In this document: piece after piece, positions 1 through 64,000 of the stretch
How the letters are laid out: every line of letters begins with the position of its first letter
Position numbering within the stretch: position 1 is the stretch's first letter
NCBI GenBank assembly: GCA_022823725.1
Contig: JAJEHL010000023.1
Location: forward strand, 65,561-129,560
Source: Candidatus Latescibacterota bacterium
GTDB lineage: Bacteria > Latescibacterota > UBA2968
DNA: 64,000 bases
Reading direction: 5' to 3'
The notes under the pieces: model-generated
The model's database searches: none
Told to the model about the DNA's origin: nothing
What the model saw: only the letters and a program-made list of their open reading frames with translations
Made by a program: the position numbers and the translations under genes

Positions 1-99
1 GGCAAACCCAACAAACTCATCGATCGCAGTCCCGAATCTCCCGAACGCCGTTGGGAAAATACCCTCGAAAAGAAAGACAAAGACGACAAAGTTTATTAA
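1..99 (+). CDS. 3' end of an upstream gene, partial; unknown Lys/Asp-rich C-terminus
   Basis: Frame 1 is open from the window edge and reads ...GKPNKLIDRSPESPERRWENTLEKKDKDDKVY, ending at TAA 97-99. No recognisable domain. The ORF track does not list it because it is truncated. Confidence 0.25.
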   Translation, partial: GKPNKLIDRSPESPERRWENTLEKKDKDDKVY

Positions 100-136
100 T
101 CAATAATGACAAACAAGACACTGGATTGCGGCTAAA

Positions 137-224
137 GCATGTCCCTGCATGATTTAAGCAGGGAACATGCCGCAATGACAATCGTTATTCCTGTCGCCAC
201 TCCTGCATGCCTTAAGCAGGTGTC
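137..224. repeat. Two related palindromic hairpins (CCTGCATG-N-TTAAGCAGG cores) between convergent gene ends
   Basis: gcatgtccctgcatgatttaagcagggaacatgc (137-169) forms a stem of about 12 bp. cactcctgcatgccttaagcaggtgt (199-224) forms an imperfect 8 bp stem. Both share the cctgcatgNNttaagcagg core. They lie downstream of both flanking genes, so a REP-like or bidirectional terminator role is plausible. Confidence 0.5.
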
Positions 225-240
225 CAGGATGAGGGTACTT

Positions 241-1320
241 TTAATTTAATTTTGCATCTCCCGATATATCCACTTCACGCCCTTCCTCTTCACTGCGATA
301 AATCCCATCTAAAATCGCCATCACCTGAAGCGACTGCTCAGCCGGCACTGGCGACGGTTTGCCCTCTGCAATCGCCCTGGCAAACGTCATGCATTCCAGC
401 GCGTGTGCTTTGGCGATATCGCCCGTATCTTGCAATGCGTATTTGTGATGTTGCTGCGTCTTATAATCCGAATAATAAATCTCACTACTGGGCAAATGTG
501 CGCCACCCTTCGTGCCGTAAAGCCATATCTGTCGTTCTGACGGAGGACCTTGATGCAACATCCAGCTCGTCTCCAGAATAAGCGAAGCCCCATTTTCAAA
601 CCGCACAAAAGCCGCCGCAAAATCCTCCACATCAAATTCTTCGGGAATCGCACCACCACTGCGCCCCATCGTACTGAACGCGCCCTCCTGATGTGCCAAC
701 TCCGCCTTCGCCACCCCCGTTACAGCTACGGGATTTGGATTGCCCATCAACCACAGCGTCAAATCCAACACATGAACGCCAATATCGATACACGGCCCGC
801 CACCACTGTGCTTTTTCATAATAAAACCCGGCCGCGCGGGCACACCCGACTTTCGCAACATCCAGCATCGCGCGTGATACACATTTCCCAACACCCCGGT
901 ATCCAATTCCCGCTTCATCGCCAGAGATGTCCCCGCAAACCGCGACGACTGCGCGCACATCAACAACTTGCCCGATCGGTCGCGCGCGGCAATCATATCT
1001 TTCACCAATTGAGGACTCGGTGCCAGAGGTTTTTCACAAATCACGTGTTTACCCGCATCCAGCGCGCCAATAGATAGAGGCGCGTGATAATTATTTGGTG
1101 TACACACATCCACAATATCTATCTCTGGATCGGCAAACAAATCTTCCGGATTCACATACAGTTTTTTGATCCCGTATTGTTCACCCCAATCCTTCAACAC
1201 ATCTTTACTAATATCGCTTCCAGCCACCAATTCGGCATGTTCCGAAGCCTGCCAACCCGGAATATGTGTCCGCGCAATACCTCCCACTCCGACAATACCC
1301 ACCTTCAATTTATCTGCCAT
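241..1320 (-). CDS. Gfo/Idh/MocA family NAD(P)-dependent oxidoreductase
   Basis: 359 aa. N-terminal Rossmann motif KVGIVGVGGIARTHIP, then EKPLA and a GFMKKH-like C-terminal domain. Strong RBS aggaggtaaaATG. Confidence 0.85.
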   Translation of the reverse strand: MADKLKVGIVGVGGIARTHIPGWQASEHAELVAGSDISKDVLKDWGEQYGIKKLYVNPEDLFADPEIDIVDVCTPNNYHAPLSIGALDAGKHVICEKPLAPSPQLVKDMIAARDRSGKLLMCAQSSRFAGTSLAMKRELDTGVLGNVYHARCWMLRKSGVPARPGFIMKKHSGGGPCIDIGVHVLDLTLWLMGNPNPVAVTGVAKAELAHQEGAFSTMGRSGGAIPEEFDVEDFAAAFVRFENGASLILETSWMLHQGPPSERQIWLYGTKGGAHLPSSEIYYSDYKTQQHHKYALQDTGDIAKAHALECMTFARAIAEGKPSPVPAEQSLQVMAILDGIYRSEEEGREVDISGDAKLN

Positions 1321-1350
1321 TTTACCTCCTAAGTTAAATAGCTATTAGTA

Positions 1351-1431
1351 GTCAGGCCGCCCAGCCCCGAGTCTCCAGCCTCAGTCCCTCGCCTTTCATC
1401 TGCGATCATCTGCGGATACTTCTCGCCTCTC
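1351..1431. repeat. Intergenic modular repeat, copy R1 (5' module plus 3' module, core hairpin absent)
   Basis: ...cccagccccgagtctccagcctcagtccctcgcctttcatctgcgatcatctgcggatacttctc. It shares the cccagcc...tttcatctgc and catctgcggata(c)ttc modules with the copies at 18569-18652, 24005-24045, 34049-34190 and 52895-53050. Confidence 0.55.
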
Positions 1432-1575
1432 AAATAACAAAACGATCTTCGCATTGTCAATGCACTATCGACGAGATCAAACATACTTACAACCGCTTGA
1501 CGCCCTTCCCCGACCAACGTACATTGCCTATTCCAGCATAACACCGTCTTTCACCTTTTAAGAACAGATATTGCC

Positions 1576-2622
1576 ATGACCATACACAACCTCGACACAC
1601 CTGCGCTCACCATCGACCTCGATATTCTCGAAAAAAATATTCGAGAAACGCAAGAAGCGTGCGACAAATGCGACATTCCCCTGCGCGTACACACCAAAAC
1701 GCACAAAATCCCCGAAATCGCCAAAATGCAACTCGCTGCGGGAGCCATTGGCATTGTCTGCCAAAAAGTGGGCGAAGCCGAAGCTATGGTTGAAGCGGGC
1801 ATTCCCGACATCCTCATCCCCTATAATATCGTCGGCCCCCTCAAAGTCAAACGCCTCGCCGAACTGTGCAAACGCGCCACCATGACCCTTGCCGTCGATT
1901 CGGAAATCACCGCACGTGGTCTATCCGATGGCGCAAAAGAAAACCACGTCACCATCAACATCCTCATCGAATGCGACACCGGAGGCAATCGCTGCGGCGT
2001 ACAATCGCCCAAAGCCGCGCTTGAACTCGCACAAAAGGTTACAACCATGCCCGGCCTCCAGTTCCAGGGCATCATGACCTATCCCAGTCACGAACGCGCC
2101 AAAGCCTTCATTGACCAAACGCGCGATCTGCTTCAAAACGCGGGCATCGCGCTCAACACCATCAGCGGAGGTGGCACGGGCACTGCCGAAGTTTCCAAAG
2201 CCATCGGCTGTACCGAAACCCGCATTGGATCCTACGTCTTTGAGGGCCTACGCCGCATCAACCGCGAACACAACCCGCCCAACCCCATCACCTGTGCCGA
2301 ACGCATGATTGTCACCATCGTCAGCACACCCACACCTGACCGCGTCATCATCGATGGTGGGCAAAAAACATTTACCAGTTATGCCCCCACCCCTTATGGA
2401 TACATCGTTGAACACCCCCATGCCAAAATCTACGGCATGTCCGTCGAACACGGTCACGTCGATGTCTCAGAATGCAACCACACCTTCACCGTAGGTGACC
2501 GCCTCTCCGTCATTCCCTTGCACCAGGGCATGACCACCAACCTCCACGACGAAGTCTATGCCGTGCGAAATGGCAATGTAGAATACAGATGGAAAGTTGC
2601 CGGGCGCGGTAAAGTGCAATAA
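1576..2622 (+). CDS. PLP-dependent D-serine dehydratase-like / D-threonine aldolase family enzyme (alanine racemase N-domain fold)
   Basis: 348 aa. TPALTIDLDILEKNI...RVHTKTHK carries the PLP-lysine context typical of the DSD1 / COG3616 family. There is a C-terminal beta domain. Confidence 0.7.
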   Translation: MTIHNLDTPALTIDLDILEKNIRETQEACDKCDIPLRVHTKTHKIPEIAKMQLAAGAIGIVCQKVGEAEAMVEAGIPDILIPYNIVGPLKVKRLAELCKRATMTLAVDSEITARGLSDGAKENHVTINILIECDTGGNRCGVQSPKAALELAQKVTTMPGLQFQGIMTYPSHERAKAFIDQTRDLLQNAGIALNTISGGGTGTAEVSKAIGCTETRIGSYVFEGLRRINREHNPPNPITCAERMIVTIVSTPTPDRVIIDGGQKTFTSYAPTPYGYIVEHPHAKIYGMSVEHGHVDVSECNHTFTVGDRLSVIPLHQGMTTNLHDEVYAVRNGNVEYRWKVAGRGKVQ

Positions 2623-2642
2623 AAAACATTCGGGAAAAAACT

Positions 2643-5006
2643 ATGTCCAAACAACCAAATAAATTAACCAGACGCAAAGCAATCGCTGGCATTGGTATCA
2701 GCGGCATTGTTCTCACACAGCACGCATTGTCTCAGGAGACCACCGTGAACACAACACATAGTGCAACCATAACGCGCTACCCCACCGTACAAGCTATGAA
2801 ATCCGCGCCCGAAATCCGCAAAGACGACTGGGCTGAAACCGCGGGCTTTTACGTTCCCGGCGACGGCGGCGCGGCCCTGTATCACATCGAAAAAACAGAT
2901 GCAAATAGCCAGCCAAACGATGCCGACATCATTGCACTGGACAATGGCACAGTCGCTATCTTGCACGAAAGCGAAGCCGTCAATTACAAAATGTTTGGCG
3001 CGATTGGCGATGGAGAAAACGACGACGGCGTACAAATAACTCTGGCGCATAAATACGCCAATGCGCGCAAAGTCCCAATTGTGAATTTAAGCGGCGAATA
3101 TTGGATCACGCAAACCAATGACATACCCATCAAAACCAACGTCTCCTGGGGGCAAACCACTTTTCACATCGATGAACAGTACAACAGCCAAAGGGAGCCT
3201 CGCTTTGAAATTCTCAACGATCACCCGTCAAAAAAACTCACGCGAGACGAAACCATCAAAGCGGCTTTATTGGAAAATCTAAAACCCGGCGTGCAACTCA
3301 TACCAGAACTGGCGCAATATGCAGGTCATCTTATCATCGCTGAAGATGACGATGATCGCATAGGCATTCGGGCAGGCAATTATTCAAAGGCGGGATGGGG
3401 GCGCGAAGAACTGTTCTACGTTGAAGAAGAGGGCCGTATCATTGGCGATATAGCCTGGGAATTCAAAAACTTCACCGACATCACCGCCATACCCTGCAAC
3501 GACAATTACCTCATCGTCGAAGGCGGCGGATTTTACTTTTCTGGCGACAGCGGAAGCGGTAGATCCTGGCGGTATCACCATCACGGCATCTCTATAAAAC
3601 GCAGCCGCACCATCATCCGCGAACAATGGATGGGCCTGGAAAAAGGGAAAAGCGATATCTCCATGCATCCCCGTCGCGGCTTTTACGTATTCAGCGGTGT
3701 CTATGACGTCACACTGGAAAATATCCGCGCAATGCCCTGGGAGAAAAATCGCGAAGAAAAAGACAGAGTGCTCGGCGCAGGCACCTATGGCATTGGCGGT
3801 GCGCGGATGCTCAATTGCACCTTTCGCAACATCACAGCAGAAGGCGGCTGGGTCGCCTGGGGTGTTTTTGGCACCAACCTCAACAAAAACTTCCGCTTTG
3901 AAAACTGCCACCTTAACCGCATAGACGTGCATTTTCACTGCTGGAACCTCTACATCAGCAACTGCACCATTGGCTTCAAAGGCATCGCCCTGACAGGTGG
4001 CGGTGAACTGGTAATCGAAAACACCACGCGCCACGGCAACTATTTTGTCAACTTCCGACGCGACTATGGCGCCAAATGGGACGGGCACATACGCATCCGC
4101 GGCTGCCGGTTGATGCCCAGCAGCAATGGACGCGTTTCTGTCCTATCCTATCGTCCGTCCGATTTCGATTACCAGTATCCCATAGGCTTTGCACGCACGG
4201 TCACAATCGAAGACCTGCTCATCGATTACAGTGCTGCACCTGCATCAACTGCACCGTGCTGGCTCATGGACACCGTTTCCTTTTCTAAAACCAAAAACAA
4301 CGACCGCCTCTTCTTCCCCCACCGCATTGAATTTCGAAACATCACCGTCGAAGGCAGAAAACAGGGCGTTCGCCTCATCCGCATACCCAACCCACACCAC
4401 TATGACCTGCGTCGCAACGGTGGCTATGATGGCGCGCAACTCCACGCCAACAGCACCCTCATCTGCGACAATGTCCAACTCGAAAAACTCACCCAGGAAA
4501 TTGCCGACGATGACGAACAGGTACACATCCTGATCGGTGGAGAATCAACGATTAGCTATGCCGATGCACTCGCTCTCTATCCCAAAATGCGATTTACCGA
4601 CTGTGAAAATATTAGCGCATACCTGGGCAACTGCATTGCCAGTGCGACTTTTGAACGGTGTAGCCTGAACACCATAACCGCGCCAAATTTGCGGGGCGAA
4701 CTCGTATTTACCGAGTGCCGTCTCCAACCCGACGTAAAAAAAGTACCAGAGCAATTTTATATTTTGCAAAGCACACTGGGCACGCGCTTCACCAACTGCA
4801 CCCTTCACGCCCCCATCGTCAACAGCACCATAAATCCGGACCTGATGGACCGCATGGGCTTTGTCAAAATCAACGAATCTGTACAGCACTACCATCTCAA
4901 CACAGCACTTGGCAATGACGTCATAAACCATCTCAAAAACTCGGGAATCACACTCACACCAGAATTTATCGCCCAACTAAAACTGCACCACGATTTGGAA
5001 TCGTAG
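2643..5006 (+). CDS. Tat-signal secreted right-handed parallel beta-helix protein (pectate-lyase / glycosidase-like fold)
   Basis: 787 aa. N-terminus RRKAIAGIGISGIVL is a twin-arginine signal. The body has many repeated N-x-T / NCT turns and periodic hydrophobics, typical of beta-helix repeats. Confidence 0.55.
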   Translation: MSKQPNKLTRRKAIAGIGISGIVLTQHALSQETTVNTTHSATITRYPTVQAMKSAPEIRKDDWAETAGFYVPGDGGAALYHIEKTDANSQPNDADIIALDNGTVAILHESEAVNYKMFGAIGDGENDDGVQITLAHKYANARKVPIVNLSGEYWITQTNDIPIKTNVSWGQTTFHIDEQYNSQREPRFEILNDHPSKKLTRDETIKAALLENLKPGVQLIPELAQYAGHLIIAEDDDDRIGIRAGNYSKAGWGREELFYVEEEGRIIGDIAWEFKNFTDITAIPCNDNYLIVEGGGFYFSGDSGSGRSWRYHHHGISIKRSRTIIREQWMGLEKGKSDISMHPRRGFYVFSGVYDVTLENIRAMPWEKNREEKDRVLGAGTYGIGGARMLNCTFRNITAEGGWVAWGVFGTNLNKNFRFENCHLNRIDVHFHCWNLYISNCTIGFKGIALTGGGELVIENTTRHGNYFVNFRRDYGAKWDGHIRIRGCRLMPSSNGRVSVLSYRPSDFDYQYPIGFARTVTIEDLLIDYSAAPASTAPCWLMDTVSFSKTKNNDRLFFPHRIEFRNITVEGRKQGVRLIRIPNPHHYDLRRNGGYDGAQLHANSTLICDNVQLEKLTQEIADDDEQVHILIGGESTISYADALALYPKMRFTDCENISAYLGNCIASATFERCSLNTITAPNLRGELVFTECRLQPDVKKVPEQFYILQSTLGTRFTNCTLHAPIVNSTINPDLMDRMGFVKINESVQHYHLNTALGNDVINHLKNSGITLTPEFIAQLKLHHDLES

Positions 5007-5040
5007 CAATAAACCAACTTCTCAAAAGGAGTACTCCGTC

Positions 5041-5940
5041 GTGAGAGACGTACGCTGGGAGCGCATGTTCCCCGATGAACTCGAAGCCGCATTCAAAGCC
5101 TGTCCAGTCGTCTATTTTTCCTATGGCCTGTGCGAACCACACGGCCCACAAAATGCTGTGGGACTCGACGCCCTCAAAGCCCACGGCATTGCCGTTCGCA
5201 CCGCGCACAAACACGGCGGCATCGTCGCCCCACCCGACTACTGGCATATCCACGAAATTGGAGGTTATGCCCTCTGGTCAGAACGCTCGGTTGGCCAACC
5301 TGAACACTCCTGGCTAACCTGTATGCCGCCCTGGCAACACTTTAAAAACATCTGCTATCACATCCGCCAGGCCGATACCCTCGGATTTCACGCGGCTATC
5401 CTTCTCACGGGGCACTACGGCCCCAACTGGCAAGACCTGAAAACCCTGTGCGAACTCATCCAACCCCATGTGGGCACACGCCTGTATAGCCTGCCAGACT
5501 TTGAAGCCAACCAACCCGGCTTTGACAATGACAACAACAGCGGCGGTGACCACGCTGGAAAAGTTGAAACCTCGCTTCTTTGGGCAATTGAACCCGACTG
5601 TGTCGATATCTCTCGTTTACCACCCGAAAGCGAAACCGGTCCGCACTTTGCCATGGGCAAAAATGTCCGCGAATCCAACCGCCAAACAGGCGAACGCATG
5701 GTCAATGACGAAACCGAGTGGCTCGGCAACAAAGTTAGGGAATTACTCGCCGCGTATGAATCGGAAAAACCCACGCAAAAACTTCGCACCTTTGACCAGG
5801 TCGAACACATCTGGGAAACCGTTATCCGCCCCGAATTGCCCAACTTCCGCACCATGCAAACAGCCTGGTCGGAAGACGCCACCCTTCCAGAAGACTCTGT
5901 CTGGTACGCCAACTGGAAAGTGCCAGATCGTGAATTTTAA
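5041..5940 (+). CDS. Creatininase-family amidohydrolase (creatinine amidohydrolase / MftE-like)
   Basis: 299 aa. GTG start with RBS aaggag 10 nt upstream. YGLCEPHGPQNAVGLD matches the creatininase GS-EQHGPHLP-GTD metal-site motif. Confidence 0.7.
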   Translation: MRDVRWERMFPDELEAAFKACPVVYFSYGLCEPHGPQNAVGLDALKAHGIAVRTAHKHGGIVAPPDYWHIHEIGGYALWSERSVGQPEHSWLTCMPPWQHFKNICYHIRQADTLGFHAAILLTGHYGPNWQDLKTLCELIQPHVGTRLYSLPDFEANQPGFDNDNNSGGDHAGKVETSLLWAIEPDCVDISRLPPESETGPHFAMGKNVRESNRQTGERMVNDETEWLGNKVRELLAAYESEKPTQKLRTFDQVEHIWETVIRPELPNFRTMQTAWSEDATLPEDSVWYANWKVPDREF

Positions 5941-5972
5941 TATAAAATTGTCCACTTTTAAGGAGGTACAGT

Positions 5973-8642
5973 ATGAAGCAACTGATTATGTTTTTGGCTT
6001 TATTATTCCTGGCACACTCAACCCTGTCTGCCGCCGAGTTAAAAGGCAAAGTACGCGATGCCGAAACCGGTGAAGCTCTGCCGAGCGCAAACGTATATTT
6101 AGAAGGTATCGGGCGAGGAACCGCTACAGATCTCGATGGACAATTTGAGATCACCAGAGTCGGCGAAGGCAACTATACACTCGTCATAAGTTTTGTAGGA
6201 TACAAAGAGTATCGCAGTTCTATCATTGTAAAAGCGGATGCCACCGAGTTAATTGTAGAACTCATGCCCGAGGCATTTCGAGGCAAAGAAGTCACCATCG
6301 TTGCCGACCGCGCCAAATTGCGCGAAACCCCCGTTGCCTTCTCAGACGTTCCAAAAGCCGATATGGAGCGCAAACTCGGCTCGCGTGATCTCCCGATGAT
6401 TTTGAATGATACACCGGGCGTTTATGCAACCGAGCAAGGGGGAGGTCCTGGCGATTCTCGCATCAATGTGAGGGGATTTGACCAGCGCAACGTCGCCGTC
6501 ATGATCAATGGCGTACCGGTCAACGATATGGAAAACGGCTGGGTCTATTGGTCCAACTGGGATGGCCTGAGCGATGTCACGTCATCAATCCAGGTACAGC
6601 GCGGATTGGGAGCCTCAAATCTGGCAATAGCCTCAGTGGGTGGCACCATGAACATTGTCACCGACATCGCCCGACAACAGCGAGGGTTCAAAATCAAACA
6701 GGAGGCGGGGAACAACGCCTTTTACAAAACCACAGTCAATTTTTCATCGGGTCTGATGAACGGCAAAACCGCTTTCACCCTGGGTCTCACGCGCAAAATT
6801 GGCGATGGATTGCCCGATCAGACGTGGACATCGGCCTGGTCCTATTTTGGAGCACTGAGCTATTTCGTATCTGAGACACACAAAATTGACCTGTTTGTCG
6901 TAGGCGCGCCACAACGACACGGGCATCGCCTCTACAAGCAATCCATCGCAACCTTTGATGTCGATTACGCCCGATCCCTGGGCATTGATGTTTCGGATGC
7001 GAGAACCTACGGTATCGATTACAACCCCAACTGGGGACGCTCGCCATTTTCATCCTATCAGGAGTACTACAACGGCCAGGTACACGACGCGCGCGACAGT
7101 GAAATCATCATGGAACGCGAGAATTTTTACCACAAACCCCAGATCAATTTGAACTGGTACTGGACACCCAACGAGCAGTTCATCCTGTCCAATGTATTTT
7201 ATTTTTCGCGCGGCAAAGGCGGCGGCACAGGGCGTTTGGGTACCAACCCGCGCTCGCTACCCGATGGCAGCATCAACTGGCAACGCGTTGCAGATGAATT
7301 AAACACCCAAACAGCGTCGGAATCCCATCCCGACCTGGTAGGCGCAGGCGAAGTAGGTGCCAATGAAATTGCGGCAAGAACCGTCATCCGAAACTCGGTC
7401 AACCAACACTTCTGGTATGGTTATTTGAGCACGGCCGAACACCGTTTGAGCGAAATCTACACGCTGGCCTTTGGCATAGACTTGCGCTATTACAGAGGGC
7501 AACATTGGCGCGAAGTGCGCAATCTGCTCGGCGCCGATTATTACGTCTTCCCCTGGGACAGAAACGCCACGACCTCCGTCAAGCGACTCGGTGACAAAGT
7601 CTCCTACCACAACGACGGCCTTACGCGCTGGGGTGGTGGTTTTGCACAACTCGAAGGCCGGTTTAACGACTTTACGGCATTTCTGAGCACATCTGCGTCT
7701 ATAACAGGTTATAAACGCATCGACTATTTCCGCGCAAAGGTCAATGGCGACTGGGATCAGACAGATTGGGAAAACTTCAAAGGCTACACCGCAAAAGTGG
7801 GCGGCAACTACAATGCAACCCCCGCAATCAATGTGTATGCCAACGTGGGCTGGCTTTCAACAGCCCCCAAATTCGACTCAGTTTATCATTACGACAACAG
7901 CCTCTACGACCCCACATTCAATGAAAAAGTCGCCGCCTTTGAGTTGGGTGCCGGTTATTTCAAACGCGGCGTAGTGACAGCAAACACAAATTTCTATTAC
8001 ACCAGATGGATAGACCGCTCGTGGCCCAAGAGCATTTACAGTGCAAAGCTCGATCAGAGCTTTCGGTTTTTGCTAAACGGCATTGACGCGCGGCACACTG
8101 GTATAGAGTTCGACCTGAAAGCGCGGCCCCATTCCAAGTTGGAAATACGCGGCATGTTATCCCTGGGCAATTGGGAATGGCTCAACGATGCCAATGTCAC
8201 ATTTTCGCCCGAAGAAGACCCATCGGCTATCGGTAATTTTCAAGTCTATGCCAAAGGGCTAAAAGTGGGCGACTCAGCACAAAAGACCCTTGCGCTGAGC
8301 GGTACAGTATTTCCCACACGCGGCCTCTACGCCTCGGTGAACCTGCGGCGATTTATGGATCACTACGCCAAATTTGACCCCGCCAACCGAACAGATGTCA
8401 ATGACCGACAACAATCCTGGCAACTCCCAAATTACAACCTGGTAAATCTGCATGCGGGCTACACCCTGCCCGGCGATACATTTGGAAATGGCAAAGTGAA
8501 ACTGCAATTACACGTCTTCAATTTGCTCGACGAACGCTATGTATCCGATGCAGATGACGGCAACGATCACGACGCAGCAAGCGCCCGCGTATTCCTCGGC
8601 CTCTCGCGCCGCTGGAATATCTCGCTATCGTACGATTATTAG
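5973..8642 (+). CDS. TonB-dependent receptor-like outer-membrane protein with N-terminal carboxypeptidase-regulatory-like domain
   Basis: 889 aa. Signal peptide MKQLIMFLALLFLAHSTLSA. GKVRDAETGEALPSANVYLEG is CarbopepD_reg-like. A plug region follows, then a long beta-barrel with alternating pattern. RBS aaggaggtacagtATG. Confidence 0.75.
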   Translation: MKQLIMFLALLFLAHSTLSAAELKGKVRDAETGEALPSANVYLEGIGRGTATDLDGQFEITRVGEGNYTLVISFVGYKEYRSSIIVKADATELIVELMPEAFRGKEVTIVADRAKLRETPVAFSDVPKADMERKLGSRDLPMILNDTPGVYATEQGGGPGDSRINVRGFDQRNVAVMINGVPVNDMENGWVYWSNWDGLSDVTSSIQVQRGLGASNLAIASVGGTMNIVTDIARQQRGFKIKQEAGNNAFYKTTVNFSSGLMNGKTAFTLGLTRKIGDGLPDQTWTSAWSYFGALSYFVSETHKIDLFVVGAPQRHGHRLYKQSIATFDVDYARSLGIDVSDARTYGIDYNPNWGRSPFSSYQEYYNGQVHDARDSEIIMERENFYHKPQINLNWYWTPNEQFILSNVFYFSRGKGGGTGRLGTNPRSLPDGSINWQRVADELNTQTASESHPDLVGAGEVGANEIAARTVIRNSVNQHFWYGYLSTAEHRLSEIYTLAFGIDLRYYRGQHWREVRNLLGADYYVFPWDRNATTSVKRLGDKVSYHNDGLTRWGGGFAQLEGRFNDFTAFLSTSASITGYKRIDYFRAKVNGDWDQTDWENFKGYTAKVGGNYNATPAINVYANVGWLSTAPKFDSVYHYDNSLYDPTFNEKVAAFELGAGYFKRGVVTANTNFYYTRWIDRSWPKSIYSAKLDQSFRFLLNGIDARHTGIEFDLKARPHSKLEIRGMLSLGNWEWLNDANVTFSPEEDPSAIGNFQVYAKGLKVGDSAQKTLALSGTVFPTRGLYASVNLRRFMDHYAKFDPANRTDVNDRQQSWQLPNYNLVNLHAGYTLPGDTFGNGKVKLQLHVFNLLDERYVSDADDGNDHDAASARVFLGLSRRWNISLSYDY

Positions 8643-8672
8643 CCGTCAGCAGTTCTAACACAGGAGATCACC

Positions 8673-9572
8673 TTGAACAATCCCATCCGCGGTATCTTGC
8701 CCGTATTACAAACGCCCGTTGCCGAATCCGGAGACTTCGACATCGAAAGCATGGAGCGGCAAATCGACTTCTGCATCGCCGCTGGCGCAGGTGGCCTGGT
8801 CTTTCCCGTGCTTGGAGGAGAATTTCAATATCTCTCCGACCGCGAGCGACAAACCCTGGTCGAAATCGTCGTCAAAAAAACCGACAAACGCATTCCCGTC
8901 ATCGTCGGTGTGGCCGGCACCAATATCTCCACGGCCACAGAACACGCCGCCCATGCCGGACGCGTAGGAGCCGACGCCGTCATCGCCATGCCCCCCTATA
9001 TGGGTAGCGGAGGACCCGACGAAAACCTCCGCTACTTCGAGGCCATTTCCAGCGCGGGACAAGTGCCCATTTTCATCCAGAACGCAGGTGCTGGCATGCA
9101 ACCTCCCGCACTCGTTCGCCTTCTCACCGAAGTCGAGCACCTCATCTACGTCAAAGAAGAAGCCAACCCCAGCGCACATCACATCAGCGCCATTGTCGCC
9201 GAAGCAGGAGATCACTGTCAGGGCGTTTTTGGTGGGGCGTGGTGCCGTTGGATGATCTCAGAAATGCGACGAGGTGCAAGCGGCTTTATGCCCGGCGCCC
9301 CGGTTGTCGATATTCACGTTGACATCTGGGATGCCTTTCAAGCAGGCGATGAAGACAGGGCACGCGACCTTTTCGATCAACTCCTTCCCCTCACCAACCT
9401 GATCCAAATCCTCGGTCTCCGTCTGGTCAAAGAAGTACTCATTCGCCGGGGCATCTTCAAAACGAGCGGCATGCGCGCACCCGGCAGCACAAAAATGGAT
9501 GAAGACGACCACCGCGAACTCGACGCCATCCTCGCAAAACTTCGCCCTCTATTCCGCACAGATGCGTCGTAG
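8673..9572 (+). CDS. DapA-family (dihydrodipicolinate synthase / N-acetylneuraminate lyase superfamily) Schiff-base lyase
   Basis: 299 aa. TTG start with RBS aggag. GILPVLQTP...GGLVFPVLGGEF...YVKEEAN matches the DHDPS-family TIM barrel with the catalytic Lys context. Confidence 0.8.
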   Translation: MNNPIRGILPVLQTPVAESGDFDIESMERQIDFCIAAGAGGLVFPVLGGEFQYLSDRERQTLVEIVVKKTDKRIPVIVGVAGTNISTATEHAAHAGRVGADAVIAMPPYMGSGGPDENLRYFEAISSAGQVPIFIQNAGAGMQPPALVRLLTEVEHLIYVKEEANPSAHHISAIVAEAGDHCQGVFGGAWCRWMISEMRRGASGFMPGAPVVDIHVDIWDAFQAGDEDRARDLFDQLLPLTNLIQILGLRLVKEVLIRRGIFKTSGMRAPGSTKMDEDDHRELDAILAKLRPLFRTDAS

Positions 9573-9587
9573 GCAGAAACGCATCCC

Positions 9588-9625
9588 CAAAACCCCCGAT
9601 AGCTTTGCACTATCGGGGGTTTTTG
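9588..9625. terminator. Bidirectional rho-independent terminator between convergent genes
   Basis: aaaacccccgatagctttgcactatcgggggttttt. A 10 bp GC-rich stem (cccccgatag / ctatcggggg) is flanked by an A-run and a T-run. Confidence 0.6.
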
Positions 9626-9649
9626 TCGTTACTGTGTCACGTACTGAAT

Positions 9650-11026
9650 CTACTCACGGCGCAGGGGTTCTGCAAAGCGTTGTACCATTTCCCGACGGAG
9701 GCGGAGAATGGCGTTGTTTTCGTCCAATTCAACGTCGGATTGGTGTATGGGTTGCCCCGCAGCGATTTTGTGTTTCAGCTTGAGATTGTGAGCCAGACCA
9801 ATGGGCAGGGTGTTGGATGTACGAGCCTGATCGGCTGGCCTGAGTTTGCCGTACACGCAATATCCGCCTTCGCCGTCCAGGACTTCTCCCCGAAAGAGAT
9901 CGCGTTTTGCAGTAGCGACAACGTCTGCATTAAAAACAACAGGCGCGCCGCTGGCTTCGCCGCGCAAGCCAGCGCGCAAGACGCTGGTGGTGAGTTCCAT
10001 GCCAACCAGGTGGTAAGGACGGTAGATGGCCGTGTAACGTCCAGTGGAATCAGTGGGAAGGCCGTATTCGGAGAAACAGCGGCGGATGTAGTCTCCGGGG
10101 GCTTCGATGGTGACGTAAACTCCCCAGCGCAGATCCCGATCTACAGGGGTTCCGTCTGGTTGCAGACTGGAAACGACTTCGACGGTTCCTTTGTGGGAAA
10201 GTTGCCCCCCGTCGCTATGAGGTCGGCAAATATCGGGTAGCTGGTCGATGCCGCAGGGCGGGAATTTCAGGCCTTCGGGCTGGGGATTCAGACCGGTGGC
10301 ATTTGAGACAGCGGCCATTTCAATGGCGGATTTTGTACCGTCCAAAAAGGAGTTGAACATACGGGGGTTCAGACCGCCTTTTGCAGCGGTTTCAGCATCC
10401 AAACCGTAGTGCTCCCAGACAGTATCAGGTGTGGATGTGTGGTACGCGGGCCGGTATTTGGTGCCCTTGCCAGCACAGACAATGTCGAAGCCGTTGGTCT
10501 GAGCCCATTCAACCAGTTCACAGATCAGAGCCGGTTGGTCGCCATAGGCAAGGGTGTACACGAGGCCAGCGGATGCTGCACGTTGGGCCAGGATGGGACC
10601 GACCAGGACGTCTGCTTCGACATTGACCATGACCAGATGGCGCCCGTGTTCGATGGCCTGAAGGGCGTGGTGGATACCTGCGAGAGGATTGCCAGTGGCT
10701 TCGACCAGAACGTCCAGACCGTCCGCCCGGATGAGGGCATCGCCGTCATCGGTGAGATAGGTGGCACCGGTTTTGAGGGCCTGATCGAAGTCGGTTGCGA
10801 CAAATTGTTCGGGTGGCCACTCAGCGCGCGTAAGGGCTTCACGCGCCCGGTGCAGGGATAGATCGGCCACACCCAGGACGTGCAGACCCGCAACGCGACG
10901 GGCTTGAGCCAGGAACATGGTGCCGAACTTTCCAGCGCCGATGAGGCCCACGCGAAGGGGATTTTTAGACTCGGCGCGGGCGGTTAGCAGGTGTAAGAGT
11001 TGACCGTTTGCCAAAGGATTCCCCAC
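9650..11026 (-). CDS. NAD(P)-binding dehydrogenase, homoserine-dehydrogenase-like with C-terminal SAF domain (COG4091-like)
   Basis: 458 aa. RVGLIGAGKFGTMFLAQ Rossmann motif. The C-terminal region resembles a SAF domain. The start is uncertain: GTG at 11026 with no clear RBS, or a nearby TTG. Confidence 0.55.
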   Translation of the reverse strand: MGNPLANGQLLHLLTARAESKNPLRVGLIGAGKFGTMFLAQARRVAGLHVLGVADLSLHRAREALTRAEWPPEQFVATDFDQALKTGATYLTDDGDALIRADGLDVLVEATGNPLAGIHHALQAIEHGRHLVMVNVEADVLVGPILAQRAASAGLVYTLAYGDQPALICELVEWAQTNGFDIVCAGKGTKYRPAYHTSTPDTVWEHYGLDAETAAKGGLNPRMFNSFLDGTKSAIEMAAVSNATGLNPQPEGLKFPPCGIDQLPDICRPHSDGGQLSHKGTVEVVSSLQPDGTPVDRDLRWGVYVTIEAPGDYIRRCFSEYGLPTDSTGRYTAIYRPYHLVGMELTTSVLRAGLRGEASGAPVVFNADVVATAKRDLFRGEVLDGEGGYCVYGKLRPADQARTSNTLPIGLAHNLKLKHKIAAGQPIHQSDVELDENNAILRLRREMVQRFAEPLRRE

Positions 11027-11065
11027 AAGAAAAGTAAGGTTAAAATCGCCACACGGAAGAACATC

Positions 11066-11986
11066 TCACACCTCAATAGGCCTCGTAATATCTACACCGG
11101 GCAGCATTTTGTGCAATAGTGATTTCAAGTGGTCGGCAGTGATTGGGTCGATATTTGCGCCGGGATGGCGCACGTAGCTGCTGGCGATCAGGCCGCGCAG
11201 GCGGAAGATCTCCTTGCGGAGAGCCACCCCTGGTTGCTGCTCGTACACGATGAGCGGCAGGTATCGGTGATAGATGTCGTGTACGGTGTCAAAGTCTTTA
11301 TTTTTAGCGCCCCGGACCAGGGCGAGCAAAACTTCGGGAAAGGCAAAACCGGTCATAAAACCGTGAGCGCCACGGGTCAGATCAAAAGCGCCGTAGAGAG
11401 CGCCGAGGCCGGTGAGAATGGTGACCGCACGGTCTCCAATACCGTTCAAGAGAGCGGTAATCTTGGGCGGGGTGGGCACGGCCTCTTCTTTGATGCAGGC
11501 GACGAGCGGAATGTCGCGGACGAGGCGCAGGATGAGAGAGACGGACATGTGGACCTGGGTGGAGGCGGGGTGGTCCTGTACAACGATGGGAATGGAGATG
11601 CCTTCGGCCACCTGCTGAAAAAATTCGAAGATGCGGTCTTCGTTGGGCACGGATTCGCGCGAGGGAGTGACCATCACACCGGCGGCGCCGAGAGATTCGG
11701 CCATCAGGCTGAGTTCAAGGGTCGCCCGTGTGCCGCTGTAGCTCGTGCCCACGATAACGGGGATGCGCCCTTCTGCGGCACCCACAGCGGTTTTAATAAG
11801 CCGTTCTCGTTCGGCATCCAGCATTCGGTTGGATTCACCGAGTACGCCAATGATGGTAACGCCGTTTACACCGACATCGACCATAAAGCGTACCGTTCGA
11901 TCAAAAGATTCCAGATCGAGGTTGCCATGGTCATCGAATGGGGTGACCAGGATGGGAAAGACGCCTTTAAAGGTTACGGATGCCAT
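11066..11986 (-). CDS. DapA-family (DHDPS/NAL superfamily) lyase, second paralog
   Basis: About 306 aa. FPILVTPFDDHGNLDLESF...GVLGESN...Y is the DHDPS signature. The ATG at 11986 is preceded by aggagaa. The track ORF begins one codon earlier at a TTG. Confidence 0.8.
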   Translation of the reverse strand: MASVTFKGVFPILVTPFDDHGNLDLESFDRTVRFMVDVGVNGVTIIGVLGESNRMLDAERERLIKTAVGAAEGRIPVIVGTSYSGTRATLELSLMAESLGAAGVMVTPSRESVPNEDRIFEFFQQVAEGISIPIVVQDHPASTQVHMSVSLILRLVRDIPLVACIKEEAVPTPPKITALLNGIGDRAVTILTGLGALYGAFDLTRGAHGFMTGFAFPEVLLALVRGAKNKDFDTVHDIYHRYLPLIVYEQQPGVALRKEIFRLRGLIASSYVRHPGANIDPITADHLKSLLHKMLPGVDITRPIEV

Positions 11987-12005
11987 CAATGGGTTCTCCT
12001 AATTT

Positions 12006-12854
12006 TTAATTCAACGGCACACCTTCAATTGTAATGCGGTGCATGAGACGTCGCTGTCCCGGATAATCATTGAGCGCGCAATGCCATGTGGCGCGGTTAT
12101 CCCAGATGGCGAGGGCATCTTTTTCCCAGCGAATCCGGCATGTAAAATCCGGTTGGGAAGCGTGCTGGTACAAATACTGAAGCAAAGATTGGGATTCTTC
12201 TTTTTTCCATCCCTCAATTTGAACCGTGAATATGGGATTTACGTAAAGTGCTTTGCGACCGGAGATAGGGTGCCTTATGATTATGGGATGGACAGCATCC
12301 TGCGTGGCGAGTTCGGGATTGCCAATGCGACCGCTTGGATCAGGCTCTCTGCCGTTCATCGCTCCAAAAACATGTCGGCTGGAGTGCAGGGCATTTAAGC
12401 TTTCGAGCATCTCTCGCAACCCCGGCGAGAGGGTTTCGCAAGCCCTGTACATACTGGCAAACATCGTATCGCCACCAAACTCGGGAACTTCTCGTGCGTA
12501 GAGAATCGAGCCGAGTGCGGGAATGGTATCGTAAGAATGATCGGTATGCCAATTATGACCGATATTGGTTTTCTGATCGGGTTCTTTTCGCACCTCGGCG
12601 ATAATGGGATTCTCCACTACTCTCGAAAAAAATCGATTGACATTGATATCTCCCCAGCGCCGGGCAAATGCGATGTGTTGTTCCTGCGTGAGGGACTGAT
12701 TGCGAAAGAGAATCACGCTGTAATCTGAAAAGGCCCGATAGATTTCAGCGAATTGTTCATCGTCGAGATCCGACGCAATATCAACGCCTTCAATTTCAGC
12801 ACCGAGTGCCCCAGATAGAGGTTTCACGTCGATGGTGCGATATGGTGTGTCCAC
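12006..12854 (-). CDS. TauD/TfdA-family Fe(II)/2-oxoglutarate-dependent dioxygenase
   Basis: 282 aa. WHTDHSYDTIPALGSILYAREVPEFGGDTMFAS is the TauD HxD...H facial triad context. GTG start. Confidence 0.8.
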   Translation of the reverse strand: MDTPYRTIDVKPLSGALGAEIEGVDIASDLDDEQFAEIYRAFSDYSVILFRNQSLTQEQHIAFARRWGDINVNRFFSRVVENPIIAEVRKEPDQKTNIGHNWHTDHSYDTIPALGSILYAREVPEFGGDTMFASMYRACETLSPGLREMLESLNALHSSRHVFGAMNGREPDPSGRIGNPELATQDAVHPIIIRHPISGRKALYVNPIFTVQIEGWKKEESQSLLQYLYQHASQPDFTCRIRWEKDALAIWDNRATWHCALNDYPGQRRLMHRITIEGVPLN

Positions 12855-12894
12855 GATTTATATCCTTTCTCAATTATTCCACTATCTCATCCTC

Positions 12895-13938
12895 TCACCA
12901 CCGAACTTTTCCCGTGAACGCAACGCCTTTTTCGCCTTTGACAATGCGTCCGATGGGATAAGCCTGGCATCCCTCGCTTTGCAGGTGCGCGTTGATTCTC
13001 TCCACAGAATTTTGGGCGCAGACAAGCGCCATCCCCACACCCATATTAAAAGTTCTCAGCATATCGTCTTCTGGAACCGAACCCTCTGCGCGAATCGTTT
13101 TGAAGATAGGGAGGACTTGAAGTAATGAGAGATCAATCACAGCCTGACAGGTCTCGGGAAGAATACGAGACAGGTTGTCCTGGATACCGCCACCTGTAAT
13201 ATGCGCCATACCCTTCAAATCCTCGTCCCTAAACAAGCCCTTCAGAGGCTGATAATAGCACTGATGCGGGCGCAAAATCATATCGAGAAAGGACATCCCC
13301 TGAATATCCCGGTCTTTCAACTCCGGCTTATTCTTCAACAATGCCCTGACAAGCGTATAGCCATTGGTATGCAGTCCATTGGATGCAAGCGCGAGAACCG
13401 CGTCCCCCTCCTCAATTGCAGAGCCATCAATAATACTGTCCCTATCGACAACCCCAATAGCCGAAGCACTTAAAATATACACCCCATCTTCCACAACCCC
13501 TGGCTGAACAGACGTTTCCCCCCCCGTCAGTGTACATCCCTGAGTCTCGCAAGCATCGGCAATTCCCCCAACGAGCGCTTTGACAACAGCGGGATCGAGT
13601 TTGCCGCAGACGATACAATCTTGCACATAAAAAGGATCAGCGCCCATAACGATAATATCGTTGATCAAATGATTGACCAGATCATAGGCAATAGACGTGA
13701 CGCTTCCGTGTTCAAACGCCAACTTTTGCTTTGAACCAGGCTCCTCGGTTTTTAGCACGAGAATGGGATGATCATACCCCTCAAAACGACCATCGACCAG
13801 ACTGCCGAAGGCCCCCAATTTATTGAGCACCCTCGAATCCCCGCGCCCGATATTTGAAGCCATATCTCTTTTAACAGCATCTGTTTCATCAATATTGACG
13901 CCACTCTTTGAATAAGACAAAGACTCATCGTTTTGCAC
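12895..13938 (-). CDS. purM: Phosphoribosylformylglycinamidine cyclo-ligase (AIR synthetase)
   Basis: 347 aa. YSKSGVNIDETDAVKRDM...LGAFGSLVD and GGIQDNLSRILP are PurM N- and C-domain motifs. Confidence 0.9.
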   Translation of the reverse strand: MQNDESLSYSKSGVNIDETDAVKRDMASNIGRGDSRVLNKLGAFGSLVDGRFEGYDHPILVLKTEEPGSKQKLAFEHGSVTSIAYDLVNHLINDIIVMGADPFYVQDCIVCGKLDPAVVKALVGGIADACETQGCTLTGGETSVQPGVVEDGVYILSASAIGVVDRDSIIDGSAIEEGDAVLALASNGLHTNGYTLVRALLKNKPELKDRDIQGMSFLDMILRPHQCYYQPLKGLFRDEDLKGMAHITGGGIQDNLSRILPETCQAVIDLSLLQVLPIFKTIRAEGSVPEDDMLRTFNMGVGMALVCAQNSVERINAHLQSEGCQAYPIGRIVKGEKGVAFTGKVRW

Positions 13939-13962
13939 TACAGCCCTCCTATTTGTCCAAAC

Positions 13963-15147
13963 TCAATCCGCTGGCGAAGCCAACTTGCCCAAAACTGCGC
14001 GGCGCACCAGATCCAGCCCCTGAATAACCAACCATCGGCGGATGTGATCTGAATCCTGAAAACGGCGGCTCTCAATACAGGCTCGCGCTTGCGGATCAGG
14101 GCCATAGACAGCCATAAATGTCGCGCAGCCTTCATAGGGGCCAACCAATGCCAGCCCTACACCTCCTTCTGGCGCAATCCTTTGAGCTATAACTTCGGTC
14201 AAAGCACGAGGATCGTCCTTTCCATCCATATTAACCTCTCCTTGCGCGACCACCACATCACCAGCGTCATTCTCCTCAAACTCTCGCACCACCTGGCCGT
14301 CTGTCAGTGTATCTACCACCCCAATTGCCAACCCCTTTTCCCGCAACAACGCCCCCACAACCTCGGCCACTGTCTCCTTCCCCGTACCGTAAATCGCAAC
14401 CCCCAGCCGCTTCCTGAGCTCCGCTTCCATCGGCGCAATCAACGCATCGGCTTCTTCCTCTGTATCCGCTTTTGCCGCCACACGCACATCCGTCTGCCCG
14501 GCATGCGCCGCCAATCCCACCGTTGGATTGCTCTCACTCATCAAATCCCCAATTGTGCGATCAATATTGCTCTCGCCCACCGCACATGTTCGCAACACGC
14601 GCACCTTGGTAATTTTGCTCCCGCCCATGCGGTCGATCAAAATCGGGATCACGACCTTGTGCAACATATGGTCCAATTCTCTCGGCACTCCCGGAAGTGA
14701 AATCACACAACCGCGTCCCCTGATATCTTCACTCAAAAAACAAGGTGCCGTGCCCACGGGGTTCTCCAGTGGCATTGCGCCTTCGGGAATATACGCCTGG
14801 CGTTTGTTATTATCTGCCATCTCACGACCAAAATTGCGAAATCGCGATGCAATCTGATTTTCCAACACCCTACTGTAAACGAGCTTGCGCCCCGTTGCAC
14901 GCGCCACACATTGCCGCGTCATATCATCCACCGTAGGACCAATCCCCCCTGATGTCAGAATTACATCTGACCGATCCAGCGCGATATTCAAAACGCTCGC
15001 AATCCGATCTTCATTGTCCCCCACAGTCGTCTTATACAACAAATCCATTCCAATATCGCGCAGCGCTTTGGCAAACATCGTGGCATTGGTATCTACAATT
15101 TCGCCCAGCAACAACTCCGTCCCAATCATCACAATCTCAGCTTGCAT
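13963..15147 (-). CDS. cinA: CinA-family protein (MoCF-biosynthesis-like N-domain plus NMN amidohydrolase PncC-like C-domain)
   Basis: MQAEIVMIGTELLLGEIVDTNA is the canonical CinA N-terminus. The likely start is the ATG at 15147, preceded by ggagga. The track ORF extends to 15171. Confidence 0.85.
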   Translation of the reverse strand: MQAEIVMIGTELLLGEIVDTNATMFAKALRDIGMDLLYKTTVGDNEDRIASVLNIALDRSDVILTSGGIGPTVDDMTRQCVARATGRKLVYSRVLENQIASRFRNFGREMADNNKRQAYIPEGAMPLENPVGTAPCFLSEDIRGRGCVISLPGVPRELDHMLHKVVIPILIDRMGGSKITKVRVLRTCAVGESNIDRTIGDLMSESNPTVGLAAHAGQTDVRVAAKADTEEEADALIAPMEAELRKRLGVAIYGTGKETVAEVVGALLREKGLAIGVVDTLTDGQVVREFEENDAGDVVVAQGEVNMDGKDDPRALTEVIAQRIAPEGGVGLALVGPYEGCATFMAVYGPDPQARACIESRRFQDSDHIRRWLVIQGLDLVRRAVLGKLASPAD

Positions 15148-15272
15148 GTCTCCTCCACTCATTTTTTGCACATAATGGAACTCTATGTTATGTTTTGAAG
15201 TCTCAACAAAGGTAAGAATTACAACCAGAGACGCAATAAGAATTAAAAATGAAAAATTAAGAATTGAGAATT

Positions 15273-15962
15273 ATGAGCCATCCAAACGCAGCCCTCGCAG
15301 TTCAAAACCTCACCCGCACCTACACGAGCGGGGGGCATCCCCTCACCGTTTTGGACAACGTCACATTCACCATTCCCAAAGGCCAAACCTGTGCGATAGT
15401 AGGACCTTCGGGCAGTGGAAAAACCACGCTACTTGGTCTGTGTGCCGGCCTTGATCGCCCAACATCGGGCACGGTTACCCTTCACAGCATGGCCCTCGAC
15501 AGCCTCGACGAAGATCAACGCGCAGCCGTGCGAAATGAATACGTGGGATTTGTCTTTCAGAGCTTTCAACTCATCCCCACCCTCACCGCCATTGAAAATG
15601 TCGCGGTTCCCCTCGAGCTACGCGGTAAAAACGGTGTGTTTGGCGAAGCGAGAGAATTGCTCGACCGCGTGGGATTGGGCGACCGCTTGACGCATTATCC
15701 CACCCAGCTATCGGGTGGGGAACAACAGCGCGTGGGCATTGCACGCGCCTTTATCAACCAACCGCGCATCCTATTTGCCGACGAGCCTACGGGTAACCTC
15801 GACGCCGACACCAGCCATACCATCGCCAATCTACTCTTTGACCTCAACCGCGAAGCGGGCACAACCCTCATCCTCGTCACACACGATCACGACCTCGCCG
15901 CACGCACGCAGCGCATCATCCACCTGCAAGGTGGAAAAGTGGATCAGGATGTGCAGGATTAA
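15273..15962 (+). CDS. ABC transporter ATP-binding protein (LolD/YbbA/MacB-ATPase-like, COG1136)
   Basis: Walker A GPSGSGKTTLL, Q-loop, signature LSGGEQQRVGIARA, Walker B ILFADEPTGNLD. The ATG at 15273 is the likely start. The track starts at a TTG at 15264. Confidence 0.85.
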   Translation: MSHPNAALAVQNLTRTYTSGGHPLTVLDNVTFTIPKGQTCAIVGPSGSGKTTLLGLCAGLDRPTSGTVTLHSMALDSLDEDQRAAVRNEYVGFVFQSFQLIPTLTAIENVAVPLELRGKNGVFGEARELLDRVGLGDRLTHYPTQLSGGEQQRVGIARAFINQPRILFADEPTGNLDADTSHTIANLLFDLNREAGTTLILVTHDHDLAARTQRIIHLQGGKVDQDVQD

Positions 15963-16006
15963 AGGATGAACAGAATACCCCTCTCCATTCCTAATTCCTA
16001 ATTCTC

Positions 16007-18568
16007 ATGGATCGAATCACCAGCATTAACAATCAAACCTCCAGCCCACTCTTCAACGCATGGACCTGGCGCATGGCCTGGCGCGATAGCCGCACGTATC
16101 GCCGCCGATTGTTGCTCTTTATTTCGTGCATATTGCTCGGCGTGGGTGGGCTCGTCGCAGTTCGCGCTTTGGGCGATAATCTGCAACGCGTTGTCGAAAA
16201 TGAAGCGCGCACACTTTTAGGTGCTGATTTGCGCGTCAGCAGCCAGCGCGCTTTCGCCCCTGCGGTTGATTCCCTATTTAACTCATGGGGTGGGGAGCAA
16301 TCTCGAGAAGTGCGCTTTGCTTCGATGGTCTTTTTTCCCAAAAACGGCGGCACCCGCCTGGTACAGGTGCGCGCACTACAAGGCGACTTTCCCTATTACG
16401 GCACATTTGAAACCAATCCGCTACAAGCGGCGAAGACCTTTCAGCAGACCCATCACGCGCTGCTCGACGAAGGCTTGCTCGTCCAATTTGGGGTTCAGGT
16501 CGGCGATTCCGTGCGAATTGGCCACCACACCTTTGTCATAGGCGGACGCATTACAAACATATCGGGCGAAGCCATGGCCTTTGCCACAGTGGCACCCCGC
16601 GTGTACATTCCCCTATCGCATCTCGATAAAACAGGCCTCATCAAATTTGGCAGTATAGCGTCTTATGTGGCCTATTTTAAGTTTGATAGCAACACGAGAA
16701 TCGGATCCATCCAGCGCGAACTTCGCCCCTATCGCGGGGATCAAAATTTGCGTACTGAAACCGTTAGGAGCCGCCAACAACGCCTCAACCGCATATTGGA
16801 TAATCTCTACATCTTCCTCAGTCTTGTCGCCTTTGCCGCCCTCTTGCTCGGATGTATTGGCGTTGCCAGTGCCATTCACGTCTATACGCGCCAAAAAATA
16901 ACAACCGTCGCCATCCTGCGCTGCATGGGCGCGCAATCGAATCAGATCCTCTGCATTTACGCCATCCAGGCCATCGCACTGGGTCTTATTGGTACGGGCT
17001 GCGGTTCTCTCCTCGGTGTGGGTATTCAGTATCTCTTGCCCGGTGTTCTCGCACAAATCCTGCCTATTGAACTCGATATTCAGTTTTCCTATTGGGCGAT
17101 CATTCAAGGCACCGGCATTGGCCTGAGTCTGTCGCTACTCTTCGCCCTGCTCCCCCTGTTGCCCATTCGCCGCACATCGCCCCTGCACACCTTGCGGGCA
17201 TCTTTTGAAAACGCGCGATCTCAAATAGACCCTCTGCAGCTAATGACCATCGGTGGGATCTGTCTCATTGTCACGGGATTGGGCATTGTGCAAACCAGTA
17301 GCATCAGCGTTGGAATTGGCATTGCCTTCGGGTTTGGCATTGCCTTTGGACTGCTCATAGGAGCATCGTGGCTTATCATCAAAACCGTTCGCCGCTTCTT
17401 TCCCACAACCTGGCAATACGTGTGGCGACAGGGCCTGGCCAATCTCTATCGCCCACACAATCAGACCGTAATTCTCATGCTCGCCCTGGGCCTCGGCACC
17501 TTCCTCATCACCACGCTCTATATTGTGCAACACGCCCTGCTCGCTCAAATCGCCATCGCGGGGAGCGACAACCGCCCCAACTTTGTGCTCGTCGATGTGC
17601 AAACCGATCAGATCGAAGGCGTCAGCGCGTTGCTCCGCAAACAGAGCCTCCCCGTCATCCACCATGCCCCCATCATCACCATGCGTCTGAAGAGCATCAA
17701 AGGTCAAGAGGCGCAATCCTACGGCAGAATACACGACGTGCGTCGCTGGGCAATTCAACGCGAATACCGCTCGACCTATCGCAATCACCTCTTCGACTCA
17801 GAACGTCTCGTAGGCGGCACCTGGATCAATGAGAACTGGACAGAAGAACCCATCCCCGTTTCTTTTGAACGCGACATTGCCCGCTCGCTTCGCGTCTCAC
17901 TTGGCGATACCCTGACCCTCGATGTCCAGGGTGTGCCCATTCAAACCACAGTACAAAGCCTGCGAGAAGTTGACTGGCAGCGCATCCAACCGAACTTTTT
18001 CATCGTCTTTCCCAAAGGCGTACTCGAAACCGCTCCGCAGTTTCACGTCTTGACCACGCGCATAAACACAACGGAACAATCTGCTATTCTACAACGCACG
18101 CTGGTTCAACAATACCCCAATGTCTCGGCTGTTGACCTCGGCCTCATTCTCAAAACTGTTGATGACGTACTCTCACAAATCGCCTTTGTCGTGCGCTTCA
18201 TGGCACTCTTTAGTGTGATTACCGGACTCATTGTGCTAACTGCCGCAGTCACCACCAGCCGCTATCAACGCATCCAGGAAGCCGTTTTGCTGCGTACTCT
18301 GGGGGCCTCTCAAAAACAGATTCGCCGCATATTCTTGCTGGAATACGCCTTCCTGGGCGCACTCGCTACCCTGACGGGACTCATGCTCTCTATTGGCGGA
18401 GCCTGGGCTGTCACCATCTTTATTTTCGACATTCACTTCACCCTGCCCACTGCAGCCCTTGCTGGCGTTTTTGTCCTCGTCACCACGCTCACCATCATTG
18501 TCGGCATGCTCAACAGCCGCGGTATAGCCGACCGTCCTCCACTCGAAATTTTGCGAGGCGAAGTGTGA
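16007..18568 (+). CDS. FtsX-like ABC permease with large periplasmic domains (YbbP-like, COG3127)
   Basis: 853 aa. It has two FtsX-type 4-TM modules, each preceded by a long periplasmic segment. It sits adjacent to the ATPase above. Confidence 0.8.
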   Translation: MDRITSINNQTSSPLFNAWTWRMAWRDSRTYRRRLLLFISCILLGVGGLVAVRALGDNLQRVVENEARTLLGADLRVSSQRAFAPAVDSLFNSWGGEQSREVRFASMVFFPKNGGTRLVQVRALQGDFPYYGTFETNPLQAAKTFQQTHHALLDEGLLVQFGVQVGDSVRIGHHTFVIGGRITNISGEAMAFATVAPRVYIPLSHLDKTGLIKFGSIASYVAYFKFDSNTRIGSIQRELRPYRGDQNLRTETVRSRQQRLNRILDNLYIFLSLVAFAALLLGCIGVASAIHVYTRQKITTVAILRCMGAQSNQILCIYAIQAIALGLIGTGCGSLLGVGIQYLLPGVLAQILPIELDIQFSYWAIIQGTGIGLSLSLLFALLPLLPIRRTSPLHTLRASFENARSQIDPLQLMTIGGICLIVTGLGIVQTSSISVGIGIAFGFGIAFGLLIGASWLIIKTVRRFFPTTWQYVWRQGLANLYRPHNQTVILMLALGLGTFLITTLYIVQHALLAQIAIAGSDNRPNFVLVDVQTDQIEGVSALLRKQSLPVIHHAPIITMRLKSIKGQEAQSYGRIHDVRRWAIQREYRSTYRNHLFDSERLVGGTWINENWTEEPIPVSFERDIARSLRVSLGDTLTLDVQGVPIQTTVQSLREVDWQRIQPNFFIVFPKGVLETAPQFHVLTTRINTTEQSAILQRTLVQQYPNVSAVDLGLILKTVDDVLSQIAFVVRFMALFSVITGLIVLTAAVTTSRYQRIQEAVLLRTLGASQKQIRRIFLLEYAFLGALATLTGLMLSIGGAWAVTIFIFDIHFTLPTAALAGVFVLVTTLTIIVGMLNSRGIADRPPLEILRGEV

Positions 18569-18652
18569 TCCGCAGGCATGTCCCCCGTATAAGCATGTGC
18601 CGTAGGGATGATGCAGATGAAAAAGAAGGGCTGAGGGACAGGGGCTGGTTCG
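18569..18652. repeat. Intergenic modular repeat, copy R5 (reverse orientation relative to R3/R4)
   Basis: The reverse complement reads ccagcccctgtccctcagcccttctttttcatctgcatcatccctacggcacatgcttatacgggggacatgcctgcgga. This matches R3 and R4 modules. It lies between convergent gene ends. Confidence 0.6.
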
Positions 18653-18656
18653 GCTA

Positions 18657-19283
18657 TTACTGCTCACCGCTCTCCAAAACCGGTTTAAGCACACGCCACA
18701 CGGTTTCTGCTATAATTCGATGCCCTTCAGCATTGGGATGAATGCGGTCTGGCAGATTCAGTTCTGGAATCCCGCCAACCCCTTTTAATAAAAAGGGGAT
18801 CAAAAGCATGCCATTCTTTTCAGATAGAGCGGGGAATACCGCGCGGAAAGCAGTCGTATATACATCTCCCAAATTTGGCGGTGCTTCAATACCCATAAGT
18901 ATGATCTGAATATCTGGATACTTCTCTTTTGCGCGGTCTATAATCCCCTGCAAATTTTGCTGCATTTCAGTCGTGGGAATCCCCCGCAAACCATCATTGC
19001 CACCCAATGCCAGCACCAGCACATCGATTTTTCGCCGCAGCAACCAGTTGACTCGCCGCAACCCTCCCGCCGATGTCTCGCCACTCAGTCCGCCATTGAT
19101 CACATCAAACGCCCACCCGAGCGAATCGATCTTTGCCTGAATCAGCGCGGGAAAAGCCTGCGCTTTATCCAGGCCATAACCCGCGGTCAGGCTATCTCCC
19201 AAAAATAAAATCGTCTTGCGATCTTCTTCTGCATGAGCCGTCCATATCAATCCGAACAAAATAACGATAGTAAACCGCTTCAT
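18657..19283 (-). CDS. SGNH/GDSL hydrolase, TesA-like arylesterase/lipase, secreted
   Basis: MKRFTIVILFGLIWTAHA signal peptide. ILFLGDSLTAGYG is GDSL block I, followed by GGNDGL. The ATG at 19283 has RBS gggagag. The track ORF extends to 19379. Confidence 0.8.
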   Translation of the reverse strand: MKRFTIVILFGLIWTAHAEEDRKTILFLGDSLTAGYGLDKAQAFPALIQAKIDSLGWAFDVINGGLSGETSAGGLRRVNWLLRRKIDVLVLALGGNDGLRGIPTTEMQQNLQGIIDRAKEKYPDIQIILMGIEAPPNLGDVYTTAFRAVFPALSEKNGMLLIPFLLKGVGGIPELNLPDRIHPNAEGHRIIAETVWRVLKPVLESGEQ

Positions 19284-19724
19284 TTCATCTCTCCCATTTT
19301 CTCCCTTGACCCCAAATATGAGATTGGCTATATTTTTTGCCGACTGGCCTGTGAAAAAAACAATATTTTTGAAACGCACAGCGTTTCAGCAGTGTTGCCA
19401 TACCAGTCCACGAGGCACCTGCTTGTTCCTTCTGTCGAATTTGGCGATTTGGTGGAGGGACGAGTGGGTGCTTTTTGTTTTTCAGGAAAATTTCAATTTG
19501 TGACTTGATTGGCCCGAAGGCAACCATTTCGTGTACCAAAAAGAAAGGCCCTCGCGCGAGTTCTTGGCGGGACGGCGCGAGGACCCCAGATCACACCGAC
19601 AGGTACATGCGGTGTGTCAATGTTTTTGGGCCAACCTCTTTTCCGTTATGACGAACCCATTAAGTATTGTGTTTCAATAATATACGGGTTTTATACATTC
19701 TGTGTACTACAAATTTGATACAAC

Positions 19725-19753
19725 TTGTAAAACCGCGGCAAGTGTCGTATAAT
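19725..19753 (+). promoter_or_regulatory. sigma70-like promoter candidate upstream of recD2 (TTGTAA-17-TATAAT)
   Basis: Consensus spacing in an AT-rich stretch of the 520 bp intergenic region. The organism's sigma-factor consensus is unknown, so this is tentative. Confidence 0.25.
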
Positions 19754-19805
19754 TTTACTACTACTCCGATTACGTGATGGGAGAACGTGTTCGCCGAGGT
19801 TTTAT

Positions 19806-21980
19806 ATGGCTCAGCTTCGCGGAATTGTAGATCGCATTACATTTCAAAACGAAGAGAATGGATACACAGTTGCCCGTTTGCAGGTAGAGGGAGCTACGGC
19901 CTACAACGACCGTCTGGCGACCATTGTGGGCGAAATGTTATCGATCAACCCGGGCGAGACCGTGGTTTTGGAAGGCGAATGGACAACCCATAAGCAATAT
20001 GGCGCACAGTTCAAAATTGAATCCTACCAGACCGTATATCCATCTACCGTGGAGGGAATGCGACGGTATTTGGGATCTGGATTGATCAAAGGCATCGGGC
20101 CAGTCACAGCAAAGCGGATTGTGAATCACTTTGGGAAAGAAGCGCTCGATGTCATTGAAAACAACCCCGAGCGATTGGTCGATGTCGAGGGACTGGGGTC
20201 CAAACGCGCAAAGTGGATTATCGATGCCTGGGAAGACCAGCGCGAAATCCACAATGTCATGCTATTCTTGCAATCGCACGAAGTGGGAACGGGATACGCC
20301 GTAAAAATATGGAAGCGGTACGGACATGAAGCCGTTGAATTGATTAAAGAAAACCCCTATCGCCTATCGGTAGATGTTTGGGGCATTGGATTTTTGACGG
20401 CAGACCGCATCGCGCAAAAAATGGGCATACCCGCGCATTCAGACCGGCGCATTCAAGCCGGTCTTTTGCATGTACTCAATGAAGCCGCAGACAAAGAAGG
20501 ACATGTTTTCTTGCCCGAAGATGCGCTCATTGAATCTTGTGCCGAAGCACTTGATGTCCCTGTTGACGCAATCGCACCGTGCCTGGCCCAATTGCTCTCC
20601 GAAGAATCGATTGTCGCCAATGATGAGCGGGTGTATTTGCCCCATTTGTACTATGCCGAACAGGGCGCGGCAACGCGGTGCTATCAATTATCCCAGGTAC
20701 AACGCATTGAACTGGGCAATATCCCGGCGGAGATCAAAGTCATAGAACAGCGCGATGGGGTAACATTCGCACCCCGTCAAAAAACGGCATTGGAAAAGGC
20801 ATTGTCGCACAATTTGCTGGTATTGACAGGAGGCCCCGGAACGGGTAAAACAACGACCATCAAGGGACTCATCGCACTTTTAGAAGCGCGAAACAAAAAA
20901 ATCGCGCTGGCAGCACCAACGGGACGCGCGGCCAAACGAATGTCTGAGGCAACCGGGCATGAGGCAAAAACCATCCATAGATTGCTAAAATTCAGCCCGT
21001 CTGAAATGACGTTTGAGAAAAATTTTGAGAATCCTCTGGAGATCGAAGCTCTGATTGTCGATGAAATATCCATGGTCGATACATTTCTGATGAACAGTCT
21101 ATTGCGCGCTGTACCCATCAGTGCTTCGGTGGTCCTGGTAGGCGATGTCGATCAGTTGCCATCGGTCGGCGCGGGAAATGTGTTGAAGGATGTCATTGCA
21201 TCTGGCATTGTCGAAGTCGTGGAACTCAACGAGATCTTTCGGCAGGCACAAACGAGCCGTATCATTACCAATGCCCACGCCATCAACCGCGGCGAAATGC
21301 CATACTTGCAGAATGACCGCGATGCGGATTTCTTTTTTATCGAAGTCTCTGAACCCGATCGAGTCGTCGAGACCATTTGCGGACTGTGTGCTGCACGTTT
21401 GCCGCGCACATATCGTCTCGACAGTATTGAAGATATTCAAGTACTCGTGCCGATGTATCGCGGAGAGACTGGCGCAAACAATCTCAACCGGGTCTTGCAA
21501 GACGAGTTGAATCCCAAAGGACAAGAAATGACGCGGGGCGGTATCCGGTTTCGGGTAGGCGACAAAGTAATGCAGGTGAGAAACAACTATGACCGCGATG
21601 TTTTTAACGGGGATATTGGGCGCATTCAAGGAATAGAGGATGATATATTGCGCGTGAGATTTCAGGACCGCGTCATAGAATACGAGTTTTCGGAATTGGA
21701 CGAGTTAGTCCTGGCCTATGCCATGAGCGTACACAAAAGCCAGGGCGCAGAATTTCGCGCCGTGGTCATGCCTTTGACCACGCAGCACTATATGATGTTA
21801 CAGCGCAACTTGTTGTACACAGCCATTACGCGGGCGCGAGAACTGGTCGTGCTGGTAGGGACAAAACAGGCTCTGGGAATGGCTGTTCGCAACAACCGGG
21901 TTGCAGAACGACACACAACCCTGTCTCAGCGCATTCGAGCTGGAATTGTCGAAGAACCCGTCCAGGGAAATTTGTTGTGA
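19806..21980 (+). CDS. recD2: RecD2-type SF1B ATP-dependent DNA helicase
   Basis: 724 aa. N-terminal HhH region, Walker A LTGGPGTGKTT, Walker B LIVDEISMV, and C-terminal SH3-like and 2B domains. RBS gaggt. Confidence 0.9.
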   Translation: MAQLRGIVDRITFQNEENGYTVARLQVEGATAYNDRLATIVGEMLSINPGETVVLEGEWTTHKQYGAQFKIESYQTVYPSTVEGMRRYLGSGLIKGIGPVTAKRIVNHFGKEALDVIENNPERLVDVEGLGSKRAKWIIDAWEDQREIHNVMLFLQSHEVGTGYAVKIWKRYGHEAVELIKENPYRLSVDVWGIGFLTADRIAQKMGIPAHSDRRIQAGLLHVLNEAADKEGHVFLPEDALIESCAEALDVPVDAIAPCLAQLLSEESIVANDERVYLPHLYYAEQGAATRCYQLSQVQRIELGNIPAEIKVIEQRDGVTFAPRQKTALEKALSHNLLVLTGGPGTGKTTTIKGLIALLEARNKKIALAAPTGRAAKRMSEATGHEAKTIHRLLKFSPSEMTFEKNFENPLEIEALIVDEISMVDTFLMNSLLRAVPISASVVLVGDVDQLPSVGAGNVLKDVIASGIVEVVELNEIFRQAQTSRIITNAHAINRGEMPYLQNDRDADFFFIEVSEPDRVVETICGLCAARLPRTYRLDSIEDIQVLVPMYRGETGANNLNRVLQDELNPKGQEMTRGGIRFRVGDKVMQVRNNYDRDVFNGDIGRIQGIEDDILRVRFQDRVIEYEFSELDELVLAYAMSVHKSQGAEFRAVVMPLTTQHYMMLQRNLLYTAITRARELVVLVGTKQALGMAVRNNRVAERHTTLSQRIRAGIVEEPVQGNLL

Positions 21981-22079
21981 TAAGCAGATTGTTTTTTGAT
22001 AGCTTATATTGTCTAAAATTTTATAGTATATTATACTTGGTGTAATCTCCGTTTGAAAATTTGTATCCAGGAGGCTGGT

Positions 22080-23279
22080 ATGCTATCGAGATGGTTGGTT
22101 GTTATAGCGATAATTGTCGTTATATCAAGTGGTGTGGAAGCCACAGATATCGAGTTTGGAGGGCAAGTTCGGCCTCGCACGGAATTTCGAGATCCCGTTG
22201 GCAATGGGCACGACGTATTCACATCCATGCGTGCTCGGTTGAATATCACAGCGACTTTAGAGCAGGATGTAAATGTCTTTATTCAATTGCAGGATGTGCG
22301 GCTGTGGGGTGAAGAAACCAATACCTTCACCGATTATAATGCCGACAATTTCGATTTTCATCAGGCGTATATGGATATCAAAGATATGGGCGACACAGCC
22401 CTATCCCTTCGCATTGGACGACAGGCAATAGGATTGGGCGGACAACGGATAATCGGCGCAGTTGAATGGGCACAACAAGGGCGTGCATTCGATGGCGTTC
22501 TCGTAACTGCCAAACCCCAATGGGGCACCGTTCAAGGAGTTGGTGTTCGTCTATCCGATACCACAGCCGAAGGTATAAGCGGCAATGCCTATCTGTCCGC
22601 TTTGTATGCTACCACCTCAGGAGCGAGCACATCCGCAGATTTCTACGGCATCTACCATCACGTATCCCCCAGTGGCTCTAATAGAAGTGATAATACGCGG
22701 CTATGGACACTCGGCGCCCGCATTTACGGCGAAAAATCGAACTGGATCTACCGCGCAGAAGGCTCTTTCCAAACGGGCGAACGACGCGGACCAAACGGCT
22801 CGGCATTTATGTTTGGCGGCAGGCTGGGCACAACACTGGGCAATGGCAGCCTGACCCTGTGGTATGATTATTTATCTGGCGACGGCAATGCAAAAGATAG
22901 CAAATGGAAATCATTTGATACGCTCTTTGCAACCAATCACAAATACTACGGTTTTGCCGATTTATTTCTCAACATCCCCGTCCACACCCAAAATCTGGGC
23001 CTTCAGGACTTTGCGATAAAAGTATCCGTACCGCTGGATGAGGAAGAGCAGTTGCGTTTGGCAGCAGACGGACATGTGTTCTTCCTCGCCCAAAAAGGCA
23101 ATTTGGAATCGGGTCATCTGGCAGATGAACTCGATTTAACGCTATCATATCAATACAGCGAAAATGTAACCTTTGTCACCGGTTATACAATTGCCCTGGC
23201 GCGAGATGCAATCAAGGCATTGGGCCGATTGAACGAGAACATGCACTGGGCTTATGTGATGAGCAATGTTTCATTTTAA
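22080..23279 (+). CDS. Outer-membrane beta-barrel porin (alginate-export/AlgE-like family suspected)
   Basis: About 400 aa. Signal peptide MLSRWLVVIAIIVVISSGVEA, alternating amphipathic beta-strands, C-terminal ...NVSF. The ATG at 22080 follows AGGAGG. Confidence 0.5.
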   Translation: MLSRWLVVIAIIVVISSGVEATDIEFGGQVRPRTEFRDPVGNGHDVFTSMRARLNITATLEQDVNVFIQLQDVRLWGEETNTFTDYNADNFDFHQAYMDIKDMGDTALSLRIGRQAIGLGGQRIIGAVEWAQQGRAFDGVLVTAKPQWGTVQGVGVRLSDTTAEGISGNAYLSALYATTSGASTSADFYGIYHHVSPSGSNRSDNTRLWTLGARIYGEKSNWIYRAEGSFQTGERRGPNGSAFMFGGRLGTTLGNGSLTLWYDYLSGDGNAKDSKWKSFDTLFATNHKYYGFADLFLNIPVHTQNLGLQDFAIKVSVPLDEEEQLRLAADGHVFFLAQKGNLESGHLADELDLTLSYQYSENVTFVTGYTIALARDAIKALGRLNENMHWAYVMSNVSF

Positions 23280-23309
23280 AGTAAATATTGCTTCCCATAT
23301 TTGCGATCG

Positions 23310-23347
23310 GGCGAGGAGATTTTTCTTTTCGCCTTTTATTTTTTTTC
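23310..23347 (+). terminator. Weak hairpin plus long T-run after the porin gene
   Basis: ggcga...tcgcc 5 bp stem followed by ttttattttttttc. This overlaps the 3' end of the convergent tsaC gene. Confidence 0.3.
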
Positions 23348-23959
23348 AAATTGAATATACGCCCTGAGTTTTTGGGCAGAAACAGCACCTTCGCGCAGGA
23401 GAATTGCGCGATCGGTAGAAACATCGACCAGCGTAGAAGGGAGTGTACTATCGGAAGGTCCACCATCGAGAATGAGATCGAGATGCTCCCCCAGCGCGTT
23501 TTGCACTTCGGATGCCGAATGCGCCGGAGGCTCTGTAGAGCGATTGGCACTCGTACTCGTGAGGGGACCGCCGAGTGTAGTGAGCAATTGGGTGGCAATG
23601 GGCGAACTCGAATGGCGGAGAGCTATTGTATCGCGTCCGCCGAGTAAAATGGGTGAAAGATCGGTATTTGCGCGAAAAACAAGGGTAAGCGGTCCCGGCC
23701 AAAATGCCTCAATAAGTATTTGGGCTGTCGGAGATACCACACGAACAAGCGTCGAAAGATCATCTACACCGCGAATCAAGAGAATGATCCCCTTGTCCTC
23801 CGCACGTCCTTTGGCAGTGAAAATTCTCTGAACAGCTTCATCGTTATGGGGATCCGCCCCCAAGCCATACACAGTCTCGGTCGGATAGGCAATCAAGCCG
23901 ACGTTTTTAATAATATCGGCAGCCTGATTGATATTTTGAGGAGTTGGCAGTACGATCAT
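23336..23959 (-). CDS. tsaC: L-threonylcarbamoyladenylate synthase (YrdC/Sua5 family)
   Basis: 207 aa. AYPTETVYGLGADPHNDEAVQRIFTAKGR is the YrdC signature. Confidence 0.85.
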   Translation of the reverse strand: MIVLPTPQNINQAADIIKNVGLIAYPTETVYGLGADPHNDEAVQRIFTAKGRAEDKGIILLIRGVDDLSTLVRVVSPTAQILIEAFWPGPLTLVFRANTDLSPILLGGRDTIALRHSSSPIATQLLTTLGGPLTSTSANRSTEPPAHSASEVQNALGEHLDLILDGGPSDSTLPSTLVDVSTDRAILLREGAVSAQKLRAYIQFEKK

Positions 23960-23994
23960 AGTAAAAAATCGGTGAGACGTAAGACGTTAGTAGG

Positions 23995-26900
23995 CTACCA
24001 CTCAATCCCTCGCCTTTCATCTGCCCTGCGGATACTTCTCACTTCATAAACCCTGGCAAAGTGCAGAAAATCGCCGAAACCAACCCGGCCATCGGCATCG
24101 AGGTCAAACCGCATATCCGCAGAGCCAAAGGCATTGACAAAGATTGTGAAATCGCTGAAGTCGAGCCGACCATCGGCATTGAAATCGCAGGATATTATTG
24201 CAGGCGCAAGTGGTTGTTCGACGATGTGGAGAACGCGATTGACCGACAAATCGTCGGTCTCACTGCGAAATTCCTGGACAATACCACTGGGCCAGCGCAG
24301 TGTGAGTACCTCGACATATTCGGCTCTGCCCACACCAAACACGGGCGTGAGCGCGTCTTGCGATAAAAAGGACGCGCCGCCTGTGATTTCTCGAATGGCG
24401 CGGCGGTTATTGCCATCTCTGTCTCTGAACGCAATTTCGAGACGCGTGCCAATCGCATCGGGGCTACTTTCCGTACCGCGAAGCCGAATTGCGATCCAGT
24501 TGCCATTGGCCTCGCGATTGCGAAAGAGGGCGTCCGGGCCATTTTGCACGGCGACATAAAAATCGAGTCTCCCATCGTTGTCGTAATCGGCAAGGGCAAC
24601 GCCGCGGCTGTCCGCATTCAGAGCAACGCCCAAAGAATCGGATATGTCGGTGAAATGCCCATCCACATTCTTGTAATACAAATTGGGCTGGCCCCTATTG
24701 GTGACATAGAGATCGAGATCGCCATCGTTGTCAAAATCGCCCCATACCGCGCCTCGGCTTCGTCCATCGTGGGCGAGGCCCAACTCCGTCGCGCGATCTC
24801 TGAACGTGCCATTACCCTCGTTTGTATAACACCTGTTATTCGCGCCAAAATAGGGAATAAACAGATCGAGATCGCCATCGTTGTCAAAATCACCCCAGGC
24901 CGCGCCAAAACTCGGCCCTTCATCGGTGGGATTAAAAATATTTTCTATGGACGCGAAGCGCGCGCCATCATTGCGAAAGAGACGGTTGGGACCGCTATTT
25001 GCCAAAAACAGATCGAGGTCGCCATCGTTGTCAAAATCGCCCCATGCAGGTTGAATCCCACTTTCCGTATCGCTCAGGCCCAGGCTATCCGCCAGTTCGG
25101 AAAAACGGTTGCCATTGTTCTGGAAAAAGCGATTCGCGCCAAAGTTGGCGACGTAAAGGTCGAGATCCCCATCGCGGTCATAATCGCCCCAAGCCGCGCC
25201 ATATCCATCGCCGGAATCGTCAACACCCATCGCCGGCGCCACATCTATAAATCCAGTCCCATCGTTGCGATATAAACGGTTTGGTCCACCAAAATTGGTG
25301 ACGTAGAGGTCGAGATCTCCATCGCGGTCGTAATCGCCCCAGACGCCCGCGCTGCCATCGCCGGAATCGTCAATGCCCAGTGCTGGCGCGACATCCGTAA
25401 ATCCATTCCCGTCATTGCGATATAAACGGTTCGGCTCTCTGCTGCGTACGAGGTAGAGGTCGGGGTCATTGTCGTTGTCGAAATCTGCCCACGCCGCGCC
25501 ATATCCCGCACCCATATCGCCCAAACCCGCGTTGGGGGCCTCATCGACAAATCCGCCGGGTTGGGCGTGTTCCCCAATGCCCTGCAATGTGAGTGTGGCT
25601 GTGGGGTTTGCCAGCGCATTGCTATAAATGGTGAGCGTGGCTTCGTGCTGGCCCTCGGCTTGCGGGCGAAATGCGATGGAAAGCTGCTGGCTTTGCCCCG
25701 CGTCAATCCGCAAGGTATCGGTTTGTTCCACAACAAATTGCGAGTCGGTCGTCGTGGCGTTGGGAACGACCAGCACACCGGCGCCGAGGTTGGAAATGCG
25801 TACCGACAATATTTGAGATCGCCCGGTGAGGGTGGGATCGAAAATTAAGACATCTGAAGGAAAGAGTCCGATATCCGGCTCAGCCCCCAGACCTCGCACA
25901 GTGAAAACGGCAGAAGGGGTGCGCGGATCATCGGTGGTGAGGGTGATACGCCCCTCGACAGCCCCCTGTTCCGCGGGATCAAACACAATTTCAATGTCAG
26001 CGGCTTGGGCAATGCCGATTTCGAGGGGCAATTCTGACAAAACGCGAAACGCGGAGTTATCGGAAATCGCTGTTTCAATGCGAACGGGCACATTGCCCCG
26101 ATTTTCAACGCGCAAACGGCTCACGGTGGGATCGCCAACGCTAACCTCGCCAAAGTCAATATCCGTAGAAATGGCGTTAAAGAGCGGCATTCGGAACGTG
26201 GGATCGCGCAATTTGCGGATGCGATTGTTGGCGGCGTCAATAAAAATGAGATCGCCATTGCCACCAATCAGCAAGTGCGTAGGCTGTCCCAGATCGGACA
26301 GAAGACCGAGTGTATCTTCAGATCCCGCACCCGCAATACCCGTTCCCGCGATGGTCACCACATGGCCCGTTTCCTCTTCGACCACGCGAATGCGATTATT
26401 GTCCGTATCGCCGATATAGATATTGCCGGATTCATCGACAGCAACGCCCAAAGGAGAAAAAAATAAAGCACCTGTCGCTGCCCCACCATCGCCCTTATAG
26501 AGATCTTCTGACAGATTTTCCGAAGAGGTCGCGTCCCGCCCGGCGACGGTGTTGATCACGGCGACGACGGTTGTGTCTTGTATGGCCCTGCTAACGCGCC
26601 GAATGCGTCCATTGTTAAAATCGGCAATCAAAAGATCGCCCTGACCTGTCACAGCCAATTGCCCAGGCGTTAAACCCGCCCGAGTTGCCAGCCCGCCATC
26701 CTGAATATTCGACGCCCGGGCACTGCCATTGCCCGCGATTGTACCTATGGTATTATTCGCCAGATTGAATTGCCGCACGCGATTGTTGCCCTGTCCATTC
26801 TCATCGAGACTATCGGAGATTAAAAGAGCGACATCGCCCAACATCTCCAGCGCGACAATTTCGTGGAACGTAGCTTGTAGCGCGGGTACCAGATCATTGA

Positions 26901-27363
26901 AACCACCTTCGCCCGTACCCGCGACCGTAGTGATGATACCGAAAGAATCAATGCGCCGGATGCGCCGATTGTGAACATCGCTTTCACTCGCGCCACCGCT
27001 ACTGATATAAATATTGCCAGCACTATCGATCGCAATAGCATTGGGCGTATTGAGCAACGCACTTGTCGCCGGTCCGCCATCGCCTGAGAATCCCGGTTCC
27101 CCAGTACCCGCAACCGTAGTAATAATACCCGTTATTGCATCCACCCGTCGAATGCGGTGATTATCTGTATCCGCGATATAGAGATTGCCCCGTGTATCGA
27201 GCGCAACTCCGAGCGGGCGATTGAGCACAACATCCGTTGCCAGCACATTATCGCCCTCTTCCAGACCACCACCGGCAATCGTGACAATCGTACCGCGTGC
27301 CTGAGCGAAAACATCTGCTTCCGAGATCAGAAGACCAAAAAAAAATATATAAAAATAGCGCAT
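23995..27363 (-). CDS. Giant secreted multi-repeat protein: N-terminal NHL repeats, central Ig-like region, FG-GAP/VCBS (ASPIC/UnbV-like) repeats, C-terminal dockerin-like EF-hand pair
   Basis: 1122 aa. Signal peptide MRYFYIFFFGLLISEADVFA. Repeated NHRIRRVD/NNRIRVV are NHL repeats. Repeated WGDYDRDGDLDLYV / WGDFDNDGDLDLF are FG-GAP repeats. C-terminus DFNADGRLDFSDF...DLDADGRVGFGDF is dockerin type I-like. Confidence 0.7.
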   Translation of the reverse strand: MRYFYIFFFGLLISEADVFAQARGTIVTIAGGGLEEGDNVLATDVVLNRPLGVALDTRGNLYIADTDNHRIRRVDAITGIITTVAGTGEPGFSGDGGPATSALLNTPNAIAIDSAGNIYISSGGASESDVHNRRIRRIDSFGIITTVAGTGEGGFNDLVPALQATFHEIVALEMLGDVALLISDSLDENGQGNNRVRQFNLANNTIGTIAGNGSARASNIQDGGLATRAGLTPGQLAVTGQGDLLIADFNNGRIRRVSRAIQDTTVVAVINTVAGRDATSSENLSEDLYKGDGGAATGALFFSPLGVAVDESGNIYIGDTDNNRIRVVEEETGHVVTIAGTGIAGAGSEDTLGLLSDLGQPTHLLIGGNGDLIFIDAANNRIRKLRDPTFRMPLFNAISTDIDFGEVSVGDPTVSRLRVENRGNVPVRIETAISDNSAFRVLSELPLEIGIAQAADIEIVFDPAEQGAVEGRITLTTDDPRTPSAVFTVRGLGAEPDIGLFPSDVLIFDPTLTGRSQILSVRISNLGAGVLVVPNATTTDSQFVVEQTDTLRIDAGQSQQLSIAFRPQAEGQHEATLTIYSNALANPTATLTLQGIGEHAQPGGFVDEAPNAGLGDMGAGYGAAWADFDNDNDPDLYLVRSREPNRLYRNDGNGFTDVAPALGIDDSGDGSAGVWGDYDRDGDLDLYVTNFGGPNRLYRNDGTGFIDVAPAMGVDDSGDGYGAAWGDYDRDGDLDLYVANFGANRFFQNNGNRFSELADSLGLSDTESGIQPAWGDFDNDGDLDLFLANSGPNRLFRNDGARFASIENIFNPTDEGPSFGAAWGDFDNDGDLDLFIPYFGANNRCYTNEGNGTFRDRATELGLAHDGRSRGAVWGDFDNDGDLDLYVTNRGQPNLYYKNVDGHFTDISDSLGVALNADSRGVALADYDNDGRLDFYVAVQNGPDALFRNREANGNWIAIRLRGTESSPDAIGTRLEIAFRDRDGNNRRAIREITGGASFLSQDALTPVFGVGRAEYVEVLTLRWPSGIVQEFRSETDDLSVNRVLHIVEQPLAPAIISCDFNADGRLDFSDFTIFVNAFGSADMRFDLDADGRVGFGDFLHFARVYEVRSIRRADERRGIEW
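24005..24045. repeat. Intergenic modular repeat, copy R2 (short derivative)
   Basis: atccctcgcctttcatctgccctgcggatacttctcacttc. Near-identical to the R1 core at 1385-1431. Confidence 0.5.
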
Positions 27364-27393
27364 GATAGAATGTATAGGGAAGGATATAACTGC

Positions 27394-28455
27394 CTATGCT
27401 GTGGTTGCTTTCCCCAAATAGAGATCTCTACCCTGTGCGAGAGCCGCGATCTTGAGATCAGCTACTGAGCGTTTGAGCATCCAGAATCCACAATCGGGAT
27501 GAATAAATGCGATGCGCCCCGGACCGAGTTCTTTTTCTGCCTGATCGAGGCGTCGGGCAATCTGTTCCGCGGTTTCAACGTGATTGATTTTGATGTCGAT
27601 CACGCCGATGCCGAGTTTGATACGCGGATCAATTTCTTTCAGAGCAACCAGATCATCATCAGGGCGATGGGCGAGTTCGAGAACGAGGTGATCGGTATGC
27701 AGGTCGTTGAGGAAATCGATAAGCGTGCGCCATGTGCCGGTTTGGATAGTTTGCCCACCGTAATTTCCAAAACAAAAATGGACAGCTTTTTCTGTATCGG
27801 AATCAACCGCGTCGAGTACCGTATTAATCGCCTTCGCCGCGATGGGCGCGTCCTCAGGGTTGCCCGGAATATTGGCTTCATCAACCTGTACACAGGCGCA
27901 TGGCAAACCGCGCACCTGACCAGCCAACACATCTGCCACTCCCATGAGCAGGGCTTCAAAATCACCGTAGTAATTGTCGAGCATGGTGCGGGCAAGCATA
28001 TAGGGGCTGGTAAGCGTAAATTTGAAGGGACCACCAGCGATAGCTGCAGCGCGCAAACAGTCGGATAACAGGTCGAGCGAACCTTCTGAGAGCGCGTCAT
28101 CGACAACAGCAGCGGGTTTGGCGCGAAAGTCCATGGATTGTCGCTGGCGAAATACCTCGACCTCTGTGCGTCCAAAATCGGCGCGTGTACCACCCATCTG
28201 ACGCACAAAATATTCGATCATGCCATTGGTCTCTGGATGGTTGATGTCAAATCGGTAGAGTTCGCCATCGGTGGGCAGATCTATCCCGGCTTGACGCTGC
28301 GTATCAAAGATAACGCGCGTGGCATCCACAACGGCGGTTTCACTCGGTGCTGCCACGAGCCAGTCGGGCAGTGGATAAGACCCCACTGTAGTGGTGAGAA
28401 TTGTAGAATCTCGGGGCAATTTCTGCGTTGTATTCAGGTTTTCAGACATATACAT
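27394..28455 (-). CDS. Cobalamin-independent methionine synthase (MetE) C-terminal-domain-like methyltransferase
   Basis: About 354 aa. TTVGSYPLPDWL matches the MetE TTTIGSFPQ motif. It has a UROD/MetE-like TIM barrel with a Zn-ligand Cys region. The start could be 28455 or 28449. Confidence 0.65.
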   Translation of the reverse strand: MYMSENLNTTQKLPRDSTILTTTVGSYPLPDWLVAAPSETAVVDATRVIFDTQRQAGIDLPTDGELYRFDINHPETNGMIEYFVRQMGGTRADFGRTEVEVFRQRQSMDFRAKPAAVVDDALSEGSLDLLSDCLRAAAIAGGPFKFTLTSPYMLARTMLDNYYGDFEALLMGVADVLAGQVRGLPCACVQVDEANIPGNPEDAPIAAKAINTVLDAVDSDTEKAVHFCFGNYGGQTIQTGTWRTLIDFLNDLHTDHLVLELAHRPDDDLVALKEIDPRIKLGIGVIDIKINHVETAEQIARRLDQAEKELGPGRIAFIHPDCGFWMLKRSVADLKIAALAQGRDLYLGKATTA

Positions 28456-28466
28456 ATCTCGCTTAC

Positions 28467-29648
28467 TCACAATTCATCTGATATGGCATCGAGTTTGGCA
28501 CGATTCTCTGGAGTCAGATTCCTCACAGCTTCAAATACAAAGGCAAACAAGCAACTCAATATCAGGCTGAGCCCCCCCGCAATGGCGACCATAAGGCTGC
28601 GGCGTGGATAGCTGCGCGTGTCAGGAGGTCGCGCATAATCCAGGACCGTGACAGTGTGTGTACCTTTTTCATCTTCAAAGCGCGTTTTTTCGTATTCCTG
28701 TTTGATAAACTGATAGATGGCGTTTTGTATTTCAACATCGCGGATGAGTGCCACCGCAGTCAGGCCCAATTCGGGCAATTGTCGGAAGGGCTTAAAAATC
28801 TCTGGCAATTGTCCATCTGAATCGCTCTTGTGCAGGCTATCGGGGAATTGCCCCATAAGCAAATTGTCGAGACCTTCGCGCGTAGTCTGGATTTCCATAT
28901 CGAGCTTTTCCAGTTCGGGATTATCTGCAGTCATCAATTTTGACAGGAAACCGCGCTTGACAATCAGTTCTCCCAGCGAGCCGATGAGAGTGGAAGATAT
29001 TTCCAACTGCGTTTGAATCTGAGTTTCGACGTCTAATACCATGTGCTCGTTCTGAAAATTTCGATAGCGCCGCTCAGCTTTGAGCATCTCCTGCTCGGCT
29101 TCTTTGAGCCTATCTGTCAGATAAGCCAGATAGGCGCGCGTTTTGTCTTGATTGCGTCGTTCAAGCGCGTTTTTGAGTTCTTCAACAAAAGCATTGGTCA
29201 ATTCTGCCGCCAGTTCTGGGGTATCGGCTTCGTAGGAAATCGTGAGAAATTGCTCGCGAGAGAGATCGACTTGCAGACGATTGGATATCATATCGAGCAA
29301 TTCACTTTGATGGCTGGCACCATACCGCGTGGCGAGATCAAACCGCCTGGCAACAGACAGGCGCACGCTTTCGCTTTCAACGACCGGAACAAATTCTGTG
29401 GCAGATATGGCCTCACCGCCCAGTCCCATCAAATTGAGAGGCAGTTCTTGCAAAAGAGTAGATAGTCCCCCTAAGCCACCGCTGGTATCTTGTGGGGGAT
29501 ATACTCTGGCATACGCACGATAGGCTTTGGGCAAGGTCAAAGAAATGCCCGCTGTCACCAGCGTGACGGCAAAAAAGCATGTGAGAATCATGCGCCGCCA
29601 GCGCACGAGAACGTAAATGTAATCGAGGATATTGCGTTCAGATTCCAT
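28467..29648 (-). CDS. Polysaccharide chain-length determinant (Wzz/GumC family)
   Basis: 393 aa. The N-terminal TM plus Wzz domain is ILDYIYVLVRWRRMILTCFFAVTLVTAGISLTLPKAYRA. A long coiled-coil periplasmic region and a C-terminal TM follow. Confidence 0.7.
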   Translation of the reverse strand: MESERNILDYIYVLVRWRRMILTCFFAVTLVTAGISLTLPKAYRAYARVYPPQDTSGGLGGLSTLLQELPLNLMGLGGEAISATEFVPVVESESVRLSVARRFDLATRYGASHQSELLDMISNRLQVDLSREQFLTISYEADTPELAAELTNAFVEELKNALERRNQDKTRAYLAYLTDRLKEAEQEMLKAERRYRNFQNEHMVLDVETQIQTQLEISSTLIGSLGELIVKRGFLSKLMTADNPELEKLDMEIQTTREGLDNLLMGQFPDSLHKSDSDGQLPEIFKPFRQLPELGLTAVALIRDVEIQNAIYQFIKQEYEKTRFEDEKGTHTVTVLDYARPPDTRSYPRRSLMVAIAGGLSLILSCLFAFVFEAVRNLTPENRAKLDAISDEL

Positions 29649-29650
29649 AT

Positions 29651-31342
29651 TCAGTTATTCACTTCCCGGCTAATAAAAATTATACTCAGAATAAGCGATG
29701 CAACAGAACCGAGCACCGCAATGGTTTCTCTCGCAATGCGGTAGCCCTGCCCGGGATCTCGTGCGGGAACAAAAATTGCATCGCCGGGACGCACGAGCGA
29801 TTCTGCAGTGGCATCTATGGCATTGCCTGTATTGCCCTCAACAATGATGATGTCTTTTCGTTTTGCACGCGTGTTAAAACCGCCAGCGAGGTCAATATAA
29901 CCGTCAACCGTAAGTGCCGCGTCATAAGGAATATTTGCCGGCGCAATGACAGCACCTGTAACGCGCACAGAAGGGACAAATCGGGGAATGCGCACGACAT
30001 CGCCATCTTGCAGGAGAATATTGTGCCGCTCATTGCCAGCCATGAGCGCTACAAAATCAATGGGCAAACGCCCCGAAAGCTGCTGGGTTTTGAGGGCAAT
30101 AAGGGCTTCTTCGGCATCGGTGCGCTGTGACCGAGGGATACCGAGCAATCGGTTGAGCGCGGGATCATCTTCAATGGTCTGTTCTTCAAAATTGACTTTG
30201 CGAATAAGAGACGCCTGAACCACGGATGCTTCGGGAGTGAGTTCGGCCTGCTGTAATAATTCTTTGAGACGAAGTCCCTCTTTAAAAGGAAAAGGGCCGG
30301 GAAATTTTACCTCTCCTTCGACATAAATCCACTTTGTTTTGCCGATAACATAGAGTTTATCACCTGACCGCAAAGGGAGATTCGCCTGGGGATCGCCTGC
30401 AAGCGCACCGGCGAGGTCAATGTCTATGGACCTCCACTCGCCATCATCTGACAAGCGCAAAAGGTGGGCGCGTTTGGGAGGGGAATGGGCACGCAAACCA
30501 TTCCCCAAAACAATGAGATCGGACACGCGATCACCAGACGCAAATTCGTAACCGCTCGGGTATTGCACTGCGCCTGCGACATAGATGGAATCGCTGTGAG
30601 CAACGGGCACCACAATTTGTTCTCCATCGAGCATGAAGGGGTTGTACTGTTCATCGCCCGTGCGGTTCCACTGCTCGAGATCGACTCGGCGTCCCGTATT
30701 GTACCATTGTCCATTTTCATTGAGGCGCATGATCTGAATATTGCGCCTCGATCCTTTGCGGTCTGGACCGTCAATAAGGCCTCCGGCTTTGGCGATGAGT
30801 TGCGACGCCTGTTCGACGCCCTCAATGTCAACAGCCCCCGGCATGTGTACTTCGCCAACCACGTTGATGGGAAATGTACGCAAATGTGCAAGACTGATAG
30901 AAACACCGAGTTGATAAAAGCGTTTCTTAATCGCCGCCTGAATGGCACGGTCAGCTTCTGCGAGCGATAAAAACGCAACGGGAATCGGGCCGATAAACGG
31001 GACGAGCAAACTGCCGCTCGCGGCCACGGGGACTTCAAAGGCTTCGATCTCTTCACCGCTACTTACCACAACGGCAAAGATATCACCCGGTCCGACGATA
31101 TAGCGTCCCGACCGGATAACCGCGTCGTAGGCTGCTTTGCTAATGCTTTTGAGTTCAACCAGTGATGTCTCTTCTGTTTTTTTTAGAGAAGGTACGGAAA
31201 AACGGCTGGTAGGTTCGCGTTTTTCTCGAGATTGCGCGTGTGCAGCAAAAGGGTAAAACGCAAAGTCAAAAATGAGCAAGCCCACGAGCACGAAATAAAA
31301 AAGACGCATATAGCGTCCCGGATATGCCATAGAAATAATCAT
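29651..31342 (-). CDS. Polysaccharide export outer-membrane protein (Wza/KpsD-like, Poly_export plus SLBB domains)
   Basis: 563 aa. Signal peptide, then RYIVGPGDIFAVVV...SGSLLVPFIGPIPV (Poly_export) and repeated SLBB-like segments. Confidence 0.75.
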   Translation of the reverse strand: MIISMAYPGRYMRLFYFVLVGLLIFDFAFYPFAAHAQSREKREPTSRFSVPSLKKTEETSLVELKSISKAAYDAVIRSGRYIVGPGDIFAVVVSSGEEIEAFEVPVAASGSLLVPFIGPIPVAFLSLAEADRAIQAAIKKRFYQLGVSISLAHLRTFPINVVGEVHMPGAVDIEGVEQASQLIAKAGGLIDGPDRKGSRRNIQIMRLNENGQWYNTGRRVDLEQWNRTGDEQYNPFMLDGEQIVVPVAHSDSIYVAGAVQYPSGYEFASGDRVSDLIVLGNGLRAHSPPKRAHLLRLSDDGEWRSIDIDLAGALAGDPQANLPLRSGDKLYVIGKTKWIYVEGEVKFPGPFPFKEGLRLKELLQQAELTPEASVVQASLIRKVNFEEQTIEDDPALNRLLGIPRSQRTDAEEALIALKTQQLSGRLPIDFVALMAGNERHNILLQDGDVVRIPRFVPSVRVTGAVIAPANIPYDAALTVDGYIDLAGGFNTRAKRKDIIIVEGNTGNAIDATAESLVRPGDAIFVPARDPGQGYRIARETIAVLGSVASLILSIIFISREVNN

Positions 31343-32238
31343 GTAACGGTGGCCCCCGATGGATCAACTTTGAGGATGCGATAACGCGCTTGTATATTTT
31401 TTTTTGCCCAAATATCGGTCATAGCCCGCCCAATAGCATCGGCATTTTGGGTCGTAAGCGCGATGAGCGTCGGTCCCGCGCCCGAAAGCGCGGCACCCCA
31501 GGCACCTGCTTTGACCGCTGCTGCGAGTATCTGATCAAAGCCCGGAATGAGTTTTGCCCGATAAGGGTGATGCAACCGGTCTTGCATGCCAAGGGCGAGA
31601 TGCTCAAAATTTCCCGTGATCAGCGCTGCTGTAACAATGCACGCTCGGCTTGTACTGAACACGGCGTCACTGTGAGAAATCGCGTCGGGCAAGACATTGC
31701 GAGCATCTTCTGTTTTGAGTTCAAATTCGGGAATGGCGACCACAGCGCGCAATTCTTTCGGCGGCAGGGCGCGCACGCACGCAACGCGGTTGCCATCCAT
31801 AGTAGAAACAGTGAGGCCGCCGAGCAAACAGGGCGAGACATTGTCCGGATGCCCTTCAATAGCCGTGGCAATATCGAGCATCTCCATCTGTGAAAAGGGT
31901 TCACCTAAAAGGCAGTTAGCCGCAATAACACCGCCGACAATGGCAGTTGAACTGCTGCCCAATCCCCGGGCAAGGGGCACGGTATTGTGCATGTGGACAG
32001 CGATTCCAGGCAGTGTTTTCCCCGCATGTTGGGCGGCAAATTGCGCGGCACGGTAGAAGAGATTCTCCTCATCGGCAGACAAAATATCCGTACCTTCCCC
32101 CTCAATGCCAAACGACGCGCCCGGTTGAGAACGGATTCTTACCGCAACATGATTGTAAATGGACAGCGCCATGCCCAGTGCATCATAACCGGGACCGAGA
32201 TTGGCGGTGGAACCGGGTAGCCGGATGTGAAATTCCAT
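31339..32238 (-). CDS. thrB: Homoserine kinase (GHMP kinase)
   Basis: 299 aa. LPGSTANLGPGYDALGMAL, PLARGLGSSSTAIVGG and SGAGPTLIAL align with E. coli ThrB motifs. Its stop overlaps the wza-like start (ATGA). Confidence 0.8.
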   Translation of the reverse strand: MEFHIRLPGSTANLGPGYDALGMALSIYNHVAVRIRSQPGASFGIEGEGTDILSADEENLFYRAAQFAAQHAGKTLPGIAVHMHNTVPLARGLGSSSTAIVGGVIAANCLLGEPFSQMEMLDIATAIEGHPDNVSPCLLGGLTVSTMDGNRVACVRALPPKELRAVVAIPEFELKTEDARNVLPDAISHSDAVFSTSRACIVTAALITGNFEHLALGMQDRLHHPYRAKLIPGFDQILAAAVKAGAWGAALSGAGPTLIALTTQNADAIGRAMTDIWAKKNIQARYRILKVDPSGATVT

Positions 32239-33348
32239 CTATAGTTCTCTAACGAGTTCGGTGCATACCAGATCGGCGAGCAGGAGCCCCTGTCGCGTCA
32301 GACGAACGCGGTTATCAGTTCGTTCCAGCAAATGCTGGTTTGTCATCGCGATATACTGTTTGTGGATTTTCGGATGACTCAAAAAATCTGCACGAAGCCC
32401 CCGACGCTGGCGCAACCCCAACATAATGCGCTCCAGCAGGTGCTGTGTCGGTGTAAGCTGTTCTTCTCTTTCCACTGCATATCCGGTTGCCTCAACGCGC
32501 TGCATATAAGTTTTGAGACCCCGCACATTCCAGAACCGGCGATTGTCGAGATATGAATGCGCAGATAAACCAACGCCCAGATAGGGGCGATCATGCCAGT
32601 AGTTGAGATTGTGACGCGACGCAAATCCCGATCGGGCAAAATTGGAAATTTCGTAATGTGTGTATCCAGCAGCCTCGAGTTGGTCAATAGCATACATATA
32701 CATCTCGGCCTGATCGGTTTCAGGCGGCACATCCAATTGCCCCTTTTGCAGGCGGCGCGCAAAATTGGTCTGAGGTTCAATCGTGAGGCCATACACCGAG
32801 ATGTGTTCGGGACACAACTCAATGGTCCTTTGAAGACTCTTTGCCCATTCTTCAAGCGTCTGTCCCGGCGCGCCGTACATGAGGTCGATACTTATATTCT
32901 TAAATCCCACATCTCGGGCGGCTTGAAACGCAACTATCGCATCTGACGCCTTGTGAAATCGACCGAGTGCTTTGAGTGCGCGATCTGTAAATGCCTGCAC
33001 ACCCAGACTCAAACGGTTGATGCCGTATTCATATAATTTTTCAAAGTATTCGCAATCATTTGGATTGGCCTCTGCCGTAATCTCTGCATCGGGAGAGACC
33101 GCGCTTTTCGCATTTGTCAAGATCCGATTCAATTGTCCAGGTGGTATTGCCGAAGGCGTGCCTCCCCCAAAGTACAGCGTGTTGAACACCGGGAGCGTTC
33201 CAAGAGATTGCATGCGGGTTTGCATTTCTACAATCACCGCATCCATATAGCGCTTTGCCATGTGATTTTTGCCCACGACAAATGCAAAATCGCAATACGG
33301 ACAGCGCGAGTGACAAAATGGAATATGGATGTAAAGACCGAAGTTCAT
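32239..33348 (-). CDS. hemW: Radical SAM heme chaperone HemW (HemN-like coproporphyrinogen-oxidase family)
   Basis: GLYIHIPFCHSRCPYCDFA carries the CxxxCxxC radical-SAM motif, with a HemN C-terminal domain. The ATG at 33348 avoids overlap with lepB. The track ORF extends to 33375. Confidence 0.8.
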   Translation of the reverse strand: MNFGLYIHIPFCHSRCPYCDFAFVVGKNHMAKRYMDAVIVEMQTRMQSLGTLPVFNTLYFGGGTPSAIPPGQLNRILTNAKSAVSPDAEITAEANPNDCEYFEKLYEYGINRLSLGVQAFTDRALKALGRFHKASDAIVAFQAARDVGFKNISIDLMYGAPGQTLEEWAKSLQRTIELCPEHISVYGLTIEPQTNFARRLQKGQLDVPPETDQAEMYMYAIDQLEAAGYTHYEISNFARSGFASRHNLNYWHDRPYLGVGLSAHSYLDNRRFWNVRGLKTYMQRVEATGYAVEREEQLTPTQHLLERIMLGLRQRRGLRADFLSHPKIHKQYIAMTNQHLLERTDNRVRLTRQGLLLADLVCTELVREL

Positions 33349-33355
33349 GAAATTT

Positions 33356-34048
33356 TCACTCCACGAACATACCAATGCGCCGCCAGCGCACGCGCTCGGG
33401 AAAGTGAAACAGATTATAGAGCGCGATACCGAATAGAGACGTCATGTTGCTATATGCGGGGACGCGATCATCAGGTGCCCAGGACCAGTAGAGAATAAAT
33501 GCTTTTCCCCGCATGAGATCGCGCTTGAGAAAACCCCAGTATCGACTGTCTTCACTGCTGTCGCGGTTGTCGCCCATCACGAAATAGCAGTCTTCGGGCA
33601 CGATCTTAGGTCCGTAATTATCCCGCGTATTGGCCACCGATCTCCGCTTGAGAATAACAGAATCGATATATTTAGCCCTGGATGGATCAATCGCGCGCTT
33701 GTCGTCAACATAAAGGATTTTATCTTTTATTTCAACTTTCTGTCCGGGTCCTGCTACAATGCGTTTGATAAAGTCGCGGGATGGATCTCTGGGATACTGA
33801 AAAATAACAATATCTCCGGGATCTGGCGAACGCCACGCGGGCAGTCGAATGTCGGTAAAGGGAATGCGAGCGCCGTAAATAAATTTATTCGCCAACAAAA
33901 AATCGCCGACCAGCAAAGTGTTTTCCATCGATCCTGAAGGAATGCGAAATGCCTGCACGACAAATATGCGAATAAAAAGCGCGAGTGCAAACGCGAGTAA
34001 GATGGCCTTGATATATTCAATAGTCACGGATTTTTTCATAATTAGCAA
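33356..34048 (-). CDS. lepB: Signal peptidase I
   Basis: 230 aa. N-terminal TM, SGSMENTLLVGDFLL (Ser box B) and the GDNRDSSEDSRYWG box E. Confidence 0.85.
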   Translation of the reverse strand: MLIMKKSVTIEYIKAILLAFALALFIRIFVVQAFRIPSGSMENTLLVGDFLLANKFIYGARIPFTDIRLPAWRSPDPGDIVIFQYPRDPSRDFIKRIVAGPGQKVEIKDKILYVDDKRAIDPSRAKYIDSVILKRRSVANTRDNYGPKIVPEDCYFVMGDNRDSSEDSRYWGFLKRDLMRGKAFILYWSWAPDDRVPAYSNMTSLFGIALYNLFHFPERVRWRRIGMFVE

Positions 34049-34190
34049 CCAGCAGTCAGTCCCCTAATCCCAGCCCTATTTTTCATCTGCATTCATCCCT
34101 GCTTACACCCGCAGAGCCTGCCCCGTAGTGTTTTTATACGGGGGACATGCCTGCGTGCATCTGCGTACATCTGCGGATCACACTTCCATC
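34049..34190. repeat. Intergenic modular repeat, copy R3 (full-length) between lepA and lepB
   Basis: agtcagtcccctaatcccagccctatttttcatctgcattcatccctgcttacacccgcagagcctgccccgtagtgtttttatacgggggacatgcctgcgtgcatctgcgtacatctgcggatcacacttcc. Contains the ccccgta/tacgggg hairpin. The start of lepA is placed at 34178 from the ORF track, so the last 13 bp of this element overlap lepA's 3' end. Confidence 0.6.
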
Positions 34191-35977
34191 TGCAAAACAG
34201 CGAGAAACGCCTCTTGAGGGATTTCTACTGCGCCGACTTGTTTCATGCGCTTTTTACCCTCTTTTTGACGTTCGAGGAGTTTGCGCTTGCGGGTAATATC
34301 GCCGCCATAACATTTGGCAGTGACGTTTTTGCGGAAGGGCCGCACGGTTTCGCGCGAAATTATTTTGGCACCGATTGCTGCTTGGATAACGACTTCAAAG
34401 AGCTGGCGCGGGATCAGTGCTTTGAGTTTTTGACTCAACGCGCGCCCCCATTCATAGGCTTTGTCGCGGTGAACAATTGCAGAGAGTGCGTCTAAGGGTT
34501 CGCCGTTGATGAGCAGGTCGAGTTTGACCAGATCTGCTGCCTGGTGTTTTTTGTATTCGTAGTCAAAAGATGCATAACCGCGCGAGACCGATTTGAGGCG
34601 GTCGTAGAAATCGAGCACAATTTCGGATAACGGTAGATCATAGCGCAAGAGCGCACGGGTGGGATCAATGTATTCGGTCGTCCGATAATGGCCCCGACGG
34701 TCTTGTGCAATACGCATAATATTGCCCACATATTCAGAGGGCACCAGAATTTGGGCATCGAGTATCGGTTCGGCAATATCTTCTATATTTCCCGCTGGGG
34801 GCATCTCAGCGGGATTTTGCACATCGACTTGCTCTCCACTGGTCAGGCGCACGCGATATTCGACATTCGGCACAGTAGTGATGATGTCTATGTCAAATTC
34901 GCGATCCAGTCGCTCCTGGATAATTTCCATGTGGAGCAGGCCGAGAAAGCCACATCGAAACCCGAAACCGAGTGCTGTCGAAGTTTCGGGTTCATAGGAT
35001 AATGACGCATCATTCAGGCGCAGTTTTTCGAGTGCAGACCGGAGGTTTTCAAAATCATCTGATGATACGGGATAAAGTCCGGCAAAGACCATGGGTTTGA
35101 CTTCCTGATAGCCGGGTAAAGGATGAATGGCGGGATTCGCAGAGCCAGTGACAGTGTCCCCGACTCGAGCGTCTTCAAGGTCCTTTATCCCCGCGATGAG
35201 ATACCCGACTTCGCCTGCGCTGAGGCTTTGCTGTTTGATACGCTTGAGTTTGAGGGTACCGATTTCTTCGGCGTCGTAATTTTGGCTGGTCGAAAAGAGA
35301 CGCATAGGCATATTTTTTTCTAAAACGCCATCAAAAACGCGTACATAAGCCACGACACCGCGATATTGGTCGAAAATAGAATCGAAGATGAGAGCCTTGA
35401 GCGGAGCATCTGGATCTCCTTCAGGGGGCGGTATCTCATCGATAATAGCGGCCAGGAGTTTATCGATCCCAATGCCCTCTTTAGCACTGATTTTGACAAT
35501 TTCCTCTTCTTCTACACCGAGCAAGTCATGGAGTTGCATGACCACGCGATCTACTTCGGCACCGGGCAGGTCAATCTTGTTGATCACGGGAATGATGAAC
35601 AAGTCGTGCTCCATAGCGAGGAGAACATTGCTAACGGTTTGGGCTTCCACTCCCTGCGCCGCGTCAACGAGGAGCAGCGCACCTTCACACGCGGTGAGAC
35701 TGCGCGAGACCTCATAAGAGAAATCGACATGCCCCGGCGTATCGATGAGATTGAGTTCATAAATCTGACCATCTGGCGCCGTGTAATCCATGCGAATGGC
35801 GTGCGATTTGATGGTAATACCCCGCTCTCGCTCGAGGTCCATGCTGTCGAGCACTTGATCTTGCATCTGAAATTTACTCAGAGTTTGCGTCTGCTCGAGC
35901 AACCGGTCAGCCAGGGTTGATTTTCCGTGATCAATATGCGCAATGATGGAAAAATTTCGAATATTTTGAAGATTCAT
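34178..35977 (-). CDS. lepA: Elongation factor 4 (LepA)
   Basis: 599 aa. G1 [21 protein letters not shown], plus the LepA-specific C-terminal domain. Confidence 0.95.
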
Positions 35978-36190
35978 GTTTTTGTGTTGCTACAAGTTTG
36001 GAAAGTCGTATATGAAGACGAGTAGTGAACTGCTGATAAAGCGGCGCAAAACGCCATAAAACATAAGAATATACCGTCTTACTCCGTTGAGGTCAATCAA
36101 AGTGTAGAACCGCAACTCGAGATCACCCCAATTGCGAGTTAAAGGAAAATGTGATTGACAAAATTAAATCTATAGTTTTGTCCAGTTTAA

Positions 36191-36219
36191 TTGACAATGA
36201 TATATAAATTGACTATCTT
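36191..36219 (+). promoter_or_regulatory. sigma70-like promoter candidate for the yicC-gmk-rpoZ-coaBC operon (TTGACA-17-TATCTT)
   Basis: Lies in the AT-rich 295 bp divergent region between lepA and yicC. Confidence 0.25.
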
Positions 36220-36272
36220 TTTTGGCTTTCTAATCCATTGCTTAAGACATTTTTTACCAGGTGGGAGTGGGT

Positions 36273-37145
36273 ATGATCGCCAGCATGACCGGTTTTGGAA
36301 AGGGTGTTGCAGAAGGGGATGTGGGCCGCGTTATTGTTGAAATTCGGTCGGTTAATGGACGCTATGGCGATGTGATAGTACGCATGCCCCGTTCTTTATC
36401 TGAGCTTGAATCTCGCATCAAAGAACGGGTTTTATCAGTCTTTACAAGAGGGCGACTCGATGTGAGTATAACTTTGCAGGGTACTGCATCAGAGCAGGGT
36501 CTTCCTGTACTCAAGCCCGAAGTTCTATCCGCGTATCTCAAAGGAATTGAAGAAATTCGCGCGAATATACCGGGCGATACCGATTTGATGCAAATTGCCC
36601 AGCTACCTCAAATATTCGCATTTGAAATTCCCGAACTCGATTCTGAAGCCCTCTGGAAGGTGGTATCTACTGCACTCAATCAGGCTATTGACGCCTGCCG
36701 GGCCATGTGTCTATCAGAAGGTGAAAAACTCGCCTGTGATCTCCGCACGCGCATTTTAGTGCTCAATGAATTTCTCCAGCGCGTCGAAGAACTCGCACCC
36801 GAGCGAGTAGAAACTGTTCGGACGCGATTAGAGGAAAAATTGGCGCAATTATTAACGCCTGAAAAAATTGATGAGAGCAGGCTGTTGATGGAAATTGCCC
36901 TCCTGGCCGACCGCAGCGACATAACAGAAGAATGCGTGCGTTTTCACAGTCACAACGCACAGTTTCTCGAGATGCTCAACCGCAAGGAAGCAGTTGGTCG
37001 GCGTCTCAATTTTCTGTTGCAAGAAATGCTCAGAGAAGCCAATACCATGGGATCCAAAGCGGGAGACGCGGCGATAGCCCATATAGTCGTGGATATCAAA
37101 GAGGAAATTGAAAAACTCAAAGAACAGGTTCAAAACATCGAGTAA
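36273..37145 (+). CDS. yicC: YicC-family protein (stress-induced endoribonuclease family)
   Basis: MIASMTGFGKG...EIRSVNGRYGD is the YicC N-domain, with a DUF1732 C-domain. ATG at 36273 follows gggag. Confidence 0.8.
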   Translation: MIASMTGFGKGVAEGDVGRVIVEIRSVNGRYGDVIVRMPRSLSELESRIKERVLSVFTRGRLDVSITLQGTASEQGLPVLKPEVLSAYLKGIEEIRANIPGDTDLMQIAQLPQIFAFEIPELDSEALWKVVSTALNQAIDACRAMCLSEGEKLACDLRTRILVLNEFLQRVEELAPERVETVRTRLEEKLAQLLTPEKIDESRLLMEIALLADRSDITEECVRFHSHNAQFLEMLNRKEAVGRRLNFLLQEMLREANTMGSKAGDAAIAHIVVDIKEEIEKLKEQVQNIE

Positions 37146-37180
37146 TGATCGCGGATTAAAGCGGGGCGCAGATAAAGCGG

Positions 37181-37840
37181 ATGGCGCGGATTAAACCAAA
37201 AAAAACGAATGTTGAAAGAATGCGGCAAAAGTTGAGCGATAGTCCCGACGCATTTGCCGTGGTCGTCGCCGGGCCATCGGGGGTGGGAAAAACGTCGATA
37301 TGCCAGAGGGTTTTGCATGCAGATTCCAGCGTGCGGTGCTGTGTGACGACAACGACGCGACCACCACGCGATGACGAAATAGAAGGTCTTGCCCGTCATT
37401 TTGTGACAGTTGCACAATTTGAAGCCATGCAGAAGCGGGGTGATTTTGTCGAGTCTGCAAAAGTACACGGACATCTTTACGGCGCAACATTCGACGCGGT
37501 TGCAAAAGCCCTGAGCGGCGGACAGGTGATGTTAATGGACGTGGATGTGCAAGGCGTAGCCGCGTGGAAAAAGGTCTTGGGAGATCGCTGTGTGACCGTA
37601 TTTGTCGTGCCGCCATCTCTCGATGTGCTTGCAGAGCGACTCAATGCACGACAGTCTGAAAGCACGTCGGCCTTTCGCTTGCGTATGGAAAATGCAGTTT
37701 CTGAACTTGTCCAGGCTAAAAACAGCGATTACGTTGTCGTAAATGACAAATTGGAACAGGCCATTGCCGATTTACTCGCGATTATTCACGCAGAGCGACA
37801 GCGCACACGGCGGATGTGTTTGCGTGGATTGGGTCTCTAA
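37181..37840 (+). CDS. gmk: Guanylate kinase
   Basis: P-loop GPSGVGKTS, with TTRPPRDDEIEG and YGHLYGATF. The start may be the internal ATG at 37220. Confidence 0.9.
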   Translation: MARIKPKKTNVERMRQKLSDSPDAFAVVVAGPSGVGKTSICQRVLHADSSVRCCVTTTTRPPRDDEIEGLARHFVTVAQFEAMQKRGDFVESAKVHGHLYGATFDAVAKALSGGQVMLMDVDVQGVAAWKKVLGDRCVTVFVVPPSLDVLAERLNARQSESTSAFRLRMENAVSELVQAKNSDYVVVNDKLEQAIADLLAIIHAERQRTRRMCLRGLGL

Positions 37841-37918
37841 AAACTCGAGCTGTACTTCCGGCCTATCCCCGGCCCGTTATTGCAGTGCAAGAGCACCATT
37901 TCCGATAAGGAGCGCATT

Positions 37919-38146
37919 ATGTCAAACGTATTTTTTTCTGAAGAATTAACAGCTGAAGAGGATATGAATACCTATAAAGCCGTATTGCTGGCATCAAAAG
38001 AAGCGCGCAGGTTGAATAAAAACCGGCTGGTTGCGGGTGTACCCGAAGGCGAAGAAAAAATAACAACCATTGCACTGGACCGAATTGTGAAAAAGAAAAT
38101 TCAGGTGACCTATGCTGACGGGAAAGAGGATTCTTCTGGGCGTTAG
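37919..38146 (+). CDS. rpoZ: DNA-directed RNA polymerase subunit omega
   Basis: About 75 aa. YKAVLLASKEARRL and KITTIALDRI resemble RpoZ FDLVLVAARRARQ and KTTVIALREI. Conserved gmk-rpoZ-coaBC order. RBS aaggag before the ATG at 37919. Confidence 0.65.
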   Translation: MSNVFFSEELTAEEDMNTYKAVLLASKEARRLNKNRLVAGVPEGEEKITTIALDRIVKKKIQVTYADGKEDSSGR

Positions 38147-39317
38147 CGGTGGAATTGCCGCCTATAAAAGCGTATTCTTATTGCGCCTTCTTCAGAATGC
38201 AGGCGCAGAGGTCCGGGTGGTCATGACACCCACTGCACAGAAGTTTGTGCAGCCCCTCACTTTTGAAGCACTCTCACACCACCGCGTCTATACGGATTTG
38301 TTTCCGTCGGACGGCGACCCCGATGTTATCCACGTACATTTGGGCAAGTGGGCAGATCTAATCATCGTCGCGCCAGCAACTGCAAATTTCATGGGGAAAT
38401 TGGCCAATGGGTTGGCCGACGACCTGTTGACCTGTGCGTTGTTGGCTGCAGAAGCACCTGTTTTACTCGCCCCGGCAATGGAAACCCAAATGTGGGAACG
38501 CGGTGCTGTACGACAAAATATCGCGTTCTTGAAAAAAGACGGCTATCGGATGGTTGGACCGGGGACGGGATTGCTCGCCTCGGGTGCCGGGGGAATGGGA
38601 CGCATGGCCGAACCCCATGAGATTGTGGATGAGGCCAGCAGTATGGTGGGCGAGACACAATCACTCGCAGAGAAACGCATTGTAGTGACAGCGGGCAGGA
38701 CAGAGCAACCCATTGACCCCGTGCGCTTTATCACCAATCGTTCAACGGGTAAAATGGGCTATGCTATTGCCGAACAAGCGCACCGCCGAGGTGCTGATGT
38801 CGCGTTGATCAGCGGACCGACAGAACTCACTGCACCCGCCGGTACACAGGTCGAATATATCCGAACAGTTGCCGATTTAAAAGCAGCGACCATCCGCGCA
38901 TATCAGCATGCCGACGCACTAATTATGACCGCAGCCGTGCTCGATTTTCGCCCCGAACATGTGTCCGAATCAAAAATAAAAAAACGCGATGGCGGCCTGT
39001 CCCTTCATCTTCTGCCCAATGAAGATTTTTTGATTTCTCTGGGACAAAACAAAGGCGAGCGAATCGTAATCGGATTTGCGATGGAAACCGATCACGCGCT
39101 GGAAAATGCCCGCAAAAAACTCCACGCGAAAAACCTTGACCTGATTGTGTTAAACGAATTGAATGTGGAAGGTGCGGGGTTTGGCGTAGATACCAATGTC
39201 GCGACTTTTATAGAACCCCATCGAGAACCTGTCGCATTGCCCTTGATGTCCAAACGCGATGTGGCAGATCGCATTTTGGATTGGCTGGTGTCGCGCTGGG
39301 AGAACGCGCATGAATGA
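38112..39317 (+). CDS. coaBC: Bifunctional phosphopantothenoylcysteine decarboxylase / phosphopantothenate-cysteine ligase
   Basis: 401 aa. N-terminal flavoprotein ILLGVSGGIAAYK, then the CoaB domain. It overlaps the rpoZ 3' end by 35 nt. Confidence 0.9.
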   Translation: MLTGKRILLGVSGGIAAYKSVFLLRLLQNAGAEVRVVMTPTAQKFVQPLTFEALSHHRVYTDLFPSDGDPDVIHVHLGKWADLIIVAPATANFMGKLANGLADDLLTCALLAAEAPVLLAPAMETQMWERGAVRQNIAFLKKDGYRMVGPGTGLLASGAGGMGRMAEPHEIVDEASSMVGETQSLAEKRIVVTAGRTEQPIDPVRFITNRSTGKMGYAIAEQAHRRGADVALISGPTELTAPAGTQVEYIRTVADLKAATIRAYQHADALIMTAAVLDFRPEHVSESKIKKRDGGLSLHLLPNEDFLISLGQNKGERIVIGFAMETDHALENARKKLHAKNLDLIVLNELNVEGAGFGVDTNVATFIEPHREPVALPLMSKRDVADRILDWLVSRWENAHE

Positions 39318-39981
39318 ATCCCCCGACCTGTTGGAAACCCTCGCGCTTGCACGCGATTTTCTATCGCGAGAAATCGCTTACGCGCCCGCCTCGGTTGCGC
39401 GGATAGATGATCGGGAATCGGACGCTGATCCCCTGACTATTTTGGATCGTGAGGCTTGTAGCTGTCAAAAATGCGGATTGGCGCAAACGCGCACCTCAGT
39501 CGTGTTTGGAAGTGGGAAAACCAATGCAGACCTCCTGTTTGTTGGCGAAGCACCCGGCGCTGAAGAAGACCGACAGGGGTTGCCTTTTGTAGGGGCTGCT
39601 GGACAATTGTTGACGCGAATGATCGAAGCCATGGGTTTGACGCGCAAAGACGTCTATATCACCAACATTATCAAATGCAGGCCCCCCAATAACCGGGATC
39701 CCAAACCCGATGAAATTGCCGAGTGCCAACCTTATCTACTACAACAAATTGACCTGATTGCGCCGGTTGTGATCTGTACTCTTGGCCGTTTTGCCGCGCA
39801 AACCCTGTTGCAGACCACCGAGTCGATAGGGCGTTTGCGGGGGAAAATTTTTGAATACCAGGGCGCGAAATTAGTCCCCACATATCATCCTGCTGCCCTA
39901 TTGAGAAATGCTCACTGGAAGCGCCCTGCATGGGAAGACTTGAAACTGGTTCGCAAACTTTACGATGGAACTGAAATTTAA
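39310..39981 (+). CDS. Uracil-DNA glycosylase, family 4 (4Fe-4S type)
   Basis: CQKCGL...VFGSGKTNADLLFVGEAPGAEED...PFVGAAGQLL...YITNIIKCRPP is the family 4 UDG signature. The ATG at 39310 overlaps the coaBC stop. Confidence 0.85.
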   Translation: MNESPDLLETLALARDFLSREIAYAPASVARIDDRESDADPLTILDREACSCQKCGLAQTRTSVVFGSGKTNADLLFVGEAPGAEEDRQGLPFVGAAGQLLTRMIEAMGLTRKDVYITNIIKCRPPNNRDPKPDEIAECQPYLLQQIDLIAPVVICTLGRFAAQTLLQTTESIGRLRGKIFEYQGAKLVPTYHPAALLRNAHWKRPAWEDLKLVRKLYDGTEI

Positions 39982-41351
39982 TGGCCGAAAACCCGACATC
40001 GAACACGGCTGAACGCGCGCTACCCCAGGCACTCGAAGTCGAACGCGCTGTGTTGGGTGCCATGTTGATCGACAATATGGCAATCAATCGCGTGGTAGAA
40101 GTATTGGGGGATGAAACGGCTTTTTATCATACCCCACACCGAAAAGTCTATGCGGCAATCCAAAAATTGTCTGAGCGCGGCGAACCCGTCGATCAAGTAA
40201 CACTCACAGAAGAACTCGTGCGACGAGGACAACTCGACGATGTTGGCGGCGCGGTTTTGATTGCCGAGTTGGCCAGTGAAATGGCGACAGCAGCCAATGC
40301 GGAATACCACGCGCAGATCGTACTCGAAAAAGCACAACGGCGGCGGTTGATTGCCGCAGCGACACAAACGCTTACCGAAAGCTATGAAGAAACCGAGGAT
40401 GTGCGCGAACTCATCGACCGCGCCGAACAACGGGTCTTTCAAATTGCCGAAGGCGAATTGGGCAAAGGCGTTATGTCCCTTGCATCCGCAATTGAAGAGG
40501 CTTATGTAGCGATTGAGCGCGCGCACGAACAGCCCGGCGCGCTGACTGGCGTGACCACGGGATATACGGACCTGGATGAAATTACAGCGGGCTTGCAGTC
40601 TTCGGACATGATCATCCTCGCGTCGCGTCCATCGATGGGCAAAACAGCTCTCACATTGTGCATGGCGCGCAATGCCGCCGTGAAGGGCAATGCACCCGTG
40701 CTGTATTTTTCTCTGGAAATGTCAACAGAGCAACTCGCCCAGCGACTCTTGTGTGCAGAAGCGCGCGTGAGTTCGCACCGTTTGCGAACCGGCAGGCTAT
40801 CAGAAGAGGAATGGCAACGCTTATCCGAGTGGACTGGAAAGCTTATTGAGGCCCCCATATACATTGATGATACACCTGCTATTTCCGTCATGGAACTGCG
40901 TGCAAAAGCGCGCCGTGCAAAATCCGAATACAATATTGAGTTAATCATTGTCGATTATCTACAACTGATGACCGCATCTGAAAGTTTTGGCAGCCGCGAA
41001 CAAGAAATCGCCTATATTTCGCGGTCTCTGAAAGCTCTCGCCAAAGAACTCGACATTCCGATCGTTGCCTGCGCGCAATTGTCGCGGGCTGTGGAAAGTC
41101 GCACAGACAAACGACCACAATTGGCTGATTTGCGTGAGAGTGGTTCCCTGGAACAGGACGCGGATGTGGTGATGTTTCTCTTTCGCCCCGAAGTATATGG
41201 CATTGTAGATGAAGAGGGCAATACGCAAGAAGGCAGAGCCGAGATCATTTTGGGCAAGCAGCGCAGCGGGCCGATTGGCAGCATTTTTTTAGTCTTTCAG
41301 GCAGAGCACCTCCGCTTTGAAGAGCCCGAAATCTATCGCGAATATCCCTGA
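39981..41351 (+). CDS. dnaB: Replicative DNA helicase DnaB
   Basis: 456 aa. N-terminal DnaB domain, Walker A ASRPSMGKTAL, with H3/H4 motifs. Its ATG overlaps the udg TAA (TAATG). Confidence 0.95.
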   Translation: MAENPTSNTAERALPQALEVERAVLGAMLIDNMAINRVVEVLGDETAFYHTPHRKVYAAIQKLSERGEPVDQVTLTEELVRRGQLDDVGGAVLIAELASEMATAANAEYHAQIVLEKAQRRRLIAAATQTLTESYEETEDVRELIDRAEQRVFQIAEGELGKGVMSLASAIEEAYVAIERAHEQPGALTGVTTGYTDLDEITAGLQSSDMIILASRPSMGKTALTLCMARNAAVKGNAPVLYFSLEMSTEQLAQRLLCAEARVSSHRLRTGRLSEEEWQRLSEWTGKLIEAPIYIDDTPAISVMELRAKARRAKSEYNIELIIVDYLQLMTASESFGSREQEIAYISRSLKALAKELDIPIVACAQLSRAVESRTDKRPQLADLRESGSLEQDADVVMFLFRPEVYGIVDEEGNTQEGRAEIILGKQRSGPIGSIFLVFQAEHLRFEEPEIYREYP

Positions 41352-41363
41352 GGAATATAGCCC

Positions 41364-42731
41364 ATGGGCAAAGTGCGCGTGCGGTATGTATGCCAGCAAT
41401 GCGGTGCTGATTCGAGACGGTGGTTTGGTCGGTGTGTATCCTGTGGTGAATGGAACACCTGTGTCGAAGAACAGGCATCGCCCGAGGAAAAACAAAACAG
41501 ACGCGCGGACGAATGGGTCAAAGCAAATCCACCGCAACCGATTACGGAAGTGGTGGGCGGCAAAGAAGACCGCATAGAGACAGCCATCGGCGAATTTGAC
41601 CGCACATTGGGTGGCGGCATAGTGCCCGGCATGGCTGCGCTTGTTGGCGGCGACCCCGGCATAGGCAAATCCACATTGCTGTTGCAAGGTGTTGCACAAC
41701 TCGCATTTTCGGGTATGAAGGCGCTGTACGTATCCGCAGAAGAGTCCCCCCGCCAAACGCGAATGCGCGCCCAAAGAATCGGCGCGTTATCCGATGAATT
41801 GTACTTGATTTCTGAATCCAATCTCGATCTGATTTGCGGCTACATCGAAGAAATGCAGCCCGTCGCAGTTGTGGTCGATTCGGTGCAGACCATTTTTAGC
41901 CCAGACCTGCAAAGCGCGCCGGGAAGTGTGGCACAGGTCAGAGAATCTTCTGCAAGACTGGTGGCACTGGGCAAACGCACGGGCACATCAATTTTTTTAA
42001 TCGGACATGTCACCAAAGAAGGCACCGTTGCAGGGCCGCGCGTGCTCGAGCACATCGTCGATACCGTACTTTATCTGGAAGGCGAACAACACGGTGCGTT
42101 TCGCATTTTGCGGGCGGCCAAGAACCGGTTTGGATCGACAAATGAAATTGGCATTTTTGAAATGTGTGATCGGGGGATGGTCGAAGTGGATAATCCCTCA
42201 CAGGTATTCTTGCCCGAACGCGAGGCCGAGCGAGAAGGCACAGCCATTGTTTGCACAATTGAAGGCACACGTCCCATTTTGGTCGAAGTACAAGCACTGG
42301 TCAGCCGCAGTAATTTCGGATACCCGCAGCGCGTAGCCACGGGATTTGATGCGCGACGAATGGCAATTTTAATTGCCGTACTCGAAAAACGGTCGGGCCT
42401 GCAGTTGGGAACTGAAGATATTTTCTTAAATGTCGCAGGGGGTTTGCGTATCGACGAACCCGCTGTCGATCTGGGTGTAGCTATGGCTATGGCGTCGAGC
42501 TTTCGCAGCAGACAGATGCACCGCGATACGGTTGTAATTGGCGAAGTTGGGCTGGGTGGAGAAGTGCGTGCTGTTAGTCAAATTGAACGCAGAATGACCG
42601 AAGCGCGCAAACTGGGCTTCACGCGGTGTATTGCCGCCAAAGCAAATTTGAGTGGCGCGCGCATTCCCGATAGCCTGTCGTTGATTGGCGTTCAGGATGT
42701 GGATGCGGCGCAAGATGTGGTGTTTTCATAG
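41364..42731 (+). CDS. radA: DNA repair protein RadA/Sms
   Basis: 455 aa. C4 zinc finger CQQCGADSRRWFGRCVSCGEW, Walker A GDPGIGKST, KNRFG motif, and Lon-like C-domain. Confidence 0.95.
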   Translation: MGKVRVRYVCQQCGADSRRWFGRCVSCGEWNTCVEEQASPEEKQNRRADEWVKANPPQPITEVVGGKEDRIETAIGEFDRTLGGGIVPGMAALVGGDPGIGKSTLLLQGVAQLAFSGMKALYVSAEESPRQTRMRAQRIGALSDELYLISESNLDLICGYIEEMQPVAVVVDSVQTIFSPDLQSAPGSVAQVRESSARLVALGKRTGTSIFLIGHVTKEGTVAGPRVLEHIVDTVLYLEGEQHGAFRILRAAKNRFGSTNEIGIFEMCDRGMVEVDNPSQVFLPEREAEREGTAIVCTIEGTRPILVEVQALVSRSNFGYPQRVATGFDARRMAILIAVLEKRSGLQLGTEDIFLNVAGGLRIDEPAVDLGVAMAMASSFRSRQMHRDTVVIGEVGLGGEVRAVSQIERRMTEARKLGFTRCIAAKANLSGARIPDSLSLIGVQDVDAAQDVVFS

Positions 42732-42755
42732 AAATTATCATTACGGAGAAAGCGC

Positions 42756-43379
42756 ATGGCACCGAGAATTGTACACATTTCCAAATTGTTGTCATTGATG
42801 TTGCGACACAGGCCCGATGAGTTTGGACTACAAGTCGATCGCTATGGTTTTGCCGACCTCGATGCGGTTTTAAGTGCATTTCAAGACCGAAATTCGACAT
42901 TTACTCTTGAAGATATTGAAAAAGTGGTTTATGATGGAGAAAAGCAACGTTTCGAGATTGTGGAAAACCGCATTCGAGCGCGTTATGGACACAGTTTTTC
43001 CATTGATCTGGGTCTCGACCCATCTGAACCCCCCGAATTTTTGTATAAAGGAGTAGATTCTGCCGATGCCGAGCGATTATTGTCCGAAGGCCTGGCACCA
43101 GATGATCGCGATTATGTACATTTGTCGTTTGATGCCGATGTCGCCGCGAGGTTAAGCGCCAGGCCCGGACGCCGAGGGGCTGTCATACGCATTGCTGCGA
43201 CACGCGCCCATCAGAGTGGCGTGCATTTCTACGATTGTGGCCCAACCGTATTGACCAAACACATTCCTGGGGAATTCTTGGATTTAGAACGGGGAGGGGG
43301 AATAACATCACATAACATATCCCAGGAACGAGAGAATGTGACTTATGGTCGGCGGCGACGCTTCTCATCCCGGCGTTAG
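42756..43379 (+). CDS. kptA: RNA 2'-phosphotransferase (KptA/Tpt1 family)
   Basis: 207 aa. LSLMLRHRPDEFGL...GFADLD, RFEI...RIRARYGHS and YVHLS align closely with E. coli KptA. Confidence 0.85.
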   Translation: MAPRIVHISKLLSLMLRHRPDEFGLQVDRYGFADLDAVLSAFQDRNSTFTLEDIEKVVYDGEKQRFEIVENRIRARYGHSFSIDLGLDPSEPPEFLYKGVDSADAERLLSEGLAPDDRDYVHLSFDADVAARLSARPGRRGAVIRIAATRAHQSGVHFYDCGPTVLTKHIPGEFLDLERGGGITSHNISQERENVTYGRRRRFSSRR

Positions 43380-43440
43380 TAAATAGTAGCTTTGGGGCAG
43401 TGTTCACAAGGCTAAAATAACCTTCTCACAAACGCGTTTT

Positions 43441-44349
43441 ATGGCTAACTCCTACAAAAACCACACGCAGTCCTTGCTGAGTACCGCCAAAAATTTGGCT
43501 CGGGAAACCTGCGCCGATATGATCCTGCTCGTGGCCAATTCCGACGTGAGCCACACTGATGTACTCAAGTTGAACACCACCTGCCAGGTCCTGATTGTTA
43601 CGCGAAAAAAACACTTTTTGAAAGGTGTTGAAGAAAAGGGTGTACAGCGTTTAACTTATGATTATCACCTGGGCAATGACACGCACTTCGAACAGTTGCG
43701 ACAATGCGTTATCAGAGGCATGGAGAATGGATATATTCGTCGGGATGCGCGATTGGTATGCCTGAGTCATATGCTGGCTTCGCGGGGTGTGGATGCGATA
43801 ACGGTGATGGATACCAGTATTGGGTTTGATATATACGATTCGGCAAAAATCTCAGCCATAGCGGGCGATTTACCACTCAAAGTTGTCAAAACCACGCTCG
43901 ATCTTTCCATCGATATTGGTACGGAAGGTCGCGAAGGTGAACCGGTCGGCACCTTATTTGTCATAGGCGATTCCAAACGGGTTTTGCACCATTCGCGGTC
44001 CATGACATTTGATCCTTTTCGTGGATATTCCGATAAAGAAAAAAATATCTGCAATCCCGATGTTCACGAAGGTGTCAAAGAAGTATCGCTGATGGATGGT
44101 GCATTTATCATTCGGGAAGATGGCGTTATCCTCTCTGGAGGGCGCTATATTTCAGCAAGTGCGCGCGGTCTCACCTTGCCCAAGGGGTTGGGCGCACGGC
44201 ATGTGGCGGCGGCGGCGATTACCAAAACCACCCGGGCCATCGCCCTGGCTATTTCTGAGTCAACCGGAACGGTTCGCGTATTTAAACAGGGCAAAATCGT
44301 TTTGCAAATCAACACACACCGGTGGCACATTGGACAAGACCAGCGGTAA
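43441..44349 (+). CDS. Diadenylate-cyclase (DAC/DisA_N) domain protein with uncharacterised alpha/beta N-terminal domain (DacZ/CdaZ-like architecture suspected)
   Basis: 302 aa. The C-terminal half reads LMDGAFII...GLGARHVAAAAITKTTRAIALAISESTGTVRVF. This matches the DAC motifs hDGAvii and LGTRHRAA..vtD..sivVSEETG, except RHR is RHV here. Confidence 0.6.
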   Translation: MANSYKNHTQSLLSTAKNLARETCADMILLVANSDVSHTDVLKLNTTCQVLIVTRKKHFLKGVEEKGVQRLTYDYHLGNDTHFEQLRQCVIRGMENGYIRRDARLVCLSHMLASRGVDAITVMDTSIGFDIYDSAKISAIAGDLPLKVVKTTLDLSIDIGTEGREGEPVGTLFVIGDSKRVLHHSRSMTFDPFRGYSDKEKNICNPDVHEGVKEVSLMDGAFIIREDGVILSGGRYISASARGLTLPKGLGARHVAAAAITKTTRAIALAISESTGTVRVFKQGKIVLQINTHRWHIGQDQR

Positions 44350-44375
44350 TGGGCATATTGCGCTAAGAGATACTT

Positions 44376-45665
44376 ATGCAGCGATGGATCGTGCCCCTTT
44401 TAATGGGGTTGGTCATGACCAGCAGTTTTGCTGCGATGCCGGCATTGGGCCTGCCGGTTTTTTTTGTGCTTTTTGGCATTGCATCTGTGGCCTATCTCAT
44501 TGCAGTCTGGCATTGTGAATATGTGCCATTGACGGCTATTGTAATCGCTGCGGTTGTGTTTCGGCTCAGCCTTTTGTTTTCTATCCCCGCGCTGTCAGAT
44601 GACATTTATCGCTATGTATGGGATGGACGCGTACAGTGGGCGGGCATCAATCCCTACCTGTTTGCACCTGCGGCACAAGAACTGGCACATGTACGAGACG
44701 CGCTCATTTTCCCTAAAATTAACCACCCCGAATTGCCGACCATTTATCCGCCCATCGCCCAAATAGCATTCTGGGTGGGGTACGGCATTTCGAGTGGCAT
44801 ACTGGGTATCAAGGTGCTACTCGCCTGTGCCGATCTAATTGCGGGATGGCTTATCGTCTGTTTGCTCAGGCATTTTGAGCAGCGGACACAATGGGTTTTG
44901 ATTTACTTCTGGCATCCGCTGGTCATAGTGGAAATTGCAGGAAATGGACATATCGAATCGCTGGGCATTGTCGCTTTATTGGCCGCAGTGTATTTGTTCT
45001 TAAAAGGCCGAGATTACATCGCACTAAGTGCGCTGGGTGGGGCTGTTCTGGTAAAATTCCTCCCCCTTGTTTTTTTGCCGTATTTTGTGCGTTGGAAAGG
45101 GTGGCTGCCAACCAATTGGTCGGCACTGCTCATGGTACCCTGTGTCGTGCTTCTGGGATATTTGCCCTATGCCTGGGCTGGCGCATCTGTTTTGGGTAGC
45201 CTGGGCACTTATGCACAACACTGGTCGTTTAACAGCGCGGTATTTGATGTACTCATTCTGCTTTGCGACGATGGACAAATTGCACGCGGTATCATTGCCC
45301 TGCTCTTTTCAAGTGTTGTGCTGTTGCTGATCTGGAAGCGCGTCCCCCTGTTGCACGGTGCATATCTGACTGTGGCGACCTTTGTTCTACTCACCCCCAC
45401 GCTCCATCCATGGTATATCCTGTGGTTAATCCCATTTCTCGTTTTTTATCGGCATCCGCCCTGGATCGCTTTCTCACTCCTGGTGGTTTTATCCTATCAT
45501 ATTTTGATTCAATACCAGGCTCGTGGCGTATGGGAAGAAGCCGCATGGGTCCAATGGGTGGAATACGGTGGATTGATACTGGTAGGCCTCTCGTCTTTGC
45601 TTTTCAAACGCACAGAAATCTTGACGAAAATAGGGCGTTTTTTTAATATACATCGTCTAATCTGA
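44376..45665 (+). CDS. Polytopic membrane protein, GT-C fold glycosyltransferase-like (DUF2029 / GT87-like)
   Basis: 429 aa, about 11 TM segments. SDDIYRYVWDGRVQWAGINPY is the conserved DxxYRYxWDG loop after TM2 seen in mannosyltransferase-like GT-C enzymes. Confidence 0.5.
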   Translation: MQRWIVPLLMGLVMTSSFAAMPALGLPVFFVLFGIASVAYLIAVWHCEYVPLTAIVIAAVVFRLSLLFSIPALSDDIYRYVWDGRVQWAGINPYLFAPAAQELAHVRDALIFPKINHPELPTIYPPIAQIAFWVGYGISSGILGIKVLLACADLIAGWLIVCLLRHFEQRTQWVLIYFWHPLVIVEIAGNGHIESLGIVALLAAVYLFLKGRDYIALSALGGAVLVKFLPLVFLPYFVRWKGWLPTNWSALLMVPCVVLLGYLPYAWAGASVLGSLGTYAQHWSFNSAVFDVLILLCDDGQIARGIIALLFSSVVLLLIWKRVPLLHGAYLTVATFVLLTPTLHPWYILWLIPFLVFYRHPPWIAFSLLVVLSYHILIQYQARGVWEEAAWVQWVEYGGLILVGLSSLLFKRTEILTKIGRFFNIHRLI

Positions 45666-45751
45666 TTGCACTGTCCAAAAAGAAAAACGGAACTCGAGTT
45701 GGGCAAAAACGTTTTTGACAAAGTATAAATAAGCAAAGGAGGTCGGCAAAG

Positions 45752-46234
45752 ATGCACAGATTTCGATACTTATTCTTTCTTTCACTATTTGTCGCCTGTG
45801 GAGCACAAGAACAATCTGCGGATTTACTCTTTCGAGAGGGCGAACAGGCCACGCACGACATGGCGTCGTATCCCGTGGCCGAAGTCAAATTGGCGGAATT
45901 TCTGACGCGTTTTCCCGATGACCCTCGTGCTGAGGTGGCACTACAGGCCCTGGCGAGGGTATTGATGAATCAACAAAAACACAAAGAAGCCATTGCGCGA
46001 TACGAAACCCTGATCGCGCGATTTCCGCAGAGCCGATATAGTGTACAGGCACAGTTTATGATTGGCTATATCCACGATCAACTCGGCGATTACGAACAAG
46101 CGCGGGTAGCCTATCAACAGGTGATTGATACCTATCCAAACTCTGAGTTGGTGGATGATGCCAAATTTTCAATCGAAAATTTGGGCAAAGTGCCCGATCA
46201 GTGGTTGCGTACCAAACCAATAAGTAGAGAGTGA
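45752..46234 (+). CDS. TPR-repeat lipoprotein (YbgF/BamD-like)
   Basis: 160 aa. Lipobox FVACG, then three TPR-like helices (YPVAEVKLAEFL..., YSVQAQFMIGYI..., YEQARVAYQQVID). RBS aaggagg. Confidence 0.55.
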   Translation: MHRFRYLFFLSLFVACGAQEQSADLLFREGEQATHDMASYPVAEVKLAEFLTRFPDDPRAEVALQALARVLMNQQKHKEAIARYETLIARFPQSRYSVQAQFMIGYIHDQLGDYEQARVAYQQVIDTYPNSELVDDAKFSIENLGKVPDQWLRTKPISRE

Positions 46235-46238
46235 TGCA

Positions 46239-47234
46239 ATGACAGTTGGACAAGATATTCAATTAATCAATGAACGGGTTGGGCGCGAAAGCGCGTTTGT
46301 CGATCGATTATTGTCCGAGGTGGGCAAGGTCATTGTCGGACAGCAGGACATGATTGAGCGATTGCTAATCGGCCTATTGTGCAACGGCCATGTCCTGCTC
46401 GAAGGCGTTCCCGGTCTTGCTAAAACTTTAGCCGTCAATTCATTGGCTCAGGCGATTCAGGCATCTTTTAAACGCATTCAGTTTACCCCCGATTTGTTGC
46501 CCGCAGACCTGATTGGCACAATGGTCTATCACCGGGAGACGGGCGAATTTATGGCTCAAAAAGGGCCTATTTTTGCCCAACTCGTACTCGCCGATGAAGT
46601 CAATCGCGCACCGTCAAAAGTGCAAAGTGCCATGCTCGAAGCCATGCAAGAGCGTCAAGTTACCATTGGAAACGAAACATTTGCCATGCCCGATCCCTTT
46701 TTGGTACTGGCCACGCAAAATCCCATCGAACAAGAGGGGACCTATCCACTACCCGAGGCCCAGGTTGATCGCTTTATGCTAAAAGTACGGGTAACATATC
46801 CCAATAAACAGGAAGAGCGCACCATTGTCGATCGCATGAGCCGCGATGCACCCCCTCAAATTGAGACAGTCATAACAACTGACGATCTCATTCGCGCGCG
46901 GAGTGTAGCCGACGAGATTTACGTGGATGATAAAATCAAAGACTATATCGTCGATCTCGTATTGGCAACCCGCGATCCAGAGGCTTACGGTTTGGGTGAT
47001 TTGCGCGCCCTGATCGAATTTGGCGGATCCCCACGCGCGTCTATCGCCCTGACCCGCGCTGCCAAAGCGCATGCGTTTTTGCGCCACCGCGGCTATGTTA
47101 CGCCCGAAGATGTGAAAGCCATTGGCCTGGACGTATTGCGCCACCGCGTACTGGTGACTTATGAGGCAGAAGCCGAGGAAATTAACTCCGAAGAAATCGC
47201 ACGCCAAATATTCGATCACGTTGAAGTGCCTTAA
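46239..47234 (+). CDS. MoxR-family AAA+ ATPase
   Basis: 331 aa. Walker A LLEGVPGLAKT, Walker B VLADEVNRA, AAA lid. Confidence 0.9.
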   Translation: MTVGQDIQLINERVGRESAFVDRLLSEVGKVIVGQQDMIERLLIGLLCNGHVLLEGVPGLAKTLAVNSLAQAIQASFKRIQFTPDLLPADLIGTMVYHRETGEFMAQKGPIFAQLVLADEVNRAPSKVQSAMLEAMQERQVTIGNETFAMPDPFLVLATQNPIEQEGTYPLPEAQVDRFMLKVRVTYPNKQEERTIVDRMSRDAPPQIETVITTDDLIRARSVADEIYVDDKIKDYIVDLVLATRDPEAYGLGDLRALIEFGGSPRASIALTRAAKAHAFLRHRGYVTPEDVKAIGLDVLRHRVLVTYEAEAEEINSEEIARQIFDHVEVP

Positions 47235-47301
47235 AATCAGTGAGACGTGAAAAGTAAAACGTGAGAGGGGTAGGGGGGCGTCTTACCTTTTACCGATTCC
47301 C

Positions 47302-48183
47302 ATGATTCCAACTGAAATTTTAAAAAAAGTGAAACGCATTGAGTTGCGCACGCGCAATCTGGTAAATACAATATTTGCCGGCGAATACCATTCGGTATTT
47401 AAAGGCAGGGGCATGGCGTTTGCGGAGGTGCGAGAATATCAGCCCGGCGATGATGTTCGCACAATTGACTGGAATGTGACAGCGCGTATGGGAGATCCCT
47501 TTGTCAAAGTGTTTGATGAGGAACGCGAACTCACCGTGATATTGATGGTGGATGCGAGTGCGTCGGGTGACTTTGGAACAGTGGCGCAAATGAAAGGCGA
47601 GATAGGTGCTGAGATTTGTGCTTTGCTCGCCTTTTCCGCAATTCAGAATAATGATCGTGTGGGACTGATCATTTTTACCGACGAAGTCGAATTATTTATT
47701 CCCCCAAAAAAGGGCAAAAAGCATGTGCTGCGCGTAATTCGAGAGTTGTTGTATTTTCAGCCCTCAGGACGCAGTACAAATATCGATACGGCATTGGAAT
47801 ATTTAAATCGCGTGACCTATCGGCGCAGTGTCGTGTTTCTGGTATCGGATTTTTTTGCTTCTGACTATGAGAAAGCATTGCGCGTTGCCAATCGGCGTCA
47901 TGATCTGGTAGCGATAGCGCTGGAAGATCCCCGGGAGTACGATCTGCCTGCAATTGGTATTGTGGAGTTGGAAGATGCTGAGACAGGCGAAGGTATAATG
48001 GTCGATTTTGGCGATGCAGCAGTGCGCGAGGCATTCCAAAAGCTGACAAAAAAAGAGCGCGATGACCGTGAAGCGTTATTTCGGCGTATAGGCTTAGACG
48101 CCGTAAATATTTCAACTCGTGGAGCGTATCACGAACCGTTGATGCAATTTTTCAGGATGCGGGCAAAAAAAATTAAAGGATAA
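47302..48183 (+). CDS. DUF58-family protein (vWA-like fold; MoxR partner)
   Basis: 293 aa. REYQPGDDVRTIDWNVTAR is the DUF58 signature. Its position directly after MoxR is canonical. Confidence 0.75.
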   Translation: MIPTEILKKVKRIELRTRNLVNTIFAGEYHSVFKGRGMAFAEVREYQPGDDVRTIDWNVTARMGDPFVKVFDEERELTVILMVDASASGDFGTVAQMKGEIGAEICALLAFSAIQNNDRVGLIIFTDEVELFIPPKKGKKHVLRVIRELLYFQPSGRSTNIDTALEYLNRVTYRRSVVFLVSDFFASDYEKALRVANRRHDLVAIALEDPREYDLPAIGIVELEDAETGEGIMVDFGDAAVREAFQKLTKKERDDREALFRRIGLDAVNISTRGAYHEPLMQFFRMRAKKIKG

Positions 48184-48193
48184 GGAGCAAAAC

Positions 48194-49120
48194 GTGATAG
48201 AAGTTGATCGCTTGACAAAGCGATACGGCGCATTTACGGCTGTTGACGACATTTCGTTTCAGGTAGGTAAAGGCGAAATTGTCGGTTTTTTGGGGCCAAA
48301 CGGCGCGGGCAAAACCACGGCCATGCGCGTGCTCACCTGTTTTTTACCCGCTACAGAAGGCACAGCGCGTATTGCCGGCTACGACATCTTTGACAATCCA
48401 TTGGAAGTCAAAAAACGCATTGGATATTTGCCCGAATTGCCTCCCCTATATCGCGATATGCACGTGCGCACATACCTGGAGTTTGTCGCCAAGATCAAGG
48501 GCGTTGCACCAAAAGAATCCAGACGGCGAATTGATGAAGCCATTGCCCAATGCGGGCTTGTGGATCGCACCGAACAACTCATCGGTCATTTATCCAAAGG
48601 ATATCGACAGCGGGTAGGACTTGCACAGGCGATATTGCACGACCCCGAAGTAATCATCATGGACGAGCCGACCTCGGGTCTCGATCCCAATCAGATCATT
48701 GAGGTGCGACAATTGATCCGCGAACTCGCTCAGGAGCGTACGGTAATTTTGAGCACGCATATTTTGCCCGAAGTTGAAATGACCTGCAATCGCGTGATCA
48801 TTATTCACGAAGGCAAAATTGTCGCTGTTGATACCCCTGAAAATCTCACGGCTCATACGCGCGACACAACGCGGTTTTTTGTGCGGATATCCGGCGATGT
48901 AGATATCGCGGCCAAAGCCATAGCCACTATTGACGGAGTTAGCGACGTGACGCGAGCAAATAATGGGCTACATGTCCATTGGCCGGCTGAAGCGGATTTG
49001 AGTGCCGCAGTATCGGCTCGCATTGTCGAATTGGGCATGGGATTGGTGGAAATGAAGCGTGAAGCCATGTCTTTGGAAGAAATTTTTCACGCGCTGACCA
49101 TGCACGAGGAGGAGGTGTGA
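48194..49120 (+). CDS. ABC transporter ATP-binding protein (ABC-2 subfamily; GldA/CcmA-like)
   Basis: 308 aa. GTG start with RBS aaggag. GPNGAGKTT, LSKGYRQRVGLAQA, IIMDEPTSGLD. Confidence 0.85.
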   Translation: MIEVDRLTKRYGAFTAVDDISFQVGKGEIVGFLGPNGAGKTTAMRVLTCFLPATEGTARIAGYDIFDNPLEVKKRIGYLPELPPLYRDMHVRTYLEFVAKIKGVAPKESRRRIDEAIAQCGLVDRTEQLIGHLSKGYRQRVGLAQAILHDPEVIIMDEPTSGLDPNQIIEVRQLIRELAQERTVILSTHILPEVEMTCNRVIIIHEGKIVAVDTPENLTAHTRDTTRFFVRISGDVDIAAKAIATIDGVSDVTRANNGLHVHWPAEADLSAAVSARIVELGMGLVEMKREAMSLEEIFHALTMHEEEV

Positions 49121-49893
49121 TGGGCAATATAATGGCGATTTTTGGCAAAGAGATGCGGTCGTATTTTGGCTCGCCAATTGCTTATGTGATGGCCGGTGTG
49201 TTTTTGCTATTTAGCGGCTTTGTTTTTCGCAATCAGTTGCTCGAATTTCACGATATGTCCGTATATCTGAAATTGGCAGAACGCGAAGAAAAAATTCTAT
49301 TAAATGTCAATACAGAAGTCGTCACGCCATTTTTTGAATTTCAGACTTTTATCTGGATGATTGTGATTCCAATGCTCACGATGCGTCTCTACGCTGAGGA
49401 AAAACGCGGGGGTACGTATGAGTTATTGATGACCTCGCCGATTACTTCAGCACAAATTTTGATAGGAAAATTTCTCGCTTGTTATGTATTGTATTTGCTA
49501 ATCGAAGCAATGGCCTTCGGCTATATTGGCGTGTTATCTATGCACGCGCAATTGGACTGGGGGCCCATTTTTTCCGGCGCGCTGGCTGTGGTGCTGATTG
49601 GCGCCACATTTATCAGCGTGGGCATTTTGGCGTCGTCTTTGACCGAAAATCAGATTATCGCGGCTGTGTTGTCTTTTTTCTTTTTAATTCTATTGTGGAT
49701 TATCGACTGGGCCGCGTGGTTTGCCAGCGACATATTTTTTGTTATTTTAAAATTTCTCTCCCTCATCGAACACACCCGAGACATGATTCACGGTGTTGTC
49801 GATACCCACGACGTGGTATTTTTTATTAGTGCTGCGGCTTTTTTTCTTTTTTTAACACATATAGTGCTCGAATCGCGCAGGTGGCGAGCTTAG
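49117..49893 (+). CDS. ABC-2 family permease (GldF-like)
   Basis: 258 aa, six TM. The conserved MTRL-AEEKRGTYELL motif is present as TMRLYAEEKRGGTYELLMTSP. Its start overlaps the ATPase stop. Confidence 0.7.
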   Translation: MMGNIMAIFGKEMRSYFGSPIAYVMAGVFLLFSGFVFRNQLLEFHDMSVYLKLAEREEKILLNVNTEVVTPFFEFQTFIWMIVIPMLTMRLYAEEKRGGTYELLMTSPITSAQILIGKFLACYVLYLLIEAMAFGYIGVLSMHAQLDWGPIFSGALAVVLIGATFISVGILASSLTENQIIAAVLSFFFLILLWIIDWAAWFASDIFFVILKFLSLIEHTRDMIHGVVDTHDVVFFISAAAFFLFLTHIVLESRRWRA

Positions 49894-49906
49894 GAAGGAC
49901 ACGATT

Positions 49907-50902
49907 ATGAAAATCGGTATTATGGGCATGCACTACGGACATATAAGCGGTATGTTTCACTCGGCGGTCAGCGCGCCAAATGGTGAAATTGTCGGCATTG
50001 TAGAATCCGATGACGCGCTTTGCAAAAAATATACCGCAGACCACAACATCACCCGCTTTGCCACACTTGAGCAGATGCTTGAAAAAGCAAAACCCGACCT
50101 GGTAATTGAGGGTCTCGAACATCACGAAAAAACGCCTGTCATCGAAACGTGTGCCGCAGCTGGTGCCCACATGCTACTCGACAAACCGCTCTGCCGAACG
50201 ACGGAAGAATTACAGCGCATCAAAACTGCTGTAGCAAAAAACAATATTAAACTCTCCACCTTTTTCACCTCTCGCCGTTATGGGGCATTTATCGCATTGA
50301 GACAGGCGATTCAAAACGGCGATTTGGGTGACCTCATAAGCCTCATCACCACCCATCCGCACAAACTCGGCGCAAATCCCCCCGGACTCTACTTCAATGC
50401 AGACAAATATGTGGGTACATTCCACGATTTGGCAGGCCACGGCGTGGATCAAATTCGCTGGCTCACCGGCGCAGAATACACGGGGGTTCACGCGCTCGGC
50501 ACACTCAAGAAACACATCGACACGGGTCTCACATTCGATCACGTCCAGGCTTCGTTTCAACTCGACAATGGCGCACTTGCCACCGCCACTGCCGATTGGC
50601 TCACCCCAAACGATGCGCGATCTTTTGGCGACACGCGATTCATTATTATGGGCACCGAAGGCTCTGCACACTTGCGCGCCTATGCCGACGATCACGTACT
50701 CATTGTCTCCAACAAATCGGGCACTTACGAACCCAAACTCCCTTCCTCGACCAATCAGGCATTTGTTGAAAATATGATCGATGCACTCGCGCGCGGCGAA
50801 GAAAACTCAATCTCAACAGATGATACCCTCGCCGTTGCCAATGCCTGCATTACAGCCGAAGAATCGGCGCGAGAAGGTGGAAAATTTCTATCGATCAGAT
50901 AG
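49907..50902 (+). CDS. Gfo/Idh/MocA family oxidoreductase
   Basis: 331 aa. N-terminal Rossmann KIGIMGMHYGH and an EKP motif LLDKPL. Confidence 0.8.
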   Translation: MKIGIMGMHYGHISGMFHSAVSAPNGEIVGIVESDDALCKKYTADHNITRFATLEQMLEKAKPDLVIEGLEHHEKTPVIETCAAAGAHMLLDKPLCRTTEELQRIKTAVAKNNIKLSTFFTSRRYGAFIALRQAIQNGDLGDLISLITTHPHKLGANPPGLYFNADKYVGTFHDLAGHGVDQIRWLTGAEYTGVHALGTLKKHIDTGLTFDHVQASFQLDNGALATATADWLTPNDARSFGDTRFIIMGTEGSAHLRAYADDHVLIVSNKSGTYEPKLPSSTNQAFVENMIDALARGEENSISTDDTLAVANACITAEESAREGGKFLSIR

Positions 50903-50910
50903 GGATGCAC

Positions 50911-50943
50911 AAAAAAACAGTAGCAGGACATTGCCTGCTACTG
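50911..50943 (-). terminator. Rho-independent terminator for the minus-strand Rieske-fusion gene
   Basis: cagtagcagg-acattg-cctgctactg 10 bp stem. aaaaaaa precedes it on the plus strand, giving a T-run on the minus strand. Confidence 0.5.
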
Positions 50944-50977
50944 CCTGTTCAGCCCTCTGCCTTCACCTGAGCCTTGC

Positions 50978-52825
50978 CTAATTATCATCATCCCGCTCGC
51001 TTAGCAGTTCCCCGCGCTGCAGCCGCTCCGCGTTCTCCGTGGACCACAGAATCCCCTTCATCACCTTCTGGGCGGTAATATACCGGGTCGCCGCGAGAAG
51101 GTGCATGCGTTTCTCCTCCGGATCGTCCGACAGGTCGTAGTGCCGGAACGCCACCTCCAGCACCTGGAACATGTGCAACTCCGCATCCTCGCGCAGCATA
51201 ATGTGGGCCAAAGTCTGCCTGAGTTTCGCGATATCGTACCCTTCCTCCATGTACTGGCTTACCAGCACCTCAGCCTCGAAGACCTTCTGGAAATCCGCAA
51301 ACTCCTGTAGCCGATCCAACATCTCGTCCTCAGACGCGAACGGCTCGTCCAACCGTTGTCCTTCCCTGGGCAGGCGGGCCGCTGGCATGTTGAGCCAGCG
51401 CAAATAGGTCATAAACACAGCGCCGTGGAAAATGCCGCGCAAAAGCTCTTTGCTCGGCGCCAGGTGGAAAGCGCGATAGAGGGCATGGGCGTAAGAGTAA
51501 ATATTTGCCACATCGTGCCAGTCTCCCTCATTCTTGAGGTGGAACCGCGCCGTGCGGATGGCCCCGGCATAGGTCATCGCCCGGCAGATATCCGTGGGCT
51601 TCACACCCTCGCGCAGTTTGTCTTCAATCTCGGCGACAATCGGCTCGAACTCCTCCCCCAGCAGCGTCTGAGTAAAAGCAGAAATATCCAGCGGTGCCTC
51701 ATTCTCCTGGTTCGCTTCCCACATCTCGTCCAGACGAGTGAAAATATCTTCCAGGACCGGCACGCTGTCTTCCCACCGGGCGGTCTCCTCGTGTCGTTCC
51801 CTGCCCACTAAATCTACCACAATCGGTCTCAAAATCTCATTGGCCCCTTCCCAATCTACATAATCTAAGGCCTCGAACATCTTATTCGCGAAATCGAGCG
51901 CGTGACCGTCCCCGGTAAAATAAAAGTCCGTCGCCGTGGTAAAAACGACATCTGCAATCTCTTCTGGTGAATATCCACGGTCGTACATGGTCATCAGAAT
52001 ACGCTGTGCTGCGCTGCTGCTGCGCTGATCTACCAGCCGCCGAAACCAGCGTTTGAGAGTCTCCAGGTCCGGTTCGTCCGATGTTTTGGGCAAAGGGAAA
52101 CCCTGTCGCCGCGAACCTCCTGATGTGCGTCTGGAAATCTGCGTCAGCCCGTGGACCAGGAAAAGATTGTGGTCCTTCTCATCTACATCTCCCCACATAT
52201 TTGCAGCCAGCGTCAAAATAGCCACCCCCGATGACCAACCCTCATTCGATTTATATGCTCCGTAAAAAAGTCCCTGCTGGATCATCTCCTGCGGCGTGGC
52301 GCCCGCAGCCCTTAGCGCGGTAATCGCCTTGGCAATCAGGAGCGAGCTCCGATCTTTCAAACCCTGCTCAAGAATATACTTGCCCCGGTCAATCCGCCGG
52401 CGTCTGGCCGCCTCTTTTTCGCCCGGCGCAAGCCCCACGTACAGACACCCGTCCTCCCGCACCTCCACGGGAAAGCTCTTCAGATCGTTTCCAGCTCCGG
52501 AGGTTATAAAACAGCCGCCCGTCTTAAGGTCGAACTCCCAGTGATGCCAGTGACAGATCAGGACCCCGTCCCGAACACTGCCCTCGGACATCGGATATCC
52601 CATGTGCGGACAGCGGTTATCCACTGCATTGAACCTCCCCTCGTAGCGAAAAACGGCGATGTGGGTGCCCTCCACCGTAAAAGGTTTCCCTTCGCCTTCT
52701 GCAAAATCATCAGCAGAGCACAATTTGTAATACACCAGATTGCTCGGATCCACCTCCGGAGAAACATCCAGGGTCATATCCCCGTCCTTGAGTCGATCCT
52801 GGAAACTTTGAGTAGCGATAGCCAT
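50978..52825 (-). CDS. Rieske [2Fe-2S] domain protein fused to a large (about 470 aa) uncharacterised all-alpha C-terminal domain
   Basis: The N-terminus has CPHMGYP...CHWHHWEF (CxH...CxxH Rieske ligands). The remainder is acidic and helical with no motif I recognise. The ATG at 52825 has RBS ggaggt. The track ORF extends to 52891. Confidence 0.7.
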   Translation of the reverse strand: MAIATQSFQDRLKDGDMTLDVSPEVDPSNLVYYKLCSADDFAEGEGKPFTVEGTHIAVFRYEGRFNAVDNRCPHMGYPMSEGSVRDGVLICHWHHWEFDLKTGGCFITSGAGNDLKSFPVEVREDGCLYVGLAPGEKEAARRRRIDRGKYILEQGLKDRSSLLIAKAITALRAAGATPQEMIQQGLFYGAYKSNEGWSSGVAILTLAANMWGDVDEKDHNLFLVHGLTQISRRTSGGSRRQGFPLPKTSDEPDLETLKRWFRRLVDQRSSSAAQRILMTMYDRGYSPEEIADVVFTTATDFYFTGDGHALDFANKMFEALDYVDWEGANEILRPIVVDLVGRERHEETARWEDSVPVLEDIFTRLDEMWEANQENEAPLDISAFTQTLLGEEFEPIVAEIEDKLREGVKPTDICRAMTYAGAIRTARFHLKNEGDWHDVANIYSYAHALYRAFHLAPSKELLRGIFHGAVFMTYLRWLNMPAARLPREGQRLDEPFASEDEMLDRLQEFADFQKVFEAEVLVSQYMEEGYDIAKLRQTLAHIMLREDAELHMFQVLEVAFRHYDLSDDPEEKRMHLLAATRYITAQKVMKGILWSTENAERLQRGELLSERDDDN

Positions 52826-52894
52826 AACCATACCTCCGCAAAATAGTGGCCTAAATTTACGATTCAATAGAAAATATACTGCAATTGCCATACG

Positions 52895-53050
52895 CGGTCA
52901 ATCCATCAGCCTCTCGCTTCTCATCTGTGGATATCTGCGTCCATCCCTGCTTACACCCGCAGAGCCTGCCCCGTAGTATTTGCCGTATAGAATCATTACG
53001 GCACATGCTTATACGGGGGACATGCCTGCGGATACCTCCCGCCTTTCACT
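52895..53050. repeat. Intergenic modular repeat, copy R4 (full-length with about 30 bp insertion)
   Basis: ...tctcatctgtggatatctgcgtccatccctgcttacacccgcagagcctgccccgtagtatttgccgtatagaatcattacggcacatgcttatacgggggacatgcctgcggatacctcccgcctttcac. Nested palindromes gccgta/tacggc and ccccgta/tacgggg. Confidence 0.6.
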
Positions 53051-53059
53051 CAAAAACAA

Positions 53060-53088
53060 TTGACAGGTGCTCTCCATCGCCTTATTAT
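53060..53088 (+). promoter_or_regulatory. sigma70-like promoter candidate (TTGACA-17-TATTAT) upstream of the ATP-grasp operon
   Basis: A perfect -35 hexamer and a near-consensus -10 at canonical spacing, about 50 bp upstream of the ATG at 53138. Confidence 0.3.
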
Positions 53089-53137
53089 TTTTTTATCTCC
53101 ACATCACATAAGCCATTCTTTTTTGTATGGTGAATAC

Positions 53138-54619
53138 ATGGACTTCTCATCTTATAAACTCGACGGATTTTACGACGAGCTCTTTGAATCTCCGAACAGC
53201 CCCCATCCCGGCGCGCGAGTGCTCCTCGAAAAACTCGGCGAACTCTCCAAAGACGAACTCCAAAAACGCCATCAAGCCGCCGAACTGGCCTTGATGAACA
53301 TGGGCATCACGTTCAACGTATATGGCAGCGAAGCCGGCGTTGAAAAAATTTTTCCCTTCGACATCATTCCACGCATCGTTTCTCATACCGATTGGACGTA
53401 TATCGAAAAGGGCCTCGTACAGCGGATCCAGGCCCTCAACCTGTTTCTCTGTGACATCTACGCCGATCAAAAAATCCTCAAAGACGGCATCATTCCCCGC
53501 TACGTTATCGATACAGCTAAAGAATTCCTAAAACCCTGTGTTGACCTTTCCCCACCCCGAGGCCTGTGGTGTCACATTTCCGGCATTGACCTCGTGCGCG
53601 ATAAAGACGGTCAGTTTTACATCCTCGAAGACAACCTGCGCTGTCCTTCGGGCGTGTCTTATGTGCTTGAAAATCGCGAAGTTCTCAAACGCATATTTCC
53701 GGAAGTATTTGAAGCTTCTCATGTGCGACACGTCGATGACTATCCCGCTCAATTGCTCAACACATTGCGCTCTCTATCTCCTCCCCATGTCACATCACCA
53801 ACGGTCGTTTTACTCACACCAGGCATCTACAACTCGGCCTATTTTGAACATGCCTTTCTCGCCCAACAAATGGGTATCGAATTGGTCGAAGGACGAGACC
53901 TCGTCGTTACCGATGGTACTGTGGCGATGCGTACCACCCGCGGATTCCAGCGCATTGACGTCATTTATCGACGCATTGATGCCGACTTTATAGACCCAAA
54001 AGTCTTTCGCCCCGATTCTATGCTGGGCGTCCCCGGACTCATGGAAGCCTATAAAAAAGGTCAGGTTGCCATTGCAAATGCACCCGGCACAGGTATTGCC
54101 GACGACAAGGTCGTATATGCTTATGTCCCGCAAATCATTAAATATTATCTCAATGAAGACATCCTGCTGCCCAATGTGCCCACTTATGTTTGTTGGGACG
54201 ACAAGCAGCGTGAGCATGTGCTCGAAAACCTGGACACCCTTGTGGTCAAAGCTGCCAACGAGTCGGGCGGATATGGCATGCTCATTGGCGTAAATTCCAC
54301 ACGAGCCGAACGCGAAGACTTTGCCAACCGCATCACCCAAAACCCACGCAATTATATTGCACAGCCCACCATTGCACTCTCGCGAAGCCCTATTCTGGTA
54401 GATGACCACTTTGAAGGTAGGCACGTCGATTTGCGGCCCTATGTTCTATGCAATGGCGAAGATACTTATGTCTTGCCCGGCGGGCTGACGCGCGTGGCCC
54501 TTAAAAAAGGATCTCTGGTGGTCAACTCTTCACAAGGCGGGGGTAGCAAAGACACCTGGGTATTATACGACAGTGACGATCCGTTTGTCCCGTATAGGCA
54601 CCTGTCACAAACGCACTAA
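53138..54619 (+). CDS. Circularly permuted ATP-grasp protein, type 2 (DUF404/DUF407 family), paralog A
   Basis: 494 aa. N-terminal alpha-helical region, then an ATP-grasp core with permuted order. The two paralogs align along their whole lengths (for example [17 protein letters not shown] vs YALENRTAMSRIMPTLF, and [31 protein letters not shown] vs MPGGLTRRSSEFVGPTHTFVHSKDTWII). The ATG at 53138 is the likely start. The track ORF begins at 53060. Confidence 0.8.
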
Positions 54620-54634
54620 CGCACGAGCCATATT

Positions 54635-55594
54635 ATGTTAAGTCGAGCTGCAGAATCCATTTACTGGATGAGCCGTTATCTTGAACGCGCCGAAAATGTC
54701 GCCCGCTTTATCGAGGTCAATTGTCACTTGATGCTCGACTTACCCGTTGAAGCCAAAGGGCAATGGGAACCGCTTGTACTCACGACAGGAGATCAACACC
54801 TGTTCTACGAAAACTATGCAACGGACAATCAGGCCAACGTCATCGACTTCCTGACATTTAGTCCAGTAAATCCCAATTCCATTCTCTCCTGCTTGCAAAA
54901 CGCCCGTGAAAATGCGCGTTCTATCCGAGAAATTATTTCAACGGAAATGTGGGAACAGATTAATAAATTCTACTTGCAGGTACAAAACATCGACAAACCT
55001 CAGGCACAGGATGCTCCCCATACCTACTTTACAGATATCATCATGGCCAGTCACCTGTTCACAGGCATTCAGCGCAACACCATGTCTCACAATGAAGCAT
55101 GGCAATTTGCCCAACTGGGTCGGGCATTAGAACGCGCCGATAAAACCTCGCGCATCCTCGATGTCAAATACTTTTTTCTATTGCCCGAAGGTGATGATGT
55201 GGGCACGCTCTATGACAATATCCAGTGGTCGGCATTGCTCAAATCTACCACTGCCCTCGAAATGTATCGCAAGCAATTTGGCCCTATTGAACCCCACAAT
55301 GTGATCAATTTCTTGATCTTAAACCGCGAATTTCCTCGCGCCATTCGATACTGTCTTTTCGAGGCCAATCAATCGTTGCACACCATATCGGGCACACCCG
55401 AAGGCTCTTTCCAAAACCCATCCGAACAAGTGCTGGGTCGCCTGCTCGCCGAACTGGATTACACCAGTATTGATGAAATCATCACGCGGGGTCTGCACGA
55501 ATACCTCGACGCATTTCAAACTCGGCTCAACCAGATTGATAACGCTGTTTTCGAGACCTTCTTTACGATCTCGCCTTCCACCTCAACCGCTTGA
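54635..55594 (+). CDS. Alpha-E domain protein (DUF403)
   Basis: 319 aa. MLSRAAESIYWMSRYLERAENVARFIEV is the characteristic alpha-E N-terminus. All helical. Confidence 0.75.
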   Translation: MLSRAAESIYWMSRYLERAENVARFIEVNCHLMLDLPVEAKGQWEPLVLTTGDQHLFYENYATDNQANVIDFLTFSPVNPNSILSCLQNARENARSIREIISTEMWEQINKFYLQVQNIDKPQAQDAPHTYFTDIIMASHLFTGIQRNTMSHNEAWQFAQLGRALERADKTSRILDVKYFFLLPEGDDVGTLYDNIQWSALLKSTTALEMYRKQFGPIEPHNVINFLILNREFPRAIRYCLFEANQSLHTISGTPEGSFQNPSEQVLGRLLAELDYTSIDEIITRGLHEYLDAFQTRLNQIDNAVFETFFTISPSTSTA

Positions 55595-55595
55595 A

Positions 55596-57137
55596 ATGCC
55601 CAAAACCTCATCTGAAATTGCCGATTCCGTGTTACATCATCACGGAACGGGCATTATGCCCGAAGGGTATGCCATCGAACCCGGTTCTTATGACGAAATG
55701 TGGGACCCCAAAAACGGCGTGCGCGCCCATTGGCATCCCTTTTTTTCTGCCATAGAAAACATGGGCAGCAAAGAACTGGCGCGCCGCCACCGGGAAGCGC
55801 GATTGCTGCTGCGCGAAAACGGAGTTACGTACAACGTACACGGCGACCCCGATGGCTTGCACCGCCCCGGGGAACTCGATCCCATACCTCTGCTACTTCA
55901 GGCCAATGACTGGAACCATATAGCGCGGGGTGTGTCTCAACGCGCCGAATTGCTCAACCTCGTTCTCAAAGACATCTACGGTCCCCAAACACTCATCCGA
56001 GAGGGCAGGTTGCCTTTTGAACTCATCTATAATCACGCTGGTTTTTTGAGGCCCTGCAAAGATGTCTTTCTGCCCGCCGAGCATCAATTGCGCGTCTATG
56101 CCGCCAATCTCGCGCGAGGCCCCGATGGACAGATGTGGGTTTTGTACGACCACACACAGGTGCCTTCGGGCCTGGGATACGCGCTCGAAAACAGAACCGC
56201 GATGTCGCGCATTATGCCCACCTTGTTCAACGACTGCAATGTGCGGTGCCTGGCCGATTTTTTTCGCACCTTTCAGACCGGTCTATCCGAAATTGCTCCT
56301 CACAATATCGAAAACCCCCGGACCGTCGTACTGGCCCCGGGACCTTTTAATGCTACCTATTTCGAACATGCATATCTCTCGGCTTATCTGGGTCATACCC
56401 TTGTGCAAGGCGATGACCTCACCGTGCGCGATGGGCGCGTGTGGCTCAAATCCATCGATAGCTTGCATCCCGTCGATATCATTTTGCGCCACATCAATGA
56501 CGATTTTTGCGACCCATTGGAACTCAGCGAAGAATCGCAACTCGGCGTTGCCGGGCTGCTCAATGCCGCGCGAAATGGGTACGTTGCCATTGCCAATCCC
56601 CTGGGCAGTAGCGTGCTCGAAAATCCGGGCTTGATACCTTTTTTGCCCGGCATTGCGCGACACTTACTGGGCGAAGACCTCATACTGCCCTCGGTGGCCA
56701 CCTGGTGGTGCGGGCAAGCGCGAGAAATGAACTACGTACTCGACCATCTCGACAGTCTGGTTCTCTGTCCAATTGATCAGCAATCCGTTACCCCCCGCGT
56801 TTTCGGTGCCTTGCTCAGCCGCGCCGAGCGCGAAGTCTGGCGCGATCGCATCAGAGCAAATCCCACCCGTTACGCAGGCATGGAACGCGTCAGCTTTGCA
56901 ACAGCGCCTTCTCTGATCAACGGCCATATCGAATCTCGCTACACCACCCTCACAGCCTTTGCTGTCTTCCACCAAAATGCATACTCGGTAATGCCCGGAG
57001 GCCTCACGCGCAGGTCGTCCGAATTTGTCGGCCCTACACATACGTTTGTACACAGCAAGGACACCTGGATAATTGACGATCACCATGCACGCAATACAAG
57101 ACAACTGGCACCCACACACCGAAACTTTGGCGTATGA
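55596..57137 (+). CDS. Circularly permuted ATP-grasp protein, type 2, paralog B
   Basis: 513 aa. The ATG lies 2 nt after the alpha-E stop. It shares conserved blocks with paralog A (NVHGDPDG..., IANPLGSSVLENPGL, PGGLTRR). Confidence 0.8.
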   Translation: MPKTSSEIADSVLHHHGTGIMPEGYAIEPGSYDEMWDPKNGVRAHWHPFFSAIENMGSKELARRHREARLLLRENGVTYNVHGDPDGLHRPGELDPIPLLLQANDWNHIARGVSQRAELLNLVLKDIYGPQTLIREGRLPFELIYNHAGFLRPCKDVFLPAEHQLRVYAANLARGPDGQMWVLYDHTQVPSGLGYALENRTAMSRIMPTLFNDCNVRCLADFFRTFQTGLSEIAPHNIENPRTVVLAPGPFNATYFEHAYLSAYLGHTLVQGDDLTVRDGRVWLKSIDSLHPVDIILRHINDDFCDPLELSEESQLGVAGLLNAARNGYVAIANPLGSSVLENPGLIPFLPGIARHLLGEDLILPSVATWWCGQAREMNYVLDHLDSLVLCPIDQQSVTPRVFGALLSRAEREVWRDRIRANPTRYAGMERVSFATAPSLINGHIESRYTTLTAFAVFHQNAYSVMPGGLTRRSSEFVGPTHTFVHSKDTWIIDDHHARNTRQLAPTHRNFGV

Positions 57138-58015
57138 ATTATCGCATCACACACCAGACCCACTACGAATATACAGAGACCGTGAGCCTGTGCCACAATC
57201 AAGCCCGATTGAGCCCGCGTAGTTTTTTCAATCAGACATGCTTGAATAGCCACATCGACATCGATCCACAGCCAGCATCTTTTCGCGAACGAATAGATTT
57301 TTTTGGCAATCGCGCCGCCTATTTCTCCATCGAACAACCCCACAATATCCTCTCAGTTACAGCCACAAGCGATGTGCATATCGCATCGCAAACCCAGTTG
57401 ACCAGCGATATGCCCTGGGAAACCGTGTGTCACATCCTCAAAACCACAACCGATCCCGCCCTTCTTCCAGTGCGCCAATTCGTACTCGATTCTCCCAAAG
57501 TCTATACCGAACCCGAATTGACAAAATATGCAGAACCGTCATTTTCTAAAGACCGTCCCCTCATAGAAACGGTTAGCGACCTCACCCAGCGCATCTACAA
57601 CGACTTTGAATACGTACCGGGATTCACCACCATAAGCACGCCGTTATCCGATGTGTTCAAACACCGCAAAGGCGTGTGTCAAGACTTTGCCCACCTCGCC
57701 ATCGGCTGCCTCCGCGCGATGGGTCTGGCCGCGCGATATATCAGCGGCTACCTCGAGACCCTGTCCTCTTCCGACAAAGAGCACCTGATTGGCGCGGATG
57801 CCTCCCACGCATGGTTCTCTGTGTACCTGCCCAATCACGGCTGGATCGACTTTGACCCAACCAACAACCTCATCCCCCCTGACCGGCACGTCACCTTAGC
57901 ATGGGGCCGCGACTTTGCCGACGTCACCCCTCTCAAAGGTGTGGTCATAGGCGGTGGTCAACACGCGCTTACCGTATCTGTCACCGTAGAACCGATTTTG
58001 TGCCTGATTAAATGA
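57134..58015 (+). CDS. Transglutaminase-like cysteine peptidase/ligase with Bact_transglu_N domain
   Basis: 293 aa. N-terminal MNYRITHQTHYEYTETV is Bact_transglu_N. The core GVCQDFAHLAIGCLRAMGLAARYISGY carries the catalytic Cys, followed by DASHAWFSVYLPNHGWIDFDPTN with His and Asp. ATGA overlap with the upstream gene. Confidence 0.85.
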   Translation: MNYRITHQTHYEYTETVSLCHNQARLSPRSFFNQTCLNSHIDIDPQPASFRERIDFFGNRAAYFSIEQPHNILSVTATSDVHIASQTQLTSDMPWETVCHILKTTTDPALLPVRQFVLDSPKVYTEPELTKYAEPSFSKDRPLIETVSDLTQRIYNDFEYVPGFTTISTPLSDVFKHRKGVCQDFAHLAIGCLRAMGLAARYISGYLETLSSSDKEHLIGADASHAWFSVYLPNHGWIDFDPTNNLIPPDRHVTLAWGRDFADVTPLKGVVIGGGQHALTVSVTVEPILCLIK

Positions 58016-58037
58016 AGTGAACTAATCAAAATAAAAC

Positions 58038-58072
58038 AGTCCTACCGAATCCGATAGGACTATTATTTTTTT
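58038..58072 (+). terminator. Rho-independent terminator after the ATP-grasp/TGase operon
   Basis: agtccta-ccgaatccga-taggact stem-loop followed by attattttttt. Confidence 0.5.
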
Positions 58073-58085
58073 GCTGTGTTTTTAC

Positions 58086-59198
58086 TCACGCCTCTACAAC
58101 CGCTTTCATAACCGTCACCTTCTCCAGACGTTCGGGAATCAGATCAAATCCAACGCCTGGTGTTTCATCCAGCACCACATTGCAATATTCATCCTGCTCA
58201 ATCCACCGATCTGTAATATCTTCAACGTAAAACTTGCGGGAGGGAAACACATCTGCCGGATAGTTAAATCCCGGTAACGTACCCAGCGCCGCACAAATCC
58301 CGGCACCAACACCACTCTCTAACATCCCACCCACCCACGCATCCATCCCCGCATCGCGTGCCATGTCGTGAATTTTCACGGCATTTAACAAGCCGCCCAC
58401 GCGGCCGGGTTTCACATTGATCACGCGACATGCGCCAATTTTCAGAGCGAGTTCAAAATCCCGTGGACGTTTAACCGACTCATCCAAACACACAGGCGTT
58501 TCAATTTGGCTTTGCAACTCCGCGTGCTCAATCAGATCCAGATGATCTAAGGGCTGTTCAATCATCGCCAAATTGAACTGATCAAATGCCTTGAGCGTGT
58601 CAAAATCCGCATTTAAATCATATCCCGAGTTGCAATCCACATGAATCACCGGATCGGGAAAAGCCGAGCGCACGGCCTTGAGCATCTCAATATCCCATCC
58701 GTGTCGCACCTTCAACTTGATACGCGGATACCCCGCATCCACAGCCCCCTGAATCAGCGATAAAAGTTCATCAATCGTATCCTGCACGCCAAAATCAGCA
58801 CCACATGCCACCGCAGAATCGGTCGCACCCAGCGACTGCCAGAGCGGTATATCCTTCAACACGCTATCCAATGCCCACCACGCGGTCTCCACAGCCGCTT
58901 TGGCAAAAGGATTGCCTTTAAACACCGCAATCCGCGCCAACAGTTCCGCCGCCGTCTCTATCTGCTCCCCCACCATAAGGGGCAAAAAAAACTCCCGCGC
59001 CGTTTCGTAAACAGATCGGGCCGACTCGGACGAATAAGTCGGCGCGTAAAACGGCGTAGCCTCACCCCAGGCAGCGGTCCCTCCACCCGAAAGTTTAACC
59101 ATCACCGAATGAATCGTCGCATCCTCACCATAAGCCGTGCGCCACGGCGAAATCAGCGGCAACTCGACATATCGAATCTCTGCTGCATCAATTTTCAC
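58086..59198 (-). CDS. Enolase-superfamily enzyme, MR/MLE subgroup (OSBS / N-acylamino-acid racemase / dipeptide epimerase-like)
   Basis: 370 aa. N-terminal capping domain. KLKVRHGW KxK motif. Metal ligands in the IEQPL, DESV and D contexts. C-terminal barrel strands. Confidence 0.8.
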   Translation of the reverse strand: MKIDAAEIRYVELPLISPWRTAYGEDATIHSVMVKLSGGGTAAWGEATPFYAPTYSSESARSVYETAREFFLPLMVGEQIETAAELLARIAVFKGNPFAKAAVETAWWALDSVLKDIPLWQSLGATDSAVACGADFGVQDTIDELLSLIQGAVDAGYPRIKLKVRHGWDIEMLKAVRSAFPDPVIHVDCNSGYDLNADFDTLKAFDQFNLAMIEQPLDHLDLIEHAELQSQIETPVCLDESVKRPRDFELALKIGACRVINVKPGRVGGLLNAVKIHDMARDAGMDAWVGGMLESGVGAGICAALGTLPGFNYPADVFPSRKFYVEDITDRWIEQDEYCNVVLDETPGVGFDLIPERLEKVTVMKAVVEA

Positions 59199-59214
59199 CT
59201 GAAGATCCTCACAT

Positions 59215-59260
59215 AAATAAAAAAAGAGGTTCCAGATGCTCCTGCATGCCCTGGAACCTC
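59215..59260 (-). terminator. Rho-independent terminator for the minus-strand gene(s) ending at 59407
   Basis: gaggttccag-(15 nt loop)-ctggaacctc 10 bp stem. The plus-strand A-run at 59215-59225 gives a T-run on the minus strand. Confidence 0.45.
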
Positions 59261-59406
59261 CCGGAGAAATTTATTTCACATTATTCAACAACATCTTGGA
59301 TAGCAGATAAACACCGCGCCGTCATGACAGACAAAAACCTCTGGATCGCGGCTTAAAAACATACCGCGATGACGGCTCTGTTAATGGGTACGGTTGAAGG
59401 GACTAC

Positions 59407-59952
59407 TTATTCAACCACATCAAAATCATGGAAATCTTCACCGGCTTCGAGTGATAGGATTTCCAGAGCGGTCGCGGCACCCTGCCCTGCGGAAATAATT
59501 GCCTGCGTGCGGATGAGGCGCGTATTCCAACCCACTGCAAAAAGCCCCTCAACCGAAGTGCGACCATCGCCATCGGCAACAATACCCTTGTTCTCCTTAG
59601 CCAAACTCAGATCCTCGGCCAATTTGGTATTTGTGCCAGTGGCTAAAATGAGATACTTACCCTCTCTTCGATCTCCATCCGCCGTTGTAACCGCAAAACC
59701 GCCATCGGTCTTTTCGGCATCGGTCACTTCTACATCCTCAACTGTGCCGCCCAAATTCTGGACCTGTGCCCGCCCTACCCGCTGAAACTCACTCCCCGTC
59801 ATCTCGGGAATGCCCAGATAATTGTAAAGCATCGCCTTGTGCATCGGCGTCCCATCTTGCCCAAACACCGTCACATTCTGACCATTCTTCGCCAAAAACA
59901 ACGCGGCACTCAACCCCGCAGGCCCATCGCCTATAATCAAAACATCTGCCAT
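59407..59952 (-). CDS. Compact FAD-binding oxidoreductase (thioredoxin-reductase-like FAD domain without an NADPH domain)
   Basis: 181 aa. VLIIGDGPAGLSAALFLAKNG is the N-terminal dinucleotide motif. The C-terminal GLFAVGWNT resembles the TrxR GxFAAGD FAD motif. There is no second Rossmann insert. Confidence 0.6.
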   Translation of the reverse strand: MADVLIIGDGPAGLSAALFLAKNGQNVTVFGQDGTPMHKAMLYNYLGIPEMTGSEFQRVGRAQVQNLGGTVEDVEVTDAEKTDGGFAVTTADGDRREGKYLILATGTNTKLAEDLSLAKENKGIVADGDGRTSVEGLFAVGWNTRLIRTQAIISAGQGAATALEILSLEAGEDFHDFDVVE

Positions 59953-59989
59953 GACATATCCTTTCTTAGAATTGTGATAGGAGTAACGG

Positions 59990-60256
59990 TTAGACGTATT
60001 GCTGTCCTGTCAATATTATCCGTGGTGTATGAACAATGCCCAGCAAGCCATCGATTGACAAATCCTCGTCAATTAACGGCCAGTGAATGCCGTAACCCGA
60101 GGGAGAAATCTCATACATATTTCTCGCTTCGACAGATGCCTCCTGCAATGCTGGTGAAATCTCACTGAGCACAAACTTTTTTGTTTCCCCATCAATGGTT
60201 ACAAACATTTCATCACCATTAAAATGAAGGTCTCTTACATCGTGATATTTTTTCAT
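59990..60256 (-). CDS. DUF2442-family small protein
   Basis: 88 aa. Ends ...GYGIHWPLIDEDLSIDGLLG, matching the DUF2442 WP.lDeDis..gLl signature. Confidence 0.65.
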   Translation of the reverse strand: MKKYHDVRDLHFNGDEMFVTIDGETKKFVLSEISPALQEASVEARNMYEISPSGYGIHWPLIDEDLSIDGLLGIVHTPRIILTGQQYV

Positions 60257-60510
60257 TGTCGGCGCCTCCGTTCAAACGCATCCCATTCCTGTTCAATATA
60301 TTCAAAATGTTCAAAAATGATCTTCTTAATTTCTCTGCGATCTCGGGGTGATAAATTAAAAGCATAAGCTTCTTCGAGATCAAAATTTTCTCTGTCGAGC
60401 CAATATTTGCATTCTCTTTCTCCTTTTCTGCAATGAATATGAGCCGGCTCATTACCTTCATTGGAAAAAAAGAAAAGTCGCCAGCCTGAAATCAATAGTA
60501 TTGTTGGCAT
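60253..60510 (-). CDS. DUF4160-family small protein
   Basis: 85 aa. Starts MPTI and contains PAHIHCRKGE (conserved MPTI...PPHFH). ATGA overlap with the DUF2442 gene. Confidence 0.65.
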   Translation of the reverse strand: MPTILLISGWRLFFFSNEGNEPAHIHCRKGERECKYWLDRENFDLEEAYAFNLSPRDRREIKKIIFEHFEYIEQEWDAFERRRRQ

Positions 60511-60531
60511 TTCAAATTAGTATCCCAGACT

Positions 60532-62559
60532 CTATTCATCCAGTAATTTTTCCAGTGCCTCGGCATCTGTGACGGGTTCTGAGCAAACAAAATTGCGACA
60601 TACATAAGCCGTAGCGCGTCCATCGATCATACCGCGATTTTTCAGAAGTGGAATAGCGTCAGACACGGGATCACTACCCCCGCATAACACGACATTGGGT
60701 CGCCATGTTTTATTCACCACATTGAGCAGTGCAACCGTATCCTCACTATCTCGATCGCCCAAAATAGCAACCTCCACAGCCCCTCGCAAATAGAGATCCA
60801 GGGCACAAATCATATTGCCAAATCCCGACGGCACCTCCCGAATATGCCTCCCAAAAAGATGCAAAATGCGAGCACCCATATCCCGCCAATCTTCGCGCTC
60901 CAGCAGCGTTCCCAATCGCAACAGAGCCATCGCCCCCATCGAATTACCAGACGGTGTGGCATTATCAAAGGGATTTTTTGAACGCACGATCAACTCCTCG
61001 TGATCTCTCCCCGTATAAAAAAACCCGCCATCTTCTCGATCCCAAAATTGATCGATCATCACCTCCGTAAAATCGCGAGCAGCAATGAGATAAGAAGGCT
61101 CAAAACTCGCCTCGTACAGATCGACTAACCCAACGATCAAACAGGCATAATCATCCTGATAGGCATTGAAACGCGCGCGACCATCTTTACAGGTATGCAA
61201 CAAAAGCCCGCGATCTGTACGCATATTCTCCAGGATAAATTGAGCCGCATCTGATGCACTTTCCAGATAAATGGGATCGCCAAATGCCCGATACGCCTGG
61301 GCAAAAGCCGAAATCATCAGCCCATTCCAACTCACCTGAATTTTTTCATCTCGCCCGGGTTTCACGCGCTCTTCTCGCGCCTTGAACAATATTGCACACC
61401 TGCGTGCCATTGCGTCTTCATTCACCTCATAAATACGAGGAGTATTCAGGATATTTTTACCTTCAAAATTGCCCTGCTCCGTCACATCGAAATACCGACA
61501 AAACGCCGCCCCGTCTTCTTCTCCCAATAAATCCATCACCTCCTGCGGCGTCCACACAAAAAACTTGCCCTCTTCCCCTTCGCTATCGGCATCTTGCGTC
61601 GAATAAAAACCACCTTCTGGCGCAGTCATCTCTCGGCGCGTATAATCCAGAACGGACCTGGCAATACGCGCAAAAAACGGTTGTCTCGTCATCTGATAAG
61701 TATGCGTATAAAGCTGTGTGAGCAGCGCGTTGTCATACAGCATCTTCTCAAAATGGGGTACCAACCAGCGGCTATCCACAGAATAGCGATGAAATCCTCC
61801 GCCGATCTGATCGTAAATGCCTCCCCGCGCCATTTTTTCGAGTGTCAATGTCACCATCGCGCGTGCCTCTATGTCCCCCGTACGTAAATAGGTTCGCAAA
61901 AACACGTCGAGATTCATCGAATTTGGGAACTTGGGCTGTGTGCCAAACCCGCCATTTTGAAAATCAAAATTCGATCTGATCTTTTGAAATGCACCGTCAA
62001 AATCCGTCTCAGTCAGGTCATCTGCCAGCGCATCAATACGCGCCATCGCCCGCAAGTGCTCGTGCAATCGATTCGCCACATCTGCGACATTATCACCTTT
62101 TTCCCGATAATGCCTGGCAACGGATTCCAGAACCTGAGGAAAACCCGGTATGTTGTGCCTGCTCTCAGGCGGAAAATACGTGCCTCCGTAAAACGGAACA
62201 CCCTGCGGCGTCAAAAACACACTCATAGGCCATCCACCGGAACCGGTCATAACCTGTACCGCATTCATATAAATTTCATCGACATCGGGGCGTTCTTCCC
62301 GATCGACCTTCACATTGACAAAATGCGCGTTCATAATCTGCGCGATTTCCTCATTTTCAAAACACTCGTGCTCCATCACATGGCACCAGTGACAGGCCGC
62401 ATATCCCACGCTTAAAAAAATGGGCTTGTCTTCATCCCGAGCCTTTTCAAACGCCTCTTCCCCCCACGGAAACCACGCAACGGGATTGTGTGCATGCTGC
62501 AACAAATACGGGCTGGTCTCGTGGACCAATCTATTGGTATCTCTTCTATCGTCCATCAC
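60532..62559 (-). CDS. Thioredoxin-domain protein YyaL (DUF255 N-domain plus six-hairpin glycosidase-like C-domain)
   Basis: 675 aa. [22 protein letters not shown]...[18 protein letters not shown] is the canonical DUF255 CxxC region. Confidence 0.85.
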
Positions 62560-62563
62560 ATCC

Positions 62564-63991
62564 TCACCTGAAAGACAACACCGTTGTTAACGGTCGCCCC
62601 GGTTGAATCTTTTGCAACGTCTCATATTCATACCCCTCCCACCGGTTAGACCACGTATAAATCTCTTCAAAAATCTGCGACCGCACATAACGACCACCGG
62701 GCAATACCACTTCGAGAACCAGATTGCCAAGCGTTATCTCACTTCCCTCAGCTGGTTCAATACGCACCTTATTTTCCATCTGCAAACAAGCGAGTGCGTT
62801 GGGAGGCAAAGAGAGGCGACTGGGCGTAAAATTATCTGCACGCGGCAAAAGGCCCATCTCATTCCCATTGAGAAATACACGCGCATCTCCCATACTATCC
62901 CAGGCACAAAAACGGAGAATTCCCTGGCGAATACGCTGCAGATTTGCTTCAATGAGTTGGGCTGGAGGCGCGGGATCCATCGTCCAAAAAGTTTGAATGT
63001 CACCAGGCCGAAACCAACGCACCATGGCCTCGACCCCGCGGTTAATATGATGCCATTCCACACGCGCCTGGCCCTGTGAAACATATCCCATAAACCATCC
63101 CGGAGCGGTATTTTCAATATATCCGGGCCAAATGGCCATGAGATCATCGGGCGTGGGCAAAAGGGCTTGAACGTGGTTGAGCGGAAGTGGCGGCGCGTCA
63201 GACAACCCGACCAGAGCACCCATACACTGCAACACTGGCAAATAGGGCGTGCGGTGCAACACAATGCTTTGATTGTGTGAATGCCCACAAAAATAGGCAT
63301 CAATCGCGTGTCGAGACAAAAGATTGACCATATCCGTCTGAAAATCGCGATTATAAAAAAAAGCGCGGGCTACCGGCCAGATAGGGTGATGCCCCAATAA
63401 AAAGGACGGTGCATAAGCATTCTCTGCCAACACGGCATCGAGCCACTGGCATTGCTCGGTATTCCAAAACGGCGTATCCAGAACAATAAACTGGCAACCA
63501 TCCACCTCAAACGAAAAATAATGCGCCCTGGGTGCCTCACCTAAAAACTGTGCAATACGAAGCCCCACAACCTCATCAAAAGCCGAGGTGCCATCGTGAT
63601 TGCCACGAGCGACGATCAGGGGAATATCGCATGTGGCAAAAAAATCCAGCGCAGCCTTGAGATTCTCGCGGTGGCATTCTGGATCCAGCGGGGGTTCGGC
63701 CACATCACCGGTCAAAACTATAAAGTCCGGTTTGAGATGGCGCAGCGCATCCATCATTGGCGCGAGCGAATAGGTCACATTTTCCACATATCCCTCAGTG
63801 CTGAGCGGCCTTGTCGCGTCAAAAGCCTGCCCGATAAAATCTCGCGTCACAAAATGCGTATCACTCACAACCGCAAATGAAAAAGGCCGCTTGAGATGTT
63901 TGATAGACTCAGGTATCACAAAATCCTCCCCTGGCAATGTGAGATAATGTAACCCTTTTTTTTCCGATAAACAAGCGCGCCCAAAAAACAA
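62564..63991 (-). CDS. Calcineurin-like metallophosphoesterase
   Basis: 475 aa. Metal-binding motifs [19 protein letters not shown] and GHSHN. Confidence 0.75.
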
Positions 63992-64000
63992 ACGCGGGCT

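Follow-up and report, generated by a model that had tools for sequence, protein, structure and literature searches.

A mosaic repeat of decamer arrays and a hairpin core, probably mobile, in one clade of uncultured Candidatus Latescibacterota

Are the palindromic stretches that recur along this Candidatus Latescibacterota contig copies of one element and, if so, what copied them? An earlier note had flagged five copies in the window (the whole 64-kb stretch of DNA analysed here), which we name after their first positions: 1351, 18569, 24005, 34049 and 52895. All five were present where they had been placed and could be aligned as one family (Table 1). Pairwise comparison within the window gave 94% identity over 49 nt between 34085-34133 and 52933-52981, 95% over 42 nt between 18568-18609 and the reverse complement of 52992-53033, and 96% over 24 nt between 1380-1403 and 24001-24024. 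The right ends of the 1351 and 24005 copies were 84% identical over 25 nt. In a chance control, the core 19-mer TACGGGGGACATGCCTGCG matched three times in the window versus 0.03 expected, and CCTCGCCTTTCATCTGC three times versus 0.24 expected. That is, the repeat family is real and lies far above chance.

Read on the strand opposite to the window's + strand, the element begins with a purine-rich lead-in, followed by the array start TCCGCAG and a variable array of the decamer ATGNACGCAG (CATCTGCGTN on the + strand). After the first decamers come an optional 54-nt core, further decamers and a degenerate G-rich tail, the array decaying into purine-rich, G-rich degenerate units. Unit number shifts fast between relatives, in a VNTR-like manner. 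The lepA-lepB composite, for instance, comprises TCCGCAG, two decamers, the core, one decamer and a G-rich tail (GGGCTGGGATTAGGGGACTGACTGCTGG). The core folds into a hairpin of about 15 bp that spans about 47 nt and contains a bulge and an internal loop. The family consensus fold reached -27.5 kcal/mol (z = -2.6) and the nested form of the 52895 copy, with a 27-nt palindrome in the hairpin loop, -47.2 kcal/mol (z = -3.3). This nested subfamily was found at no fewer than three non-orthologous loci, with members at L008, L010/L013 and L016 besides the 52895 copy.

The point of insertion of the core is always precisely a decamer boundary, GCAG^ATG (CATC^TGCG if written for the other strand). Comparison of filled with empty sites revealed core junctions with 1 nt ambiguity and no target duplication. 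On the gene-sense strand, the hairpin directly follows GCAG (a GYAG form), for which a CTGC further downstream offers a pairing partner. The search query, a 19-mer, itself imposes the invariance of GCAG. GTAG is found on the other strand in every copy, but within the stem-loop boundary (CCCCGTAGTG). At its ends (TCCGCAG... and ...GGACTGACT) the composite has no inverted repeats, the hairpin being the only one. Where a locus had several cores, they followed one another in tandem and all faced the same way (L015 and L022, each with a partial and a full core), and the only inverted pair lay 2.1 kb apart around a GyrB/ParE-like gene.

Table 1. Members of the repeat family in the window and their parts.
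Feature	Position	Strand	Remarks
lepA-lepB core, 54 nt	34097..34150	-	+ strand reads CCCTGCTTACACCCGCAGAGCCTGCCCCGTAGTGTTTTTATACGGGGGACATGC
lepA-lepB hairpin arms	34109-34127 and 34137-34155
lepA-lepB whole composite	34040..34177	-	between lepA stop (34178) and lepB start (34039)
Core of 52895 copy	52945..53025	-	27-nt nested palindrome GCCGTATAGAATCATTACGGCACATGC (52982-53008) in hairpin loop
Whole composite of 52895 copy	52902..53041	-	between divergent Rieske-protein and ATP-grasp genes
Inverted, internally deleted copy	18568..18652	+	derived from nested subfamily; right half of hairpin only
Coreless copy	1347..1434	-	two decamers (1397-1417) between GAGAGGCGAGAAGTA and GAAAGGCGAGGGACTGAGG... 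modules
Short coreless copy	24001..24050	-	88% like 1351 copy
Possible sixth, degenerate mini-copy (weak as a family member)	37146..37180	+	tgaTCGCGGATtaaagcggGGCGCAGATAaagcgg; between YicC-like and guanylate kinase genes

Several details of the initial description had to be revised. Its labels R1-R5 are out of step with its own coordinate list: the palindromic insertion of about 30 bp ascribed to 'R4' measures 27 nt and lies in 52895-53050, the two coreless copies ('R1 and R2') are 1351-1431 and 24005-24045, and the copy without the first half of the core ('R5') is 18569-18652. The copies had also been called strictly intergenic, which fails for the 24005 copy. It lies within the last 16 codons of a 1122-aa FG-GAP/ASPIC ORF (stop 23995) and encodes the protein tail ...SIRRADERRGIEW before the stop; in relatives this protein ends earlier and the site has other repeat content. 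Two copies ('R3 and R5') were said to sit between gene ends. Only the 18569 copy does so, between the convergent stops of an FtsX/MacB-type gene (18568) and a GDSL lipase gene (18657), while the genes on either side of the 1351 and 52895 copies start divergently and those around the 24005 and 34049 copies are co-directional. The 'cacacttc' part of the supposed 3' module of 34049-34190 and 18569-18652 turned out to consist of the closing codons of lepA and the FtsX-type gene. A relative whose site is empty retains it. The element's true conserved end is CTGCGGAT. Finally, the 12-mer CTCCTGCATGCC (200-211 and 59239-59250), listed along with the family, occurred at least twice in 12 of 100 shuffles. 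It is unrelated to the repeat family and its recurrence is compatible with chance. Its second copy (59239-59250) lies in the loop of an ordinary hairpin-plus-T-run terminator.

Beyond the window, four Candidatus Latescibacterota MAGs together contain the core 19-mer 22 times, and it was all but absent from the other sequences searched. Viral contigs gave no match, and JGI metagenome contigs a single one that we judged to be chance. An Rfam 15 covariance scan of the window yielded no match at gathering score, and lenient Rfam scans of two copies only microRNA-model noise far below threshold. The 22 further copies are full-length, and similarity is not limited to short motifs: a core of about 75 nt aligns throughout with 84-99% identity. 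The proposal of a dispersed, modular, palindrome-containing and lineage-specific family was borne out. Exact 19-mer matches, which undercount the copies, numbered six in OZ244847.1 (5.7 Mb), three in CBDDPH010000002.1 (4.7 Mb), seven to eight in each of two fragmented MAGs and three in the 64-kb window. The lepA-lepB core was 94-99% identical in OZ244847, JAJEAX and JAJDYX and 84-88% in CBDDPH, where all three copies carry one common variant; deeper lineages each have their own core variant. Among the sequences searched, the family is confined to one genus-level clade of uncultured Candidatus Latescibacterota. It is previously undescribed, but of an ordinary kind of bacterial 'junk/mobile' repeat.

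In relatives of about 88-94% identity, the same position was empty, held decamers only, or held decamers plus core. The lepA-lepB spacer was compared in three genomes that are about equidistant (88-89% identity). It measured 138 nt with three decamers and the core in the window, 137 nt with about 8-9 decamers and no core in L028, and 5 nt in L030. Between the FtsX and GDSL genes, L030 was empty (6 nt between stops) and L028 carried GAAGTNA heptamers instead. L030 had a 39-nt insertion between the MetE-like and FG-GAP genes, and a decamer array between the RecD2 and GDSL genes was found in L028 only. A decamer insertion in L028 was flanked by a 37-40-nt target duplication, which is atypical. 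The mini-copy at 37146..37180 was mostly missing from L028 and L030 (spacer of 8-9 nt between called genes). The ortholog of the 52895 copy in OZ244847.1 (L008) is likewise of the nested form; a 33-nt indel separates the two, the decamer/tail segment 52902-52934 being missing from the ortholog. At L009 the junction sequence reads GTATCCGCAG, ATGAACGCAG and ATGGGCACAG in succession, and in L015, its 94%-identical ortholog, the first boundary is occupied by a full 54-nt core and the second by a core from which the hairpin is deleted. The lepA-lepB core uses the same boundary as the L009/L015 site, and the coreless copy at 1347..1434 looks like an unoccupied landing pad, CAT^CTGCGGAT. Together, the near-identical cores, the spread subfamily, the lineage variants and the filled and empty sites show that the sequence did not arise in place but has been copied elsewhere and lost again. 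Orthologous cores diverge at about the flanking intergenic rate, a sign that individual copies are not under strong selection.

Cores lay outside long ORFs except for one or two, often 0-20 nt from a stop codon, and the genes around them were unrelated housekeeping genes with no common function. Within co-directional gene pairs, the core was on the gene strand in 9 of 12 cases (binomial p ~0.15). No terminator-like site was detected within the 34049, 18569 and 1351 copies, and the one near the 52895 copy lay outside the element, in the promoter region. Neither a terminator nor a promoter signature was found as part of the repeat. A role in termination, as initially suggested, found no backing: we detected no hairpin-plus-U-tract, and ordinary terminators are used elsewhere in the genome. 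mRNA stabilisation, likewise suggested, cannot apply to the whole family, since two divergent, predicted sigma-70-like promoters enclose the 52895 copy (promoter-like sites flank the composite at 52901-52873 on the - strand and 53060-53088 on the + strand).

We looked for a mobilising enzyme, as the earlier note had advised. Neither the window and the adjoining 10 kb nor the surroundings of any of the 22 cores (404 kb of sequence read) contained a Y1/RAYT or other transposase, and tblastn with approximate IS200 TnpA and E. coli RAYT queries gave no match in about 335 kb. Relatives carry classical GTAG-tagged REP-like palindromes (GTAGGGGCGR...YCGCCC) that adjoin decamer arrays in the same orientation.

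How does the element compare with known repeats? REP elements usually exceed 100 copies per genome, although some families have 20-100 or fewer. REP/BIME elements and their RAYT (TnpA_REP) transposases in E. coli and Pseudomonas are treated in PMC3333891, PMC2817692, PMC3733652 and PMC3116915. The suggested REP/BIME-like nature fits in architecture and behaviour (mosaic, variable tandem unit number, position outside genes). Both are extragenic imperfect palindromes with stem mismatches, in mosaics with other short motifs; their tandem unit number per locus is strain-variable, their subfamilies are lineage-specific, and terminal inverted repeats and target duplications are lacking. A tetranucleotide of the form G(T/C)AG lies next to the hairpin on one strand and may correspond to the REP tag. 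All junctions can be put as C^T, and the GTAG-tagged palindromes co-occur in relatives. However, the Latescibacterota hairpin, at about 47 nt (~15 bp), is longer than the usual REP palindrome of 20-40 bp (PMC3733652). Unlike in BIMEs, cores are single or same-orientation tandem rather than alternating inverted pairs with defined linkers, and they are embedded in a 10-nt tandem array that has no BIME counterpart. Copies are also far fewer than for REP, at 3-8 exact cores per genome (an undercount), the tag is GCAG and base-pairable, and no flanking RAYT was found beside cores or in the window.

BOX of Streptococcus pneumoniae and S. suis, boxA-boxB(n)-boxC (PMC3049150), shares end modules with variable tandem internal modules, a likeness of architecture only, with no sequence kinship expected. 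BOX is likewise intergenic, folds into a stem-loop, lacks a convincing dedicated transposase and can extend or create ORFs upon insertion, as the 24005 copy did for the FG-GAP protein tail. It differs in sequence, comes from an unrelated phylum, has a tandem module of about 45 nt instead of 10 nt, possesses terminal inverted repeats and is much more abundant. Miniature elements derived from IS200/IS605, which move by single-strand HUH transposition (PMC3333891, PMC6006769), are similarly hairpin-dependent, with no inverted ends, no target duplication, a fixed short insertion sequence and precise excision. In contrast, they have two different subterminal hairpins (left and right) where the Latescibacterota element has one, and no TnpA was found here. 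STRR heptamers of cyanobacteria, mycobacterial MIRUs and neisserial intergenic mosaic elements are further short repeats of intergenic spacers. They too have short intergenic tandem units, often transcription-oriented, of strain-variable number and in mosaics with other repeats, but unit sequence and length differ. To our knowledge, none of them has a conserved hairpin placed at the unit boundaries of a 10-nt array. The last of these, the NIMEs, are mentioned in PMC3049150.

We consider the element to be a non-coding, non-autonomous, clade-restricted mosaic repeat, kin in kind to REP/BIME or BOX and probably selfish and moved in trans, and put the probability of this reading at roughly 0.6. 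The short decamer array would provide the scaffold, and the 54-nt hairpin core would insert exactly at a unit boundary. Movement would be driven by a trans-acting, hairpin-recognising single-strand HUH/Y1 enzyme (RAYT or IS200/IS605 type), whose identity we infer. Such enzymes leave neither inverted ends nor a target duplication, cut at a short specific sequence beside a hairpin and can add tandem units. Effects on adjacent genes would be a by-product and not the reason for the family; candidates are a stable hairpin in the lepA-lepB transcript, the altered FG-GAP C-terminal tail and changed spacing upstream of promoters. Against this explanation stand the last three differences from REP, namely the low copy number, the pairable GCAG in place of GTAG and the lack of a transposase at the sites searched, as well as the 37-40-nt duplication in L028, which an HUH model does not predict. 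Precise presence and absence could in principle also reflect precise deletion instead of insertion. A bolder version, which we regard as possible but doubtful, would make the element a new REP-like class: single-stranded DNA transposition into the C^T boundary of a decamer repeat by a Latescibacterota HUH/RAYT-type enzyme. In that case the decamer arrays would serve as landing pads and at the same time be by-products of the enzyme's cut-and-rejoin activity, and the 37-40-nt duplication around one array might record a repair step. If true, this would be a natural system whose target, element and tandem amplification could be read straight from genome comparisons.

Among the rival explanations, selection for a functional cis-acting RNA, be it a 3'-end stabilising hairpin, a decoupler of co-transcribed genes within an operon or a protein-binding motif array on mRNA, appears unlikely. 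The stable fold, the many copies that begin directly after a stop codon and the words GCAGAUG, CAGGAUG and CAGGGAUG, which resemble CsrA-type sites, would suit such an RNA, as would the gene-strand excess noted above and three stem substitutions (CGCAG>CACAG in L006/L017 and in the CBDDPH variant, GAGCC>GAACC in L008) that give G.U on the gene-sense strand and A.C on the other. However, one stem change runs in the opposite direction (L015a), 3 of the 12 informative copies are antisense, and the 52895 copy is probably untranscribed between its divergent promoters. No covariation was found in the 15 nearly invariant pairs, no Rfam family matched, the flanking genes have no common function and orthologous copies evolve at the flanking rate. 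Close relatives that lack the element at the same sites indicate that it is dispensable. We rate as quite improbable a DNA-level platform, in which the 10-bp periodicity sets the motif on one helix face for a nucleoid or regulatory protein. Some BIMEs are binding platforms for IHF or gyrase. BIMEs are known to bind proteins (PMC2817692), the unit of 10 nt equals one helical turn, and the 1351 and 52895 copies lie upstream of predicted promoters. Yet unit number and presence vary freely among close relatives, nothing points to a binding protein, and many spacers with a copy separate translationally tight co-directional genes, a setting in which a promoter would not be expected.

The MITE-like nature also raised by the earlier note would imply a classical MITE moved by the DDE transposase of a resident IS, with the hairpin arms as terminal inverted repeats. 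The core is indeed essentially two ~20-nt inverted arms around a short loop, and relative L034 contains IS630-like DDE_3/HTH_32 gene fragments. We nevertheless hold this to be very improbable: the composite has no terminal inverted repeats, filled versus empty junctions reveal no target-site duplication, decamer-only copies also turn up at new sites, the element is not AT-rich, and we saw no IS with ends matching CCCTGCTTAC.../...GACATGC. Least probable of all, to a degree that makes it barely credible, is an origin by independent local, microsatellite-like expansions of easily expanding short words, without any mobility. Short tandem words (GAAGTGA, GACTACT, GGCTGGA, AATTAGG, CTGACCC) abound in intergenic spacers throughout this clade and unit numbers vary among relatives, but a non-repetitive 54-nt core and a 27-nt nested insertion recur near-identically at more than 20 unrelated loci in four species. 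For the core, local expansion is contradicted, and only the heptamer arrays might have arisen in this way.

Bacteria commonly harbour dispersed palindromic mosaic repeats, and the family opens no new category of biology. Target choice and tandem unit addition are still debated for BIMEs, and the clean filled versus empty junctions in a 10-nt array offer a tidy case for both in a REP-like setting. The repeat alters the ends of genes (the FG-GAP protein tail) and the spacing within operons (lepA-lepB at 5 nt or 138 nt) and provides variable markers for strain typing in metagenomes. It also breaks short-read assemblies of these uncultured bacteria: cores were located at contig ends in L010, L011, L014 and L026, as for multi-copy repeats.

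Read directly and aligned, the five stretches of the window, here named by their starts, belong to one family. The 34049 and 52895 copies share 94% identity across 49 nt, the 18569 copy matches the right part of the 52895 copy in reverse complement (95% across 42 nt), and the short copies 1351 and 24005 agree with each other across 24 nt (96%) and 25 nt (84%). In the window, the core 19-mer TACGGGGGACATGCCTGCG is present three times versus 0.03 expected, and the 17-mer CCTCGCCTTTCATCTGC three times versus 0.24 expected. Thus, the repeat family proposed in an earlier note was borne out by the alignment of all five copies and by the 19-mer. The labels R1 to R5 used there are out of step with the note's coordinates, and the features it described exist but were assigned to the wrong copies: the internal palindrome lies in 52895, a core is missing from 1351 and 24005, and half a core is found in 18569. 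A 12-mer at 200 and 59239, which the note had listed alongside the family, is compatible with chance (at least two matches in 12 of 100 shuffles); at 59239 it forms the loop of an ordinary terminator.

A 1122-aa FG-GAP/ASPIC/NHL ORF runs through the 24005 copy and takes its last 16 codons (tail SIRRADERRGIEW, then the stop) from it. Since the FG-GAP proteins of relatives stop earlier and at differing points, the repeat rewrites the C-terminus. Judged by its sequence, the 1351 copy (TTTCATCTGCGATCAT^CTGCGGATAC) looks like an unoccupied landing pad.

Features of the repeat family and its surroundings. Positions without a prefix refer to the window, those with an L prefix to sequence regions from related genomes.
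Feature	Position	Strand	Content
Copy 1351	1351-1431		
Copy 18569	18569-18652		
Copy 24005	24005-24045		ORF read-through 23995-24050
Copy 34049	34049-34190		lepA-lepB copy
Copy 52895	52895-53050		
Lead-in		sense	purine-rich, GAGAAGTA or GAAGTG(T)GA
Decamer		sense	ATGNACGCAG, n copies after TCCGCAG
Core	34097-34150	reverse	54 nt, GCATGTCCCCCGTATAAAAACACTACGGGGCAGGCTCTGCGGGTGTAAGCAGGG
Tail		sense	ATGAAAGGCGAGGGAYTGAG..., GGGCTGG..., GGACTGACTRCT
Promoter match left of 52895 copy	52873-52901	-	TTGACC-17-TATATT
Promoter match right of 52895 copy	53060-53088	+	TTGACA-17-TATTAT
lepA-lepB spacer, window			138 nt: 2 decamers, core, 1 decamer, tail
lepA-lepB spacer, L028			137 nt: ~8-9 decamers, without core
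lepA-lepB spacer, L030			5 nt (gaagtgtga/ggaaa/atg)
lepA-lepB spacer, L033			35 nt: CTGACCC heptamer array
lepA-lepB spacer, L034	L034 3447-4211		765 nt: decamer-like units, different hairpin; packed with REP-like hairpins
FtsX/GDSL			window: 18569 copy; L030: 6 nt between stops; L028: GAAGTNA heptamers
FG-GAP/Sua5			window: 24005 short copy; L028: decamers and tail; L030: four GAAGTGA heptamers; L029: tail-like, opposite orientation
MetE-like/FG-GAP			39-nt decamer/tail insertion in L030 only
RecD2/GDSL	L028 20110-20225 (orthologous to window ~19600-19660)		L028 only: 35-nt decamer array ATCCGCAGATGGACGCAGATAGACGCAGATAAATG
GTAG palindromes	L002 ~3754, L004 ~1613, L018 ~6281, L011 ~3608, L016 ~2020; L034 3473, 3559, 10691, 16076, 16112		
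Heptamer arrays	15237-15273, 15987-16004; L005; L028 15707-15730, 20930-20959; L030 15616-15649; L033 lepA-lepB spacer		

We call 'sense' the strand opposite to the plus strand of the window; in the two window cases that are informative, the flanking genes are encoded on it. On this strand the element runs from a lead-in through TCCGCAG, n decamers, an optional core and further decamers to a tail, which looks like a series of progressively degenerate units. The core and the adjoining CCGCAG fold into a hairpin whose stem of about 15 pairs (CCGCAG/CTGCGG, GC/GC and CCCCGTA/TACGGGG) is interrupted by a bulge and an internal loop. The folding energy of the family consensus is -27.5 kcal/mol (z = -2.6) on the plus strand and -28.0 kcal/mol (z = -1.6) on the other; that of the 52895 copy is -47.2 kcal/mol (z = -3.3). 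The loop of the 52895 copy contains a nested 27-nt palindrome, GCCGTATAGAATCATTACGGCACATGC, which recurs in four other copies (L008, L010, L013 and L016) and was seen only inside cores; the 18569 copy derives from this subfamily by internal deletion. A covariation test spoke neither for nor against the hairpin, because the copies are too similar and nearly all 15 pairs are invariant.

The window belongs to a 156-kb metagenome scaffold (ENA ERZ23491381, scaffold_129) and carries ordinary chromosomal genes (lepA, lepB, dnaB, radA, coaBC, gmk, ABC transporters, sugar and amino-acid enzymes); no transposase, integrase or phage gene was found in it, and no additional copy turned up in 10 kb more of that scaffold. 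Its nearest sequenced relative is the Candidatus Latescibacterota MAG OZ244847.1 (93.9% identity over 8 kb). Scanning GTDB contigs, one genome per species, we found the 19-mer at 23 sites, 22 of them in four Latescibacterota MAGs; these are minimum figures, since only exact matches were counted and several cores lie, as expected for a multi-copy repeat, at contig ends of short-read assemblies (L010, L011, L014 and L026). Minimum counts per genome were 6 in OZ244847.1, 3 in CBDDPH010000002.1, 7 in JAJEAX and 8 in JAJDYX. A search of related genomes, as suggested in the earlier note, yields further copies, and their likeness reaches beyond the short motifs across the entire ~75-nt unit, with 94-99% identity to the lepA-lepB core in three genomes and 84-88% in CBDDPH, all three copies of which share a variant (...CCCTGTTTTCACAGAGCC... 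with loop GTGCTTTAATA). With an nhmmer profile, a further, diverged copy (L002 225-280) and several partial copies came to light.

A match in a Polyangiaceae MAG (L012) is due to chance, the surrounding sequence being unrelated. The same holds for the single match among JGI metagenome contigs, scanned with the pattern CCTGCCCCGTAGN{4,34}TACGGGGGAC, which is unrelated on reading and was not recognised by nhmmer. Viral contigs gave zero matches, Rfam yielded no family either at gathering score or under lenient settings, and a literature search for repeats in Latescibacteria/Latescibacterota, including REP terms, found nothing relevant.

With one or two exceptions, the core matches are located outside long ORFs, in many cases at a distance of 0-20 nt from a stop, and the adjoining genes are unrelated housekeeping and metabolic ones. 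The TGA stop directly abuts TCCGCAG at lepA and an FtsX-type gene in the window and in L016 and L019. Nine of the 12 cores between co-directional genes are in sense orientation, a lean and not a rule. The 52895 copy lies between two strong divergent sigma-70-like promoter matches (scores 10/12 and 11/12) and is therefore probably not transcribed; the -35 box of the left match abuts a variable 33-nt segment. No terminator-like sites were found within the copies. Ordinary terminators, judged by eye, exist elsewhere in the genome, for example in the spacers 9573-9649 and 58016-58085.

Syntenic regions of relatives differ in content at the same sites. Between the window, L028 and L030, identity is ~88-89% in each pairing, L029 is ~79% identical, and L034 and L033 are still more distant, their Wzz-like proteins sharing 78% and 60% identity with that of the window. 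The growth of the lepA-lepB spacer in L034, packed with repeats, marks it as a place where such sequences have accumulated repeatedly throughout the clade. In L028, a 37-40-nt direct duplication of the target brackets the RecD2/GDSL array. Array and duplication are both absent from the window and L030, which have the same sequence without the interruption. A decamer/tail indel of 33 nt separates the 52895 copy from its ortholog in OZ244847.1.

Junctions could be read at the core. After the GyrB/ParE-like gene of L009 (OZ244847.1) the sequence is GTATCCGCAG/ATGAACGCAG/ATGGGCACAG/ATAAACAG, slashes marking the boundaries; in the 94%-identical ortholog L015 (JAJDYX), the first boundary is occupied by a full 54-nt core and the second by a hairpin-deleted one (GCATGTTCCTGCGGGTGTAAGCAGGG). 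The lepA-lepB core of the window sits between ATGCACGCAG and ATGAATGCAG. The core enters or leaves at one exact position. The junctions show no target duplication and one ambiguous base only, so that they are not explained by slippage between direct repeats. In plus-strand notation, the event can be expressed as an insertion of CCTGC...CATGCC at CATC^TGCG, and C^TGCG is then found in every junction and every decamer. Cores nearly always have at least one decamer remnant on either side.

More than 20 unrelated loci in four species carry a near-identical 54-nt core that is not repetitive; this, the spread of a subfamily, lineage-specific variants, and filled and empty orthologous sites show that the sequence is copied into new sites and also lost from them. 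Between orthologs, cores diverge at about the rate of the surrounding intergenic DNA, and close relatives lack the element, so individual copies are not under visible selection. As judged from these comparisons, the behaviour is that of a selfish, non-autonomous repeat. The core would be moved by hairpin-guided single-strand cut-and-rejoin chemistry of a putative HUH/Y1 enzyme, which fits the absence of inverted ends and target duplication, the fixed short site beside a hairpin, the mismatched stem and the variable number of tandem units. Such chemistry is known for IS200/IS605 and REP-associated (RAYT) enzymes. In E. coli, the RAYT acts on a REP only if this has its tag and a mismatched stem; it cleaves at C^T and is able to add tandem units (PMC3333891). 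Pfam searches of the main window genes and core-flanking ORFs revealed no transposase, tblastn of ~335 kb with approximate query sequences of IS200 TnpA and E. coli RAYT gave no match, and the ~404 kb read contained no Y1 gene. GTAG-tagged classical palindromes (GTAGGGGCGR...YCGCCC; GTAGGGGCG(R)...(Y)CGCCC) stand beside decamer arrays and cores in relatives, often directly after them in the same orientation, so that a REP 'ecosystem' exists in the clade; the window has no such palindromes.

The mild sense-strand bias (9/12) and three G.U-compatible stem changes leave room for a secondary effect at the RNA level. The strand signal of G.U versus A.C, three events versus one, is a hint only. A riboswitch or leader was considered because four of the five window copies lie upstream of a minus-strand gene (GFO/IDH/MocA oxidoreductase, Sua5/YciO, signal peptidase, Rieske protein), and was dropped, as these genes are unrelated and two of the contexts, being divergent spacers, carry no information. 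Among known repeats, REP/BIME elements, with which the earlier note had compared the family, are nearest in behaviour and logic. However, the family has a low copy number, an atypical tag (GCAG) that is able to pair, no alternating pairs and no RAYT in ~404 kb, and membership is not established. The MITE-like label also offered there did not hold, neither terminal inverted repeats nor target duplication at the core junctions being found. BOX elements (PMC3049150) are nearest in architecture, with end modules and variable tandem internal modules, and can extend ORFs, but they have inverted ends and their sequence is unrelated. The family is a new, lineage-specific mosaic palindromic intergenic repeat.

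The target duplication in L028 is unusually long (repeat(38)-insert(35)-repeat(40)) and is explained by none of the models. A CRISPR-like reading of this arrangement was rejected as the main one, since the 'spacer' is the family's decamer array and no cas genes lie nearby. In L015 (3234-5499) and its ortholog in L009, two inverted cores at a distance of 2.1 kb enclose a GyrB/ParE-like 630-aa gene, with a D12-class adenine methyltransferase gene after it; this is the sole inverted pair seen and probably a coincidence.

Further observations concern the window and its relatives. In the RecD2-like/GDSL lipase spacer (19535-19640, minus strand), the window, L028 and L030 share ~95 nt (acaccgcatgtacctgtcggtgtgatctggggtcctcgcgccgtcccgccaagaactcgcgcgagggcctttcttttt) without a difference, against an overall identity of only ~88%. 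The stretch folds into two hairpins followed by a T-run, had no relevant Rfam match and is a candidate small RNA or terminator-containing leader. A 181-aa truncated Pyr_redox_2 ORF followed by 579 nt without a long ORF (59407-60531) may be a decayed oxidoreductase gene. A conserved cluster at 53060-58015, annotated by Pfam only, consists of genes for circularly permuted ATP-grasp, Alpha-E and transglutaminase-like proteins in two successive sets. Finally, intergenic tandem heptamers (TAAGAAT/AATTAGG, GAAGTGA, GACTACT and CTGACCC) occur clade-wide and recall the STRR heptamers of cyanobacteria.

What the first reader, a model, noticed from the sequence alone, without database searches (positions are those of the whole stretch)
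43441..44349. DAC (diadenylate cyclase) domain protein with non-canonical RHV motif and unknown N-domain, downstream of radA
The C-terminal 140 aa contain the DGA and (L)G-x-RH-x-AA blocks diagnostic of DisA_N/DAC domains: LMDGAFII, GLGARHVAAAAITKTT and LAISESTGTVRVF. The conserved second Arg of the RHR motif is Val here. That could mean altered nucleotide specificity or loss of cyclase activity.

The N-terminal 160 aa form an alpha/beta domain. It is not the HhH tail of DisA and not a CdaA TM anchor, so the architecture is most like DacZ/CdaZ, which is mainly archaeal. In Firmicutes disA sits immediately after radA. Here a DAC gene sits after radA-kptA, so a DisA-like DNA-integrity link may persist in a different architecture.
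Basis: partly seen in the sequence, partly recalled or inferred. Interest (0 to 1): 0.6.

Follow-up and report, generated by a model that had tools for sequence, protein, structure and literature searches.

The report
Ordinary bacterial DacZ-type c-di-AMP synthase
This gene encodes a normal member of the already-described DacZ/CdaZ class of cyclic-di-AMP synthases in a Latescibacterota bacterium; its "odd" RHV motif is the rule for that class, the proven Haloferax enzyme included, so the finding is ordinary.

Summary
The ORF (43441-44349, +, 302 aa) and the quoted motifs are real. The C-terminal half is a bona fide DAC domain: Pfam 75.8 bits against a cutoff of 27, and it superposes on CdaA and DisA structures. 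The N-terminal half is the DacZ_P/PK_C-like sensor domain. A profile-profile comparison with archaeal CdaZ gives 100 % probability (E 1.5e-68) over the full length.

The two "interesting" inferences do not hold.

(1) RHV is not aberrant. The residue after Arg-His is hypervariable across this class. Experimentally active H. volcanii DacZ has RHM, 120 of 120 haloarchaeal DacZ lack Arg there, and Methanocaldococcus CdaZ has RHV, RHM or RHL. Planctomycetota have RHW, and 109 of the 120 closest homologues have RHV. DGA, G-x-R-H, the SES/TG block and the DGA-to-RH spacing (34) are all conserved.

(2) The radA link is local. radA sits upstream in only 12 of 22 Latescibacterota loci and in none of 58 Planctomycetota-type loci. 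The protein has no HhH DNA-binding domain.

The most likely function is Mn/Mg-dependent synthesis of c-di-AMP from two ATP by head-to-head DAC dimers, with the N-domain acting as an allosteric sensor. Homologues 90-98 % identical are already deposited, and some are annotated "diadenylate cyclase". Interest is low.

The parts
43441..44349 (+). DacZ/CdaZ-class diadenylate cyclase gene (302 aa)
   Evidence: ORF list. Pfam DAC plus DacZ_P. NCBIfam DacZ model aligned over query 28-293 against model 18-268 of 270, 161.6 bits. hhalign against archaeal CdaZ gives probability 100 %, E 1.5e-68.
43462..43812 (+). N-terminal DacZ_P / PK_C-like alpha/beta domain (residues ~8-124), the putative allosteric sensor
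   Evidence: PF21755 at 26.4 bits (cutoff 27.4) and PF02887 at 17.9 bits for the window protein. 57 of 62 family members hit DacZ_P (best E 1.3e-39) and 39 of 62 hit PK_C. The AF2 model shows alternating strand and helix elements with pLDDT mostly 85-94. This region aligns to the archaeal CdaZ N-domain in hhalign.
43918..44298 (+). DAC (DisA_N) catalytic domain, residues 160-286
   Evidence: PF02457 at 75.8 bits, E 2.7e-21. Foldseek hits to CdaA, DisA and CdaM structures at E about 1e-7. phmmer hits to PDB CdaA chains.
44095..44103 (+). DGA motif (D219-G220-A221)
   Evidence: Invariant in 62 of 62 aligned family members and in the archaeal/bacterial alignment A3. Checked by script.
44191..44205 (+). 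G251-A-R253-H254-V255, the 'RHR-equivalent' motif with Val at the third position
   Evidence: G251, R253 and H254 are invariant while position 255 varies. Val occurs in 109 of the 120 closest homologues. H. volcanii DacZ has Met here.
44254..44268 (+). S272-E-S-T-G276 block, equivalent to the CdaA 'SEETG' block
   Evidence: S272 and S274 are invariant across archaeal and bacterial members. The block aligns to the SEETG block of CdaA chains.
42756..43379 (+). kptA/tpt1 (RNA 2'-phosphotransferase), upstream neighbour; belongs to the conserved synteny block, functional link not shown
   Evidence: PF01885 at 101.8 bits. Adjacent to the DAC gene in 22 of 22 Latescibacterota loci.
41364..42731 (+). 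radA/sms, two genes upstream; context only
   Evidence: TIGR00416 at 602.6 bits, above the cutoff of 403. Present in this slot in only 12 of 22 Latescibacterota loci.

Best explanation
The gene encodes a soluble, cytoplasmic diadenylate cyclase of the DacZ/CdaZ (DacY) class in a Candidatus Latescibacterota bacterium.

Shown here: it has a C-terminal DAC domain with every class-invariant active-site element (DGA, G-x-R-H, the S-E-S-T-G block). It has an N-terminal DacZ_P/PK_C-like alpha/beta domain. It is homologous over its full length to archaeal CdaZ and DacZ.

Inferred by homology to experimentally characterised DacZ, CdaZ, CdaA and DisA: two DAC domains pair head-to-head, each binds one ATP with a divalent metal (H. 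volcanii DacZ needs Mn2+), and together they make 3'3'-c-di-AMP plus two PPi. The N-domain acts as an allosteric small-molecule sensor that tunes activity or oligomerisation; its ligand is unknown. The c-di-AMP then presumably regulates potassium and osmolyte homeostasis, as in other lineages.

Val255 at the third position of the 'RHR' motif is the normal state of a position that is not constrained in this class. It is not a sign of altered chemistry. The position next to radA reflects a lineage-specific housekeeping gene block (coaBC-udg-dnaB-[radA]-kptA-dac), not a DisA-like DNA-scanning function.
For: Domain and fold:
- Pfam DAC scores 75.8 bits against a cutoff of 27.
- The NCBIfam DacZ model is the best hit at 161.6 bits, full length. 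That is comparable to the 188.3 bits scored by bona fide M. fervens CdaZ.
- CdaA, CdaS, CdaM and DisA models score only 20-42 bits.
- The AF2 model is confident (pLDDT 86.6, pTM 0.75). Its C-terminal half matches CdaA, DisA and CdaM structures.
- DacZ_P is found in 57 of 62 and PK_C in 39 of 62 family members.
- hhalign of the bacterial family against Methanococcales CdaZ gives probability 100 %, E 1.5e-68, 282 columns, query residues 10-296.

Active site:
- D219, G220, A221, G251, R253, H254 and S272 are invariant across 62 relatives at 35-90 % identity.
- They are also invariant across archaeal and bacterial members.

Residue after Arg-His:
- Closest homologues: V in 109 of 120.
- 148 diverse representatives: A 44, W 13, T 13, M 10, V 10 and others; Arg in 4 by the strict pattern, plus 3 more among the sequences that pattern missed.
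- Methanocaldococcus has V, M or L; Methanococcus has H or Y.
- H. volcanii DacZ has RHM, and 120 haloarchaeal DacZ show M 108, N 7, H 3, W 1, L 1 and no Arg.
- H. volcanii DacZ is active in vitro, and c-di-AMP is present in vivo (PMC6741144). M. jannaschii CdaZ is also reported active (PMC10249747).
- The DGA-to-RH spacing is 34 in the window protein, in H. volcanii DacZ and in 410 fetched relatives.
- In the PanS structure paper the conserved contacts are D, G and the first Arg. Base choice is set by an extended lid loop, not by RHR (bioRxiv 10.64898/2026.08.10.743927).

Context:
- The neighbours have no defence-system hits.
- radA occupies the upstream slot in 12 of 22 Latescibacterota loci and in none of 58 Planctomycetota-type loci.
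Against: No enzymatic data exist for any bacterial member of this clade that I could find. The product is inferred purely by homology at about 30 % identity to the characterised archaeal enzymes.

The window protein alone falls one bit short of the Pfam DacZ_P gathering score (26.4 against 27.4). It also falls well short of the haloarchaeal DacZ equivalog cutoff (161.6 against 430).

No c-di-AMP phosphodiesterase, receptor domain or ydaO riboswitch was found in the 64-kb window, and the rest of the genome could not be searched.

I could not retrieve the exact M. jannaschii CdaZ sequence, only congeners. The contribution of the second Arg in RHR-type enzymes has only been tested as a triple RHR-to-AAA mutant (PMC3328451), so its individual role is not established either way.
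Confidence: 0.85

Rival explanations
1. Altered-product cyclase. The R-to-V change, or other features, redirects the DAC domain to make a different cyclic dinucleotide (e.g. cUA, cGAMP-like or c-di-GMP) or a linear product.
For: DAC domains can make products other than c-di-AMP: PanS makes 3'3'-cUA (bioRxiv 10.64898/2026.08.10.743927). No product has been measured for any Latescibacterota or Planctomycetota member.
Against: In PanS the specificity comes from an extended flexible lid loop (D71 to R108 is 37 residues) and altered motifs (DGF, GGR), not from the third RHR position. The window protein has canonical DGA and G-x-RH, and the same DGA-to-RH spacing (34) as the c-di-AMP-producing H. 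volcanii DacZ. H. volcanii DacZ carries a hydrophobic residue (Met) at the same position and makes c-di-AMP (PMC6741144). The gene's surroundings are not a defence island.
Confidence: 0.06
2. Catalytically dead pseudo-cyclase. The protein has lost cyclase activity and acts only as a nucleotide-binding or regulatory protein.
For: The RHR-to-AAA triple mutant abolishes ATP binding and activity in M. tuberculosis DisA (PMC3328451), so the motif region matters. The third residue differs from the textbook motif.
Against: All other active-site residues are invariant across phyla and domains, which argues for retained catalysis. Val is conserved in 109 of 120 close homologues. Proven active DacZ lacks the second Arg. 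The position is the least constrained in the motif.
Confidence: 0.04
3. Functional analogue of DisA. The cyclase is coupled to DNA repair or replication through its neighbours radA and dnaB (or to KptA chemistry), reporting DNA or RNA integrity via c-di-AMP.
For: In the window the gene lies in a tight co-directional block dnaB-radA-kptA-dac, with gaps of 12, 24 and 61 nt. kptA-dac adjacency holds in 22 of 22 Latescibacterota loci. In 14 Planctomycetota loci polA lies within the two genes downstream. In Firmicutes radA-disA form an operon (established knowledge).
Against: radA is absent from the slot in 10 of 22 Latescibacterota loci and in all 58 Planctomycetota-type loci. The whole coaBC-udg-dnaB block is equally conserved, so the adjacency may simply be phylogenetic inertia. 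The protein has no HhH or other DNA-binding domain. Haloarchaeal dacZ sits in unrelated contexts (an MscS operon in H. volcanii according to PMC6741144).
Confidence: 0.05

Closest known systems
DacZ of Haloferax volcanii (HVO_1660; NCBIfam NF041371), a characterised archaeal diadenylate cyclase
   Same: Two-domain soluble architecture, with an alpha/beta PK_C-like N-domain and a C-terminal DAC. Shares DGA, G-A-R-H followed by a hydrophobic residue (Met against Val), the SES-type block and an identical DGA-to-RH spacing of 34. The DacZ model is the best NCBIfam hit and aligns end to end.
   Different: Only about 30 % identity. The score of 161.6 bits is far below the haloarchaeal equivalog cutoff of 430. 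The haloarchaeal N-domain is filed in Pfam as DACZ_N (PF19294), whereas this protein's N-domain matches DacZ_P (PF21755); 10 of 62 relatives hit both. The genomic context also differs: an MscS operon in H. volcanii (PMC6741144) against kptA upstream here.
CdaZ / DacY of Methanocaldococcus (M. jannaschii enzyme reported active; M. fervens, indicus and infernus sequences examined)
   Same: PK_C-type N-domain plus DAC. M. fervens, M. indicus and M. infernus have the identical LGARHVAAA motif. Profile-profile homology is 100 % probability over 282 columns, N-domain included.
   Different: About 30 % identity. The archaeal proteins carry an insertion of roughly 30 residues in the N-domain. They are archaeal hyperthermophile proteins, not bacterial ones. 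The exact M. jannaschii sequence was not retrieved.
DisA (DNA integrity scanning protein)
   Same: Shares the DAC catalytic domain and, in this window, a position downstream of radA.
   Different: DisA has its DAC domain at the N-terminus, followed by a helical linker and a C-terminal HhH DNA-binding domain, and it has RHR. Here the DAC domain is C-terminal and there is no HhH. The DisA model scores 20.2 bits against a cutoff of 201. radA adjacency is not conserved.
CdaA (DacA), the membrane-anchored cyclase
   Same: DAC domain fold and catalytic motifs. These are the best PDB sequence and structure matches.
   Different: CdaA has three N-terminal TM helices and RHR. This protein has no TM segment. 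TIGR00159 scores 34.6 bits against a cutoff of 188.8.
Defence-associated DACs (PanS / DS-2C)
   Same: DAC domain; a weak PADLOC 'diadenylate cyclase' domain hit of 45 bits.
   Different: Those are either minimal (~150 aa) or DACNG/DACNH-fused proteins in defence islands, with remodelled motifs and lid. Here the motifs are canonical, the sensor domain is DacZ_P, and the neighbours are housekeeping genes.

Membership tests
DAC (DisA_N, PF02457) catalytic domain superfamily | Profile match above the curated threshold | tested here: met
   75.8 bits against a gathering score of 27, E 2.7e-21, covering profile positions 3-119 of 119.
DAC (DisA_N, PF02457) catalytic domain superfamily | DGA motif | tested here: met
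   D219-G220-A221 is present. It is invariant in the family.
DAC (DisA_N, PF02457) catalytic domain superfamily | G-x-R-H of the 'RHR' motif (first Arg and His) | tested here: met
   G251, R253 and H254 are present and invariant.
DAC (DisA_N, PF02457) catalytic domain superfamily | Second Arg of RHR (textbook motif of DisA and CdaA) | tested here: not met
   The residue is V255. However, this residue is not conserved in the DacZ/CdaZ branch. Proven active H. volcanii DacZ has Met, and none of 120 haloarchaeal DacZ has Arg. It is therefore not a defining feature of the superfamily.
DAC (DisA_N, PF02457) catalytic domain superfamily | Mixed alpha/beta DAC fold | tested here: met
   AF2 model with pLDDT 86.6. 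Foldseek against the PDB returns CdaA, DisA and CdaM at E about 1e-7, with TM-scores normalised to the target of up to 0.69.
DAC (DisA_N, PF02457) catalytic domain superfamily | Synthesis of c-di-AMP from ATP | not testable with these tools
   Requires an enzyme assay and LC-MS.
DacZ/CdaZ (DacY) class | N-terminal PK_C-like / DacZ_P alpha/beta domain | tested here: met
   The single sequence is borderline: DacZ_P 26.4 bits against 27.4, PK_C 17.9 bits. At family level the result is clear: DacZ_P in 57 of 62 members (best E 1.3e-39) and PK_C in 39 of 62. hhalign against archaeal CdaZ aligns residues 10-150 of the N-domain within a match at 100 % probability.
DacZ/CdaZ (DacY) class | DAC domain at the C-terminus, with no TM helices and no HhH | tested here: met
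   The DAC domain spans residues 160-286 of 302. The maximum KD(19) is 1.29, below the ~1.6 TM threshold. No HhH hit.
DacZ/CdaZ (DacY) class | NCBIfam NF041371 equivalog cutoff (a model built on Halobacteria) | tested here: not met
   161.6 bits against 430. Bona fide M. fervens CdaZ also fails, at 188.3 bits, whereas Haladaptatus DacZ passes at 449.8 and 441.8. The cutoff therefore defines the haloarchaeal orthologue group, not the class.
DisA | N-terminal DAC, helical linker and C-terminal HhH DNA-binding domain | tested here: not met
   There is no HhH or linker domain, and the DAC domain is C-terminal. NF010009 scores 20.2 bits against 201.
DisA | Conserved radA-disA operon context | tested here: not met
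   radA lies two genes upstream in the window. It occupies that slot in only 12 of 22 Latescibacterota loci and in none of 58 Planctomycetota-type loci.
CdaA | N-terminal transmembrane helices; TIGR00159 cutoff | tested here: not met
   No TM segment. The model scores 34.6 bits against 188.8.
Defence-island DACs (PanS / DS-2C) | Defence-island context, a partner effector, and a remodelled lid and motifs | tested here: not met
   The neighbours have no PADLOC hits apart from a weak RadA hit to mad8. The motifs are the canonical DGA and GxRH, and the spacing is 34 against 37 in PanS.

The most novel reading that the evidence does not exclude
The invariant kptA-dac pairing in Latescibacterota (22 of 22 loci, kept even where radA is absent) might reflect a real functional coupling. 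For example, the DacZ_P sensor domain might bind a nucleotide-derived metabolite linked to KptA/Tpt1 chemistry (NAD+ consumption, or ADP-ribose 1'',2''-cyclic phosphate). c-di-AMP output would then report RNA-repair or NAD status. More generally, bacterial DacZ-type cyclases might be wired to replication and repair blocks (dnaB/radA here, polA in Planctomycetota). Nothing tested here demonstrates this. The adjacency is equally well explained by conserved synteny of a housekeeping block.
Probability: 0.04. Interest if true: 0.55.

Novelty: new member of a known kind. Interest (0 to 1): 0.13.

Why it matters
It matters little beyond correct annotation. The gene can be called a DacZ/CdaZ-class diadenylate cyclase, and the Latescibacterota lineage can be predicted to use c-di-AMP signalling.

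The useful general point is a caution. The textbook 'RHR' motif comes from DisA and CdaA. In the DacZ/CdaZ branch only R-H is constrained, and the third position is free (M, V, A, W, H, Y and others). Deviation there should not be read as loss or change of function.

No bacterial DacZ-type enzyme appears to have been characterised biochemically, and the ligand of the PK_C-like sensor domain is unknown in any organism. That remains a modest open question.

Tried and rejected
- **Retrieving M. jannaschii CdaZ.** The search from a Methanothermococcus homologue returned many Methanocaldococcus species but not M. jannaschii. The Kellenberger 2015, Galperin 2023 and Commichau 2018 papers are not held. 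I relied on congeners and on H. volcanii DacZ, which was retrieved.
- **Finding haloarchaeal DacZ among the 150 best representatives by amino-acid composition.** None was there. A tblastn against plasmids gave Haladaptatus dacZ, which seeded the successful search.
- **c-di-AMP turnover and receptor genes, and the ydaO riboswitch.** There were no Rfam hits at gathering thresholds. A Pfam sweep of about 40 window ORFs found no DHH/DHHA1, HD, RCK_C, CBS or USP candidates. This is uninformative, because the window is about 1 % of the genome and whole genomes cannot be scanned with these tools.
- **Promoter and terminator scan of the block.** It was not informative: the promoter-like count was about twice the shuffle mean (26 against 13.5), but no site lies in the kptA-dac gap, and the terminator-like count was at background (17 against 14.7).
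- **Defence-system reading.** Rejected after the PADLOC scan.
- **Pseudo-enzyme reading.** Rejected because of the invariant catalytic residues.

Full report
**Observation.** The ORF at 43441-44349 (+) is real: ATG start, 302 aa. Its translation contains the three quoted peptides. A script confirmed D219-G220-A221, G251-A-R253-H254-V255 and S272-E-S-T-G276. HMMER alignments to solved CdaA chains put V255 opposite the second Arg of the CdaA 'GTRHRAA' motif. Immediately upstream on the same strand lie dnaB, radA (TIGR00416, 602.6 bits) and kptA/tpt1 (PF01885, 101.8 bits). The gaps are 12, 24 and 61 nt.

**What it is.**
- Pfam finds a full-length DAC domain at residues 160-286: 75.8 bits against a cutoff of 27, E 2.7e-21.
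- At residues 8-124 it finds the 'probable sensor domain DacZ_P' (26.4 bits, one bit under the cutoff) and, more weakly, PK_C.
- Among NCBIfam models the best hit by far is the DacZ model: 161.6 bits, aligned end to end. CdaM, CdaA, CdaS and DisA models score only 20-42 bits.
- There is no HhH domain and no transmembrane segment.
- An AlphaFold2 model built on 62 relatives is confident (pLDDT 86.6, pTM 0.75). It shows an alpha/beta N-domain followed by the DAC fold.
- The DAC half matches CdaA, DisA and CdaM crystal structures.
- At family level the N-domain assignment is clear. DacZ_P is detected in 57 of 62 relatives (best E 1.3e-39) and PK_C in 39 of 62.
- A profile-profile comparison of the bacterial family with Methanococcales CdaZ gives 100 % probability, E 1.5e-68, over 282 columns. 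These cover residues 10-296 of the window protein.

The protein is therefore a member of the DacZ/CdaZ (DacY) class. Braun et al. [quoted passage not shown]

**Whose gene it is, and how common.** Orthologues 97-98 % identical lie on complete chromosomes of Candidatus Latescibacterota MAGs, so the window comes from that phylum. The family occurs in at least 22 Latescibacterota species-level genomes at 54-98 % identity. It also occurs in many Planctomycetota at 35-40 % identity. An exhaustive search finds 1406 clusters at 50 % identity with E <= 1e-3, of which 302 have E <= 1e-30. Close homologues are already annotated 'diadenylate cyclase' by NCBI and JGI.

**The RHV motif.**
- Among the 120 closest homologues the residue after Arg-His is V in 109, W in 5, and L, I or K once each. 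It is never R.
- Among 148 diverse representatives it is A 44, W 13, T 13, M 10, V 10, Q 8, L 7 and so on. Arg occurs in only a handful.
- Named archaeal CdaZ proteins vary as well. Methanocaldococcus fervens, indicus and infernus have exactly LGARHVAAA. Other Methanocaldococcus have RHM or RHL. Methanococcus has RHH or RHY. Only Methanotorris has RHR.
- Haloarchaeal DacZ that pass the NCBIfam equivalog cutoff have RHH.
- The H. volcanii DacZ protein itself (P0444, on the 2.85-Mb chromosome) reads GLGARHMAGGAI.
- Across 120 haloarchaeal DacZ the position is M 108, N 7, H 3, W 1, L 1, and never R.

H. volcanii DacZ makes c-di-AMP in vitro and in vivo (PMC6741144). M. jannaschii CdaZ is reported active (PMC10249747). 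So a hydrophobic residue at this position is compatible with diadenylate cyclase activity.

By contrast, D219, G220, A221, G251, R253, H254 and S272 are invariant across bacteria and archaea. The DGA-to-RH spacing, a proxy for the length of the lid loop, is 34 in the window protein, in H. volcanii DacZ and in 410 fetched relatives.

The one DAC known to make a different product is PanS, which makes 3'3'-cUA. It does so through an extended flexible lid loop (D71 to R108 is 37 residues) and altered motifs. The conserved ligand contacts there are D, G and the first Arg (bioRxiv 10.64898/2026.08.10.743927). The classic mutagenesis that established the importance of RHR was a triple RHR-to-AAA change (PMC3328451), which says nothing specific about the third residue. 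I conclude that RHV is the normal state of an unconstrained position in this class.

**The radA context.** A tblastn comparison of 80 related loci shows a conserved Latescibacterota block, coaBC-udg-dnaB-[radA]-kptA-dac.
- kptA-dac adjacency holds in 22 of 22 loci.
- radA occupies its slot in only 12 of 22. In the other ten, dnaB is followed directly by kptA, with no room for a radA gene.
- None of the 58 Planctomycetota-type loci has radA or kptA nearby. Their recurrent neighbours are an unknown ~540-aa protein and a HEAT-like lipoprotein upstream, and polA, coaE and rho downstream.
- Haloarchaeal dacZ sits in yet other contexts.

DisA's link to DNA depends on its HhH domain, which is absent here. 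A DisA-like DNA-integrity role is therefore not supported. The adjacency is best read as lineage-specific synteny in a housekeeping block. I cannot exclude co-transcription: the genes are co-directional with short gaps, and the promoter and terminator scans were uninformative.

**Other checks.** No Rfam family, ydaO included, is detected in the window. A Pfam sweep of about 40 window ORFs found no c-di-AMP phosphodiesterase or receptor domains. With 64 kb out of roughly 5.5 Mb, this carries no weight either way. PADLOC gives only a generic DAC-domain hit and nothing for the neighbours, so the gene is not in a defence-island context.

**Mechanism.**
- Shown: the domain architecture, the fold, conservation of the catalytic residues, and full-length homology to characterised DacZ and CdaZ.
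- Inferred: head-to-head DAC dimers condense two ATP into 3'3'-c-di-AMP with a divalent metal (Mn2+ in H. volcanii DacZ). The PK_C-like N-domain is an allosteric sensor of unknown ligand. The output feeds osmotic and potassium homeostasis.
- Confidence that it is an active c-di-AMP synthase of the DacZ/CdaZ class: about 0.85.
- Rivals together take about 0.15: altered product 0.06, DisA-like coupling 0.05, dead enzyme 0.04.

**Verdict.** This is an ordinary, already-annotated kind of gene, a new member of a known class. The two features that made it look interesting are explained away. Interest 0.13.

Noticed in passing
window 42756-44349, and L001-L022: kptA (RNA 2'-phosphotransferase) sits directly upstream of the DAC gene in 22 of 22 Latescibacterota loci, including the ten in which radA is missing from the block. 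It may be mere synteny, but it is the most conserved adjacency of this DAC gene.
   Followed up: partly
P0169, P0245, P0234, P0242 (relatives of about 440-510 aa): Many relatives of the DAC protein carry an extra N-terminal PTS EIIA (fruA/PtsN-like) domain fused to the DacZ-type core. This suggests a phosphotransfer input into c-di-AMP synthesis in those lineages.
   Followed up: no
L023-L080 (Planctomycetota-type loci): The DacZ-type gene (motif RHW) is often followed by polA, coaE and rho, and preceded by a conserved unknown ~540-aa protein and a HEAT-like lipoprotein. In both phyla a CoA-biosynthesis gene and a DNA replication or repair gene lie nearby (coaBC/dnaB here, coaE/polA there).
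   Followed up: partly
window 44376-45665 (+): A 429-aa polytopic membrane protein has no Pfam hit and only weak similarity to polyprenol-phosphate mannosyltransferases (MptB-type, 22-32 bits). It is found downstream of the DAC gene in 19 of the 22 Latescibacterota loci, directly adjacent only in the closest relatives.
   Followed up: no
window 53060-58015 (+): A four-gene cluster: circularly permuted ATP-grasp, Alpha-E, a second circularly permuted ATP-grasp, and a transglutaminase-like protein. This is a recurrent bacterial cluster of unknown function.
   Followed up: no
window 2643-5006 (+): A 787-aa ORF with no Pfam match at E <= 1e-5. It lies next to a creatininase-family gene and a TonB-dependent receptor.
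   Followed up: no
window 46239-48183 (+): A MoxR AAA+ ATPase followed by a DUF58/vWA protein, preceded by a TPR lipoprotein-like gene at 45752-46234. It is a typical MoxR-vWA pair.
   Followed up: no
L081 and L082 (Haladaptatus megaplasmids, 540 and 600 kb): Haloarchaeal dacZ copies lie on secondary replicons. They pass the DacZ equivalog cutoff but carry RHH rather than the RHM typical of chromosomal haloarchaeal DacZ. They may be paralogous second copies.
   Followed up: partly
P0263 (496 aa): A database 'protein' that combines an EF-G fragment, a DAC core and an FGGY sugar-kinase fragment. It is most likely a chimeric assembly or gene call rather than a real fusion.
   Followed up: no
window 59407-59952 (-): A 181-aa ORF matches only the N-terminal part of pyridine-nucleotide disulphide oxidoreductases (Pyr_redox_2 profile positions 2-108 of 291). 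It may be a truncated or frameshifted gene.
   Followed up: no

Follow-up and report, generated by a model that had tools for sequence, protein, structure and literature searches.

A reduced hybrid of two modules of the circularly permuted ATP-grasp/alpha-E/transglutaminase system, with one ATP-grasp gene predicted to be catalytic

Two modules of the circularly permuted (CP) ATP-grasp/alpha-E/transglutaminase system are known. The type-2 module consists of a large TGase-DUF2126 amidoligase, an ATP-grasp + alpha-E fusion and a transglutaminase, and the B. cenocepacia cluster I35_5080-83, in which a DUF404/407 ATP-grasp and a DUF403 alpha-E, each stand-alone, accompany a TGase and a 'large' TGase protein, depends on sigma-54/NtrC (PMC5491218). 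The type-1 'Anbu operon', found in Pseudomonas, Yersinia, Cytophaga and others, comprises a CP ATP-grasp, alpha-E, a transglutaminase and Anbu (Iyer et al. 2009; PMC5666114, PMC6376114). The type-1 ATP-grasp structure is PDB 3N6X, from Methylobacillus Mfla_0391. We take Rv2566/Rv2567/Rv2569c to be the M. tuberculosis example of the type-2 module (see PMC2588565). Ligase/peptidase pairs in peptide tagging include the TTL polyglutamylases with CCP or TGL peptidases, RimK, and PafA/Dop in pupylation (PMC3495828, PMC2588565); as in these pairs, an ATP-dependent carboxylate-amine ligase is here genetically paired with a possibly reversing peptidase or amidase, which was the analogy behind the original prediction, but no tag gene, target or modified protein is known for the ATP-grasp/alpha-E/transglutaminase system. 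The literature searched agreed with the first-pass annotation of the present DNA in that a peptide-ligase system has been predicted by comparative genomics and no substrate has been assigned; no ligation product has been reported for any member, and Rv2411c and Rv2567 were assayed for GABA-trehalose synthesis only, with a negative outcome.

The locus described here lies in a 64-kb window (the whole stretch of DNA analysed, 64,000 nucleotides) and is a real operon of this widespread predicted amide-ligase and thiol-hydrolase system. It carries four genes on the + strand in the order A, alpha-E1, B, TG2, with the following features.

53060..53088, + strand: promoter-like site of sigma-70 type, TTGACA-17-TATTAT, 11/12 consensus positions
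53138..54619, + strand: gene A, CP ATP-grasp of type 1 (3N6X/Anbu-operon type); Pfam CP_ATPgrasp_2, E=1.6e-169
54635..55594, + strand: alpha-E1, stand-alone alpha-E protein; PF04168, E=2.8e-104
55596..57137, + strand: gene B, type-2 (Rv2567-type) CP ATP-grasp paralogue; CP_ATPgrasp_2, E=4.7e-142
57075..57089, + strand: scar of an in-frame deletion in B, junction type J1, ...IDD-HH-ARNTRQLAPTHRNFGV*, from blastn and protein/DNA junctions
57134..58015, + strand: TG2, Bact_transglu_N plus transglutaminase core; Pfam E=6.2e-28 and 2.4e-20
57677-57679 (Cys182), 57806-57808 (His225) and 57854-57856 (Asp241), + strand: TG2 triad, invariant in 75/75 TG2 sequences
58035..58075, no strand assigned: hairpin, candidate bidirectional intrinsic terminator, from terminator scan and sequence

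The gene coordinates, promoter-like site, hairpin and tight spacings given in the first-pass annotation were all found in place, and a Pfam profile search recovered the four families it had named, with E values from 1e-20 to 1e-169 across the four domain assignments. The promoter-like site ends 50 nt before the start codon of A, and both of its hexamers, together with the A-tract preceding the -35 element, are invariant in the window and in two syntenic relatives, L001 (about 89% nucleotide identity) and L002, while the flanks diverge. A search of the intergenic region 52892-53137 for a sigma-54 consensus found none, and the operon appears to be driven by the conserved sigma-70-type promoter. 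The 245-nt region upstream of A also holds an 82-aa ORF, lying mostly inside 52903-53037, for which blastn gave no alignment to L001. The ATG of B begins 2 nt past the last base of the alpha-E1 stop codon, and the B stop and TG2 start overlap as ATGA. Beyond TG2, the terminator scan picked out, on the - strand, a stem of 13 pairs (58064..58035); the hairpin (...AAAATAAAACAGTCCTACCGAATCCGATAGGACTATTATTTTTTTGC) at 58035-58064 is followed by a T-run on the + strand and preceded by an A-run, i.e., a T-run on the - strand, and is likely a bidirectional terminator common to TG2 and the convergent MR/MLE gene. In L001 this spacing is not kept, and TG2 and MR/MLE overlap. The MR/MLE gene and a divergent Rieske-fusion gene are present as neighbours, as had been annotated; the proposal that they might be linked to the system was not borne out, since neither gene occurred in any of the 80 other loci surveyed (below) and both were absent in L002.

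The window operon was compared with 80 species-representative loci, the window itself being excluded. In all 80 the B-type protein was fused to its own alpha-E, with TG2 following directly in 73; DUF2126 was present in 60 and directly upstream of B in 53, and A with alpha-E1 lay within 8 kb in 23. The window B matched the fusion proteins of all 80 loci with 445-605 bits, its nearest homologues being ATP-grasp + alpha-E fusions of 826-876 aa, and the window TG2 scored 220-400 bits against TG2-type proteins but only about 50-65 bits against TG1-type proteins. These comparisons showed that A and alpha-E1 are the front half of a type-1 (Anbu-operon-type) module, and that B and TG2 are the back half of a type-2 module, which elsewhere runs DUF2126 amidoligase, B-alphaE fusion, TG2. 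The locus is, in short, a reduced hybrid of the two. Like the type-1 operon, it has an A protein with an ortholog-level match to 3N6X and a stand-alone alpha-E directly after it; unlike the type-1 operon, it lacks Anbu and closes with a terminator beyond which a convergent gene lies, its transglutaminase is of the TG2 rather than the TG1 type, and a second ATP-grasp-like gene stands between alpha-E and the transglutaminase. With the type-2 module it shares B and TG2, which belong there by sequence and often have the same 4-nt overlap there, but DUF2126 was found neither at the locus nor elsewhere in the 64-kb window (it is also missing from the locus in L001 and L002), B has no alpha-E domain, and A and alpha-E1 stand directly before B; 0/80 representatives have this order without DUF2126. 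A second alpha-E, TG1 and Anbu were likewise sought in the window operon and not found. The locus had been presented as a good specimen of the system with a duplicated ATP-grasp and an alpha-E between the two copies. It is instead atypical and reduced, and its stand-alone alpha-E belongs to A, B deriving from an alpha-E fusion of its own; A and B, only 34% identical, represent on sequence comparison two old subfamilies from two different modules and no local duplication.

Of the two ATP-grasp genes, only A looks catalytically competent. A matched 3N6X over residues 30-478 (E=2.4e-165) and retains every canonical ATP-grasp motif; Asp151, Glu164-Asp165-Asn166, Lys371, the SGGYG loop, Asp431-Leu-Arg433 and DDK were invariant in 26/26 A-type sequences, the motifs having been placed on the classical ATP-grasp site by sequence analogy and a sub-threshold ATPgrasp_YheCD match. 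A is therefore predicted to be an active carboxylate-amine ligase. The release of phosphate from ATP by the Yersinia A-type protein is the sole biochemistry on an A-type enzyme (PMC6376114). B also matched 3N6X by sequence (E=9.6e-81), but its alignment to A reads D151->N171, E164->Y184, N166->H186, K371->C391 and R433->T453, and it has no DDK motif. Across 203 B-type sequences the Glu is replaced by G/D/S/N/A/R and the Asn by Arg (188/203), the Gly loop is unconserved and the Asp of DLR has become V/I/L. Outside the window clade the Lys is kept by 170/203 and the Arg by 183/203, and such proteins may retain nucleotide binding or work through a non-canonical site. In the window clade three more residues have changed, Lys to Cys, Arg to Thr and the first Mg-site Asp to Asn, the first two changes being departures from the type-2 module. 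From the loss of these motifs (Mg-binding E-x-N and Gly loop, and in the clade also Lys and Arg), B is predicted to be non-catalytic. The catalytic-residue check proposed in the first-pass annotation accordingly came out in favour of A and TG2, both intact, and against B, where the Mg-binding Glu/Asn, the ATP-binding Lys, an Arg and the Gly loop are all missing. B is nonetheless under purifying selection, with dN/dS of 0.205, 0.135 and 0.119, against 0.09-0.11 for A. An AF2 model of B (pLDDT 69, moderate confidence) was used for fold neighbours, B having the same fold as A. Its best structural match was 3N6X (E=2e-33), followed in Foldseek by eukaryotic glutathione and homoglutathione synthetases, YgiC/YjfC, GspSA, trypanothione synthetase and the E-64 ligase Cp1B. 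Eukaryotic glutathione synthetase is a circularly permuted ATP-grasp as well.

Alignment to L001 identified B as an in-frame deletion derivative of an ATP-grasp/alpha-E fusion from which the C-terminal alpha-E (alpha-E2) is gone. By blastn, window 53038-57079 corresponds to L001 7403-11466 and window 57080-57996 to L001 12489-13406, an offset from which about 1,020 nt of the alpha-E2 region are missing. L001 and L002 carry A, alpha-E1, an undeleted B-alphaE (848/826 aa) and TG2, and other related genomes with the same four-gene operon have different junctions, J2 in L083/L084 and J3 in L085. J1 has ARNTRQLAP and lacks PESYT, and J3 the opposite, so that neither can be derived from the other, each keeping a segment that the other has lost. 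Since sister genomes show the full fusion or at least two other junctions, the loss of alpha-E has recurred. Every deletion retains the last 6-16 codons of B, with the TG2 start region, and roughly 60 clustered B variants span 482-513 aa.

TG2 matched PDB 3ISR, a 'putative cysteine protease' (E=1.3e-18), and its annotated Cys-His-Asp triad proved intact in the motifs GVCQDFAH, SHAWF and DFDPT. The 4-nt stop/start overlap with B occurred in 35/75 loci, most others having a gap or overlap of <20 nt, and TG2 is evidently coupled to B in translation through the ATGA. We presume Rv2569c of M. tuberculosis, adjoining Rv2567, to be a TG2-type gene. Rv2569c has been reported to be a protease of broad specificity that neither E-64 nor NEM inhibits (PMC11081392), and a simple Cys amidase role fits poorly with this. 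Alpha-E1 matched PF04168 over its full length (1-294 of 294 positions), scored 724 bits as alpha-E1 type versus 40 bits as alpha-E2 type and has the ER motif (YLERAE); E17, R18, E20, R24, R98, R167 and R235 do not vary within or between the two alpha-E types. Its AF2 model is all-helical (pLDDT 88.6), and no homologous solved structure was found. dN/dS was 0.10-0.13 for alpha-E1 and 0.15-0.25 for TG2. From gene order we infer that alpha-E1 is the partner of A, and B that of TG2; pull-downs in Yersinia with Anbu as sole bait gave no specific partner among the operon proteins (PMC6376114).

Taken as a whole, the reading that we regard as moderately probable is that of a reduced hybrid in which A is the sole working ligase, acting with alpha-E1, TG2 is an amide-bond enzyme and B a non-catalytic partner. 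That A and B might instead be two active ligases working in succession, e.g., on a di-/tripeptide tag or a metabolite, with alpha-E as a shared accessory and the transglutaminase editing or transferring, is suggested by their full-length CP_ATPgrasp_2 matches, by the selection acting on both, by residues invariant in both subfamilies (including P-S-G, Y-x-L-E-N-R, P-G-G-L-T-R and S-K-D-T-W) and by the Lys and Arg kept in most B-type proteins elsewhere. We consider it quite improbable: B lacks the E-x-N Mg ligands family-wide, as well as the Gly-rich loop, the Asp of DLR and DDK, with the additional clade losses, all at positions invariant among the A-type sequences, and B need not be the catalyst even in the canonical type-2 module because another ligase, DUF2126, adjoins it in 53/80 loci. 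It is unlikely, too, that B is a decaying remnant, the working system being A, alpha-E1 and TG2, and the B frame being kept solely for the ATGA termination that starts TG2. A stepwise stripping of the type-2 half, with DUF2126 already gone from L001, L002 and the window before recurrent alpha-E2 deletions at two or three junctions at least, would agree with decay, as would the sparing of the last codons by all deletions, the extra active-site losses and, on the window-L001 branch, a dN/dS of 0.205 for B, about twice that of A (0.109). However, at 0.12-0.21 across about 490 codons, the dN/dS of B lies far from neutral values, on the low side, and resembles that of TG2, none of the clustered variants has a frameshift or stop codon, the grasp-like domain is never the part deleted, and 490 conserved codons are more than translational coupling by itself would call for.

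A further reading concerns the substrate, and we hold it to be possible if doubtful: A and alpha-E1 would ligate an amino acid or short peptide to side chains or termini of proteins, as TTL, RimK and PafA do, TG2 would deconjugate it and B would read the tag or target. Such tagging was predicted by Iyer et al. 2009, according to summaries (PMC3495828, PMC5666114, PMC6376114). The last gene of a type-1 operon is usually that of the proteasome-like Anbu, an association that favours protein or peptide substrates over small molecules, and most transglutaminase-fold enzymes have proteins or peptides as substrates, Rv2569c degrading proteins in vitro. Yet a tagged protein has never been reported, a small conserved tag ORF is absent from such neighbourhoods (PMC2588565) and from the region upstream of A, the closest solved ATP-grasp structures are all small-molecule or short-peptide ligases, and Anbu is missing here.

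In the favoured arrangement of A as sole ligase, with alpha-E1 as its obligate accessory subunit, A would activate a substrate carboxylate as an acyl-phosphate at the expense of ATP and join it to an amine, yielding an amide or isopeptide bond. Since the nearest structural relatives are glutathione and glutathionylspermidine synthetases, a whole protein is a less likely substrate than a short peptide or a metabolite of the amino-acid/polyamine type. TG2, as a Cys182-His225-Asp241 thiol enzyme, would hydrolyse or transamidate the A-made bond or a related amide. In E. coli GspSA, an ATP-grasp amide synthetase is combined with a papain-like Cys amidase for the reverse reaction, and A and TG2 are proposed to form a synthetase/amidase pair of similar logic. 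GspSA, trypanothione synthetase and glutathione synthetase fall in the same fold family as the window ATP-grasps (Foldseek), but sequence identity is about 10-14%, nothing in them corresponds to alpha-E or to a pseudo-ligase, and the window thiol enzyme, unlike that of GspSA, is a separate protein with a transglutaminase rather than a CHAP fold. B would have lost ligation and, in the window clade, probably ATP binding too, and would persist, its output tied to that of TG2 in a fixed ratio by the ATGA, e.g., as a substrate- or product-binding subunit. Elsewhere, Anbu is upregulated under nitrogen limitation in P. putida (PMC5666114, PMC6376114), and in marine metagenomes the abundance of these domains co-varies with that of urea-metabolism domains (PMC3597751). 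Because the system is induced by nitrogen limitation in other bacteria, a role in nitrogen salvage or storage is suggested.

Four co-directional genes lie between a promoter-like site and a terminator-like hairpin, and all of these features are where the first-pass annotation had put them; an ORF listing together with Pfam scans recovered the genes, with all four expected protein families.

Features of the four-gene operon
53060-53088, promoter-like site TTGACA-17-TATTAT, matching at 11/12 positions, the best such match in the region
53138-54619, + strand, A, circularly permuted (CP) ATP-grasp (CP_ATPgrasp_2, E=1.6e-169)
54635-55594, + strand, alpha-E1 (PF04168 Alpha-E, E=2.8e-104, whole profile)
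55596-57137, + strand, B, second CP ATP-grasp (CP_ATPgrasp_2, E=4.7e-142)
57134-58015, + strand, TG2, transglutaminase-like (Bact_transglu_N, 6e-28, and Transglut_core, 2e-20)
58035-58064, hairpin with T-runs on both strands, between TG2 and the convergent MR/MLE gene

The alpha-E1 gene starts 15 nt past the A stop, and the tight coupling described earlier was borne out on the sequence, with B starting 2 nt beyond the alpha-E1 stop and the B stop and TG2 start overlapping as ATGA (57134-57137). Two relatives share both promoter hexamers unchanged although their flanks have diverged, and this conservation is better evidence for a promoter than the consensus match alone. The corresponding cluster of B. 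cenocepacia is strongly sigma-54/NtrC-dependent (PMC5491218), and nitrogen limitation induces Anbu in P. putida (PMC5666114, PMC6376114). A search for the sigma-54 consensus TGGCAC-N5-TTGCW with up to two mismatches gave no site in 52892-53137, upstream of A, and 49 sites window-wide against a chance expectation of 40 +/- 6, which gives no support for NtrC-type control of the Burkholderia kind at this locus. None of the four proteins was matched by an NCBIfam model, or by a PADLOC defence-system model at E<=1e-3.

The first-pass annotation had described A and B as a duplication of the ATP-grasp gene. The results showed that they are not simple duplicates, since they share only 34% identity and belong to two subfamilies drawn from two different modules. 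A is related at ortholog level to the structural-genomics entry 3N6X (E=2.4e-165), to which B is far more weakly similar (9.6e-81), and B is classed as B-type (Rv2567-like) because its score for that type exceeds its own A-type score. To compare catalytic residues, 26 A-type and 203 B-type sequences were aligned, and the A motifs were mapped by sequence analogy, with the aid of a sub-threshold ATPgrasp_YheCD match obtained on A only, to the Mg-site strands, ATP-binding Lys and flexible loop of ATP-grasp enzymes. D151, E164-D-N166, K371, SGGYG and DLR are present in A and invariant in 26/26 A-type sequences, and on this basis these motifs are predicted to correspond, in circularly permuted form, to the classical ATP-grasp site elements. 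Purifying selection acts on all four genes of the operon (pairwise dN/dS 0.09-0.11 for A), and a Yersinia A-type homologue releases phosphate from ATP (PMC6376114).

Putative ATP-grasp site of A, by position, and what the 203 B-type sequences have there
Asp151 of GxDLV: D in 152, N in 45
Glu164: G/D/S/N/A/R
Asn166: Arg in 188/203
Lys371 of VVK: kept in 170/203
SGGYG loop: no conservation
Asp431 of DLR: V/I/L
Arg433 of DLR: kept in 183/203
DDK: ENP
SSQGGG: divergent, consensus SNQxGG

At the A positions D151, E164, N166, K371 and R433, the window B carries N171, Y184, H186, C391 and T453, respectively, and the Gly loop is absent from it in the alignment with A. The window clade goes beyond the rest of the B family in replacing the Lys (Cys391), the Arg (Thr453) and the Asp (Asn171). 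The catalytic residues on which the first-pass annotation had staked its reading are all kept in A and fail in B, so that the second "ligase" of the operon appears from its sequence to be degenerate. B is not a pseudogene, because its pairwise dN/dS values are 0.205, 0.135 and 0.119, and the best structural match to a B model of moderate confidence (pLDDT 69) is still 3N6X. The N-terminal region of B is variable too, as judged from a 9-residue His-rich insertion (SVLHHHGTG) relative to the related-genome locus L001 at residues ~11-20 (window 55596-55670), from the first 36 residues being modelled at pLDDT <50, and from small deletions at residues ~60-70 (ARLRENGVTYNGD) in several cluster members.

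The origin of this gene set was apparent from a survey of GTDB representatives (one genome per species), in which an alignment of ATP-grasp/alpha-E fusion proteins was the query and the ORFs of 80 loci were classed. The B-type domain was fused to alpha-E in 80/80 loci, with a TG2-type gene directly downstream of the fusion gene in 73/80; a DUF2126 gene was found in 60/80 loci, directly upstream of B in 53/80. Its product of ~1,100 aa joins a Bact_transglu_N/Transglut_core N-terminus to DUF2126 (Pfam description, "putative amidoligase"). An A gene lay within 8 kb in 23/80 loci and a stand-alone alpha-E gene in 24. The order A, alpha-E1, DUF2126, B-alphaE, TG2 was seen in 9/80 (Poribacteria included), the order ending in TG2, A, alpha-E1 in 8/80, and A and alpha-E1 abutting B without DUF2126 in 0/80; among the loci examined, this last order is confined to the window and its close relatives. 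In some surveyed loci a distinct, shorter transglutaminase (TG1) follows A and alpha-E1, as in the classical type-1 arrangement of Anbu operons (PMC6376114).

Like a type-1 operon, the window locus has a 3N6X-type A with intact motifs and a stand-alone alpha-E directly downstream; unlike one, it continues after alpha-E1 with B, its sole transglutaminase is of the TG2 type, and it ends at 58015 with the hairpin and the convergent MR/MLE gene rather than with a terminal Anbu. Its B-type domain with an overlapping TG2 directly downstream is that of a type-2 module (DUF2126, B-alphaE fusion, TG2), whereas its B lacks the alpha-E domain that is fused in all 80 representatives. DUF2126 homologues were sought without success in the ORFs of the 64-kb window and at the L001 and L002 loci. 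The locus is a compaction of two described modules, a type-1 front (A, alpha-E1) and a type-2 back (B, TG2), without DUF2126, TG1 and Anbu and, in the window, with the alpha-E domain of B (alpha-E2) gone too. It represents a known predicted system in a reduced form specific to this lineage and is not categorically new; the operon reported by the first-pass annotation is real and correctly located, and its interpretation needs revision.

The loss of alpha-E2 could be followed at the nucleotide level. In a search of 5.8 billion proteins, the best B homologues were essentially all ~850-aa fusions of ATP-grasp with a C-terminal alpha-E domain, except for a handful of very close relatives without the fusion; identity to B is 47-52% for fusion proteins from many phyla and 87% for P0001, a full-length homologue. 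L001 and L002, metagenome loci on contigs of 5.67 and 5.66 Mb, have syntenic genes for A, alpha-E, B-alphaE (848/826 aa) and transglutaminase. The window DNA, ~89% identical to L001, aligns with it continuously to 57079 and again from 57080, skipping ~1,020 nt of L001. The protein junction reads ...SKDTWVIDD-RPESYT...[alpha-E]...YFSH-ARNTRQLAPTHRNFGA in L001 and ...SKDTWIIDD-HH-ARNTRQLAPTHRNFGV in the window. Given these junctions and the fusion in the homologues, the window B is an in-frame deletion derivative from which the entire alpha-E domain has gone. Proteins of this alpha-E-less kind, 482-513 aa long, form several clusters in the clade, on contigs of up to 6.03 Mb, and members of the same 90% clusters are labelled at NCBI as MAGs of Gemmatimonadota. 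An assembly artefact as the cause of the short B is rejected, since the clusters number 24, 15, 15 and 3 members, come from ENA, Logan and NCBI assemblies, and include the 6.03-Mb contig.

Deletion junctions in alpha-E-less B proteins
J1: IDD[R/H]H-ARNTRQLAPTHRNFG, in the window and homologues P0162, P0165 and P0169
J2/J4: ID[G/D][H/R]P-HRNFGA, in loci L083 and L084 and homologue P0005
J3: IDDQPESYT-THRNFGA, in locus L085

J1 keeps ARNTRQLAP and has lost PESYT, and J3 is the reverse. Because each keeps a segment that the other has lost, a single deletion event is ruled out, and the junction sequences require at least two independent deletions, probably three. An unbootstrapped NJ tree also nests the full-length P0001 among the deleted forms; the tree weighs little as evidence, and the case for recurrence rests more on the junctions. 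All deletion variants sit within the same four-gene operon, and all retain the final B codons, which bear the TG2 start.

Of the two remaining proteins, alpha-E1 is highly conserved. The best 120 alpha-E1 homologues listed are all at least 58% identical, pairwise dN/dS is 0.10-0.13, and alpha-E1 and alpha-E2 have several invariant Glu and Arg positions in common (E17, R18, E20, R24, R98, R167 and R235). A sequence search gave no solved homologue of alpha-E1, and its confident, all-helical model matched only generic helical bundles. TG2 (pairwise dN/dS 0.15-0.25) is similar to 3ISR, a "putative cysteine protease" (1.3e-18), and the Cys-His-Asp triad noted earlier is indeed intact in its Transglut_core domain, Cys182, His225 and Asp241 being invariant in 75/75 TG2 sequences and aligned with the 3ISR motifs GVCRDFAH, FHACF and IFDAT. 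TG2 bit scores were 220-400 against other TG2s and ~50-65 against TG1s (e.g., L081 11450-12265), and the 4-nt overlap with B recurs in 35/75 loci. Rv2569c is presumably the TG2-type gene of M. tuberculosis. Its product was reported to be a broad protease, sensitive to PMSF/AEBSF and insensitive to E-64/NEM (PMC11081392).

It had also been proposed that the flanking Rieske-fusion and MR/MLE genes supply or process a substrate. The 80 representative loci and L002 all lack homologues of these genes; in a scan of 83 loci, the window and L001 were the only ones with such homologues beside the system, and Pfam searches found both in L083 and MR/MLE in L084 and L085, so that among the sequences examined the linkage is limited to the window and its closest relatives. 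With 0/80 loci and absence from L002, substrate supply by the neighbours is rejected, and these genes give no evidence on the substrate. The MR/MLE gene, 58086-59198 (-), passes the cut-off of NCBIfam TIGR01928 o-succinylbenzoate synthase (247.1 bits against 200.65), and its product is therefore probably an OSBS/N-succinylamino-acid-racemase-type enzyme and not a generic racemase; in L001 this gene overlaps the transglutaminase 3′ end by 26 nt, the two being separated by the hairpin in the window instead. The Rieske-fusion gene, 50978-52891 (-), encodes 637 aa with an N-terminal Rieske [2Fe-2S] domain at residues 54-130, and its C-terminal ~480 residues have no Pfam match that passes the curated cut-off; L001 and L083 have a counterpart of 615 aa, missing in L002.

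Further out, a MoxR-type AAA+ ATPase (AAA_3, bpMoxR) and a DUF58/VWA protein, followed by an ABC transporter pair, are encoded 5 kb upstream (46239-48183, +); the block is syntenic in L001 and L002, and of this block L083 shows no more than the ABC pair and a cut end of the DUF58/VWA gene. MoxR-vWA pairs have been linked to transglutaminase-like peptidases (PMC3495828), and none is adjacent to the pair in the window. The slot just past MR/MLE looks like a variable TA islet, with a DUF4160/DUF2442 pair of small genes in the window (59990-60510, -), HipA/Couple_hipA in L001 (14738-16191), PIN in L083 (11746-12419), and PhdYeFM and HicA in L085 (5018-6686). A 181-aa ORF at 59407-59952 (-) partially matches Pyr_redox_2/FAD-oxidoreductase profiles and is equally long in L083 and L084, indicating a conserved short form and not a local truncation. 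In L001, the closest complete relative, the locus adjoins genes for a PP2C phosphatase and for several fusions of Ser/Thr kinases with ankyrin repeats (16312-22547); genes of these kinds are often reported in sponge-symbiont genomes.

CP ATP-grasp/alpha-E/transglutaminase systems are found across many bacterial phyla, with examples in Mycobacterium, Pseudomonas and Burkholderia, are linked to the proteasome-like Anbu and are induced by nitrogen starvation; they were predicted about 17 years ago, by Iyer et al. in 2009. The papers that could be searched still treat the system as predicted only, pairing a peptidase with a peptide ligase that may serve in peptide tagging (PMC5666114, PMC6376114, PMC3495828, PMC2588565). 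A Yersinia pull-down with Anbu as the only bait gave no specific partner among the operon proteins (PMC6376114), and in marine metagenomes the domains of the system co-vary in abundance with urea-metabolism domains (PMC3597751). In a recent M. tuberculosis preprint, Rv2411c and Rv2567 were expressed solely to test them for GABA-trehalose synthesis, which neither showed; this says nothing on their true function.

In the mechanism that we propose, A, aided by alpha-E1, would be the only ATP-dependent carboxylate-amine ligase of the operon, TG2 would hydrolyse or transamidate the same or a related amide bond, and B would be a non-catalytic partner produced in a fixed ratio with TG2. Queried with the B model, the nearest solved structures after 3N6X are glutathione, homoglutathione, glutathionylspermidine and trypanothione synthetases, YgiC/YjfC and the E-64 ligase Cp1B. 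On these grounds we lean towards a short peptide or metabolite as the substrate, with a synthetase/amidase logic like that of GspSA that may be tied to nitrogen economy; tagging of proteins, the rival model, we consider somewhat improbable. A joint reading of the natural deletion series in the related genomes, with the alpha-E domains as dedicated cofactors of an active ligase and B as a conserved pseudo-ligase for TG2, is quite unlikely to hold as a whole. Under this joint reading, the loss of DUF2126 from the locus would have preceded the independent alpha-E2 deletions, of which there were at least two or three, each sparing the ATP-grasp-like domain of B; alpha-E1 would serve A, alpha-E2 would serve DUF2126 and not the domain to which it is fused, and B would be a substrate- or product-binding subunit for the transglutaminase. 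If true, this would be a ligase/pseudo-ligase/thiol-hydrolase architecture new for this system.

The locus does not reveal the function of the system, and the problem is sharpened, not solved. Given that the Rv2567 family, over 203 sequences, appears to lack the catalytic Mg site, A, and DUF2126 where present, should be treated as ligases and B as a non-catalytic partner, and annotators should not read two ATP-grasp paralogues here as two ligation steps. The window set is the smallest natural version seen here (a predicted active ligase, an alpha-E protein, a pseudo-ligase and a thiol enzyme) and is therefore convenient for reconstitution, and the full-length and independently truncated forms of B in otherwise identical operons are natural constructs for probing the role of alpha-E. 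What is gained for this family is a clearer division of labour on which experiments can be based, together with a natural deletion series.
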